Under the pieces are notes generated by a model that saw only the letters and a list, made by a program, of their open reading frames with translations, had not been told where the DNA came from and made no database searches. Shown in pieces: positions 1 to 64,000 of a stretch of 64,000 bases of DNA (its first letter is position 1; each line of letters starts with the position of its first letter). Source of the DNA: Nemertoderma westbladi (Eukaryota; Animalia; Xenacoelomorpha); the NCBI GenBank assembly GCA_032718475.1, contig JAUCBJ010004179.1:1-64000 (forward strand). The letters run 5' to 3'. The position numbers were made by a program, and so were the translations under genes.

Positions 1-128
1 AAATACTAAAAATACTGTAGTTCAAATACTAAAAATACTGTAGTTCAAATACTAAAAATACTGTAGTTCAAATACTAAAAATACTGTAGTTCAAATACTA
101 AAAATACTGTAGTTCAAATACTAAATAT
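1..128. repeat. 23-bp minisatellite (AAATACTAAAAATACTGTAGTTC), about 5 copies, runs off the window start
   Basis: Exact tandem copies visible. Confidence 0.9.
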
Positions 129-1068
129 ACAGTCAGATACTCATGTAGGTGAGTGCAATCGAGAAAATTAAGATACTAGGAAAGAGTTGATACTTATTGG
201 GATATTGTTTGAGAGTGGGGTGCATCAAAATAAATATAGGTATAGGATGGCGATAAGCGCGCTAAGGTTACTAGCTGAAAATGGGCATAACATACAGTAT
301 GTGTGTGGTGGTCCAAAGAAGGACAATATAAATAAACTAACAAATATGAGGTATGAATTAGGTTGTCAGATAAAGTTAGCACCATAGGTTGAATTTGAAT
401 AAGTTTGAAAGCCGGCTAAAATAGTTTATAAAATTATAATTGGTGAGTGCAACTATAAAAATAATTAAGAGAATATTAGCACCAAAAAGGTTAAAAAATC
501 TAACGGGGGTTTATTATACTAAAATGAACATTGTAATGGAGTTTATAAAATTATTAATGGTGAGTACAATTATTGAAATAATTAAGAGAAATATTAAGCA
601 CCAAAAAGGTTCAAAAGATCTAACGGGGGTTTATTATACTAAAATGAACATTAGTAATGAACTGAATTATCATAAGGCGGATAATTAAAATGGGCGTGCT
701 GCTGGCGGATATAGACTTGGTGTAGGCGGGATTGTTAAAATAGTTCGGTTGCCGGGGAGATACAGTAGAGAGTAGAGAGGTTTGGTAAAATTCACAGCAG
801 AAAGGGATCAATTGCTGTAAAAATAATTCCTGATACACGGCTACTGTAGGTGCGAACAATGTGTCAGCGGGTTCGAGGAAATTAAATTAATTAGAATAAA
901 ATAAATTGGAATATCAGAAAACGTTAGCTCCTAAAGGGATAGGGGGGGGGGGGGTGGCTTAAATCGAAAAATGTGCTAAGCGTGACGCCAAAAAAGGGGA
1001 ATAGTAATATATTTAATAAACAAAAAAAAGGGGGGAAAAAAGTCTATACAGTACAGGCAGAGTTAGGG

Positions 1069-3039
1069 TTACATTGCTGGTGTGATTTTGTTGAGGGGAG
1101 GACGGTGGAGGTTGATCAGAACGGACTCGGAATTAATTCGGCGGTTGTGGTTCCGGAATTGTTTGAAACAGGTGATATGGAGGTCATGCAGGGGGCAGTC
1201 GGTAAAGTGTTGCAAAAGGAGTACTTCGGGGTCAGTTGTGTCGATACCTTTTCTAGCGTCGCGGATTGCGGCCCGGTGAGCATTTAGTCTCTTATGTAAA
1301 AATTGTTCGGTCTGGCCTAGATACCACTGCTCGGGATGAGATTGACACGCGATAAAATAAAGAATATTATGGGATTTGCAATTAAACTGACCGGTAATAC
1401 GTTCGCCCCATGGGGTGGTTGGGGGGTTGGTTATTGCTTTGCAGCATAAGCATCGGGAGATGTGGCAGGGCTGGTTACCGGTGTTACATTGGGGTTGCTT
1501 TTTGCGGATGAGGATTTGTCCGAGGTTCGGCAGGTTGCGGGGAACGGTGATGACGCGGATAAGATTTTCGTTAAGAAATTTTTTGTGTCTCGTAACCGTG
1601 GCGGAAAGCATTTTGATGAAATGGGGTGTGGTCGCGAGGTATATCGGCGGGTGTGTATGTGTTTGGGGGAGGGCGGTTGGGGGGTTGCATGGTAGTCGGG
1701 GGTCGGGTTCCCATGCGTAGAGGCCTAACAGGAAGTTGAGGGGGTAACCTCTGTGTTTGCACAGTTCCAAATATGTATGTCTGGCGAGATTGAAGTGGTG
1801 GTCGTTGTCGGTTAAGCGGCGGTATCTGAGGATTTCGGCTTTAACTACAGCTAAAAGTGCGGGTTTGTAGTGAGAACTGGAATATAAAATAGGGAGCTTA
1901 TTGGAAGTTGGTTTCTTAAAGAGTTTCGTTAGGAGGGTGTTGTTGTGACGGTAGATGGTGATATCCAGGTAGTTCATTTGGGTGTTGGAAAATTCGGTGG
2001 TGAATTGTATATCGTTGGAATTATAGAGTTGCTGGCACGCTGAGTTTAAGTTGTGGGTAAGGGTGTCGGTTTGTTGGGTAGTAAGTTGTTGGTCATAGAT
2101 TAAAAGACTATCGTCAACTAGGGTTCGGAAAAAGGTGTGCGAAAATAAAGTAATGTGGAGAGCTCTCCGTATGACTTTAGATGCGGTTAACACAGCGTAG
2201 TCACCACTGTGGGAACCGCCCATGGGGGCCCCCGCGATTTGTAAATAAAACTTGTTGTCGAACTGAAAGTAATTATGAAACAATAGAAATCTAAGTATAA
2301 GGCACAGTTGGTGTGGCGTGTAGTTGGATCTGTAGGGAAGGGTGGGGTCTTCTGTGAGTGACTCCATAGTTGCCTGGATACCTATTTCGTGCGGTATGGC
2401 TGTAAACATGTCTATAACGTCGACAGCGACTAGGGTGCATCCGGACTGTGCGACATTTGTGGGTAGATCGGGTTTTAACTGGAGGGAACCTTTCAGATGG
2501 TTGGCGGCGGTATTGACGAGGGGGTTCAAGTAGTAGTGCATGAGCTTGGAAAGCGGAGTAAAAAAGGCGTCAGTATTAGCGATGATAGGGCGACCTTTGG
2601 GAAAGAGTTTTCCATTGGGGTGGGTTACCCAATTATCATGCGGTTTGTGATCCTTAAGCGTTATGAAAACGTGTCCGACCGTGAAGGTGTTGGGGAACAA
2701 ATAGGTTCTCAGTTCTGAATTGGAGACCGCGAGTTCATCAAGAAGGGCCCGACATTTAACCCTGAAGCGGGCAGTCGGGTCTTTATTTAAACATTCGTAA
2801 GTGGAGGTGTCGCTGATGAGGCGCCGAATTTCGTAGTCCTTGTCGGTAGAATCTAAAACAATGATGTTCCCTGTTTTGTCACCTTTTAGGTAGGTAACAT
2901 CCTTGAGTTTGCGTAACGATAGGAGGGCCTGCTGTTGTAGTCGATCAAGGTTGGGTGGGTGGGTGGACAGATTCTCCACCCCCGGAGTATACCTGAATTT
3001 AATTATGCTTACGCCACGCTCGACGTCAACCAGAAACAT
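1069..3039 (-). mobile_element. Penelope-like retroelement ORF (RT + GIY-YIG endonuclease), probably 5' truncated
   Basis: 656-aa ORF with PLE RT motifs (KGDKTG, KDHK, RPII, DVIDMFTAIP, GAPMG, LVDD, YLDITI, FKKPT) followed by a Cys motif and a GIY-YIG-like segment (NILYFIAC...WYLGQT...KRLNAH). Confidence 0.9.
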
Positions 3040-3412
3040 TAAACATTCCCATTCATTATAGTATATATACTAAAGATTATAAACTCGAGCGTTTCTCTCA
3101 GGAAACAGTCAAAAGGAAGAGAAGCGTGACCAGTAATGCCCTGGGTGCTGTGCGAATGTATTTTTTATGTTTGTTTATGTGTATCTATCTATATGTGCTA
3201 ACATAAAAATAGCATTAGTACTGAAATTTTATTTGTTATATAGTTTCTATTTATAAAATGTATATATGAATGTGAGGCGTATATTATCCACATGGATAGT
3301 GATGGTGAAACTCTCACAAAGTCCAATAATTATTGATTATTAATGAGGATACATATTTAAATAATTAATTAATCTGGATCCCGTAAGTGATATGCCAGGC
3401 GTAGTGGTGTTG

Positions 3413-3604
3413 TCAACTGTGGCATGGATGTACAACATATTGCATGAGAAACGTCTGATGCAGACTCTTTGTGCAAAACTTGCATATACATCCGCTATCC
3501 GGCCGCCAGCAGTTCTTATTACATAACTTATGGTGGAAACCGTTTGATATAAACTGTGATGCCAAACAGCGACGTTGTTTTGAGAGGTAGCGTATATTTA
3601 TCAC
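3413..3604 (-). mobile_element. Degenerate non-LTR retrotransposon ORF2 C-terminal fragment (NGFHHKLC...CICKFC)
   Basis: Same His/Cys motif as the LINE tails at 17261-17970 and 24684-25244. Confidence 0.6.
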
Positions 3605-4217
3605 CGCAGATGCCGGATTGTCAACTGCCTCCAGTATTCTCGTGTTTGAAGCAAACTTACTGCTTCAAACACGAGAATACTGGAGGCATATATAATATTA
3701 TTATAGACACTCTTTACAGGATTAATTATGATTTTGATATACAATTACGGTAATTATATTTTGGTTTCAAGTATTACAGTTATGTATGACAGTTATGAAA
3801 GCCCATGAAGACCCATAAGTCCATGTAGCAAGCAGTCTCGCAATGCGATCCCCAATGGTTAATGCTCTGCAGCAGCAGTGCGCGTAACTATGGTTATAGC
3901 TGACAAAAATCATCAAATAATTAAACTTTTTGCTTTTTTTTTTAAAACACTAGCTGTCGAAAATTTGAACACCCATCAATCACAAACATTTGCACACTAA
4001 ATCACCAAAAAATTTCAAAAATGCAGATACATTTGAGGATACAAACTATAAATAAATCCATCTTTTACGCAGCCATGTTCAATTTACTTTTTCCTGGTGG
4101 AAATAATTATCGAAAATATTTTTGGTGGAATTTCTTAAATTTTATTACACGTGTTGAAAGAGCAACGAAATAGGATATGGTTGATCGTAATGTGAGCAAA
4201 ATGGTTCTAGGATAGTT

Positions 4218-4286
4218 GCCCCCCGGACAGTAGGCCCCCGGACAGTATCCCCCCGGACAGTAGCCCCCCGGACAGTAGCCCCCCGA
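4218..4286. repeat. Four short tandem CCCCCGGACAGTAG-type units, possibly subterminal repeats of a MITE
   Basis: Direct repeats visible; opposite end of an element not found. Confidence 0.5.
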
Positions 4287-5615
4287 ACGAATTTGTGCTT
4301 TTTAGTGTTTTTGATATTGGTAAATGTTCTAGAACCTTAGTAAATATTTTTTTATGGTAACTAGTGTTTTTTTAATAGCTAGTATTTTTTGAAAATAAAA
4401 TAACTATTTCTTTTACAAAAATAATGTACTACTAAGTACTAAGTAAAAATGATTTGTTTTTGAAGAAGATGTTGTTTTCTTTTAAAAATTCACTTTTTCT
4501 CCGCAAAAATGCGGACAAAAACGACATTTTGCCCAAAATCAACCCACATTTAGAATATTCTAATATTAATTATGAATAATACTAAATACAATTATTGGAA
4601 GTTGAAGGCACATTGAGCACACCAGTAGGTACCATTTAATATTTCTTTAAAATATTCCCTTTTGAATTGTAAGTAACAAAGTTATCGCAAATTTGATGTC
4701 AATTCTGCGCCATTGTGTAATTAAATAATAGTTACTATTAATTAGCTATAATGTGTTATTGATGGTGATATTCCAGAACGTTAATCAAATATTCTTACCA
4801 AAAATTTGATTAAACTACAGTAGCTACTTGTTCAAAAGATCCTACAACTAAACATTTTAATGCTAAATTTATTAATAATTACCATCGTAATTACTGTTCT
4901 AGAATAAATAATGCGAAATCAACAGAAAAATCTTCTCGATCGTTGATTGGATAATTACTTTTTTGTCCGCATATGCGGACAAAAAAGTCTCATGTCCGCA
5001 TTTTTTGATGATAAAAAAGTGATTTTTTAAAAGAAAAAATATTGTTTTTGTGTGTTTTTTTAATATTGGTCAATGTTCTAGAACCTTAGTACCGGTAGGC
5101 CTATATTTTATTTTTTATTTTATTTATGTTCTAGAATAGTATATAATACTTATCTATTGTTCTAGAACTCTTCAATGTTGCCATAGTAATAATGGCATGT
5201 GTTTTAACAATGCAGTTCTATACGGAACTCTAGCCTTATTTACACCTAATTCCTAGAGATTTTCACTTATAACTAACTATGTTGTTAAATTTTGTATATT
5301 GTGTTGGTTGGACGGCTGTCTCTACTAACACGATCTTTCAATAATTAATTTTTGGCTGTAACTTGCCACAGTGTTGTTTTACAGTTTTTTTTTCCTTTAT
5401 AATTTAGATCCTCAAGTTAGCAATCAACTGTTGATGTTTCATTTTTTGAACGTCTTGGACGCCTGCCTACCTAATGGAAGAAAATTTAATAGAAATCAAA
5501 TATCAAATATAAATCAAATATAAATCGTTGAATATAACAGATAATTATTATCTTCCATTAGTTTAATTTAATTTATTAGTATCATTTATTACAGTATAAA
5601 TATTCAGATAACATC

Positions 5616-7760
5616 ATGGGGATGTGTCTGTCTTTATTATTCCACTCCGGAGATCCAACTAAAATTAAAGTTATATTTTTGAGATTGGAGCAAGATACAA
5701 CTCACCCGAATTACCAACCTTGGGACATACCCGAGTTAGTTGTAACCCTAACACTTCGGTGGAGGCATAAAGGTACCGAGAAGACAGTAATTTATTGTAG
5801 CACGGAGGGATTAGAAGGATTCTCCTTTAGTTCCAAATATCGAAATGTTTCCGGAGATATTGAGATTAAAAACTCCTCAGGCGAGGTTGTCGATAGCACT
5901 AAAGGATGGTTACTGAATCACTTGGCTAATCGATGTAAAAATAATCTTAAAAAGGTGAACAATACCCAAACTGTTGTCAATTTAACACAGAGTAAAATAC
6001 ATCTTTTTGTTCGGCTCTGTGGGAATTTATACAGGAGACGCGGTGCTGTTAAGCGTGCGAACGAGTTCCTCCATTTGGGCCACCCGTTCGTTCCTCGTTT
6101 CTTCGGTCAGCCGACTTTCTGCGCTCATTGCCACGAGTTTATCTGGGGTCTGATGGACATGGGCTACGAATGCCGCGCATGTGGCATGGCGACACACCGC
6201 GTCTGTATTGAACTCGTTATGGGGGCTTGTCGCATTGACACGGAAGGTGGCGTCACTGATCTAATGAAACTAATAGAGAAGCATATCAAGGGAGTTGGTA
6301 AGCCACATGTCTTTCTGTGGAAGAATTTTACTTCGCCAACATTTTGCGACCATTGCGGTTCGCTGCTCTGGGGTATTTTCCTCCAGGGCCTTAAGTGTCG
6401 TCATTGCGCCTCTTGCGTTCACGATGAGTGTCGGGAAAAGATTCCTGATTTGTGTGGAGTAAAACATTCAAAACTGCAGGCCATTATGGAAGAAATCCGG
6501 GAACATCAATTGCCTGGTGAGGTTCAAATTCCGGTTGAGGAAGCCCAATCGTTAGTAGAGTATAAGGAACCTCAGTTTAAAGATATTGATACTGAAAGTT
6601 CGTCTGCACCACCGGTTGATGCGGACATTGAACTCAAACCGTCAGCAATTTCCTTTCAAGACGTTTCCTCTGGCTCTTTACTTTACCACACATGTTCTTC
6701 TCGTGTAGCGTCTGCAGCATCTCAACCTGAAATAAGCGAGACAACATACAATATGAAAAACTTTACGTTGTTGAAGAGACTGGGACAGGGAAGTTTCGCT
6801 AAAGTTTATTTGGTTCAGTATAAACCCTCGAGACAATTATACGCCCTGAAGGTTATGAGAAAGACGTCTGTTATCCAAGGAGATGATGTTTCTTATGTTA
6901 TGGGAGAGAAAAACATTCTATTTGTCGCCAATATGTTCCACTACTTGTGCCATATGTTGGCAACTTTTCAGACACCTTCTCGCTTATTTTTTGTACTAGA
7001 ATTTATCAACGGGGGCGACGTGACTTTTCATTTAAATAAATGCGAGAGATTTAGCGAACCGCAAGCTCGTTTCTTTGCTGCCGAAATTATTTTGGCGGTG
7101 GAATACCTTCATAGTAGAAAAATAGTTCACAGGGATTTAAAGCTGGACAACATTCTTCTAGACCACGACGGCCATTGTAAAGTTGCGGATTTTGGATTGT
7201 CCCATGAGATGATTTCTATGCAAAGTAAAGCTCGAACGTACTGTGGAACTGTGCCATATATGGCTCCAGAGGTTCTAGAAGGAAAGCCCTACACCTACTC
7301 TGTGGATTGGTGGAGCTTCGCTGTACTTTTGTACGAAATGTTAGTGGGTGAATGCCCATTCTCAGGTAACTGCGATATGAATATAGTTGGTGTTATTACC
7401 AGTGAGTCACACTTCCCTTTCTACCCGAGCTACCTCACTGAGGATTGCGTACAATTTCTCAAGCATCTCTTCGTTAGAAACCCCTCTCAGCGTCTCGGTT
7501 GTCATGGGAAGGGAATATTGACTATGAAACAGAATCCTTTCTTCGACTATATCGACTGGAGTAAACTCAGTAATCGTGAATCACCACCTCCGGTAGTCAT
7601 GGTATCAAGGACATGTAAAGCCATAGATAACTTTGTGGGAGGGACAGTTGTGTCGCGCGGTAGACCAGCATTATCTCGCATTGGACGAGAAGAAATAACG
7701 ACTATTGAGCAAGGAGCATTCAATGGATTCGATGTTTCTTGTGAACCATCGGCGAGTTGA
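5616..7760 (+). CDS. Intronless novel protein kinase C (delta/theta-like), divergent, likely a retrocopy
   Basis: 714-aa ORF: pseudosubstrate RRRGAVKR, two C1 domains (H...CAHC...CRAC...H..C; H...CDHC...CRHC...H..C), intact AGC kinase motifs (GQGSFAKV, ALKV, HRDLKLDN, DFG, TYCGT..YMAPE, DWWS), C-tail FNGFD. Confidence 0.9.
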   Translation: MGMCLSLLFHSGDPTKIKVIFLRLEQDTTHPNYQPWDIPELVVTLTLRWRHKGTEKTVIYCSTEGLEGFSFSSKYRNVSGDIEIKNSSGEVVDSTKGWLLNHLANRCKNNLKKVNNTQTVVNLTQSKIHLFVRLCGNLYRRRGAVKRANEFLHLGHPFVPRFFGQPTFCAHCHEFIWGLMDMGYECRACGMATHRVCIELVMGACRIDTEGGVTDLMKLIEKHIKGVGKPHVFLWKNFTSPTFCDHCGSLLWGIFLQGLKCRHCASCVHDECREKIPDLCGVKHSKLQAIMEEIREHQLPGEVQIPVEEAQSLVEYKEPQFKDIDTESSSAPPVDADIELKPSAISFQDVSSGSLLYHTCSSRVASAASQPEISETTYNMKNFTLLKRLGQGSFAKVYLVQYKPSRQLYALKVMRKTSVIQGDDVSYVMGEKNILFVANMFHYLCHMLATFQTPSRLFFVLEFINGGDVTFHLNKCERFSEPQARFFAAEIILAVEYLHSRKIVHRDLKLDNILLDHDGHCKVADFGLSHEMISMQSKARTYCGTVPYMAPEVLEGKPYTYSVDWWSFAVLLYEMLVGECPFSGNCDMNIVGVITSESHFPFYPSYLTEDCVQFLKHLFVRNPSQRLGCHGKGILTMKQNPFFDYIDWSKLSNRESPPPVVMVSRTCKAIDNFVGGTVVSRGRPALSRIGREEITTIEQGAFNGFDVSCEPSAS

Positions 7761-8175
7761 TTTAGACAGTCGCTGTACATTTGACGGATGCTGTAATAAT
7801 ATAGGCCCACCAATTTTGTTGTCTATTGTTGTTGTTTTATTTCTATTAGTTTTACAATTACTGTTTTACAGGTTCAGCAATACATTTTTTGTCCTAAATT
7901 TTAACATTTTCAAACTAATTGATTTTTCTCAGAGTCTCGAGTTTTTATGCATCTCCTTAGTTTTGATCAATTATAGTGCTACATTAGCTTTGGCGCATCT
8001 GTCCTCGAACTGTGGGTTTTTAAGACAAACGGTCATCAAAGCTGATCGACTAAGTGAGTCACCCTCGCCATGACAACCCCTCAAAAAGGAAAAAAGGGCG
8101 GGATAATTAGATTCTTGATCCGTAGTCACTACCATCCGCAAAACTATAATCCGCAGTTGTAATTTCGCTTCTTAA

Positions 8176-8548
8176 GGCCCGTGCTCCACTGGTAAGTCGT
8201 ATGTCATAAGTCGAAATAAATTATGTAACACATTGGTTTCAATGGGAACGTTTCCACTGGTATGTCATAAGTCATTTGTTACGACCCATGGGTCGAAACG
8301 TCCCATGTTCCATTTTTGACATACGACACATGGGTTCTTTCTGGCAAGAGGCCTGTAAACTTTGGGTAGCAGCAAGCAATTAAATGCTCAAGTGTTCCAT
8401 TAAATATGAGACGCATCTTATATTTTTTAAGAAAAGACTTATGACTTACCAGTGGAGCACGGGAGCTATACTTTTGACATAGGGACTCAGACAAAATCTG
8501 AAAACGACTATGACATACGACCCATGTGTTGCCAGTGGAGCACGGGCC
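8176..8548. mobile_element. PIF/Harbinger (Tourist-like) MITE
   Basis: 17-bp TIR GGCCCGTGCTCCACTGG / CCAGTGGAGCACGGGCC with TAA duplicated on both sides. Confidence 0.85.
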
Positions 8549-8661
8549 TAATACGGAGAATACCAAACATTTCTGCCTTAGTTAATAATTACGTCATAAG
8601 GATTGATAAGCTCATTGGCCAATAAATTATTCTTTGTCAATAAAAATAAATTTTTCTTTAG

Positions 8662-8818
8662 ATGCTATAATGGCGGTGTATGCAACCCATTTGATGGGAG
8701 TTGTAATTGCAAACCCGGTTTTATTGGACCCAAATGTGCAGATGAATGTCCACCAGGTACCTACGGAGACCGCTGTGCTTCTACCTGTAGATGTGTCCTC
8801 CACAGTGCGTGCAATAAG
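8662..8818 (+). CDS. Multiple-EGF-repeat gene (MEGF6/MEGF10/11/Draper-like), internal exon 1 of window
   Basis: tttag acceptor, CYNGGVCNPFDGSCNCKPGFIGPKCADEC...HSACNK, AAG|GTAAAT donor; phase 2 to 0. Confidence 0.9.
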
Positions 8819-9375
8819 GTAAATATGTCATTCACAGTGCGTGCAATAAGGTAAATATGCCATTCACAGTGCGTGCAATAAGGTAAATATGTCCTTCACA
8901 GTGCTTGCAATAAGGTAAATATGTCCTTCACAGTTCGTACAATAACGTAAATATGTCATTCACAGTGCGTGCAATAATGTAAATATGTCCTTCACAGTGC
9001 TTGCAATAAGGTAAATATGTCCTTCACAGTTCGTGCAATAACGTAAATATGTCATTCACAGTGCGTGCAATAACGTAATTATGTCCTTCACAGTGCGTGC
9101 AATAAGGTAAATATATTCTGCACGTGGTTGTGATAATGTAAATATGTCCTTCACAGTGCTTGCAACAAGGCAAATATGTATTCCACAGTGCGTGCAATAA
9201 GGTAAATATGTTCTTCGCAGTGCGTGCAATGAGGTAAATATTTATTTACAGTGGGTGCAATAAGGTAAATATATTCTCCAGTCTCCACGTTGGTTGTGAT
9301 AATGTAAATATGTCCTTCACAGTGCTTGCAATAAGGTAAATATGTCCTACACAGTGCGTGCAATAAAGTAAGTAT
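8793..9375 (+). repeat. 32-bp array made from the exon 3' end plus donor (ATGTCCTTCACAGTGCGTGCAATAAG|GTAAAT), about 18 diverged copies
   Basis: First unit is the coding exon end; later copies carry many substitutions. Confidence 0.9.
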
Positions 9376-9840
9376 ATCTATCCTACACGTTGTTTGCAAT
9401 ATATCCCGCGTATATCCTGCGAAATCCCCCACAAAATCATGATTGTCCCAATGTAATGGAATATAGTGCCTAAATTCGTGATTGGTGACGATGGAAAGGT
9501 GACAACGTGTCAAAGAAATACTCAGAATGCGTGGTGGGTGTGTTTGTGTGGGGTGGGGGGGGGGGGGGGGGGGGGGGGCTCTTTCCCTTAATTAATCATT
9601 TTTTAACTTTGGTAATTCGCTGAGACAAGAAGATATTAATTCGCCGAGATGGCAATGGTGATGGTGAATATTTATTTTATACCGTAGTCAGTTGAAATTA
9701 AAAGCAACACAGACATTCTAGAATTTCAATTCGCGTTGACTTTTATTTCACAATTCATATCAGAGAGCGCTGAGATGTATGCTAACGTTGTTATAACTAT
9801 TATGTACATGTACTATACTCTTTATTTTATTGTATCCTAG

Positions 9841-9968
9841 GTAACTGGGGAGTGCACCTGTGCATCTGGATGGAAGGGAAGCCAATGTGAGGAGCGATGC
9901 GATACTGGATTCTGGGGTGTTGGGTGTCGACAGATATGTCCCTGTTCTAATAACGCACCCTGCAATGT
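9841..9968 (+). CDS. Multiple-EGF-repeat gene, exon 2
   Basis: cctag acceptor, VTGECTCASGWKGSQCEERCDTGFWGVGCRQICPCSNNAPCN, GT|GTTAGT donor; phase 0 to 2 matches both neighbours. Confidence 0.9.
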
Positions 9969-12900
9969 GTTAGTACCATACATATATGCCCCTGTTCCAA
10001 CAACGCACCCTGCAATGTGTTAGTACCATACAGATATGCCCCTGTTCCAACAACGCACCCTGCAATGTGTTAGTACCATACAGATATGTCCCTGTTCCAA
10101 CAACGCACCCTGCAATGTGTTAGTACCATACAGATATGTCCCTGTTCCAATAATGCACCCTGCAATGTGTTAGTACCATACAGATATGCCCCTGTTCCAA
10201 TAACGCACCCTGCAATGTGTTAGTACCATACAGATATGTCCCTGTTCCAACAACGCACCCTGCAATGTGTTAGTACCATACAGATATGCCCCTGTTCCAA
10301 CAACGCACCCTGCAATGTGTTAGTACCATACAGATATGCCCCTGTTCCAACAACGCACCCTGCAATGTGTTAGTACCATACAGATATGTCCCTGTTCCAA
10401 CAACGCACCCTGCAATGTGTTAGTACCATACAGATATGCCCCTGTTCCAATAACGCACCCTGCAATGTGTTAGTAACATACAGATATGTCCCTGTCCCAA
10501 CAACGCACCCTGCAATGTGTTAGTACCATACAGATATGTCCCTGTTCCAATAACGCACCCTGCAATGTGTTAGTACCATACAGATATGCCCCTGTTCCAA
10601 CAACGCACCCTGCAATGTGTTAGTACCATACAGATATGTCCCTGTTCCAACAACGCACCCTGCAATGTGTTAGTACCATACAGATATGCCCCTGTTCCAA
10701 CAACGCACCCTGCAATGTGTTAGTACCATACAGATATGCCCCTGTTCCAACAACGCACCCTGCAATGTGTTAGTACCATACAGATATGTCCCTGTTCCAA
10801 CAACGCACCCTGCAATGTGTTAGTACCATACAGATATGTCCCTGTTCCAATAATGCACCCTGCAATGTGTTAGTACCATACAGATATGCCCCTGTTCCAA
10901 TAACGCACCCTGCAATGTGTTAGTACCATACAGATATGTCCCTGTTCCAACAACGCACCCTGCAATGTGTTAGTACCATACAGATATGTCCCTGTTCCAA
11001 TAACGCACCCTGCAATGTGTTAGTACCATACAGATATGTCCCTGTTCCAACAACGCACCCTGCAGAGTGTTAGTACCATACAGATATGTCTCTGTTCCAA
11101 CAACGCACCCTGCAGAGTGTTAGTACCATACAGATATGTCCCTGTTCCAACAACGCACCCTGCAATGTGTTAGTACCATACAGATATGTCCCTGTTCCAT
11201 ACAGATATGTCCCTGTTCCAATAACGAACCCTGCAATGTGTTAGTACCATACAGATATGTCCCTGTTCCATACAGATATGTCCCTGTTCCAACAACGCAC
11301 CCTGCAGAGTGTTAGTACCATACAGATATGTCCCTGTTCCAACAACGCACCCTGCAGAGTGTTAGTACCATACAGATATGTCCCTGTTCCAACAACGCAC
11401 CCTGCAATGTGTTAGTACCATACAGATATGTCCCTGTTCCATACAGATATGTCCCTGTTCCAATAACGAACCCTGCAATGTGTTAGTACCATACAGATAT
11501 GTCCCTGTTCCATACAGATATGTCCCTGTTCCAACAACGCACCCTGCAATGTGTTAGTACCATACAGATATGTCCCTGTTCCAATAACGAACCCTGCAAT
11601 GTGTTAGTACCATACAGATATGTCCCTGGTTAGTACCATACAGATATGTCCCTGTTCCATACAGATATGTCCCTGTTCCAATAACGCACCCTGCAATGTG
11701 TTAGTACCATACAGATATGTCCCTGTTCCAATAACGCACCCTGCAATGTGTTAGTTAGTACCATACATATATGTCCCTGTTCCAACAACGCACCCTGCAG
11801 AGTGTTAGTACCATACAGATATGTCCCTGTTCCAACAACGCACCCTGCAATGTGTTAGTACCATACAGATATGTCCCTGTTCCAATAACGCACCCTGCAG
11901 AGTGTTAGTACCATACAGATATGTCCCTGTTCCAACAACGCACCCTGCAGAGTGTTAGTACCATACAGATATGTCCCTGTTCCAATAACGCACCCTGCAA
12001 TGTGTTAGTACCATACAGATATGTCCCTGTTCCAACAACGCACCCTGCAATGTGTTAGTACCATACAGATATGTCCCTGTTCCAATAACGCACCCTGCAG
12101 AGTGTTAGTACCATACAGATATGTCCCTGTTCTAACAACGCACCCTGCAGAGTGTTAGTACCATACAGATATGTCCCTGTTCCAATAACGCACCCTGCAA
12201 TGTGTTAGTACCATACAGATATGTCCCTGTTCCAACAACGCACCCTGCAGAGTGTTAGTACCATACAGATATGTCCCTGTTCCAACAACGCACCCTGCAA
12301 TGTGTTAGTACCATACAGATATGTCCCTGTTCCAACAACGCACCCTGCTATGTGTTAGTACCATACAGATATGTCCCTGTTCCAACAACGCACCCTGCAG
12401 AGTGTTAGTACCATACATATATGTCCATGTTCCAATAACGCACCCTGCAGAGTGTTAGTACCATACAGATATGTCCCTGTTCCAACAACGCACCCTGCAG
12501 AGTGTTAGTACCATACAGATATGTCCCTGTTCCAATAACGCACCCTGCAATGTGTTAGTACCATACAGATATGTCCCTGTTCCAACAACGCACCCTGCAG
12601 AGTGTTAGTACCATACAGATATGTCCCTGTTCCAACAACGCACCCTGCAATGTGTTAGTACCATACAGATATGTCCCTGTTCCAATAACGCACCCTGCAG
12701 AGTGTTAGTACCATACAGATATGTCCCTGTTCCAACAACGCACCCTGCAGATGTGTTAGTACCATACAGATATGTCCCTGTTCCAATAACGCACCCTGCA
12801 ATGTGTTAGTACCATACAGATATGTCCCTGTTCCAACAACGCACCCTGCAGAGTGTTAGTACCATACAGATATGTCCCTGTTCCAACAACGCACCCTGCA

Positions 12901-15283
12901 ATGTGTTAGTACCATACAGATATGTCCCTGTTCCAACAACGCACCCTGCTATGTGTTAGTACCATACAGATATGTCCCTGTTCCAACAACGCACCCTGTT
13001 ATGTGTTAGTACCATACAGATATGTCCCTGTTCCATACAGATATGTCCCTGTTCCATACAGATATGTCCCTGTTCCAACAACGCACCCTGCAATGTGTTA
13101 GTACCATACAGATATGTCCCTGTTCCATACAGATATGTCCCTGTTCCAACAACGCACCCTGCAATGTGTTAGTACCATACAGATATGTCCCTGTTCCAAC
13201 AACGCACCCTGCAGAGTGTTAGTACCATACAGATATGTCCCTGTTCCAACAACGCACCCTGCAGAGTGTTAGTTAGTACCATACAGATATGTCCCTGTTC
13301 CAACAACGCACCCTGCTATGTGTTAGTACCATACAGATATGTCCCTGTTCCAACAACGCACCCTGCAGAGTGTTAGTTAGTACCATACAGATATGTCCCT
13401 GTTCCAACAACGCACCCTGCTATGTGTTAGTACCATACAGATATGTCCCTGTTCCAACAACGCACCCTGCAGAGTGTTAGTACCATACAGATATGTCCCT
13501 GTTCCAACAACGCACCCTGCAATGTGTTAGTACCATACAGATATGTCCCTGTTCCAACAACGCACCCTGCAGAGTGTTAGTTAGTACCATACAGATATGT
13601 CCCTGTTCCAATAACGCACCCTGCAGAGTGTTAGTTAGTACCATACAGATATGTCCCTGTTCCAATAACGCACCCTGCAATGTGTTAGTTAGTACCATAT
13701 AGATATGTCCCTGTTCCATACAGATATGTCCCTGTTCCAACAACGCACCCTGCAATGTGTTAGTACCATACAGATATGTCCCTGTTCCAACAACGCACCC
13801 TGCAGAGTGTTAGTTAGTACCATACAGATATGTCCCTGTTCCAATAACGCACCCTGCAATGTGTTAGTACCATACAGATATGTCCCTGTTCCAACAACGC
13901 ACCCTGCAGAGTGTTAGTTAGTACCATACAGCTATGTCCCTGTTCCAATAACGCACCCTGCAATGTGTTAGTTAGTACCATATAGATATGTCCCTGTTCC
14001 AACAACGCATCCTGCTATGTGTTAGTACCATACAGATATGTCCCTGTTCCAACAACGCACCCTGCAGAGTGTTAGTACCATACAGATATGTCCCTGTTCC
14101 AACAACGCACCCTGCAATGTGTTAGTACCATACAGATATGTCCCTGTTCCAACAACGCACCCTGCAATGTGTTAGTACCATACAGATATGTCCCTGTTCC
14201 AACAACGCACCCTGCAATGTGTTAGTACCATACAGATATGTCCCTGTTCCAACAACGCACCCTGCAGAGTGTTAGTACCATACAGATATGTCCCTGTTCC
14301 AACAACGCACCCTGCAATGTGTTAGTACCATACAGATATGTCCCTCTTCCAATAACGCACCCTGCAATGTGTTAGTACCATACAGATATGTCCCTGTTCC
14401 ATACAAATATGTCCCTGTTCCTACAACGCACCCTGCAATGTGTTAGTACCATACAGATATGTCCCTGTTCCAATAACGCACCCTGCAATGTGTTAGTACC
14501 ATACAGATATGTCCCTGTTCCATACAGATATGTCCCTGTTCCAACAACGCACCCTGCAATGTGTTAGTACCATACAGATATGTCCCTCTTCCAATAACGT
14601 ACCCTGCAATGTGTTAGTACCATACAGATATGTCCCTGTTCCATACAGATATGTCCCTGTTCCAATAACGCACCCTGCAATGTGTTAGTACCATACAGAT
14701 ATGTCCCTGTTCCAACAACGCACCCTGCAGAGTGTTAGTACCATACAGATATGTCCCTGTTCCAACAACGCACCCTGCAATGTGTTAGTACCATACAGAT
14801 ATGTCCCTGTTCCAACAACGCACCCTGCAGAGTGTTAGTACCATACAGATATGTCCCTGTTCCAACAACGCACCCTGCAATGTGTTAGTACCATACAGAT
14901 ATGTCCCTCTTCCAATAACGCACCCTGCAATGTGTTAGTACCATACAGATATGTCCCTGTTCCATGCAGATATGTCCCTGTTCCAACAACGCACCCTGAA
15001 ATGTGTTAGTACCATACAGATATGTCTCTGTTCCAACAACGCACCCTGCAATGTGTTAGTACCATACAGATATGTCCCTGTTCCAACAACGCACCCTGCA
15101 ATGTGTTAGTTAGTACCATACATATATGTCCCTGTTCCAACAACACACCCTGAAAAGTGTTAGTACCATACATATATGTCCCTGTTTCAACAACGCACCC
15201 TGCAATGTGTTAGTACCATATATATATGTCCCTGTTCCAATAACGCACCCTGCAATGTTTTAGTACCATACAGATATGTTCCT
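9930..15283 (+). repeat. 50-bp satellite made from the exon 3' end plus donor (ACAGATATGTCCCTGTTCCAACAACGCACCCTGCAATGT|GTTAGTACCAT), roughly 100 copies
   Basis: Tandem copies over about 5.35 kb; first unit lies inside exon 2. Confidence 0.95.
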
Positions 15284-15381
15284 CTTTCGGCGTGAGACTT
15301 ACGGAAAATTTATTGTTTATTTTTCATATTTCAAAAGATATCTTATCATTTTGGTAGATGAAAATGTTTGTCTTGTTTTAG

Positions 15382-15639
15382 AGAAACTGGTAAATGCCAT
15401 TGCCCACCTGGTTACCATGGAAACAGATGCCACCTGCAGTGCGTGGTTGGTACTTGGGGCCAGGGTTGTTTGCGCAGCTGTGATTGTCTTAACAACGGGA
15501 TATGCGACAGAGTGAGCGGCGAGTGCCAGTGTGTAGAAGGCTGGACTGGTCACTCATGTCAGACTCCGTGCCAATTGGGATGGTACGGAGTGAATTGCCA
15601 TCAACGTTGTAGTTGCCGAGGCAACACAGCTTGCGACAG
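15382..15639 (+). CDS. Multiple-EGF-repeat gene, exon 3
   Basis: ttttag acceptor, ETGKCHCPPGYHGNRC...GNTACDR, AG|GTAAAT donor; phase 2 to 2. Confidence 0.9.
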
Positions 15640-15817
15640 GTAAATGATAAATATTATTTTTATTATTTTAATGCCAGATATGCGTTGTAAGGAAAACTGT
15701 AAGATGTACTTTAGAACGCTTTAGTTGGTGAACATTTTTAATATGTTCACAATGACAAATGCCGGGTAGTTTCTTTTGTCCTAAAATGAAGCACGACAAA
15801 GGGAATTATATGTTTAG

Positions 15818-16011
15818 ATTTGATGGCAGTTGTGTTTGTCCTCCTGGTTTCGAAGGCGCCACCTGTGATCAGCAATGCAACCCGGGATTCTACGGAGAGA
15901 AATGTAGACGGCGTTGTCATTGCGACCACGGTACATGTAATCCCGAGGATGGTCACTGTGTCTGCAACCCCGGCTGGAAAGGAGTTTCCTGTCAAGAAGA
16001 ATGCGGATTCG
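15818..16011 (+). CDS. Multiple-EGF-repeat gene, exon 4
   Basis: tttag acceptor, FDGSCVCPPGFEGATC...CQEECGF, G|GTTAGT donor; phase 2 to 1. Confidence 0.9.
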
Positions 16012-16047
16012 GTTAGTTTACTTGGGGCTTACTTCGGTTAATTTATA

Positions 16048-16655
16048 TGTTAGCGGATCCAATTCGCTGCACCACCCTGCAGAAAATGGGGAAAGTGGCT
16101 TTTTACCAATTATAGTTGGCTAGGCGACCTTACCAATATAAAGTCACCTACCAACCAACGGAGGCAATATACACTGCCAGCCACAAGGAGAGCTGAGAGG
16201 CTACAAGCCATCTCAGTGGGGAGAAAGGAAGCTAGCACGTGGGCACCAGAGATTAGGGGTTGCCAGAGCAAGGAAGGATAGATTAGCCAATGGTGGGGCA
16301 GATTACCATCTGATTAATGCGCATTCATTGGCCAGGCCAAAACAGTAGGTAGCAATATTCCATACGTGTTAGTAATATAACCGTTGTCTTTATTACCTGT
16401 CGTTTAGTTGGTTGGTTTATACAGAGTGTGGAAGCAAGACGGTGTCATTAACCGTGCAATTATTGTATACTGATTGTGCTATTATTGTATTCTGACATTA
16501 CGAACAACTGCCACTAAAAGCTCAGTTATTCGTTCGGCCTCCGGCCTTTCAGATACCACAAGCCTTTCAGCAGCTAGCGGATGCGGCGACGCGTACTTTC
16601 CGAAACACAATCACCCTGGTCAGGATTCCCTCGCCAACTCGGGGATCCCTTCACA
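16048..16655 (+). mobile_element. Solo LTR (608 bp)
   Basis: TGT...ACA termini, 5-bp TSD TTATA on both sides, homologous to 23608-26363 and 50077-50750. Confidence 0.8.
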
Positions 16656-17260
16656 TTATATAATGTACAGTACAAGTTCATTGTGTTGTAAAGTCTAGAC
16701 TCTCTACCTTGTAGTTCGTAGCTTTATCAGAAAATTAAATATCTAATTATTGTACGGTGTAATAAATTATGCTTTATTTACCGTTTGTCCCGAGATCTGT
16801 TATTTACCGACAGAGCGTAGCGGGGGAGGTAAATAAGTCGGGTCAGATCGAGGGGCGAAAAGGTAAATAACGTGTTTTATTTATCGTATATAAGTAATTT
16901 TATTGTTTAAATCATCCATATTATTATAATTATTCAAATATATTATTGTTTAATAAGTAATTTTAACATTACACCAGTCGCACTTATTGTGATTTGTTGA
17001 TACCAATGGAAAGGTGGCGATGGAAGGATTCCAAATTTGTAAATAACTATTAATGTCTTTGAGAAATAGCTGAGATATGGGCGTTCAAAAAGTGCAGAAC
17101 TTTGCATCCGATACAGCCTGCAGGGCAGCGGGCAGGCCATTTATTATATTTAATATATACACAATGTTCTGGAACATATTATTTATTTGAAGATTATTAA
17201 TTACTTGATGTCATTTTACTAGTCGTAGCTACTCATTAAATAAATGAAATGTCCCGGAAT

Positions 17261-17970
17261 CTATCTATCTATCGAAACATGTTTAAAGATCTTCGAAATG
17301 AAAATATCACCAATAATGGCAACTTACGCTCTGCAAGAATTTGGACCACTTCTCACTCTTTCAAACCTCAAAGAACTAGATAAAATCAAATCTGCTTTCA
17401 TAAAAAAATGTCTGTCTATTCACACGTCAGTTTCATCAACGCTAGCTTTAGAAATGGTTAAGGAAAATAGTTTTACTGAGACATTAGCAACAAAATTCCC
17501 ATCAGTTTCCAACCCTCAAGTTCTAGAACAATGTCGTCTTCATCGACAGGAACGACTCAACAACTTTAGAATGGAATGCTACTCTCATGGCCCAGCGTTC
17601 TCATGTAACTCTTGGAAGCTGGCAAATCAAGTAAACCGTCACTCAATAACTCGCATGACACTTCACGGCTTCCATTTCAAACTCTGCAACAACCAAACAC
17701 CATTCCACAAACTCTGCGAAGATTGCCGATGCCGATACTGTGACCAACCTGCCAAGGATCGCTACCATGCCCTCGTCTGCTTACACTGCCCAAGCCTTGC
17801 TCAACTTTCTCATGACTAGCCATAGCCACCAACATATTCACTCACTCTCTTATTTACACATTATTATTATATTCATTATTATTATATCTAAATAATTGTG
17901 CTAATAATTTTCAATACTTTGTTATTAAATATAATTTAACCCGCTGGGGGTGTAGAGATTCTGAAAAAAA
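17261..17970 (+). mobile_element. 5'-truncated non-LTR retrotransposon (ORF2 C-terminus, 3' UTR, poly-A)
   Basis: 14-bp TSD AAATGTCCCGGAAT (17247-17260 and 17971-17984), poly-A tail, C-terminal HGFHFKLC...CRCRYC...HALVC motif. Confidence 0.85.
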
Positions 17971-18285
17971 AAATGTCCCGGAATAGCATTTATTACCCTT
18001 TATGAGGCGTCTCAAGACCATGGGCTGTCCACCATGGTTATTTTCACCATGGGGCTTCCGAAGCACAAGATTGTGATACAGACATTGTGATAGATCCGCT
18101 GTAGTAGTCCTCCCCGCAAGAGGTCAAGTTCCATTCCCTTCGGTAGAATGCAGTGCAGTGGTTTTGTAAAGTATAGTGTAATATTTTGTAACCTCATGTT
18201 AATAACACAACATACTTTGCATTTCGGAATGTCGTTAGGACCACACCCACCCCCCTACCTAACAAGACTATCGTTATTTTGACAG

Positions 18286-18440
18286 GCTCCTGGGGTCCAG
18301 GATGTTTGAACCCCTGCCAATGTTCCAACTCGGGATTATGTAACCCGCTCGACGGCTCCTGCAGATGTACGAAAGGTTTTAAAGGCAGTCAGTGTAAATC
18401 TCCTTGTGAGAGCGGAACTTACGGTGAAAATTGTGTACAG
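18286..18440 (+). CDS. Multiple-EGF-repeat gene, exon 5
   Basis: gacag acceptor, SWGPGCLNPCQCSNSGLCNPLDGSC...GENCVQ, CAG|GTTGGT donor; phase 1 to 0. Confidence 0.9.
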
Positions 18441-18514
18441 GTTGGTTTTAAGTATTCGAATAACATTGGTTTGGTTTTATGTACAAGTGAAGTAAAGTTT
18501 ACATTACGCTGCTT

Positions 18515-18686
18515 ACACAACTTAGTATCGTGTGCCCACAACTTAGTATCTTGTGCGCACAACTTAGTATCTTGTGCGCACAACTTAGTATCTTGTGCGC
18601 ACAACTTAGTATCGGTGCGCACAACTTAGTATCTTGTGCGCACAACTTAGTATCTTGTGCGCACAACTTAGTATCTTGTGTGCACA
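18515..18686. repeat. 21-bp semi-palindromic minisatellite (CACAACTTAGTATCTTGTGCG), left part
   Basis: About 8 copies; array resumes at 22430 after a LINE insertion. Confidence 0.9.
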
Positions 18687-18687
18687 C

Positions 18688-21600
18688 CAAAGAAACCTAA
18701 GAAACTATTACTGCTCAGCTTCAGCTTTCTTGGCATCTAGAACACGGATATGTCAAGCATTCCCCTTAGAGAGAGGTGTAAGACAAGGCGGGATGTTATC
18801 CCCAATTCTTTTTAATTTCTATATGTCTAGTCTTTTTAAGGAGATTGATAACAGTGGTCTTGGTGTGCACATAAAGGCAGAATCTTTCGGTGGAGTGAGC
18901 TATGGTGATGATATCATTCTTGCAGCAAACATGAAGTCTGATGCAGAGAAACTTATGGCCCTATGCTGCAATTACTTTGAAAGACATAAGTTGCTTCTAA
19001 ACATAAAAAAGACTCATTTCGTATACCTGAATGGTGCTAGAACGAGCAATGGAGAGGAATCATTGGAATTCATAAATGGGACAGACAGCATTATTTTGGT
19101 TTCTGCGAAGGATTGCAACTATCTAGGGTTGCCCTTTCCCATGACGTCGCAATCTTTGACTCAGTTTGTAAAATGTAAAATTTGGACTTGTGTCAGCAGA
19201 ATGGAGGCACGTGGTCTTTGCATTAACAGTGTTCCACTGGCAGTTGTTGTTAAAATATGGAAGGTGATGTGCCTCCCGTCAATACTGTATGGATGCTCGG
19301 AACTTGATAAGCCTAATATTGCAGAGATATCGCTACAACTTCATAAAGCAATGAGAACTATATGTGCAATAGGAAACTATGTTTCTAATGGAATTCTATG
19401 TAAACTCTTTGGTATGATCAACCTGGAAGATTTCTTATACTTCAAAACTGCGTCATTTACCTACAGCATCTTAAATTGTCCTAATAGAAAGGTTCTTTTT
19501 TTCTTTCATCATTTAATCTGTCTGCACCTTGCAGGTCTGTCTAGTGCTCAGATTTTTTTCCGTTATGGTGTCTCCGCATGGCACCTCGGTTTACCAAGTT
19601 TGTCTTCTCTGAGTGTCTCTAGATACAGTTTCAAGGCCATACGGAATCGACATGGAAAATCTCAAGCCACCGAACTGAGTCCTGCTAGTCAGTATAAACT
19701 CTTTTTTATTGGTACCATACTGAGTTGCACCACTGGCTCACATGCAGCTCGCCATTTAGTGGTATTGGACTTTTATAATCTTTATCAATAATAATAATAC
19801 CTATAAAAGTATAAGTATAATAAATAATACTTAATCAATAATACTCCTAATGATACGTGTTATTTTTAACTGATATGATACTATTAGTTTTTCGGCCCTT
19901 ACATGCCAAAACCAGCCGTATTGTATTGTATTGTCATTGTATCTTGTTGCTCTTATTTTGTATGTTATTTTAATTACTTTGATGTTGTTAGACCATTTTA
20001 CCAATAATAGCCGCCGATAAATCAACATACTGTATCTTATGTATATAAATATCATAATCATTATTATAATATAGTTTTATAATTTCACCCTTCCTTTCTA
20101 TCATTTAAAATAATTGATTGTAAATACTGTCTCTTCAGCATATTATATATATTCATTAATGTCATTTCATCCAACATAATTTAAATCTGACATTATCAGT
20201 TATATATTTACGGTGTGTTTTTTAGACCTCACCATTTTACTGTAATTGTGTATTTTACTTAACCTATATACCGTGCGTTTTAAATTTTGTTTTAACAGTT
20301 ATCACCCTATAATTTTATCAATATAGCTGATATGTACTGATACGTACAATATACATGGCTCGCCCCTTATAGGACTATGTACCTAAGATACCGGTACCAC
20401 TAGATAGGTGGAGGGTTTTCCCTATTGCTATGCTGTACTGATATTACACTGTACTGCTGTACTACACTTTTATATTATACGTGTCTGCCTTATATACTAT
20501 TGATATTTATATTATTGGGGATATTCCGATAGTGCAGACATACCATGGCGCTGCGAGTAGTTAAACCCTCAACACGCATTTAGCATTTAAAGTGTAGCCA
20601 AAAGCAACCGCCTGAACGCCAACCCAAAAATGTCACTACCAACTGAGGATGACACCCTCAACCTCGATACTTCATCCGTTGACAAACTCGATAGGAATAC
20701 GCTAAAAGCTCATCTCACCAACGCTGAGATCACGTTTAGCGATAAAACTTCGACAGTTGCCCTGAAACAGAAACGTTTTAGGTTTCGCGCAGTGCTATTA
20801 TAGTGGTCTATCGCCTTCTTACGAATAATGCTGTGTTTGTTGTCTGCTTCTTCAGCAGCATCGCGCCATTTAGGATCGTAAGTAGTATGGTGAGCTGGCA
20901 CTCGTGACCGTAGATTGTGACCGAACACAATCTCGTTGGGAGAACGGCCGTCGAAACGCGGGGTATTGCGTAATTCTAGAATAGCTTCCTGGAAGTTCTC
21001 AGAAGTAATATCCTGTGTGGGCAACTTCGCTAGCATAGATTTTATTATGTTAACATTACATTCCGCGTGGCCATTACTGGAAGGAAAATGGGGACTACTT
21101 GGTGCCCATTTTACTCCCCAGTGTTCTAGAAAATTTTTAAAATGTTTTGCGGCGAATTGTGGTCCGTTGTCTGTCCGCATGTGAGTTGGAACTCCGAAGT
21201 CGGCAAAGAAATGACGGACAACAGCGGCGACCTGCCGTGATGAGGGGTCGTTTCGCCATTGGGCTACTACAGGGTAGCCTGACAACATATCTGTATAAAC
21301 TAAGTATTTGCGTCCAGCAGTAGTGAATAAATCCGCAGATACCCACTGAAATGGTCTGTCTGGGGGAAGGTCCGTTATTAGTTTCTCCTTAGGTAGGCTG
21401 CGTTGGCGCTGTTGGCATTGCTCGCAGCCCCCAACGAGTTTGGCAATGTCCTTATTTATCCCGGGCCAAAAAACGACTTCGCGAGCTCGTTGTTTGGTAC
21501 GTACTATACCCTGATGTGGGGCGTGTAAACGTTTTAGAACGAGGTTTCGTTTTGATTTCGGGATGACTAATTGTACACCAAATAAAACCAGTCCATTTTC

Positions 21601-22429
21601 GACGGACATTTCGTGGATAATAGATTTACACTGTTGTGTCAGGCTGGACACAGTATTTTTATTTGTAGGTCCCTGAAGAATTTCACACACAAGGGATTGG
21701 TAGTCAGGGTCCACTAATGCTGCAGCCCGGATCTCTTCTATGACAGGGTCATCAGTAGAAGGGATATGGGGCGAGCCACACTGTAAGGTAGTATTTTGCA
21801 TACTATTTTGATGGGGTTGTAATGCAGAGGAAATTGCAGCCAAAGTTGAGGTGTTATCCATCTCATCCTCGATTACATCCTCTGGATTATCAACTGGGGC
21901 ACGGCTTAAACCGACGTTTCATACGACAATTCAACGAGCCGCTAGAACTTGGAAACGACTTGCAAACCGGTGACTTCGAAACTGAAAGTATATCTGATAC
22001 AAACGTTGAAACTGAAGCAAGTAATAACCACTCAGAAGAAACTGAAAGCAATTTACTACGCCGCAGTACACGCTCACGTAAACCCATTGTGCGATTCGAT
22101 GAACGGGTTTACGAAACAAGATTTTAAATTGAAAAACATTAAAAATCTAAAAGGGGGAGTTGATATGTACTGATACGTACAATATACATGGCTCGCCCCT
22201 TATAGGATTATGTACCTAAGATACCGGTACCACTAGATAGGTGGAGGGTTTTCCCTATTGCTATGCTGTACTGATATTACACTGTACTGCTGTACTACAC
22301 TTTTATATTATACGTGTCTGCCTTATATACTATTGATATTTATATTATTGGCCTGGGGATATTCCGATAGTGCGTGCAGACATACCAATAGCCTGCCGGG
22401 GCGTAAACCGAGCTTTGAAATAAAAAAAA
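18688..22429 (+). mobile_element. 5'-truncated LINE (RT C-terminal half, long 3' UTR, poly-A) inserted in the 21-bp array and interrupted by an LTR element
   Basis: GVRQGGMLSPILFNFYM, SYGDDIIL and YLG RT motifs in ORF ending at 19791; GAAATAAAAAAAA tail at about 22417-22429. Confidence 0.8.
20328..22387 (+). mobile_element. Internally deleted Gypsy-type LTR retrotransposon with an inverted integrase segment
   Basis: LTRs 20328-20545 and 22161-22387 (TG...CA, near identical), TSD ATAGC, PBS-like TGGCGCTGCGAG at 20546, PPT AAAGGGGGAG before the 3' LTR; integrase (HAPHQG...CEQC, DLF, TDNGPQF, SNGHAE) on the minus strand about 20774-21908. Confidence 0.9.
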
Positions 22430-23033
22430 CAACTTAATATCGCTGCGCGCAACTTAGTATCGTGTGCGCACCGTGTGCGCACAACGTAGTATCTTGTGCG
22501 AACAATTTAGTATCGTGTGCCCACAACTTAGTATCTTGTGCGCACAACTTAGTATCTTGTGCGCACAACTTAGTATCTTGTGCGCACAACTTAGTATCGG
22601 TGCGCACAACTTAGTATCTTGTGCGCACAACTTAGTATCTTGTGCGCACAACTTAGTATCTTGTGTGCACAACTTAGTATCTTGTGCGAACAACTTAGTA
22701 TCGTGTGCGCACAACTTAGTATCTTGTGCGCACAACTTAGTATCTTGTGCGCACAACTTAGTATCGTGTGCGCACAACTTAGTATCTTGTGCGCACAACT
22801 TAGTATCGTGTGCGCACAACTTAGTATCGTGTGCGCACAACTTAGTATCGTGTGCGCACAACTTAGTATCTTGTGCGCACAACTTAGTATCTTGTGCGCA
22901 CAACTTAGTATCGTGTGCGCACAACTTAGTATCGTGTGCGCACAACTTAGTATCTTGTGCGAACAACTTAGTATCTTGTGCGCACAACTTAGTATCTTGT
23001 GCGAACAACTTAGTATTGTGTGCGCACAACTTA
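22430..23033. repeat. 21-bp semi-palindromic minisatellite, right part (about 28 copies)
   Basis: Same unit as 18515-18686. Confidence 0.9.
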
Positions 23034-23311
23034 CGAAGTGTTTGTACATACAAATGTATGAGTCAAATGCTGATGTAAACGTCTGTTTTAATTATCCTCA
23101 AATGTCATATCAATTATTTTACTAACAGTGCTATTTTATATACTTCTGCTATTTGATTTTATTTTGTACTTCCCTTTTAAATTAACATAAATAAATGTCG
23201 GCTTGTCCGGATGATGCGCCTCCGTGCGCTCTGATTATTATTATTATTATTGTATCATATGTACACATCGGTGAGGGAGGCAGTTTCCGACACATCGATC
23301 TGGGTAGCTGA

Positions 23312-23607
23312 TGCAGACTCAGATCCAGGTCTGCGGACTCCGTCCCAGGTCTGCAGACTCCGTCCCAGGTCTGCGGACTCCGTCCCAGGTCTGCAGACTC
23401 CGTCCCAGGTCTGCGGACTCCGTCCCAGGTCTGCGGACTCCGTCCCAGGTCTGCGGACTTAGACCCAGGTCTGCGGACTCCGTCCCAGGTCTGCGAGCTC
23501 CGTCCCAGGTCTGCGGACTTAGACTCAGGTTTGCGGACTCCGTCCCAGGTGTGCGGACTCCGTCCCAGGTCTGCGGACTCCGTCCCAGGTCTGCGGACTT
23601 AGACCCA
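23312..23607. repeat. 20-bp satellite (CCGTCCCAGGTCTGCGGACT), left part
   Basis: About 14 copies; interrupted by a solo LTR. Confidence 0.9.
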
Positions 23608-24094
23608 TGTAAGCGGATTCAATTCCACGTCATTACCCACCAGAAAATGGGACCAGTGGAATTTTTCCAATATAGTTGGGGATACGAGATTACAAATATT
23701 AATCTCGCCTCACAACCAACTTTGGGGGGGGGGGGAGCGACACAAGCCCTAAAGCCACAGAGAGAGGTGAGAGGTCAAACCACCTCGGAGGGAGAACAGC
23801 TAGTAGAAGCTAGCAGCGGGGGGAAACACTCTCAGGGAGTGCCAAAGTGACAATTAGTGTATTAGCCAATAGCGGGGAGGGAAGCACGTGATTAGAGATA
23901 GGAAAGCATCCACTGGGTACAGAGGGCCAAGTAGAGTAAGAGGTGAAATCAATATCCGTGTGTGTTAATCATATATTATTCTGCATTACTGATTTATCGG
24001 TCAGTTCATTAGTTACTCAGTTGCAGACCGGTCTTAGTTTATGACCGTCACCGCTACCAACATTAACAATTTAATATCTGTGTATTCTGCTGTC

Positions 24095-25305
24095 ATTTTT
24101 ATTATTATTATTTGATTTAATTCGCACGAGGCGACAATACAGGGTAAATGTAAATAAAAATGCACGCAAATGCACAATAAAACAGCTGGCTAAAAATATA
24201 AAGTATGTGATTAAAATATCATAGAGGTGGCTGAAGAATGCAAGGTGTTAGTTGTCAGTCGCCACTCCGCAGGGGCGGATCCAAGGGGGGGGCTAGGGGG
24301 CTCAAGCCCCCTAGCCTATAAATTTCTGGATCCGCGCCTGCCACTCCGTGGACACAATTACTTTGCATGCAAAAACTGTGTACTGAATAGTTCAAATAAT
24401 ATAGAGCATTACCGCACAATGAGCAATACACAATACAATAAATAGCATCATATAATTAACGATTGAAATCTGATCCAAGTTTTAAATATTACAACGGTAC
24501 ATCCCTGTGGTTGTAGTCAATATTATAAATTAATATTATGCAAATTGTATGTATTTAATTCCAAACATATGGAGTAAAATGAACAACATGGTTATTAAAA
24601 GTTTTACAAAATAAATAAAATAATATATAAAATATTGTGCTATTAAAAAGTTTTATTTGGTTGTGGGGGGGGGGGGGGGGGGGTCATTGGTTTAGGGTAA
24701 GGACCGCAAGAAACATCCCTGTACGGAGGCCCGAACTGGTTGCTGGGATACCCGGGCACATTGTATAGTGCTCCGAGCTGATTGCTGATTGGCCACACAA
24801 TAAACAGCGACACTCCTCGATTGGCCGCCAACAGTTCCGAGTGGCACATAGTTTATGATGGTAACCGTTGGCTACCAGCTGACCGGCTACCCGACGCCTA
24901 TAACCAGTTAGATTGACCGGGTTAATAGCTGAGGAGTCGGGGTGGTCAATACTGGAAAGGATTGCGGTCGACGATGCGTATTTACTGATTCCAAACCAGA
25001 GTTTCCAATAAAACGCACGTATGCGGTGGATGTGGTCGAGTTCGATTATATTTGGTTCTGTAGCGAAAATGTTGCAGCCGTAAGAAACAGACGGTAGGAC
25101 GATCGCTAGCCATATTTTCCTTGCTGTGGCAATCGAAACAACGTTAAGTTTTACCTTTATTGCAATTCGCGTACAACAGGCAATCCCCTTGCGATACAGG
25201 TGGTCGTAATGGGACCTAGGTCCGTTTTTGGTTGATAGCGTCACACCGAGATATTCGAATGAAGGTTGAAACTCGATGGGGGAACCATTGTATATCAGAA
25301 CATCG
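24095..25305 (-). mobile_element. 5'-truncated LINE (ORF2 C-terminus 24684-25244 plus 3' UTR, TAA-rich tail)
   Basis: FEYLGV motif just upstream of the ORF, VLPSVSYG, NGYHHKLC...CRCLLC...HYTMC. Confidence 0.75.
24270..24340. mobile_element. 71-bp hAT-type MITE
   Basis: TIR CAGGGGCGGATCCA / TGGATCCGCGCCTG, 8-bp TSD CCACTCCG. Confidence 0.8.
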
Positions 25306-25309
25306 CAAT

Positions 25310-26180
25310 AATATTAAATATTATTTATATAATATTAAATTAATATTATTACATCGAGCAGAGGAAATTGTCACAATTGTAAAATAAATATATAATCAAT
25401 GAAGGCAACATTATGTTATAATCAATATGGTGTATGGAAAAGAGTATGCTGTCACTCAGAGTACATAAAAAAATAAAACATTGCCGTGTGTACTATGAAA
25501 TGTTGAAAAAACTTAGGATACGTTCATGCTTATCAGTGAAAGTACCGGATGAGTAATAGCAGCTGCGAATAAAATTGAGTTGAAATGTCTCTAGATGTGT
25601 GAGTTGGTCAGGTTGTAATCTCTCTTTCAATGAACGCATACTGTAGCTGTAACTCAGTAATAATGACAGACGTGGCAGTGGGAAAGTACATCTACACGCA
25701 TCATAGGTCGAGCCGAGACCAACATAGCGGCGGTTACCGGTCATTGTATCATTTAAGCAGACCCCCAGCAGAGCTTGTAAAATTATATTAGGGCAATAGC
25801 GAGACCTCAGTATAGTCCCAACACATAGTTGATATGCTATTGTGGATATGGGATGGCAGCCTAAAATGTTGTATACAATGTTGTTGTCAACGTAGGAACC
25901 AATATGCAGGAGACCACGCAATGCCTTGCGGTAGTGAACATCAACCTTCTCAATAGCAACCTTACTGAGTGCCCCTATGTCGAATTTCAGACTGTACGAA
26001 ATAGATGGGACGGCAATAGTTCGCCACAGATAGGAAATAGTATCAATGTCGATGTTGCGGACTGTCCAACCTTTCCGATGGAACATATCTGAGAGTATCG
26101 AGATTGTCTGGATACAGTCTTTATGGAGGTTTGAGTCGGGTGCGGATAATAAATTGAATCCAAGGAAAACAAAACTCATA
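25310..26180 (-). mobile_element. 5'-truncated LINE related to the 18688 element
   Basis: 228-aa ORF (FVFLG, LWRTIAVPSISY, IGSYVDNNI) parallels YLG, IWKVMCLPSILYG, IGNYVSNGI of the 18634-19791 ORF. Confidence 0.7.
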
Positions 26181-26363
26181 TGTCGTGATATTCATCACTG
26201 ATTTACGGATTGTGCTATTATCGCTCGGAGTATAAACATTGAGAATCAGAAACTCTATTTTTTTTCCCCGACGGCCTTCGGCCAAACCGACCCAGTGCAA
26301 CTGCCCAGCAGAACGGTGACGCGTACAAATCTAACCCGGTCGGGATCTTAGGATCCCGTCACA

Positions 26364-28169
26364 ACCCAGGTCTGCGGACTCCGTCCCAGGTCTGCGGACT
26401 CCGTCCCAGGTCTGCGGACTCAGACCCAGGTCTGCGGACTCCGTCCCAGGTCTGCGGACTCCGTCCCAGGTCTGCGGACTTAGACCCAGGTCTGCGGATT
26501 CCGTCCCAGATCTGCGGACTCCGTCCCAGGTCTGCGGACTCCGTCCCAGGTCTGCGGACTCCGTCCCAGGTCTGCGGACTCCGTCCCAGGTCTGCGGACT
26601 CCGTCCCAGGTCTGCGGACTCCGTCCCAGGTCTGCGGACTTAGACCCAGGTCTGCGGATTCCGTCCCAGATCTGCGGACTCCGTCCCAGGTCTGCGGACT
26701 CCGTCCCAGGTCTGCGGACTCCGTCCCAGGTCTGCGGACTCCGTCCCAGGTCTGCGGACTCCGTCCCAGGTCTGCGGACTCCGTCCCAGGTCTGCGGACT
26801 CCGTCCCAGGTCTGCGGACTCCGTCCTGGGTCTACGGACCTAGACCCAGGTTTGCGGACTCCGTCCCAGACCTGCGGACTCCGTCCCAGGTCTGCGGACT
26901 CCGTCCCAGGTCTGCGGACTCCGTCCCAGGTCTGCGGACTCCGTCCCAGGTCTGCGGACTTAGACCCAGGTCTGCGGATTCCGTCCCAGATCTGCGGACT
27001 CCGTCCCAGGTCTGCGGACTCCGTCCCAGGTCTGCGGACTCAGACCCAGGTCTGCGGATTCCGTCCCAGATCTGCGGACTCCGTCCCAGGTCTGCGGACT
27101 CCGTCCCAGGTCTGCGGACTCCGTCCCAGGTCTGCGGACTCCGTCCCAGGTCTGCGGACTCCGTCCCAGGTCTGCGGACTTAGACCCAGGTCTGCGGATT
27201 CCGTCCCAGATCTGCGGACTCCGTCCCAGGTCTGCGGACTCCGTCCCAGGTCTGCGGACTCCGTCCCAGGTCTGCGGACTCCGTCCCAGGTCTGCGGACT
27301 CCGTCCCAGGTCTGCGGACTCCGTCCCATGTCTGCGGACTTAGACCCAGGTCTGCGGATTCCGTCCCAGATCTGCGGACTCCGTCCCAGGTCTGCGGACT
27401 CCGTCCCAGGTCTGCGGACTCCGTCCCAGGTCTGCGGACTCCGTCCCAGGTCTGCGGACTCCGTCCCAGGTCTGCGGACTTAGACCCAGATCTACGGATT
27501 CCGTCCCAGGTCTGCGGACTCCGTCCCAGGTCTGCGGACTCCGTCCCAGGTCTGCGGACTCCGTCCCAGGTCTGCGGACTCCGTCCCAGGTCTGCGGACT
27601 TAGACCCAGGTCTGCGGATTCCGTCCCAGATCTGCGGACTCCGTCCCAGGTCTGCGGACTCCGTCCCAGGTATGTGGACTCCGTCCCAGGTCTGCGGACT
27701 CCGACCCAGGTCTGCGGACTCCGTCCCAGGTCTGCGGACTCCGTCCCAGGTATGCGGACTCCGTCCCAGATCTGCGGACTTAGACCCAGGTCTGCGGATT
27801 CCGTCCCAGATCTGCGGACTCCGTCCCAGGTCTGCGGACTCCGTCCCAGGTCTGCGGACTCCGTCCTAGGTCTGCGGACCTAGACCCAGGTTTGCGGACT
27901 CCGTCCCAGGTCTGCGGACTCCGTCCCAGGTCTGCGGACTTAGACCCAGGTCTGCGGACTCCGTCCCAGATCTGCGGACTCCGTCCCAGGTCTGCGGACT
28001 CCGTCCCAGGTCTGCGGACTTAGACCCAGGTTAGCGGACTCCGTCCCAGGTCTGCGGACTCCGTCCCAGGTTCTGCGGACTCCGCCCCAGGTCTGCGGAC
28101 TCCGTCCCAGGTCTGCGGACTCCGTCCCAGGTATGCGGACTCCGTCCCAGATCTGCGGACTCAGACCCA
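26364..28169. repeat. 20-bp satellite, right part (about 90 copies, recurrent TAGACCCAGG/GGATT/CCCAGA variant block)
   Basis: Tandem copies visible. Confidence 0.95.
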
Positions 28170-28559
28170 CTGTAAATCAACTGTAAATAAGTTTCAAATT
28201 CCCCTCTTTTTTAGTTAGTTAATTATAACAAACATGTCGTATGTTAGTGATGGGTATTGTTTGGTGTATATGCGAAATTTGAAATGTTGTTAACTCTGTA
28301 AATATAATAAACTTGGAAGTAAAAACATTGTACAAATCGATGAAGTATTTGTACCGATGTACCATTTCATTATTGAATATAATAATCGTTGCTGCCAACT
28401 TGTTTATGATTTCTTTGTTTTTATTATTTATTATTTATTATTACATTTTATTTCGAAATAGATATCATTTCAAAAAATACATACATTACATATACCGGTA
28501 TATAGCACAACAATTATTTTACAATTCGTTACTTGTGTGTAATTTACACCGCAGAAAGC

Positions 28560-29625
28560 ATTTATAGATCTGAGAATATGTTCTAAGATGTCGGATACTT
28601 AAAAGAATAGAATTCCTCTAGACATATCAATCATGCCGAACAAACTAATAATGGAAAATCGTCTAATATGGGGAAAGCATTTGAGTCCCAAGCTAACTAA
28701 CATAGTGCTAGCGCTACAGTCATACTTAAATCCGAATAGACGACGTTCAGTGAAATTGTATGCCACTCTAAGGCGATCAAGTGTTGAGTTACAAAAATAT
28801 GTCTGCCCAGAAAGAGTTTCAATAAATGGCACTGCAATAACTGATAAACAGGTACAATTTACCTTGTTTACTGCACTTGCTAAAATATCTAAGAAGTATA
28901 TTAGCACGGACGGATGTCTATATCGTCTGCAAAGTCGCAACTAATAAAATGACCCAAATGTTTATATTTCGTAACCAGTTCTAGAACAACATTATTCAAC
29001 GTTATTGGTAATTCAGATACAATACTGCGAGTACAACAGTAAAATAATATGCGCATACTAATTTCTAAGTATTAAATGACATGTTGTATATTAATTAATT
29101 TTTGCAATACAGAAGGGGATGTCGAAATAATACACTGTCATCAGCGTAAAAACAGTGATTGGTGCAGGCGTGATGTAAGCTGCACCCAACAGTGATTGGT
29201 GCAGGCGTGATGTAAGCTGCACCCAACAGTGATTGGTGCAGGCGTGATGTAAGCTGCACCCAACAGTGATTGGTGCAGGCGTGATGTAAGCTGCACCCAA
29301 CAGTGATTGGTGCAGGCGTGATGTAAGCTGCACCCAACAGTGATTGGTGCAGGCGTGATGTAAGCTGCACCCAATACCTGTGTAAGTTAGTGATTGGTGC
29401 AGGCGTGATGTAAGCTGCACCCAATACCTGTGTAAGTTAGTGATTGGTGCAGGCGTGATGTAAGCTGCACCCAATACCTGTGTAAGTTAGTGATTGGTGC
29501 AGGCGTGATGTAAGCTGCACCCAATACCTGTGTAAGTTAGTGATTGGTGCAGGCGTGATGTAAGCTGCACCCAATACCTGTGTAAGTTAAGTTAATGCAC
29601 AACTCAAAATCGTTGGTGTAGACAT
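28560..29625 (-). mobile_element. Degenerate LINE RT/ORF2 fragment
   Basis: Minus-strand GIGCSLHHACTNHCFYADDSVLF (YADD motif) and a downstream LRVAYN..RRLFG..CSASTM segment. Confidence 0.65.
29151..29589. repeat. Compound minisatellite: about 5 x 37 bp then 5 x 50 bp, derived from LINE RT sequence
   Basis: Units AACAGTGATTGGTGCAGGCGTGATGTAAGCTGCACCC and the same extended by AATACCTGTGTAAGTT. Confidence 0.9.
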
Positions 29626-29829
29626 TAAAGAAATGGCGACTTAGAATTCCACCTTGCCTAACACCATTAGAATATGAAAATGAAGCTGATATATAACCAT
29701 CCCATAAAACTCAGACAATTTGATTTACACACCAGAAACATATTATTAACGGGGTGGTTATGTTTGAGCTAGGCTAACTATAACTCCACTATGCATAATT
29801 TATCATCATTAATATTTCTTATGAACACC

Positions 29830-30860
29830 ATTATTATTATTATTTATTTCGTACACTGGCATGCAGCCAGGAACAGAGTAAGTAAAGAGCAGAGAGAAGA
29901 GACAAAAAGCACAAAATAATACATAGATTATTATACAGAGAAGGCAATAATACACGGTAAACAGATATAGTGTCATCATAATCTACACAAAAATATGGAA
30001 ATACAATTAATTAATTAGTACGTAGTGACATGCACCAATAAATCTGACATTTCTGATTTTGAAAAATCCGGAAGTTCAAAAGTGTCGAACTTCAAACAAT
30101 TTACGAGTTCCCTAGCACAATCAACTCGCCAATTTTCTGATTCTTCTACATAAATATATCGTAAAGAATTAATCTCCTCATTGGTTAAATTGTTTAAATT
30201 CGGTTGCTTTAATTCATATAAATTACGTCTCAAATTGAGACCAATACGGTTTCTGCAGTCAAAAATTGTCAAATACGATAGAAATTGAATCGGATACTGA
30301 GCTATACACAGATTTAATGAAATTCAGCAACCGTTTACAAATCATTACTCGTGGATGGGAAAATTGTACAAGGCGTTCTACAATAAATCTATGACTGTTA
30401 AAAGGTAATCCCCATATAATACGAATATTATTGTTCCAAGCTGTAATAATTTTAGACTACACCCAAACTACACTCCCATAAAAAGTAGTGGCGTAAATTC
30501 TTTGAATATTTGAAATACACGAAGGTGATGCGAATGAAATTTCCTGTCTTAAATTTCTAAGCTTACCAATAAAAGCTCCCCGTTTAAAGAATTAAGTCCT
30601 TATCTAATTTACACCTATAGTCTAGTGTGATACCTAAATGCTGTGCTTGTTGAACCCACTGTAGACTAATATTATCTTCCACTATGTTACACAGTGGTGG
30701 ACTCCAATTAAAACTAAATGGTATACATTTTGATTTACATTTTGCCTGATTTACATCAACACTGAGTTTCAATTTAATTTCAGCACAAAAATTGGAGCAT
30801 ATCATTATCATAAATTGTAAACCAGTCACTTTATTTACCAATTACAATTTCAATTAAAGA
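29830..30860 (-). mobile_element. Degenerate 5'-truncated LINE
   Basis: Frameshifted ORF2 pieces (KCKSKCIPF...WVQQAQHLG; FYGS.VW), TAA-rich tail at about 29831. Confidence 0.6.
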
Positions 30861-30972
30861 TTTAACAATTATGCATAACAATTAAGTATTTTAAAGACAA
30901 CTCACCTCTACGACAACTCAACTCACCTCCAATTCCCCTTCGAATAATTAAATATGAAATATTTGTTTATAG

Positions 30973-31283
30973 ATTTGTCAATGTCAAAATCAGGCAACTT
31001 GCAATCCGATTGATGGTTATTGCGACTGTAGGGCTGGCTGGCGGGGGACTCAATGCGAGGAAACGTGTCCCGCTGGTAGATATGGACCTTATTGTAACGG
31101 AATCTGTAGTTGTCCTGACAACCTCACATGCAACAGGTTCGACGGATCTTGTCTCTGTCCGCCCGGAAAACAAGGACTCCAATGCGCGGATGAATGCGAC
31201 CCTGGGAGATACGGGAGGATGTGTGCATCCGTGTGCCAATGCAGCAGCACTGCTGACTGCGACACAGTTAACGGGCAATGTAG
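30973..31283 (+). CDS. Multiple-EGF-repeat gene, exon 6
   Basis: tatag acceptor, ICQCQNQATCNPIDGYCDC...CDTVNGQC, AG|GTAAGT donor; phase 0 to 2. Confidence 0.9.
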
Positions 31284-31579
31284 GTAAGTGATAACTGGAG
31301 GAGAAGGGTTTATTGCGAGGTTAGAGGATGATTTTATGCGCAATTGCGCCCAACTTTCAAAACTGCGGACAGTATAGCCCATACCATCATAAACGTAAAC
31401 GTTGCCAGAACTACAACAAACTATAACACTAGATATAATCCGAATTGTAACCATCAAAAACCATTGGTTGGTGCAAGTTCGTAGTCTTGCATCCCAGCGA
31501 TCAGTGAAGACATGCAAAAAAATAAAAAAATTAAAAGTGCCTCAAAGTCTACAAAGTGTACTTTTAATTATTTCGTTAG

Positions 31580-31911
31580 GTGTAAACCTGGATGGACAGG
31601 TGAAAATTGCCAAGAGAAATGTGAACCCGGTTACTATGGAAACAACTGTGAGAAGCAATGCCGCTGCGCTAACGGAGTTTGTAATAGACTTAATGGGGAG
31701 TGCCGTTGCAACGTGGGCTACAGGGGGGTTCACTGCGATCAGAGATGTCCTACGGGACAGTTTGGGGCGGGCTGCGCCGGGGTGTGTACCTGCAGCGATC
31801 GGGGTGAATGCGATCCGGTTACGGGGTTCTGTGAATGCGAGGCTGGCTGGACTGGTGGGAAATGCGACGAGAGATGTCCCGAGGGAACCTTCGGAAAGAA
31901 TTGCGAAGGAG
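31580..31911 (+). CDS. Multiple-EGF-repeat gene, exon 7
   Basis: gttag acceptor, CKPGWTGENCQEKC...GKNCEG, G|GTGGGT donor; phase 2 to 1. Confidence 0.88.
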
Positions 31912-32159
31912 GTGGGTTAATCAATCACATCGAATCTGGAATAAGTTGTTCTTTTCAGTTAACTTTGTGGGATGCTATTATGGCGCTCTTAAGGGATACG
32001 TTTTTATTTTGGTTCTGTTACAACAGAACGGTATCAGCCTCATCATGTAGGTCTATAAATATAAAATCTAGTTATAAAAGCTGTAAAATCCAACGTAGAG
32101 AAAATACAATTTATTGATTGTATTTTGGTTTGTTTATTTTATTTCTTCCGCATATTTAG

Positions 32160-32330
32160 GTTGTGAATGCAAGAATGGGGGAAGGTGTACAGGAAGTAGT
32201 GGAGAATGTATGTGCCGAGCAGGTTACCAAGGCAATATGTGTCAGCTCGAGTGCGACCCTGGTATCTACGGCATTGGTTGCTCACTTCAGTGCAACTGTC
32301 AGAATGGTGGCTACTGCCACCACGAAACGG
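32160..32330 (+). CDS. Multiple-EGF-repeat gene, exon 8
   Basis: tttag acceptor, CECKNGGRCTGSSGEC...GGYCHHET, G|GTAAGT donor; phase 1 to 1. Confidence 0.9.
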
Positions 32331-32682
32331 GTAAGTTAAATTGTCAGAATGGTGGCTACTGCCATCACGAAACGGGTAAGTTAAATTGTCAGATTGGTGG
32401 CTACTGCCACCACGAAACGGGTAAGTTAAATTGTCAGATTGGTGGCTACTGCCACCACGAAACGGGTAAGTTAAATTGTCAGAATGGTGGCTACTGCCAC
32501 CACGAAACGGGTAAGTTAAATTGTCAGAATGGTGGCTACTGCCACCACGAAACGGGTAAGTTAAATTGTCAGATTGGTGGCTACTGCCACCACGAAACGG
32601 GTAAGATAAATTGTCAGAATGGTGGCTACTGCCACCACGAAACGGGTAAGTTATATTGTCAGAGTGGTGGCTACTGCCACCA
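32294..32682 (+). repeat. 45-bp array made from the exon 3' end plus donor (AATTGTCAGAATGGTGGCTACTGCCACCACGAAACGG|GTAAGTTA), 8 full copies plus a partial
   Basis: GTAAG donors at 32331 + 45n up to 32646. Confidence 0.95.
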
Positions 32683-32988
32683 CTCTCACCACTCTGCCAC
32701 CACATTCAGTTAGTGTAACAAGCAGTACATCATTTATATATCGTATGTATCTATAGGGCCTAATTGCCATCGTTATAATACTGTCATCAACTCAGGCTAA
32801 GCTCAATTATATTGTAAAGTCTTAGTAGGTTTTGTATATCTGGGACGTGCGATTAAACTAACAAAACCAGAAAACTGAACCAAGGTCCCAGCCGGGTACC
32901 AACGGCTGTTGGGTAGACTTAATGGAAGATTTAACAAACTTTCATAGGAGGCTTGTACATGTACATTATATTGGTTGCTCCGATGTTT

Positions 32989-33086
32989 GTGGGGCGAGCC
33001 ACGAAGTTGGCGGAGCCTTAGCGAATTGACACTGTTAGGGGGTGGGTCAATTTATGCAAATAGTTGTCGTCGTCGTCGTCGTCGTT

Positions 33087-33130
<44 letters not shown>

Positions 33131-33979
33131 TACGATTTTGACATGCTAATAACTTTGTCGGATTTAAAGCTGCCAAGTTGAAAATTTGTAGGTATCAATA
33201 TGAGCTAAAGTTGAGATTTTTGAGAGACTTTCAGACACCATCAGTGCAATGGTCTCCCGCTAGAGGGCCACATGTCTAAACATTAAATGCCCTCCCATTT
33301 ATTTTCTTTTAATCCGTTTAAGCTGAAACTTGGCAGATATGTATTAGACCATTAGCTGTGACTTTCAAAGGAGGCGAATCCATCTGCAGTTCTCCAGTCT
33401 GCCGCTAGAGGGCCAAATGTCTGAATGTGAAATCGTTGTCGTCGTTATGATATTGACATGCTTATAACTTTGTCGAATTTAAAGCTGCCAAGTTGAAAAT
33501 TTGTTTTGTTGAAAATCAGTTCAACAGTCACCCGCTATAGGACTACTTTATGCCTGAAAGTGAATAGATTCTCCCGTCTCATTGATTTTAATCAGTTTAA
33601 GCTGAATCTTGCCATATATTCTGGACCACATGCTGCGTCTTTGTGGGGGGGGGGGGGGGGGGGGAGATTTAATCGGTCTGCCGCTATACGACGAAATTTC
33701 TGAAAGTGAGATCCGTCTCTCATTTCGTTATCTGTTATTCAAGATGAAACTTGGCCGATGTACGTATGTACTATTCATCCATAGGCTGTGTCTTTGTGGG
33801 GTTGGAGACCCTAATCCATCTTCAGTTCTCACTATACCGCTAGAGTCAGAAATGTCTGAATAGAAATGAAAGAGTTAAAAAGTGATTAGGCGAAATCTGC
33901 TTAAAATTTGCTAATACAGTAATACTTTCGAATTAGTACTTAAATTAAATTTAAGTCACGTGCTGCGCGAAGGCCCCAC
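32989..33979 (+). mobile_element. HINE/Helentron-associated-like non-autonomous element with (CGT)n microsatellite
   Basis: GTGGGGC...GCCCCAC termini in a T-run, 5' hairpin, (CGT)n at about 33066-33130, internal diverged repeats; same termini at 35367-37222. Family assignment is by architecture only. Confidence 0.55.
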
Positions 33980-33992
33980 TTTGTGTATATTA

Positions 33993-34524
33993 GGCTAACT
34001 GAGAATGTATTTGGTATAAATAATTAGTGTTCTTTATTTTATTTATCTAATACAGAAAGCCCCCTCCGCAGAATCTCTTTGGGGCCGTTTCCCAAGTTGC
34101 GGATATGGATAACAATTCACACATCGCAGTAATTGTGATTATTATTTGTTTGCCTAGGCGAATGTGTATTACATTACATTAAATGGGAGGCAGTTTTTCG
34201 TTTAAAAGAGGGCTTTAAACGAACCTGTCTAAAACAAACTCCAAGAAACAGATGGGATTGGAAGATGAAAACCAAGAATGACTTGCATCAACCAAAAAAC
34301 TGCCTCCCATTTAATGTAATACACATTCGCCTAGGCAAACAAATCATAATCACAACTACTGCGATGTGTGAAATGTTATCCTTATCTGTAACCTGGGAAA
34401 CGGCCCAAAAGAACAGTTTATTCTGCGGAGGCCTTTCTGTATTAGATAAATAAAGTACACTCAATACACTCACACAAAAAAACACTAATTACAGTATTTA
34501 TACCAAATACATTCTCAGTTAGCC
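33993..34524. mobile_element. Foldback MITE with about 200-bp inverted arms
   Basis: GGCTAACTGAGAATGTATTTGGTATAAATA... mirrored at 34524; TA flanks. Confidence 0.8.
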
Positions 34525-34857
34525 TAATAAAAACATTGCAGCAACCAATATAATGTACTGTACAAGCCTCCTATGAAAGTAAATTCGTTCTAGTAAATAA
34601 GTTGCCTTCCTTGAAAGTTTTCAGTGAAAATCGACTAAATCAGCCCAAGATTTACTTATTATTATGTACTTTTTCTTTTATCCGAGTGAGTCTTTTACGT
34701 AATTCAACCTAGTGCATTCCAATCATTCCAATCTCTTAAATATTGAATTAATCACGCTTTCCAATCTCATTACTGGGTAGTTTGTTGTACAATATTGGAA
34801 TATAATGTGAATCAATATGTAATGTGCGGACAACAATTTCCATTTTATTTTATCAAG

Positions 34858-34986
34858 GTGATTGTGATTGCGCACCTGGTAAAACTGGTCCAACTTGCAA
34901 TGAAAATTGTCCGCCCGGCAAATTTGGGAAATTCTGTGCGATGGTTTGCCGATGTGGGGACCACGGTGTCTGTTCTCCTATTACAG
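34858..34986 (+). CDS. Multiple-EGF-repeat gene, exon 9
   Basis: tcaag acceptor, DCDCAPGKTGPTCNENC...VCSPIT, G|GTGAGA donor; phase 1 to 1. Confidence 0.9.
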
Positions 34987-35364
34987 GTGAGAGTTCACAT
35001 TCCGTTTGTTTCGTTAACTAAGAGTATTACTGTCTTTTGTAGTAACTACCCGACTTGTGATGAAGCTTTGTTCGATTTAGTATAATAAGTTTATTTATTT
35101 AATTTGTTTAATATTTTTATAACTAACTCATCGTTCACAATTGATTTATTTTGTTTGGCTCATATATCTACTTTATCTCCCGTAATATATATATTTATTA
35201 TTCTACATTCACACTGTATATATATTCATTCAAATAAATGTAAAAAAGGGGGTCCGTTACATCGGACCTCATTTTTACAACTTTGTAGTTTTCATCATAG
35301 TTCATAGTATACGTTTTAATACGTTTTTATAAACATTTTAATATTGTAAATATTTATTGTAGAA

Positions 35365-37550
35365 CTGTGGGGCGAGCCACGAAGTGAGTGAGCCTTAGCG
35401 TAGGGGTACCATTAATCAACCTGTGGGGCGAGCCACGAAGTGAGTGAGCCTTAGCGTAGTGGTACCATTAATCAACCTGTGGGGCGAGCCACGAAGTGAG
35501 TGAGCCTTAGCGTAGTGGTACCATTAATCAACCTGTGGGGCGAGCCACGAAGTGAGTGAGCCTTAGCGTAGTGGTACCATTAATCAACCTGTCGTTCTGT
35601 CGTTCTTGTTCAATTTTAAACGTTAATAACTCGGCCAATCTTCGACGAAATCTATCCAAACTTGGTACACATGTTGTTTGGCAAAAGTTTAGAAATTTTC
35701 CAAGTTGAATTTTCGTGTGGCCTTCGAGAAGCTAAGATAATAGCAGTTAATTAGTTAATTAAATTGATTACGGTAAAAACAGCACTTTCAACCTGCCTGT
35801 TAAAGGAAATTAATTCTTTTACAGTATAAGACTTCAATACTTATACTTCAAAATTATACAGATGTAATCCACATACCCCATTCTATTATAGTTTTTAATT
35901 AGTTCAAGTGATTTGCTTTAATAAATGTGTCTTTAATTGATCTAAACGTAATTAAACGGCCCAATTATTGAGTACAAATTTAATCCTTCCCATTATTGGT
36001 CAAGTCTCTGCTGGTGTGGAGCTAGCTGGCTGGGAGTTGTGGCTGTAAACTAACCAGAGAGGAATTGTAATAGGCAACCAGTATTGCTATTCCAGCCCAG
36101 ACAGCATTCTTTAAATCCCACATCCCACCATCATTCCTGTATTCCAATTCCTATTGACTCTACTATAAATGTTGTATTGCTATCTCAGGTAAATGACAGA
36201 TATAATAACATAAATACTATCCATGGCATGGCTGTTGTGTAGGCTTATATATGAAATAGTTTATTCCACAATGTATTTGTCTGGTTATTTTTTAATTGAA
36301 TTTTTGTAAAGTAGTAAAATTAATGTTCTTAAAAATAATTTTATTATTTTATATGTAATCAAGGAAATTAGCTACAATTTTTCGCTGCAGCTTTAAGAGG
36401 GTACATTGATTTAATATTATTTAAATACCCATATTACTACATCGGCATACGATGCGTTGGCGTTGTATCACACATCTCCACATAGATGTATCAGCAGTTA
36501 CTCGCACAGTTTCGAAACTTCGCATAGTTATAACTGTATAAAGGTCGTCAGTCTGCGTTTAGGAAAAATATTTTATGACAACACAGGACGAGCGACGAGC
36601 GCAACGAGGCATATAATGAAGACGAGTACTGCGTAGACTATATTCCTATAAACCATACCTGGCTGCGCCTATTGAACGCATCGGCAGTTATAAAGATCGT
36701 CAGTCTGCGTTTAGGAAATATATTTAAATACAAAACAGGACGAGCACAACGAGGCTTGTAAAGAAGACGAGTACTGCGTTGACTATATTATTATATAAAC
36801 CACCTGGCTTCACACATTGATCGCATCCCTAGTTATTATTATTATAAAGATCGCCCTAGCCTGCGTTTAAGAAATATATTTAAATTCAAAACAGGACGAA
36901 CGCAACGAGGCTTATAATGAAAACGAGTACTGCGTTTATTATATTCCTATAAACCACCTGGCTTTACATATTGAACGTGCGATTGGAAATAAGTTCGTGC
37001 TACCCTTCCGTGGGTGGTAGATGTCGCGGTTATGTATTGGTGGGTGGGAAGGGTGGGTGGGGGGGGGGGGGGTGCAGATTAAAAGGGCTGAACACGTACT
37101 GTACCCCTTTATTTAATTGATTGGTGGTGTGGGTAAATTTCTCAAATACTGATTTTGTGATACAGTCGCTCAGTTTTAATTTGTATCTCATAACTGGGCC
37201 TCGTGCTGCGCGAAGGCCCCACGAACGTGTCGTTCTGTCGTTCTTGTTCAATTTTAAACGTTAATAACTCGGCCAATCTTCGATGAAATCTATCCAAACT
37301 TGGTACACATGTTGTTTGGCAAAAGTTTAGAAATTTTCCAAGTTGAATTTCCGTGTGGCCGTCGAGAAGCTAAGATAATAGCAGTTAATTAGTTAATTAA
37401 GTTGATTACGGTATTTTTTTGCGGTGTTCAATTTTGAACGTTAATAACTCGATCAATCCTCGATGAAATGTAACCAAACTTGGTACACAAATAGTCTGTC
37501 AAAAGTTTAGAAATTTTCCAAGTTGAATTTGCTTGGGGCCTTCGTGCAGC
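35365..37550 (+). mobile_element. Second HINE-like element with its 5' 56 bp repeated four times and a trailing partial duplication
   Basis: 4 x 56 bp at 35365-35592; GCGCGAAGGCCCCAC end at 37222; 35590-35772 repeated at 37228-37412; three diverged units of about 150 bp at 36540-36980. Confidence 0.55.
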
Positions 37551-38009
37551 ACCAGTGTAACTGTCTTACAGTTATAATAAATTATTTATCCAAAATTATA
37601 ACGCTTGACATCAGCAGGTTGCTAGGAGACTAAATCAGCTGGGTTTCTAGCAAATTACGAAATTACAGTAATACCATTGTGGCCTGTCTGCCTGTACCGG
37701 TACTATACTCAATGTCAATCCCTGAATTAGGAATCCTGCATTCAGACAATACAGCAATACTGCAATACCATACTGTATTCGGTGTTTTACAGTACTGGCT
37801 GACTGGTACCGCGGTACCGGTGCAGTGATTATAGATCACGTATACTGGTACCGGTAGCCTACAGGACAGGCCTAATTCTGTAGGCCCTAATTAGCCATGC
37901 TGCCATGCTATGCACTGCAGTACGGAATCCGGAGTGCTGAACTGCGGTCCTGAATTAGATTAGAGGGTCCGTTGGCGCCGTACTGCCCTACTACTGTCAG
38001 TGTCAGACT

Positions 38010-38690
38010 CCAGACTGGAATCCATACACTTTGCGCCGGATTAATCCGGCGCACTTTGCAATAAAAGCGCGCCAATGTGGCGCGTGGCGCGCTCGAAAAT
38101 CGTAAAGAGCGCCGACTTTGGCGCGTGGCGCGCTCGAAAATCGTAAAGCGCGCCGGCTTTGGCCCGTGGCGCTCCCAAAAATAAAAACCGGCGCTGATTT
38201 GTTAGTTTACAGGTTTAACAATTAGGCAGTTAGGCTATGGAAGTTGGAAGTGCCTTGAAAATTGCATTAGCTGTTTAAAAATTTCGGCTTGCTTCGCTCG
38301 CCTTTCTTTTTCTGTTGTATGGTTCAGTGGTTACTAACCACTGAACCATACAACAGAAAAAGAAAGTATACAACAGTTGCCTAACCACTGGTTAGGCAAC
38401 TGTTGTATAGGGCAGCAGGGACTGGTACAGCAGTACTGACTGACTGACATTGACAGATTGGTTACACTTCCTCAAAATTGAATTTGCATTGGCATGGCGC
38501 TCTTCAAAATTGTTTCAATGTGTGGCGCGCTTAAAAATTTAGTTGGCGCGGGGTTTTTTCGAAATTGCATCGGCGTGCTTAAAAATTTAGTTGGTGCAGG
38601 GTTTTTCTTCGAAATGGCATCGGCGCGCGGCGCGCATAAAAATTGGTCAGCGCGCTATCCGGCGCACTTTTTGGATGGATTCCATACAGG
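38010..38690. mobile_element. hAT-like non-autonomous element
   Basis: Imperfect 15-bp TIR (CCAGACTGGAATCCA / TGGATTCCATACAGG), 8-bp TSD GTCAGACT, GGCGCG-rich subterminal repeats. Confidence 0.7.
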
Positions 38691-41600
38691 GTCAGACTGT
38701 AGAACCGGACTGGTAGCAACTGCCAACTACAGAACTACCGGTACGGTACCGGTACTGAACTACGGCAGAAAATGAATTTCTTCGTTTGCGGTTTCTACTC
38801 TTGTTAACGGTTAAATATATTAATTAAAGACTATGTATTGGTACGACCGACGGCACCGGCAACTGGTATAATCAGATGTAGATGTACATACCAATCTGCC
38901 AATACAACAATAGCAATAGGCCTACCCCTACCAACCATCCATCGACTCAGCAACTGCAACAATGGAAGTTATGCGGACTAACCAGCTGACCGGCATTCTA
39001 AGATCAGGCACCCACTACCAGAGTCTACCCAGCTGCCCAGAAAAGTGTTGGAATTGAAATCAAACAACTCACCACCAAGGCCGCCTCTGTCTGTTGACCT
39101 CGACTTTCGGTATCGCTGCCGCTATGGGCAAACTGGACTAACCGTAACCAAGGCAGCAAGGATGAAATAATCCGGTTTTTGAATCTCACTCTGCCATCAC
39201 CCAGTGCCCGGCGGTGTTGAAATTGACACGCATTGTACAAGCAGTAGGCCTATTGCTCCGAGTTTCTGGCTGGTCGGGTGCAACTGCTGCATCTACATTG
39301 CCACACTATAACTCGGGCTCATGAGGAATAGACCAGATACAATCCACATTATCCCAGGCAGGTTGCCAAAGAAAATAAGTAGTAGAAAGGAGACCATTAT
39401 TATACCCCATCAAAGTGTTGTAGCTAGGCCTCCAGCCACACTACCAATAATTCCCTCAGGCACCCCCCCACCCCCCCCCCCCCCCTGCCCCCATGATAAG
39501 GCATCATAATATCATATAAAGTTCTTAGAAAGCCAGCTTATTACTTAGGCCTATATTATATAATCTCTCAACCAGTTTAATAGTCTGTAATGTAATGCAA
39601 TGAAATGGAGCCCAATTGACCACTGCAGGAGGGGGGTGCCCACTGGCTCCTGCCTTGGTTTCTGTGCTTTGATTAGACGACGTCGCTGTGCCTTGCCTGT
39701 CAAGCAGGGTTCAATATATACCAATGAAAGATACCATAAATAAGATAGGCACTCTGACTCTGATGTAATATAATAAATTATGTAATTTTTCTGGGCACAC
39801 TGACCAACGTGATTGGATATTGCGTACCTTGTCTTGCCGAGTCACAACTAAATAACCTGTGGGTGGCTATGTATTTTAATTCAATATTATTATTAATACC
39901 ATGAAAATTACTTTGAAATGTAATTAATTAGAACATTAATTTTTTTCAACAAAAAAAGTTTTTTTTTGACTTTCAACAAATAAAAAAAGTGTACTTAATA
40001 ATGTACCGGTACCATAATTAGTTCAATTTCAAAATGTGGCAGTTTATAAAATAATGTACCATGGTGTGGGGTGGGGGATTGTTTCACGAAGCGACATTTA
40101 ACTAAATGGAAATCGCCGATTTGTAAATAAGGTATTTAAAAAACGGAAGCACATTTAAATTTTACGTCCCTTAATTTAAATGACATGAAGGGGTAAAATT
40201 GAAATTTGCCTACTGTCATTTTGCAATACTTTTATGTTTATCAATACATGTTATGATTCCATGGTAGTATAGTACTAGTTTTTAAGAATAAGTTAACTGT
40301 TCTTAATAGAAATATTATTAAATTTACTGAAAAGCCATGACAGCATGACGACCAGACCAGTTGCAGACCATAAATGCCGTATATATTATTATGTTAATGA
40401 GTTTAAATGACACATCATTACGTAAATGATTTAAAGCTAAATGACAGGGGGATAAATGACACGCGAATAGCAGTTTCTTGAAACATAAAAACTTTCTGTT
40501 ATAATTAAAGTATTATTTTTAATCTTTCCAATTAAGCCAAATTAAATGACCGTATGTAAAACAGTCCCCTCAGTTTAATTATAATATTAATTTAATTTAT
40601 TAATTCAATTTCATTTGTAATTTCAGTAACTTACTTTATAACAGCGTTTGAATAACAGCATTTATACAGCGTTTGAATATTTGAGCCAATCATAGGTGCC
40701 AGATACAGTGACCACAGTACGCGCGTGACCTGAGACCCCAATGGAAGGTTCAGAGTACTGGCCAAAACATTTTCGCATCAAATTGTACCGTAAAATGTTA
40801 CTGCATATCAGCAAAGTCACCTACCGGTATTTGATCAGCAAAAGATTAGGTCTGACTGCGTGATTTGGGTCTGATCATATTTTCCTTTGCATGCATAAGA
40901 AGCCCTTCAATGGTCACTATCCGCTACATTGATCTAATCCATATCGTCAGTAATCTATATCGTTATAAGATTTATTTTGATTTGGTGCGATTTGGGTAAT
41001 TTTAGTTTTTTTGGGGTAAACTATGGTATTAATAACTTCCAGTAAAATGCCTACGTTAAGAACATTGCTAGAAATGTCAATCATCTATAGCCTACAAACT
41101 AAGGGTAACTGTTAGCCAGTTACTGTACATGGGCAGATGGGTATACTAAGTACAGGAGTACGGTACTTGGATATTCCTGTATTCACAATACTCAACTATA
41201 TGAAGATAGGGTACGTTTTGACTAAAATACGGCATCTGATGTAACATTTTGACTAGGCCTATCTGTCAAAAGAACCTCCACTATATATGCCCTACATGTA
41301 GGCCTACCATACCTGCACCGGTGCTCACTACAGACTGTGGAGGTAGCTACCGGCAAGAGGTGTTTGGTATATAGTTTTAGTCAGTAATGGCATACAGCAA
41401 CTACTGACTTTGTGATTTCATCAAGTTCATCAAACCAGGCTGATGAATCAGCTGTATTAATAATTGCAGCTGGATTGGATAAATTATTAATTAATTTGGG
41501 AAACTTTACTAATTAGTAAAATCGTTAATTAGTTCGATTCAAAAGATTTTAGAATAATTATCATTTGTAAAATAGTAAACCGCTTTGATACACCTTGTGA

Positions 41601-42479
41601 ATAAGGATTTGGGGGACGGGGGGGCAAAGCCCCCCCCCGCCAGTTAGGTAATTAAGTAATTAGTTAATTACTAATTAACGGTAGGAGATACGGCATCGGC
41701 GCCCGAGACTTTTTGTGTAGAATAAAATTCCGAACAACTTTGTGATGTTACGTTTTTTCATAGCTCTTAGTGTTTTCGAGTTCCGACGTTAATTAGTTTT
41801 CGGCTATAGTACTAATTAACAGTGATAGGAGGGCCATAGCGATGACTGAACTTTTTTTAGATCTTACCGAGATGAACAAAAAAAAAACACCGTTGCTAGG
41901 GGAAAAACCAAATACTTTTCGAGAAAAATCAATTAGAAATCTTTAATCGCTAATTACTAATTAATTAATTAACAGATTTTTGCCAAATATTTCTCTGCTG
42001 TGCGCGCTCGGGCCATCTATAAGATCGCGCAAACAGAATCGTTCTAGCTTTCGCCGTTCTCCTGGAAAAATCCTTTAAAAAACCACCTAAAAAAGATCAA
42101 AGCAAAGTGCCTACTTCTGACCACTGGCGATATAATGCTATCTTATGAGGTTTTACTTTGGTGTTTATGTTGGTTTGCTAAGTTCTGTTAAAAAGGCTGC
42201 ATTATTTATTCCTCATAAGACTCTGTCGAGCCTTTGGCTCTCCAGTGGCAGCCTATTGCTCAAGGCTGATTAAAGGCTGCTTGGGAAGGCCTATAGATGA
42301 TGTTGTAGCTCTAGCCAATCAGGGAGCTAAATGCCAGTTTTTTTTCTTTCTTCATGTCCAACAAAATTCTGGTGATAAATTGAGACAGGAAAGAAGCTAA
42401 GAGCTTCTTAATTATTTAAATATTGTTCAAACCAGAAGTATGTTGTTACTATGTTAGTGCACATGTTGCGTTAAAAGAC

Positions 42480-43983
42480 TGAGGTCTTTAAAATTCCTGA
42501 GTGTTTAAAGCTCATCTATCCCATCATAGTAGACATGTACCGTACAACAAGAGTCCCACAAGAAATGAAAACAAATAAGTTGGTGCCAGTTCCCAAGAAG
42601 GGCAACCTAACACTCTATGGTTCTTTTCGGGGAATCTCATTGATCTCGATTGCTGCAAAGCTATACAGTAGAATTATATTAAATCGCATCAGGGATCCCA
42701 TTGAGAGACTGCTCCGTGGAAATCAGAATGGGTTCCGTCAAGGTCGTGGGACCATGGAGCCCATTTTGGCACTTAGAAGGATAATTGAAGAGTTATCATA
42801 AAAGAAAGACAGGCATCTGGCTGTTATCTTTGTTGACGTCTTCAAGGCCTTTGATTCAGTCTCTCGCTTACGTATGTTTAGCATACTTTCATTATATGGG
42901 ATTCCTGATGAAATTATTGCAGCAATCAGATCAGTATTCGATGGTTCGACAACATTTGTGTCTACTGTTGACGGTCACACAGAACCATTTGAAGTGTTAT
43001 GGGGCGTCCTCCGGGGAGACACACTTGCACCATTCTTGTTCATAATTGTTGTTGACTATGTTCTACGCATGTCCTTAGATCATCATAATGGTGATGGGGT
43101 GATGATAACTCCACCTACTGGCTCCAGAAGTCGAGGAAATCCTGCAAAGTACCTAACTGATCTAGACATTGCTGATGACTTAGGAGTACTCTCAGAATCA
43201 CTAGAGGGAGCCCAACGGCTCCTCAGCTCATTAGAACATGCTGCTTTTAGTGTTGGTCTTTTTATTAGCTCCAGAAAGACCAAAATTTTGACAGTTAACT
43301 TTGAAAATCCTCAGCAAGTCTCTGATCGGATGAGCATAAGCTCAAAAGATGGTATGCTTGAGCATGTGGATGACTTCTGTTACCTGGGATCATGGATCCG
43401 GAAGTCAGGTGAGGACCTTCGAATACGTAAGGGAAAGGCATGGGCGCCTTGAATAGGCTTTCCAAGATTTGGAAGTCACCGAGAATTAATCGGAAACTTA
43501 AGGTCCGGTTATTTAGAGCAGCAGTAGTTCCAGTACTCCTCTATGAGAGCCCATGCTGGGCTCTAACTGCTGAGGACACCAAATCTATGGACGGCACATT
43601 CACAAGAATGCTACGCCGGGTTCATTGTGTCAAGTTTAATGCACACATTTCCAACCAGACACTATATAACATTGGAGGTGTCTCATTGGTTCCCCCAAGC
43701 TTGACACTAGAACAAAATCGCCTCCGCTTTGCAGGACATTGCTTTCGCCGTGAGGACCAGCCAGTGCATAATCTTGTACTTTGGCAGCCTCATGGAGTGA
43801 ATAAGCATGGTGGACAGCCCATGACTTTCTTGAGACGCATCTTAAAGGACACTGGCCTTGAAGATGCGGATGATCTAGCAAATGTCATGACTGATAGGGA
43901 GTTGTGGCGGTGCAATTTTGTCGATAAGCCGGCACAGCATTCTTAAAAATGCAGCTGCAATGCAGCATGCCGATTCTAGTAGT
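42480..43983 (+). mobile_element. RTE-like LINE, 5' truncated and frameshifted
   Basis: PVPKKGNL, FRGISL, QNGFR, D..KAFDS, GVLRGDTLAPFLF, IADD, YLGS, RFAGHC motifs; (TAG)n tail. Confidence 0.88.
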
Positions 43984-44304
43984 GCGTTATGGTTTGGCAA
44001 TATGCCTATGGGTAAGTGTGCTGCGAAGTGCACATGGTTTGGTTTTATATCTAAATAACTCTGTGTAAGTAAGACACATGTTTATGTTTGTATGTTAAAC
44101 CTGAGCAAAATTTTTTATCTAATTAATAACAGACGGGAGAGGGGAGAGGGGGGGGGGGGGGGGTTGGGGCAAGACGCAAGGATTTGGTTTATTACCGTAT
44201 TTATTTATACAGTAAATTTTCTACTTAAACATAAAACTTGTTCCGACTAGTTTTATTAATTATAATTTTTAATTAAGTAAAGAGTAAAGACCAGTAATAA
44301 AAAC

Positions 44305-45051
44305 ATGGAAGAGGAATTTAATGTGGCAGAATTCAGTGCAGCCCTTAGAAACCGTATCGCAGGAATGAACAGAGAGGAATCAATGGTAATATACGATCAA
44401 CAGGCGAATGGTTGGGATAAAATGATGAGCGCATTAGGAGATAATTATATACCGGGGCTGCAATGTGCCAACTTCGTGTTAGAATCGATATCGGCGAGAA
44501 ATTGGGAACCAAAAGTAATCGATATCGGGTGTGGAACCGGAGTAATCGGAGAAATTCTACAGCGGAAGTCGGGGTTCCGGGGTAAACTCCACGCGATGGA
44601 GGGGAGCGAAGGGATGATGAGTAAAACCCGAGAGAAACCTATTTATTCGAGGTACTTCCAACAGCTGTTTAACAAGACTAATTGCGGTTTCCCTGACAAC
44701 TCGTACGACATTGCAGTTCTAGTTTCGGTTTATGGTTACGGAGGTATCGATTGGAAGTATCTCCCGGAGATTATCCGAATAGTAAAGCCTTCCGGGTTGG
44801 TTGCAATCGCTTCGAATACCGACCGGATATTCCAGGATAGTTCCCAGGGGACACTCGAATCCCATCTATATAAACACATCGATAACGGTAATTGGAAGCT
44901 GTTACAGTGCGTACAGGCTAATGATAAACCAATTATCAGCCATCTGTTTGAAGTCAATGTGGATAAACCGTCGCTGGATGGCGTACCAGATATGGATTGC
45001 GAGGATCTGCCGTTTCAGAAACCGAAAACTTGTGCCTGGAAAAAGATCTGA
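44305..45051 (+). CDS. Intronless class I SAM-dependent methyltransferase (METTL27/WBSCR27-like), nested in an intron
   Basis: 248-aa intact ORF with good ATG context, N-terminal YD..A..WD, motif I VIDIGCGTG, SEGMM, FPDNSYD, RIVKPSG; AATAAA at about 45152. Confidence 0.8.
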   Translation: MEEEFNVAEFSAALRNRIAGMNREESMVIYDQQANGWDKMMSALGDNYIPGLQCANFVLESISARNWEPKVIDIGCGTGVIGEILQRKSGFRGKLHAMEGSEGMMSKTREKPIYSRYFQQLFNKTNCGFPDNSYDIAVLVSVYGYGGIDWKYLPEIIRIVKPSGLVAIASNTDRIFQDSSQGTLESHLYKHIDNGNWKLLQCVQANDKPIISHLFEVNVDKPSLDGVPDMDCEDLPFQKPKTCAWKKI

Positions 45052-46429
45052 GAATTTAATTGTATAACCAGCGTAAATAATATAATCATTCATGTTTATC
45101 GATTTTGTGAAGGGTATTCTCCAGCTTATGTTATGGGAAAGTTTATAAAGAAATAAAGTTCTCTCGGCCCCCCACAATAATTTTTCAAAATGTTATAATC
45201 ACAAAATATTAGCTGTGGGGTTGATTTCGGGTTTCGGGGGTATTATTACCCGAAATCTATTCTTTTATATTTATAAACCTGTAAAGGTACTGTTCTGAAA
45301 TTGCTGGATGAAATTCTGTTCTGAATGTTCTTTAACAATTGTAGTAAAAAATACTTCATGTTTTGAAAATCAGGGAGGTTTCAGTATGTTTGTGCTATAT
45401 TTATTTTGGCGATAACATGGTGATGGTAGTATGCGTGATCAGCTAACAAGCATTAATAGGCGCCTCTATTGGCCATGGGAATCTATAATATTAATTTATA
45501 CCAATAAAAGTAATATAAATAAAATACTAGAAATCCTTGGATTAGAAAAACTTGTTCGGGAACTATTTTTTTTATATACTGTAATAGGGAACATTTTCTA
45601 GATCATTACAACATATCAAATCTATGGATAATTTTTTAACATTTTATAAAATGTCCTACAATTAAAATAATGTTTTGAACTTATTTACAATAATAGCAAC
45701 AATTAGCTATAACGTATGATTTTAAACATTTAAATAGTTCTAGAATAAAAAAATTAATTCTAGAACTTTTTAAATAATAATAATAACAGTCAACAGTTCA
45801 CATTTGGAGAAAATTTTTAACACAAAGAACTAGCGAGTCTTTCTAGAGTCTTTCCAAGTATAAATAACATTAGATCAATAGAAAGGAAATACACCAAAAA
45901 AATTATTTTATCTTATTGTCAGATAAAATTGTCTTAGATTTTATTACTGTACGTGTACATGTGTTGGAAGGGCATCGAAGTAGAACAGGTTTGCATTATT
46001 ATGCAAGCAATTTGAGCAACATCCATATCCATGCACACACTCAAAAAGTTATTGCAACTTTAGTATCTACAAGCCTTCCCTGGTTGTGGTTACTCCAAAA
46101 CGGAACTCAATATCCAATATTAGCTTATGTAGTGAAGCGGCTCTCTAGTTACGTAGTAAATATTCGATAACACTATTATTTATCATTGAGTAAGTTTATA
46201 TAACATGAATTCGTGTTTTATATCAATATGTCATAATACCACAATGCACAAAGCGGGGGTGGTAATACAGTTTCCGGTATTACGGGTGCAGGTTGAGGCT
46301 TCCTAGCTGGGATCTTTGAGGGAAAATAACTGTAGTCGTCTTTCATATATACAGTATATCACCTACATCGTAACAACTAAAGGCTCATCATCCGGGAAAG
46401 GATATAAGCAACACTGAGGAAAACACTTT

Positions 46430-47208
46430 GGCTTAACCAAACAGCTTAAATGTAAATTACAAGTAGCTCAGAATAAAGTTGTACGATTTATTAAAGACTA
46501 CAAACCTAGGCACCACCTAACTCCAGATGACTTTTCTGAATCTGGACTACTTAACTTAGATAGTAGAGTTAAGCAGCTACGCCTTAACCATGTGCATAAA
46601 GTGTATAATGGTAAATGTCCCAATTACCTAAAACAAAAATTCAACAGAGTACGTGATACACACTCTTATAGTACCAGAGCTAGTGCTTCAAACTTCTACC
46701 TCCCGAATTGTAAATCCTTTGAATCTGATACTTTCTTTTTTAACGGCATTAAAAATTGGAACGCTCTGCCTAATGAAATTAAAAACCTAAATAATCAACA
46801 TTCTTTTAAATCTGCAATTAAATCTCACCTCCGTGTGCAATGTAAAAATAGGTACAATAGTCATACAGTAAGTTATTAGTTTATTTATTATTTACTATTT
46901 ATACTGTAATTACGTTTTATAATAAATTGTTCTGTACATTACATCTTTATCGTTGAGTCGGACATTGTCACGCTCTCGGTAAAGTTGTACATGTACATAG
47001 TGTAATTACGTTTTATATTGGTTTTAGGTTAGCGTAGTGTAATATTGTATTTGTAACCAAGTAACATAAAGGACCCCCTTGGAAATAAGCTGCAAAGCTT
47101 TAGGGGTAATCCTATATGTTATGTTGGACAATACCTTTATACCGGTACATTGTTTGATGTATTTGTTATTGTTTTTACATAATGTATAAATAAATCTATC
47201 TATCTATC
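46430..47208 (+). mobile_element. 3' end of an L2/Crack/CR1-group LINE
   Basis: KLQVAQNKVVRFI...HSYSTR...GIKNWNALP...FKSAIK, 3' stem-loop GGACCCCCTTGGAAATAAG...GGGGTAATCC, AATAAA(TCTA)n tail. Confidence 0.75.
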
Positions 47209-47486
47209 ACTAAAACATAGGGTCACCCTATAGGTTGTAGGCCTATGGACACTAATACATACACGGGATGACATAGGGCCTCCCGATACATCCTACGTAC
47301 ACTCGTCAAGCAATAGGCACAATACATTTACTGTATTCTGTATAGTATGGTAGATTGCGCAACCACGTGAATTCATTCAGACGGTTTGGCCACTGGCTGA
47401 CTGTTTGAGCTTTGACTGTTTGTTAACCTGAACTTTGTAAGTGACAAACATGGGGTGATAATTAATGCCACTACACCAAGGTTCCA

Positions 47487-47760
47487 CCTTGGTGTAGTGG
47501 TTGCATTGAATTCGCATCTCCTGTAGGTCGTGGGTTCGATCCTCACATGGGCCAGGGCAGCTTTCGTTTCGGCACGAATGCTTTAAAGGGACCAGCCAGG
47601 GCGCATCTCTGCCTTACATCCTTAAGCAGTTAAGTGGTAGCTAAATGAGTACTAGAGTTTCCTCTGGGGAGTAAAGTTCTGGGGGGACCGCATTGGAAAT
47701 AAGTCGTCAGACTTTGTGCGTAATCCCTGGCCTAGCAGCCGAAGAAAATTTACATTTTTT
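47487..47760 (+). mobile_element. tRNA-derived SINE with Deu/Nin-like core and LINE-like tail
   Basis: A box TGGTGTAGTGG, B box GGTTCGATCC, core CTCTGCCTTACATCCTT...TAAATGAGTAC, tail GGACCGCATTGGAAATAAG...GCGTAATCC. Confidence 0.7.
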
Positions 47761-48199
47761 TTTTACAATGCCGTTATACGACTATCGACTAAAGGCGATA
47801 TATTGGTTTTTTGGGTCTCCGAAGTGCATAAGGATAAATCCCGTAACAATAATTATATATTATCTTTTATATGTTAAATTTAGATACCGGTATTGTATTT
47901 GTATTGAAATATATGTGGGGGAAGTTGCTAACAAATATATTGGAGTTATATATTCCGGTACAACAATTAACAATTGAATAAATTAATGATTCTATGGATT
48001 TGTTTGGTATCTTAATATTTATTCAACCACTTTATCATCAATATCACGATCAATAACATCACGTTAACGTTACAGTTCTATCAGTTACATAACACGTTAC
48101 AGTTTTATTTTTGAGAGTAATCAGCTGTTATTTGCGTCCAATTTCCCCTGGAGAGCGATGAATTTTTATTGCGTCCAGTTTCCCCCCCCCCCCCCCCCC

Positions 48200-49330
48200 A
48201 CCCCCTATCTGTAATCCGCAGGCAATTCAGCGGAATATTTTGCAGCAGCAGCTGTTGGATTTCTGCAGCTGCATGCTATCACAACCTTTCTTGCAGTTAC
48301 AGTATCTCAGGTGGTTCAGGTGGCAGATCGGTTATTTTAGGAAGGAGCTTTCCATCTATGAGCTTCCAACCCCAATCAATTGTATTTAAATCGGAAATCC
48401 TTTCTATACCTGTATCTGTAGGTATACACGATAGCTGTGATACTTTGCAGATTGCAGCTGATGGCTTCAGTAAGTGACAGTAACATTCGTCATCTGGGAT
48501 GCCGTGGGGTATTTATTGTTAAATATTTCGTATTGAGAATTTGCTTTTATCTCATTTTTTAAAATTTTAGGAGCTGTTTATATTATGTGATCCTTTTCTT
48601 TCTGTGCATCAACATATTTGGTACGTGTTGTAGTCACGTAAAACGCAATAAATTGTTGGGTAACTATTTATTATCTATCAAAAGACATCTTTCACAATAA
48701 AAATATCCTTTACTATATAAGTTCTGGCTCCACCACCAAATGTGTATCATATGAATCACCTTATTATGCAAACAGTATCTAGTAGGTAGTATACAGTAAG
48801 CAAACATTGTTCTTGGTACATTGACACTAACTAATAGTGTTATATTGCATTATGTACTCTACTACTACAGTACGTTTATAAAACTCACGGATAACTTTGT
48901 CCACATTTCAGTAAATGTAAAACCATTTGGTTTGCCGCAAACTTCAGAGATTACAATTTTATCAACAAAGTGATCTATAAGTTTATCTTTCTTGTGTGTG
49001 AAACTGCAAACCTCATACCCGGTGTCTTTTAAATATGTTTCCATTATCCCTAGTATATCGCCTATTGTCAAATGTTACCCATCTTCCAAACGCTTAACAG
49101 CCTCCATAAATGCTTGTGTACGAACAATGTCTTCTGGCCGACCGACCTTAAATCTTTCGGTTTCTGATTGAGAGACATCGATGGCTTGCAATTTTCTTAT
49201 CTTACGAAAAGTGACTTCACATTCCGTAGGCCTATGGTAAACAGTTCCAACCTACTAGTAAACATCAACACATGATAATCTCGATAGAACTTATATGCTC
49301 CATGTATATCCTCTTTCGTGATATACCAAA
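48200..49330 (-). mobile_element. Degenerate DNA-transposon coding relic (possibly Academ-associated XPG/CXC-type ORF)
   Basis: Minus-strand WGWKLIDGKLLPKITDLPPEPPEIL plus broken upstream ORF pieces; family assignment is from recalled motif only. Confidence 0.35.
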
Positions 49331-50076
49331 TGGTGTCGTGTGAAAACAACTTGTTAAAAAGTTATTAAAATAATTGGAATTAATTGTATATTTATTGAAA
49401 AATTATTTGAAATTGTTTCTAATATTTTTGAATCATGTACAGTATGTATATTGCTCAATGTTAATATTTCGTACTAATAAATTATAATAGTCAATAACTA
49501 TTTTTTAATTTAATAAATAAATATTATATTATTTAAACAATTGTGGGGGGGGGGGGTGATATAGTTTGTTTATAATTACAATAATATTTATTTATAATAA
49601 ACTATGATTAATTATAATAAATTTATAATAATTATTTATAATTATGTTCTAGAACATTCAATGTTGATTGAATGTATGGTATGTATAATAAAATAAAAAA
49701 AAATGTTAATATTTAATAAATCATCTTTTAAAAAATTACTAGCTAGTCGATTAGCTATTGTTCTAGAACACAATATTTTTTTTTAATGTTGCAATGAAGT
49801 CAGTAGTGGTATTACTATGCAAAAAGTACATCATTTCATTAATTAATATCAAAATACCAAATGCGGCTGCATACGGATCTCTCTCTAGCCTTGAAAAAAT
49901 TGTAAAGCCATCACAAAAGATTAGGATATCTTTTAAAGTACCTTTAAAATAATTTTATAAACAGCACTGAACGTTCAAAAAAGTCACATTGCTAATACAA
50001 ACCCATAAAGAGTGTTTAAAGAAAAATACTTCATAATATTTAAAGTGGTTGTACAGTAGTGATTTGTATAAAAAGT

Positions 50077-50750
50077 TGTGACGGGATCGGAGATCCCGAC
50101 CGGGTTAGAAATGTACTCGTCACCGCTCTTTGGGCAATCGTGTTACTCGCTTTGGCCGAAGGCCGTTGGGGAAAACAATAAGAGTTTGTGTTGTTTCTCA
50201 GTATTGATTAACATAGGCGATAATAACACGTCGGTACTGATAAATGAATATAGCAGAAAATACAGGTTAATTGTTACCGGTATGGCGGTGGCGGTCATTA
50301 ACTATGACCGGTCTGCACTGACTGATGCACACATCTCCAACCAGACACTATATAACATTGGAGGTGTCTCATTGGTTCCCCCAAGCTTGACACTAGAACA
50401 AAATCGCCTCCGCTTTGCAGGACATTGCTTTCGCCGTGAGGACCAGCCAGTGCATAATCTTGTACTTTGGCAGCCTCATGGAGTGAATAAGCATGGTGGA
50501 CAGCCCATGACTTTCTTGAGACGCATCTTAAAGGACACTGGCCTTAAAGATGCGGATGATCTAGCAAATGTCATGGGTGATAGGGAGTTGTGGCGGTGCA
50601 ATTTTGTTGACAAGCCGGCACAGCATTCTTAAAAATGCAGCTGCAATGCAGCATGCCGATCCTAGTAGTAGTAGTAGTAGTAGTAGTAGACTGACTGACT
50701 GAGAACTGACCGGTAAATCAGTAATGTAAGATAATATATGATTAACACAT
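50077..50750 (-). mobile_element. Truncated LTR of the 16048/23608 family, interrupted by an RTE tail
   Basis: Reverse complement of 26190-26363 joined to 23960-24091. Confidence 0.75.
50325..50689 (+). mobile_element. Short RTE 3'-end copy, near identical to 43639-43983
   Basis: Near-exact match, (TAG)n tail, TSD-like ACTGACTGA on both sides. Confidence 0.88.
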
Positions 50751-51207
50751 ATTGAATATGAAATATCAACGAAATTCACATATTGTTACATAATTGGAAT
50801 CCGAGAAACGCAAGGTTTCTAATGATTTGAAAAAATTAGGCCTACGGCGAATGCGAATAATGGCCGCGATACAGAGTGTGCGATTTCGCACAAGACATTT
50901 TTTTAAAACGTTTATAAAAAAAATAAAAGGCAAAATCGAAAATCTCGGCTTCATGGGGTCTTCGACTGTGAGTGGAACCAGGTGTGTTTCAAATATCAAG
51001 CAATATGATAAAGATTTGTATAAAAAACAAAACAAGCCCAAAATTGTCGAATTTTGTTGACGCAATCAAAAGATATGAACATTTAAAGTTTTTGCTAAAC
51101 TTTTACAGGTTTAAAGTGACAGTGACCATAAGCTATATAATTCGTTTTGTAAGTTATTACCAAATGTTTGTTGTAATGTAACTGAGCAACGTGTTGTTGT
51201 TTCTCAG

Positions 51208-51382
51208 GTGATTGTATTTGCCAGCCGGGGTATGAAGGTTCGCAATGCTCCGAAGAATGTGCGGATGGGACTTTCGGCGTCAATTGTGAGGGACTATGTG
51301 ACTGCGGAGGGAACTCCTGTTACCATGTGGACGGGATTTGTAGATGTGGTTCCGGAGTGACTGGGACAAGTTGCCAAGATAG
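51208..51382 (+). CDS. Multiple-EGF-repeat gene, exon 10
   Basis: ctcag acceptor, DCICQPGYEGSQCSEECADGTFGVNC...TSCQD, AG|GTAAAC donor; phase 1 to 2. Confidence 0.9.
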
Positions 51383-52250
51383 GTAAACAGCTACGACTTG
51401 GAATGGCAGCCCCACCCAAGTCGTGTCATAAATGTTTCATCGTGAAGTTCCTGTGTGGTAGACCACATTTTGCAACAGGCTATTTTTGTCAGCTAGTTTT
51501 TTAATTTTGTTAATGTTCTATAACATGTAGACCAAACTAGGACGAATAAAAATAAATAATATTGTATTATTTTTAGGTTTTATTATTTTTCTGAAAAGGA
51601 TGGCTTATCAGGTTCATAATAAACTTATCTTTTTATTCGATAGTACTTCAATATCGGTTGATACAGAAAATTACCAGTAATTCCTTATACTATGAGCTAT
51701 ATGTGGTTTAACGTGGGCATCGTAAACGCAATCTCATGTGCTCTACCAGATAGTTGGTCGCAATTGAAAAAAATGATATTCACGACAAATGCGTTTCTAC
51801 AAAATTTAATTTCGTTTATTGTTTTGGTTTGAAAATACCACCACTATAACATGCTCCTTTCCCTTATTATAAAGTGCAATATATACGTGCGGTCATGGTT
51901 TTTCGCCATTAATTATACCTTGTCCCCATGTTTTCAGCGTTACGGGGATTTCGACACATGGGTCTGATTAATTAAATGATTAGTTAGTATGTATTTAAAT
52001 ATTATATTAAATATATATAATTTAGATTATATTAGGATATAATGAACATATGGGATGGACCCTATTAAATAGTCATTTATAGTCATCATAGGCCCTATTA
52101 AAGGAGTTCAAATATTGAAGGAGTTATTTAGTGTTATAAAAGTAATTAATTAATAATTAATTAATTAATTATTAGCTGACTCGTTTTTAAAAATTTTGTT
52201 GGTAATTTTCTATTCATTGTTTATTCTATTTTGTTATTAATTAACCGTAG

Positions 52251-52442
52251 ATGTCTGCCCGGTTGGTATGGGGCTGACTGTGCGTTGGCCTGTCTCTGTC
52301 GCAACGGCGCCACTTGCAATCGGTTTAATGGGGAATGTCTCTGCGCTCCCGGCTATGTGGGCCAATATTGTGAGGATGAATGTCCAAAGAACCGGTACGG
52401 ACCGATGTGTTCCATCGCATGTAAATGTTCCCGAAGGAGCGG
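52251..52442 (+). CDS. Multiple-EGF-repeat gene, exon 11
   Basis: cgtag acceptor, CLPGWYGADCALAC...CSIACKCSRRS, GG|GTAAGT donor; phase 2 to 2 matches exon 12. Confidence 0.9.
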
Positions 52443-55400
52443 GTAAGTGGGTCAATATTGTGAGGATGAATGTCCAAAGAACCGGTACGTACGTACCTAT
52501 GTGTTCCATCGCATGTGCGTGTTCCCAAGGGAGCGGGTAAGTGGGCCAATATTGTGGACCGATATGTTCCATCGCATGTAAATGTTCCCGAAGGAGCGGG
52601 TAAGTGGGCCAATATTGTGAGGATGAATGTCCAAAGAACCGGTACGTACGGACCGATGTGTTCCATCGCATGTACGTGTTCCCAAGGGAGCGGGTAAGTG
52701 GGCCAATATTGTGAGGATGAATGTCCAAAGAACCGGTACGGACCGATGTGTTCCATCGCATGTAAATGTTCCCGAAGGAGCGGGTAAGAGGGCCAATATT
52801 TTGAGGATGAATGTCCAAAGAACCGGTACGGACCGATGTGTTCCATCGCATGTAAATGTTCCCGAAGGAGCGGGTAAGTGGGCCAATATTGTGAGGATGA
52901 ATGTCCAAAGAACCGGTACGTACGGACCGATGTGTTCCATCGCATGTACGTGTTCCCAAGGGAGCGGGTAAGTGGGCCAATATTGTGAGGATGAATGTCC
53001 AAAGAACCGGTACGGACCGATGTGTTCCATCGCATGTACGTGTTCCCAAGGGAGCGGGTAAGTGGGCCAATATTGTGAGGATGAATGTCCAAAGAACCGG
53101 TACGGACCGATGTGTTCCATCGCATGTACGTGTTCCCAAGGGAGCGGGTAAGTGGGCCAATATTGTGAGGATGAATGTCCAAAGAACCGGTACGGACCGA
53201 TGTGTTCCATCGCATGTACGTGTTCCCAAGGGAGCGGGTAAGTGGGCCAATATTGTGAGGATGAATGTCCAAAGAACCGGTACTGACCGATGTGTTCCAT
53301 CGCATGTACGTGTTCCCAAGGGAGCGGGTAAGTGGGCCAATATTGTGAGGATGAATGTCCAAAGAACCGGTACGTACGTACCGATGTGTTCCATCGCATG
53401 TACGTGTTCCCAAGGGAGCGGGTAAGTGGGCCAATATTGTGAGGATGAATGTCCAAAGAACCGGTACGGACCGATGTGTTCCATCGCATGTACGTGTTCC
53501 CAAGGGAGCGGGTAAGAGGGCCAATATTGTGAGGATGAATGTCCAAAGAACCGGTACGTACGTACCGATGTGTTCCATCGCATGTACGTGTTCCCAAGGG
53601 AGCGGGTAAGTGGGCCAATATTGTGAGGATGAATGTCCAAAGAACTGGTACGGACCGATGTGTTCCATCGCATGTAAATGTTCCCGAAGGAGCGGGTAAG
53701 TGGGCCAATATTGTGAGGATGAATGTCCAAAGAACCGGTACGTACGGACCGATGTGTTCCATCGCATGTACGTGTTCCCAAGGGAGCGGGTAAGTGGGCC
53801 AATATTGTGAGGATGAATGTCCAAAGAACCGGTACGGACCGATGTGTTCCATCGCATGTACGTGTTCCCAAGGGAGCGGGTAAGTGGGCCAATATTGTGA
53901 GGATGAATGTCCAAAGAACTGGTACAGACCGATGTGTTCCATCGCATGTAAATGTTCCCAAAGGAGCGGGTAAGAGGGCCAATATTGTGAGGATGAATGT
54001 CCAAAGAATCGGTACGGACCGATGTGTTCCATCGCATGTAAATGTTCCCGAAGGAGCGGGTAAGTGGGCCAATATTGTGAGGATGAATGTCCAAAGAACC
54101 GGTACGTACGGACCGATGTGTTCCATCGCATGTACGTGTTCCCAAGGGAGCGGGTAAGTGGGCCAATATTGTGAGGATGAATGTCCAAAGAACCGGTACG
54201 GACCGATGTGTTCCATCGCATGTACGTGTTCCCAAGGGAGCGGGTAAGTGGGCCAATATTGTGAGGATGAATGTCCAAAGAACCTGTACGGACCGATGTG
54301 TTCCATCGCATGTAAATGTTCCCGAAGGAGCGGGTAAGTGGGCCAATATTGTGAGGATGAATGTCCAAAGAACCGGTACGTACGGACCGATGTGTTCCAT
54401 CGCATGTACGTGTTCCCAAGGGAGCGGGTAAGAGGGCCAATATTGTGAGGATGAATGTCCAAAGAACCGGTACGTACGTACCGATGTGTTCCATCGCATG
54501 TACGTGTTCCCAAGGGAGCGGGTAAGTGGGCCAATATTGTGAGGATGAATGTCCAAAGAACCGGTACGTACGGACCGATGTGTTCCATCGCATGTACGTG
54601 TTCCCAAGGGAGCGGGTAAGTGGGCCAATATTGTGAGGATGAATGTCCAAAGAACTGGTACGGACCGATGTGTTCCATCGCATGTAAATGTTCCCGAAGG
54701 AGCGGGTAAGAGGGCCAATATTGTGAGGATGAATGTCCAAAGAACCGGTACGTACGGACCGATGTGTTCCATCGCATGTACGTGTTCCCAAGGGAGCGGG
54801 TAAGTGGGCCAATATTGTGAGGATGAATGTCCAAAGAACTGGTACGGACCGATGTGTTCCATCGCATGTAAATGTTCCCGAAGGAGCGGGTAAGAGGGCC
54901 AATATTGTGAGGATGAATGTCCAAAGAACCTGTACGGACCGATGTGTTCCATCGCATGTACGTGTTCCCAAGGGAGCGGGTAAGTGGGCCAATATTGTGA
55001 GGATGAATGTCCAAAGAACCGGTACGGACCGATGTGTTCCATCGCATGTACGTGTTCCCGAAGGAGCGGGTAAGAGGGCCAATATTGTGAGGATGAATGT
55101 CCAAAGAACCGGTACGTACGTACCTATGTGTTCCATCGCATGTACGTGTTCCCAAGGGAGCGGGTAAGTGGGCCAATATTGTGAGGATGAATGTCCAAAG
55201 AACCGGTACGTACGGACCGATGTGTTCCATCGCATGTACGTGTTCCCAAGGGAGCGGGTAAGTGGGCCAATATTGTGAGGATGAATGTCCAAAGAACCGG
55301 TACGTACGGACCGATGTGTTCCATCGCATGTAAATGTTCCCGAAGGAGCGGGTAAGTGGGCCAATATTGTGAGGATGAATGTCCAAAGAACCGGTACGTA

Positions 55401-58400
55401 CGGACCGATGTGTTCCATCGCATGTACGTGTTCCCAAGGGAGCGGGTAAGTGGGCCAATATTGTGAGGATGAATGTCCAAAGAACCGGTACGTACGGACC
55501 GATGTGTTCCATCGCATGTACGTGTTCCCAAGGGAGCGGGTAAGTGGGCCAATATTGTGAGGATGAATGTCCAAAGAACCGGTACGTACGGACCGATGTG
55601 TTCCATCGCATGTACGTGTTCCCAAGGGAGCGGGTAAGTGGGCCAATATTGTGAGGATGAATGTCCAAAGAACCGGTACGTACGGACCGATGTGTTCCAT
55701 CGCATGTACGTGTTCCCAAGGGAGCGGGTAAGAGGGCCAATATTGTGAGGATGAATGTCCAAAGAACCGGTACGTACGTACCGATGTGTTCCATCGCATG
55801 TACGTGTTCCCAAGGGAGCGGGTAAGTGGGCCAATATTGTGAGGATGAATGTCCAAAGAACCGGTACGTACGGACCGATGTGTTCCATCGCATGTACGTG
55901 TTCCCAAGGGAGCGGGTAAGTGGGCCAATATTGTGAGGATGAATGTCCAAAGAACCGGTACGTACGGACCGATGTGTTCCATCGCATGTAAATGTTCCCG
56001 AAGGAGCGGGTAAGTGGGCCAATATTGTGAGGATGAATGTCCAAAGAACCGGTACGTACGGACCGATGTGTTCCATCGCATGTACGTGTTCCCAAGGGAG
56101 CGGGTAAGTGGGCCAATATTGTGAGGATGAATGTCCAAAGAACCGGTACGTACGGACCGATGTGTTCCATCGCATGTACGTGTTCCCAAGGGAGCAGGTA
56201 AGAGGGCCAATATTGTGAGGATGAATGTCCAAAGAACCGGTACGTACGTACCGATGTGTTCCATCGCATGTACGTGTTCCCAAGGGAGCGGGTAAGTGGG
56301 CCAATATTGTGAGGATGAATGTCCAAAGAACCGGTACGGACCGATGTGTTCCATCGCATGTAAATGTTCCCGAAGGAGCGGGTAAGTGGGCCAATATTGT
56401 GAGGATGAATGTCCAAAGAACCGGTACGTACGGACCGATGTGTTCCATCGCATGTACGTGTTCCCAAGGGAGCGGGTAAGTGGGCCAATATTGTGAGGAT
56501 GAATGTCCAAAGAACCGGTACGGACCGATGTGTTCCATCGCATGTAAATGTTCCCAAGGGAGCGGGTAAGTGGGCCAATATTGTGAGGATGAATGTCCAA
56601 AGAACCGGTACGGACCGATGTGTTCCATCGCATGTAAATGTTCCCGAAGGAGCGGGTAAGTGGGCCAATATTGTGAGGATGAATGTCCAAAGAACCGGTA
56701 CGTACGGACCGATGTGTTCCATCGCATGTACGTGTTCCCAAGGGAGCGGGTAAGTGGGCCAATATTGTGAGGATGAATGTCCAAAGAACCGGTACGGACC
56801 GATGTGTTCCATCGCATGTAAATGTTCCCAAGGGAGCGGGTAAGTGGGCCAATATTGTGAGGATGAATGTCCAAAGAACCGGTACGGACCGATGTGTTCC
56901 ATCGCATGTAAATGTTCCCGAAGGAGCGGGTAAGTGGGCCAATATTGTGAGGATGAATGTCCAAAGAACCGGTACGTACGGACCGATGTGTTCCATCGCA
57001 TGTACGTGTTCCCAAGGGAGCGGGTAAGTGGGCCAATATTGTGAGGATGAATGTCCAAAGAACTGGTACGGACCGATGTGTTCCATCGCATGTAAATGTT
57101 CCCGAAGGAGCGGGTAAGAGGGCCAATATTGTGAGGATGAATGTCCAAAGAACCGGTACGGACCGATGTGTTCCATCGCATGTAAATGTTCCCAAGGGAG
57201 CGGGTAAGTGGGCCAATATTGTGAGGATGAATGTCCAAAGAACCGGTACGGACCGATGTGTTCCATCGCATGTAAATGTTCCCGAAGGAGCGGGTAAGAG
57301 GGCCAATATTGTGAGGATGAATGTCCAAAGAACCGGTACGTACGGACCGATGTGTTCCATCGCATGTACGTGTTCCCAAGGGAGCGGGTAAGTGGGCCAA
57401 TATTGTGAGGATGAATGTCCAAAGAACTGGTACGGACCGATGTGTTCCATCGCATGTAAATGTTCCCGAAGGAGCGGGTAAGAGGGCCAATATTGTGAGG
57501 ATGAATGTCCAAAGAACCTGTACGGACCGATGTGTTCCATCGCATGTACGTGTTCCCAAGGGAGCGGGTAAGTGGGCCAATATTGTGAGGATGAATGTCC
57601 AAAGAACCGGTACGGACCGATGTGTTCCATCGCATGTACGTGTTCCCGAAGGAGCGGGTAAGAGGGCCAATATTGTGAGGATGAATGTCCAAAGAACCGG
57701 TACGTACGTACCTATGTGTTCCATCGCATGTACGTGTTCCCAAGGGAGCGGGTAAGTGGGCCAATATTGTGAGGATGAATGTCCAAAGAACCGGTACGTA
57801 CGGACCAATGTGTTCCATCGCATGTACGTGTTCCCAAGGGAGCGGGTAAGTGGGCCAATATTGTGAGGATGAATGTCCAAAGAACCGGTACGTACGGACC
57901 GATGTGTTCCATCGCATGTACGTGTTCCCAAGGGAGCGGGTAAGTGGGCCAATATTGTGAGGATGAATGTCCAAAGAACCGGTACGTACGGACCGATGTG
58001 TTCCATCGCATGTAAATGTTCCCGAAGGAGCGGGTAAGAGGGCCAATATTGTGAGGATGAATGTCCAAAGAACCTGTACGGACCGATGTGTTCCATCGCA
58101 TGTACGTGTTCCCAAGGGAGCGGGTAAGTGGGCCAATATTGTGAGGATGAATGTCCAAAGAACCGGTACGGACCGATGTGTTCCATCGCATGTACGTGTT
58201 CCCGAAGGAGCGGGTAAGAGGGCCAATATTGTGAGGATGAATGTCCAAAGAACCGGTACGTACGTACCTATGTGTTCCATCGCATGTACGTGTTCCCAAG
58301 GGAGCGGGTAAGTGGGCCAATATTGTGAGGATGAATGTCCAAAGAACCGGTACGTACGGACCGATGTGTTCCATCGCATGTAAATGTTCCCGAAGGAGCG

Positions 58401-61400
58401 GGTAAGTGGGCCAATATTGTGAGGATGAATGTCCAAAGAACCGGTACGTACGGATCGATGTGTTCCATCGCATGTACGTGTTCCCAAGGGAGCGGGTAAG
58501 TGGGCCAATATTGTGAGGATGAATGTCCAAAGAACCGGTACGTACGGACCGATGTGTTCCATCGCATGTACGTGTTCCCAAGGGAGCGGGTAAGAGGGCC
58601 AATATTGTGAGGATGAATGTCCAAAGAACCGGTACGTACGTACCGATGTGTTCCATCGCATGTACGTGTTCCCAAGGGAGCGGGTAAGGTGGCCAATATT
58701 GTGAGGATGAATGTCCAAAGAACCGGTACGTACGGACCGATGTGTTCCATCGCATGTACGTGTTCCCAAGGGAGCGGGTAAGAGGGCCAATATTGTGAGG
58801 ATGAATGTCCAAAGAACCGGTACGTACGTACCGATGTGTTCCATCGCATGTACGTGTTCCCAAGGGAGCGGGTAAGAGGGCCAATATTGTGAGGATGAAT
58901 GTCCAAAGAACCGGTACGTACGGACCGATGTGTTCCATCGCATGTACGTGTTCCCAAGGGAGCGGGTAAGTGGGCCAATATTGTGAGGATGAATGTCCAA
59001 AGAACTGGTACGGACCGATGTGTTCCATCGCATGTAAATGTTCCCGAAGGAGCGGGTAAGTGGGCCAATATTGTGAGGATGAATGTCCAAAGAACCGGTA
59101 CGTACGGACCGATGTGTTCCATCGCATGTACGTGTTCCCAAGGGAGCGGGTAAGAGGGCCAATATTGTGAGGATGAATGTCCAAAGAACCGGTACGTACG
59201 GACCGATGTGTTCCATCGCATGTACGTGTTCCCAAGGGAGCGGGTAAGTGGGCCAATATTGTGAGGATGAATGTCCAAAGAACTGGTACGGACCGATGTG
59301 TTCCATCGCATGTAAATGTTCCCGAAGGAGCGGGTAAGTGGGCCAATATTGTGAGGATGAATGTCCAAAGAACCGGTACGTACGGACCGATGTGTTCCAT
59401 CGCATGTACGTGTTCCCAAGGGAGCGGGTAAGTGGGCCAATATTGTGAGGATGAATGTCCAAAGAACTGGTACGGACCGATGTGTTCCATCGCATGTAAA
59501 TGTTCCCGAAGGAGCGGGTAAGAGGGCCAATATTGTGAGGATGAATGTCCAAAGAACCTGTACGGACCGATGTGTTCCATCGCATGTACGTGTTCCCAAG
59601 GGAGCGGGTAAGTGGGCCAATATTGTGAGGATGAATGTCCAAAGAACCTGTACGGACCGATGTGTTCCATCGCATGTAAATGTTCCCGAAGGAGCGGGTA
59701 AGTGGGCCAATATTGTGAGGATGAATGTCCAAAGAACCGGTACGTACGGACCGATGTGTTCCATCGCATGTACGTGTTCCCAAGGGAGCGGGTAAGTGGG
59801 CCAATATTGTGAGGATGAATGTCCAAAGAACTGGTACGGACCGATGTGTTCCATCGCATGTAAATGTTCCCGAAGGAGCGGGTAAGAGGGCCAATATTGT
59901 GAGGATGAATGTCCAAAGAACCGGTACGGACCGATGTGTTCCATCGCATGTACGTGTTCCCAAGGGAGCGGGTAAGTGGGCCAATATTGTGAGGATGAAT
60001 GTCCAAAGAACCTGTACGGACCGATGTGTTCCATCGCATGTAAATGTTCCCGAAGGAGCGGGTAAGTGGGCCAATATTGTGAGGATGAATGTCCAAAGAA
60101 CCGGTACGTACGGACCGATGTGTTCCATCGCATGTACGTGTTCCCAAGGGAGCGGGTAAGTGGGCCAATATTGTGAGGATGAATGTCCAAAGAACCGGTA
60201 CGTACGGACCGATGTGTTCCATCGCATGTACGTGTTCCCAAGGGAGCGGGTAAGTGGGCCAATATTGTGAGGATGAATGTCCAAAGAACCGGTACGGACC
60301 GATGTGTTCCATCGCATGTACGTGTTCCCAAGGGAGCGGGTAAGTGGGCCAATATTGTGAGGATGAATGTCCAAAGAACCGGTACGTACGACCGATGTGT
60401 TCCATCGCATGTACGTGTTCCCAAGGGAGCGGGTAAGGGGCCAATATTGTGAGGATGAATGTCCAAAGAACCGGTACGTACGGACCGATGTGTTCCATCG
60501 CATGTACGTGTTCCCGAAGGGAGCGGGTAAGAGGGCCAATATTGTGAGGATGAATGTCCAAAGAACCGGTACGTACGGACCGATGTGTTCCATCGCATGT
60601 ACGTGTTCCCAAGGGAGCGGGTAAGTGGGCCAATATTGTGAGGATGAATGTCCAAAGAACCGGTACGTACGGACCGATGTGTTCCATCGCATGTACGTGT
60701 TCCCAAGGGAGCGGGTAAGTGGGCCAATATTGTGAGGATGAATGTCCAAAGAACCTGGTACGGACCGATGTGTTCCATCGCATGTAAATGTTCCCGAAGG
60801 AGCGGGTAAGTGGGCCAATATTGTGAGGATGAATGTCCAAAGAACCGGTACGTACGGACCGATGTGTTCCATCGCATGTACGTGTTCCCAAGGGAGCGGG
60901 TAAGTGGGCCAATATTGTGAGGATGAATGTCCAAAGAACCGGTACGTACGGACCGATGTGTTCCATCGCATGTACGTGTTCCCAAGGGAGCGGGTAAGTG
61001 GGCCAATATTGTGAGGATGAATGTCCAAAGAACTGGTACGGACCGATGTGTTCCATCGCATGTAAATGTTCCCGAAGGAGCGGGTAAGTGGGCCAATATT
61101 GTGAGGATGAATGTCCAAAGAACCGGTACGTACGGACCGATGTGTTCCATCGCATGTACGTGTTCCCAAGGGAGCGGGTAAGTGGGCCAATATTGTGAGG
61201 ATGAATGTCCAAAGAACCGGTACGGACCGATGTGTTCCATCGCATGTAAATGTTCCCAAGGGAGCGGGTAAGAGGGCCAATATTGTGAGGATGAATGTCC
61301 AAAGAACCTGTACGGACCGATGTGTTCCATCGCATGTACGTGTTCCCAAGGGAGCGGGTAAGTGGGCCAATATTGTGAGGATGAATGTCCAAAGAACCTG

Positions 61401-63008
61401 TACGGACCGATGTGTTCCATCGCATGTAAATGTTCCCGAAGGAGCGGGTAAGTGGGCCAATATTGTGAGGATGAATGTCCAAAGAACCGGTACGTACGGA
61501 CCGATGTGTTCCATCGCATGTACGTGTTCCCAAGGGAGCGGGTAAGTGGGCCAATATTGTGAGGATGAATGTCCAAAGAACTGGTACGGACCGATGTGTT
61601 CCATCGCATGTAAATGTTCCCGAAGGAGCGGGTAAGAGGGCCAATATTGTGAGGATGAATGTCCAAAGAACCGGTACGGACCGATGTGTTCCATCGCATG
61701 TACGTGTTCCCAAGGGAGCGGGTAAGTGGGCCAATATTGTGAGGATGAATGTCCAAAGAACCTGTACGGACCGATGTGTTCCATCGCATGTAAATGTTCC
61801 CGAAGGAGCGGGTAAGTGGGCCAATATTGTGAGGATGAATGTCCAAAGAACCGGTACGTACGGACCGATGTGTTCCATCGCATGTACGTGTTCCCAAGGG
61901 AGCGGGTAAGTGGGCCAATATTGTGAGGATGAATGTCCAAAGAACCGGTACGTACGGACCGATGTGTTCCATCGCATGTACGTGTTCCCAAGGGAGCGGG
62001 TAAGTGGGCCAATATTGTGAGGATGAATGTCCAAAGAACCGGTACGGACCGATGTGTTCCATCGCATGTACGTGTTCCCAAGGGAGCGGGTAAGTGGGCC
62101 AATATTGTGAGGATGAATGTCCAAAGAACTGGTACAGACCGATGTGTTCCATCGCATGTAAATGTTCCCGAAGGAGCGGGTAAGAGGGCCAATATTGTGA
62201 GGATGAATGTCCAAAGAATCGGTACGGACCGATGTGTTCCATCGCATGTAAATGTTCCCGAAGGAGCGGGTAAGTGGGCCAATATTGTGAGGATGAATGT
62301 CCAAAGAACCGGTACGTACGGACCGATGTGTTCCATCGCATGTACGTGTTCCCAAGGGAGCGGGTAAGTGGGCCAATATTGTGAGGATGAATGTCCAAAG
62401 AACCGGTACGGACCGATGTGTTCCATCGCATGTACGTGTTCCCAAGGGAGCGGGTAAGTGGGCCAATATTGTGAGGATGAATGTCCAAAGAACCTGTACG
62501 GACCGATGTGTTCCATCGCATGTAAATGTTCCCGAAGGAGCGGGTAAGTGGGCCAATATTGTGAGGATGAATGTCCAAAGAACCGGTACGTACGGACCGA
62601 TGTGTTCCATCGCATGTACGTGTTCCCAAGGGAGCGGGTAAGTGGGCCAATATTGTGAGGATGAATGTCCAAAGAACCGGTACGTACGGACCGATGTGTT
62701 CCATCGCATGTACGTGTTCCCAAGGGAGCGGGTAAGTGGGCCAATATTGTGAGGATGAATGTCCAAAGAACTGGTACAGACCGATGTGTTCCATCGCATG
62801 TAAATGTTCCCGAAGGAGCGGGTAAGTGGGCCAATATTGTGAGGATGAATGTCCAAAGAACCGGTACGGACCGATGTGTTCCATCGCATGTACGTGTTCC
62901 CAAGGGAGCGGGTAAGTGGGCCAATATTGTGAGGATGAATGTCCAAAGAACCGGTACGGACCGATGTGTTCCATCGCATGTACGTGTTCCCAAGGGAGCG
63001 GGTAAGTG
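52357..63008 (+). repeat. 90/94-bp satellite made from the exon 3' end plus donor, roughly 115 copies over 10.65 kb
   Basis: Unit GTGGGCCAATATTGTGAGG...CCCGAAGGAGCGG|GTAA; first unit is the last 86 nt of exon 11. Confidence 0.97.
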
Positions 63009-63199
63009 CTACGGTGTGAACAATAGGTTCTTTATGATACTATTCATTTAGGGGGTAGGTATAATTCACTGGGGTGAGTATAAATTTCCAGTTCTGGAAA
63101 TAAGTTGTTTAGACTTTTGGGGAATCCGTGGCTAACTGTCCGAATAATACTTGTTACTTTAGTTAAAAGTACTTATGATGTGCTCATTAATTTATTTAG

Positions 63200-63337
63200 C
63201 TGTGATTCGATCTCTGGGGAATGTATATGTCCGCCTGGCTATACTGGCGATAAATGCGATCAACCCTGCGTAGTTGGTTACTATGGCATCGGATGTAGGT
63301 CGCCTTGTCAATGTGAAAACAATGGTCAATGCAATCG
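63200..63337 (+). CDS. Multiple-EGF-repeat gene, exon 12 (gene continues beyond the window)
   Basis: tttag acceptor, CDSISGECICPPGYTGDKC...NGQCN, CG|GTAAGT donor; phase 2 to 2. Confidence 0.9.
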
Positions 63338-64000
63338 GTAAGTCAGTAGTAAACATTATTATTATTTTTTTTAATTAACTAATATTGTTGTATGATGCGT
63401 TTAGTATTTCGTTAGGTTTTAAAATTTTGCTGAAGAAACAGTGACGCCGTTTATATTATCAACCACTATTATAGGCCTAACGTTCTTAGAATGAGGCCAC
63501 ATTATGTACATCCATTTATACATACTGCCTATTTGTACATAAAATTTTAAATGTTTTAATAAAATAATACAACATAATGATCTTTTCTTTTTTTTCTTCT
63601 TATTATCCAAAATAAACTTATCATTCGAGGTTAAGACCCCTAGATCCCTTCCTATAATAAATGTATAATAACAAACACCTCGAAAAATACAGCTTGCCAA
63701 CACATTCTTACTATCAACATAATGATGACATCCGAAACATGGTAGGCTACTCCACACGTTTATCGGTCTATTAACTGAGTTAATATTAATAGCATCCAAA
63801 CATTTACCGACAGACAACGATTAAAACAGGAAACAGCTTAGGCTAGTTCATCACTCGCCCTACAAATGGAAGTTGACTCACAAGTTTAATAAATCAAGAA
63901 CTAAATCAAATGCTGTGCTGTTGTTGCTTTACTAATTTTAGGAGACAGGGGGGGGGGGGGGGGGGGGGGGGGAATTGGGCCGGACACAAATCTTATCTCC

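Follow-up and report, generated by a model that had tools for sequence, protein, structure and literature searches.

Tandem arrays beginning at four 5' splice sites of one Nemertoderma westbladi gene, with a donor look-alike one period upstream in each exon

A stretch of 64,000 nucleotides of the Nemertoderma westbladi genome (assembly GCA_032718475.1, contig JAUCBJ010004179.1, positions 1 to 64,000 of the forward strand; hereafter the window) contains a gene in which donors 1, 2, 8, and 11, belonging to the exons ending at 8818, 9968, 32330, and 52442, each begin a tandem array detected by TRF. The units of these arrays, the intact first copy, and a look-alike of the donor situated in the exon at exactly one period upstream are all directly visible (Table 1). 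We consider it rather probable that the arrays are four independent minisatellites of the mirage kind, born by slippage, enlarged by slippage and unequal exchange, and tolerated through use of the first donor.

Table 1. Exons, donor-side arrays, and exonic donor look-alikes in the window
Feature	Position	Strand	Description
Exon 1	8662..8818	+	EGF-like repeats; donor phase 0; first exon in window
Exon 2	9841..9968	+	Donor phase 2
Exon 3	15382..15639	+	Array-free
Exon 4	15818..16011	+	Array-free
Exon 5	18286..18440	+	Array-free
Exon 6	30973..31283	+	Array-free
Exon 7	31580..31911	+	Array-free; laminin-type EGF (PF00053)
Exon 8	32160..32330	+	Donor phase 1
Exon 9	34858..34986	+	Array-free
Exon 10	51208..51382	+	Array-free
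Exon 11	52251..52442	+	Donor phase 2; in-frame stop just past donor, in intron
Exon 12	63200..63337	+	Array-free
Array 1	8787..9375	+	32-nt unit, about 25 exon + 7-8 intron nt; 18 donor-like sites
Array 2	9930..15286	+	50-nt unit, 39 exon + 11 intron nt (11-21 with blurred boundary); 101 donor-like sites
Array 3	32297..32683	+	45-nt unit, 34-37 exon + 8-11 intron nt; 8 donors
Array 4	52350..63008	+	90/94-nt unit, 83-86 exon + 4-7 intron nt; 116 donors
Donor 1 look-alike	8784..8792	+	In exon, 32 nt upstream; 4-5/9 bases match
Donor 2 look-alike	9916..9924	+	In exon, 50 nt upstream; 6/9, joint best among periods 25-100
Donor 8 look-alike	32283..32291	+	In exon, 45 nt upstream; 5/9
Donor 11 look-alike	52350..52358	+	In exon, 90 nt upstream; 7/9, sole best among periods 25-100

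The 12 exons join into a single open frame of 779 codons without a stop that encodes EGF repeats, and from its sequence the host is taken to be an invertebrate-type EGF-repeat gene, likely continuing past the window end after exon 12. It resembles the multi-EGF proteins MEGF10/11, PEAR1, and Draper/CED-1 in its tandem laminin-type EGF-like repeats, whereas identity to them does not exceed 48%, a likeness by sequence for a gene whose ends lie outside the window. The closest proteins to exon 7 are PEAR1, MEGF, and Draper-like (12 matches among 34 candidates), and the best identity of a kinase ORF in the window is about 40%; neither protein search returned close relatives or anything above 48% identity. 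A metagenome scan gave 57 pattern matches that reduce to only 2 loci, at 34% and 49% identity, and no useful relatives. RT fragments are also present in the window.

The first-pass annotation had placed arrays directly at 4 of 12 exon ends, and TRF and the 12-exon model agree with it. Its estimate of about 17 kb and 200 donor copies is borne out by 16,794 nt of array and 243 donor-like sites including the authentic ones (18 + 101 + 8 + 116), with GT kept in 241 of them, and the four independent births and the large intron expansion that it described hold as well. Indeed, the arrays occupy 98% of introns 2 and 11, which measure 5.4 and 10.8 kb and would be reduced to about 0.1 and 0.2 kb without them. 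Every unit carries a short intron tail as had been described, with boundaries that are blurred by microhomology and need correction (about 7-8, 11-21, 8-11, and 4-7 nt). That the first copy is the true exon end could be upheld by reading frame only.

Array 1 is the oldest, with copies 86% identical to the exon end and a degenerate tail, and its read-through meets a stop after 11 codons. Array 2 includes internal secondary duplications of 4 nt (10 times) and 21 nt (12 times), is followed by 95 nt of plain intron, and reaches a stop after 18 codons. Array 3 stays in frame over 127 open codons, and array 4 consists of two interleaved unit classes. The last unit is partial in arrays 2 and 3; array 4 alone closes with a clean full unit, after which come 191 nt of old intron. 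Use of downstream donors would bring in a stop in arrays 1, 2, and 4. There are 86 distinct unit sequences among 239, the longest run of identical units is four, and short blocks of different variants alternate along the arrays. In this one sequence of a single allele, arrays 2 and 4 carry recurring variants that are common to several of their units and unlike the exon copy. Where most copies of arrays 1 and 2 differ from the exon, the change is always synonymous (3/3), which is consistent with a constrained first copy. Of 70 variant types in the array copies, 23 are synonymous; with 17-26% expected, this gives no clear sign of coding constraint.

Repeats of this geometry have been described before, contrary to the initial statement that no named system was known. 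In PMC3087553 and PMC3902484, amphioxus 'mirage' minisatellites are reported for Adh3 (Canestro 2002, as cited in both), the globins BflGb6 and BflGb9, troponin C, and PGBD5. Lancelet PGBD5 is described as carrying two donor-side mirages in two exons, the first copy adjoining the 5' splice site (PMC3902484), and the globin paper gives a unit range of 10-160 nt and calls the origin unclear (PMC3087553). The four arrays are an unusually dense case of this already named repeat kind. As in mirages, the first unit crosses the exon-intron boundary (4/4 arrays), the units of 32, 50, 45, and 90/94 nt fall inside the lancelet range, the splice signal is kept in the copies, and one gene can hold more than one array. 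Unlike in lancelets, all the arrays here are donor-side, and they concern 4/12 donors, the largest array reaching 116 copies and 10.6 kb; the globins and PGBD5 have 2-7 copies.

Human genes offer a second parallel, which likewise counts against the supposed lack of precedent. Donor-spanning minisatellites are listed for F7 intron 7 (37 nt), CBS intron 13, 6-16, LMNB2, and PDGF in PMC1557585, according to which only the first donor is used in F7, LMNB2, and PDGF, the choice in F7 being shown by mutagenesis, while CBS and 6-16 use mainly the first donor plus two downstream copies. There, too, the first monomer covers the exon end and donor and is followed by identical pseudo-donors. However, the F7 unit of 4 exon and 33 intron nt has the reverse proportion of the arrays described here, and the human repeats comprise 5-26 copies with one array per gene, against four arrays in this gene.

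The key to the birth of the arrays may lie in the exonic look-alikes. When donor positions -3 to +6 are compared with the exon one period upstream, 23/36 bases match over the four pooled arrays, where 9.7/36 are expected over all periods 20-150 (P 7e-6); a variant of the test using the last array copy gives 22/36 (P 3e-5). The likeness is limited to the donor patch, positions -12 to -4 matching at 5/36. In the 10 nt ahead of the junction, 6, 6, and 8 match in arrays 1, 3, and 4, whereas in array 2 only 3/10 match and none of these lies in the 6 nt that adjoin the apparent junction; array 2 fits slippage only if its last partial unit is old intron. This likeness at one period is a new observation and would be the mark of microhomology-guided slippage rather than of RNA copying.

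Minisatellite birth between short direct repeats was proposed by Haber and Louis 1998, as summarised in PMC6947457, and yeast rad27 mutants show ABA-to-ABABA insertions (PMC5677150). The arrays resemble these cases in having units of tens of bases and a short repeat at the junction; they differ in that the two copies of this repeat are not identical and that, in 4/4, it is the splice-donor motif. A short repeat was found at both breakpoints one period apart, abutting the junction in 3/4 arrays and not in array 2, and the 4-nt and 21-nt secondary duplications inside arrays 2 and 4 likewise have the ABA-to-ABABA form. Following these established models, the strand with the donor motif would likely have slipped and re-paired with the exonic look-alike 32-90 nt upstream, such duplication between short imperfect repeats then being followed by stepwise expansion through more slippage and, likely, unequal exchange.

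Survival of the arrays would depend on splicing. By analogy with human F7, the first donor would be used, so that donor-side copies would be neutral and the arrays are likely tolerated or harmless, whereas copies lying entirely within the exon, or on the acceptor side with little intron sequence, would disrupt the mRNA and be removed by selection. However, first-donor use is taken from mammals, and human 6-16 and CBS also use two downstream copies. Moreover, purifying selection alone cannot raise arrays over neutral density, and in 4/15 arrays the first unit contains a donor, where 0.19 are expected under neutral placement (P 2e-5, in a window preselected for the pattern from a very large scan). 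The slippage reading could accommodate this excess over the intronic background if arrays arose more readily in GC-richer exon-type DNA (GC 0.52 in exon versus 0.18-0.48 in the first 60 intron nt), in which hypothetical case the surviving arrays would be those that extend barely past the donor at their far end.

Which donors gain arrays cannot be predicted from look-alikes since every donor (12/12) has at least one upstream match of 5/9 or better. When the 12 acceptor and 12 donor regions were compared with the window by blastn, the 8 remaining donors gave no further match, and acceptors gave scattered chance matches of 13-18 nt in 7/12 and zero tandem copies, in line with the reported absence of arrays at all 12 acceptors. 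The suggested enrichment of donors over acceptors, 4/12 versus 0/12 within the window, is borderline (p 0.047 one-sided, 0.093 two-sided).

An alternative places the cause in splicing itself: a hotspot just 3' of the U1-bound donor, such as a nick, R-loop edge, polymerase stall, or nucleosome edge, would hold one breakpoint at +4 to +11, after which repair guided by microhomology would choose the exonic partner. We regard this as unlikely, though it accounts for several features. Each of the four junctions allows a placement no more than 11 nt from the donor, at +4 to +11 (array 2 up to +21), with a Fisher-combined p of 0.003-0.14 depending on assumptions and n=4, and the donor excess over neutral placement would follow from it. 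Among the 8 donors that lack arrays, pairs of high homeology show no clear enrichment at +4 to +11 (shares of 0.137 and 0.158 versus 0.144 at thresholds 6 and 7; 3/10 at threshold 8); the supply of microhomology thus does not explain the short tails, and a splicing-linked mutational bias may contribute. Further, a fifth array lies in an RT-like fragment that runs antisense and so codes for nothing on this strand. Its 50-nt unit stops 7-8 nt past GTAAGT, and its 37-nt unit stops 13-15 nt past GTAAGC; the chance is about 0.005 per array and about 0.06 over 12 non-exon rows, for a match found post hoc. Against such a hotspot, the remaining non-exon arrays in the window show no convincing donor at their unit ends, the sample is of four in a preselected window, and U1 pairing scores 7-9 in array donors and likewise in the other eight. 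In addition, the F7 unit is mostly intronic (PMC1557585) and acceptor-side mirages occur in lancelet BflGb6 (PMC3087553). The four array donors are not set apart from the other eight by donor score either, nor by GC, skew, hairpin energy, and CpG over the last 50 exon nt. Of the donor-coupled process first proposed, the surplus of arrays over a neutral-then-filtered null holds, while a U1-coupled break is no more than possible, with array donors pairing no better with U1 than the others and the F7 geometry opposite. No genome-wide count of donor- versus acceptor-side arrays and no U1 or R-loop link was found in a literature search of main texts, including few subscription papers. A broader claim, which we hold to be doubtful, is that in this lineage the 5' splice site is a mutational hotspot. 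A splicing-linked lesion located 4-11 nt inside the intron would start microhomology-guided duplication toward the exon, including at cryptic donors without coding constraint, and would be a main route of fifty-fold short-intron growth.

RNA- or circle-templated iterative copying, whether by RT of nascent or cleaved pre-mRNA or by rolling circle, would add many units at once. The partial last unit of arrays 2 and 3 and the RT fragments would suit such a process, which the first-pass annotation had also suggested. Nevertheless, the intron bases within units mean that spliced mRNA was not the template, each period equals the offset of a DNA look-alike in the exon, as DNA slippage predicts, and variants lie in interleaved short blocks as stepwise growth would leave; templated copying is therefore disfavoured and appears improbable.

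Still less probable is the Rogers model, in which the introns themselves would have arisen when an exonic AG|GT proto-splice site was duplicated in tandem. Where exon 2 begins, 5/6 bases agree with the first 6 intron nt of array 1, and for exon 9 and array 3 the agreement is 4/6, whereas arrays 2 and 4 have no such match. Rogers-type gain, with the last repeat copy as acceptor matching the next exon start, was rejected: each intron ends in 95-2174 nt of non-repetitive sequence with its own ordinary pyrimidine-rich acceptor. Assembly artefacts are the least credible source since, while the array lengths are those of the assembly, the 86 distinct units with recurring shared variants, the longest identical run of four, and the decay of array 1 to 86% identity speak against them, and like arrays in lancelet PGBD5 were confirmed by resequencing (PMC3902484).

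With about 240 decoy donors in one gene, the locus is an extreme example of a known repeat kind. It offers a sequence clue to how such repeats start, the point called unclear in the lancelet globin paper (PMC3087553). Since downstream use leads to a stop in array 4 and stays in frame in array 3, the two arrays together allow the choice of the first donor to be tested naturally in a non-mammal. If junctions proved to be fixed just 3' of donors genome-wide regardless of coding constraint, spliceosome binding would be tied to mutation in the germline and to the growth of introns, an important result.

Twelve cysteine-rich, AG/GT-bounded exons were identified by six-frame scans of the window, with a spliced length of 2,340 nt and 779 stop-free codons. 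The predicted protein is a series of laminin-type EGF-like repeats, and the best protein matches of exon 7 are PEAR1, MEGF and Draper-like proteins, with identities of at most 48%. On the same strand, 0.9 kb upstream of exon 1, stands an intact, intronless ORF of 714 codons resembling protein kinase C delta, with two C1 domains and a kinase domain (about 40% identity to its best matches). It is likely a diverged retrogene, possibly sitting within an intron.

The tandem arrays described in the first-pass annotation at four exon ends of this gene are real and match that description, as established with TRF and by cutting the units at donors (5' splice sites). The GT is kept at 241 of the 243 donor-like sites. 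Together, the arrays span 16,794 nt, with 95 nt of non-array sequence remaining in intron 2 and 191 nt in intron 11. No tandem copies were found at the remaining 8 donors or, as previously claimed, at any of the 12 acceptors of the gene. The arrays are not equally old: identity with the exon end averages 0.86, 0.93, 0.98 and 0.96 in arrays 1 to 4, respectively.

Positions and properties of the donor arrays and other features
Feature	Position (strand)	Period (nt)	Donor-like sites, authentic included	Method
EGF-like gene, twelve exons	8662-63337 (+)			Six-frame scans
Array 1, exon 1 donor		32	18	TRF; units cut at donors
Array 2, exon 2 donor		50	101	TRF; units cut at donors
Array 3, exon 8 donor	32331-32683	45	8	TRF; units cut at donors
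Array 4, exon 11 donor	52443-63008	90/94	116	TRF; units cut at donors
Compound array, intron 5	29151-29589	37, then 50
Paired array	18516-18686
Paired array	22474-23033
Paired array	23325-23599
Paired array	26365-28162
LINE-type RT fragment (Pfam RVT_1)	18610-19788 (+)
Open frame, 666 codons	1072-3069 (-)
Kinase-like ORF	5616-7757 (+)

Positions -3 to +6 of the four donors, counted from the exon end into the intron, match the exon one period upstream at 23 of 36 bases, compared with 9.7 expected over periods 20-150 (P = 7e-6). The match is 22 of 36 (P = 3e-5) when the last array copy is taken as the old intron, and 16 of 28 for -3 to +4 by itself (P = 6e-4). Upstream of the donor motif it drops to 5/36; the one-period likeness is restricted to the donor motif. 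Among offsets of 25-100, the period is the sole best for the exon 11 donor and a joint best for the exon 2 donor. The likeness patch reaches the junction (the intronic end of the unit) in arrays 1, 3 and 4, with 6, 6 and 8 of 10 bases matching, and ends 6 nt before it in array 2, unless the last partial unit is the old intron. Arrays 2 and 4 also contain internal small duplications, likewise of the ABA-to-ABABA form, which is the form given for minisatellite birth (Haber and Louis, via PMC6947457) and found in yeast rad27 insertions (PMC5677150). From the likeness at the donor motif and this form, the units likely arose by DNA slippage guided by microhomology.

Microhomology accounts for which exonic partner was used, not for where the intronic junction lies. 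At the 8 donors lacking an array, closely matching pairs occur about equally often with long as with short tails (the intron part of the unit). Donors with and without an array are also alike in U1 pairing, GC, skew and hairpin energy. Exon GC is 0.52, and our best guess is that array births would be easier in GC-richer, exon-type DNA. Wholly exonic arrays and short acceptor-side arrays would be eliminated by selection, and the remaining arrays would be those barely clearing the donor. Microhomology slippage with selection is put forward as the rather probable mechanism, more likely than the U1-coupled process proposed in the first-pass annotation. That a splicing-linked lesion at the donor sets array births appears unlikely. 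A post hoc hint in its favour comes from the intron 5 array, nested within an antisense RT-like fragment, whose 50-nt unit ends 7-8 nt past a sense-strand GTAAGT (chance about 0.06 over non-exon arrays).

On the gene's sense strand, GTAAG is close to the end of both units of this compound array, and an acceptor-like site lies nearby at about 29112; the array may be a fifth donor-anchored one, at a cryptic exon. In the 40,446 nt outside arrays and exons, the sense strand carries 14 GTAAGT motifs and the opposite strand 5.

All array statistics were computed within the 64-kb window alone. Among 15 merged TRF arrays listed by hand (period at least 15; short two-copy and simple-sequence rows excluded), 4 include a donor in their first unit, compared with 0.19 expected, and the P of 2e-5 is not proof because the window was picked for the pattern among about 250,000. 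Random duplication with selection, the null model proposed earlier, does not yield this excess alone because selection only removes arrays. The significance of the suggested donor-side bias over acceptors is borderline (p = 0.047, one-sided). For the short intron tail of the four arrays, the combined p varies from 0.003 to 0.14 with the placement of blurred junctions and the minimum tail allowed. An assembly artefact is improbable because the 239 units comprise 86 distinct sequences and identical runs never exceed four; lengths are as assembled.

Elsewhere, four arrays form two pairs having a 21-nt or a 20-nt unit in common and, since these units recur in separate arrays, they represent dispersed repeat families, not local births. 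The 666-codon frame has no Pfam match, and its motifs are presumably Penelope-like.

In arrays 1, 2 and 4, the use of any downstream donor would lead to a frameshift or a stop (after 11, 18 and 1 codons). Array 3 keeps the reading frame of exon 8 and is stop-free for 127 codons, and every extra donor, if used, would add 15 residues including two cysteines. Arrays 1 and 2 together show three majority differences from the exon; all three are synonymous, in keeping with a first copy under constraint. Two classes of unit alternate irregularly along array 4. The commoner class, with 77-78 of 115 units, carries four linked changes relative to exon 11, of which three are non-synonymous and would alter three residues, as if it had been founded from a different exon 11 allele. 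In human F7, mutagenesis showed that the most upstream functional donor prevails, and in CBS and 6-16 two further donor copies are used besides (PMC1557585).

The suggestion of an unnamed system is contradicted by repeats already in print. In lancelet, exon-intron boundaries are tandemly duplicated as 'mirage' minisatellites in Adh3, globins, troponin C and PGBD5, the last with two donor-side sets in one gene. Their units of 10-160 nt lie on either exon side and leave splicing undisturbed, and their origin is termed 'unclear' (PMC3087553, PMC3902484). Donor-spanning minisatellites are listed for five human genes (PMC1557585), and repeats at exon-intron boundaries in human segmental duplications are the subject of PMC2812944. 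In the literature searched, of limited coverage, neither a genome-wide count of donor and acceptor arrays nor a link of donor arrays to U1 or R-loops was found. The four arrays of N. westbladi are an unusually dense case of a known kind of repeat.
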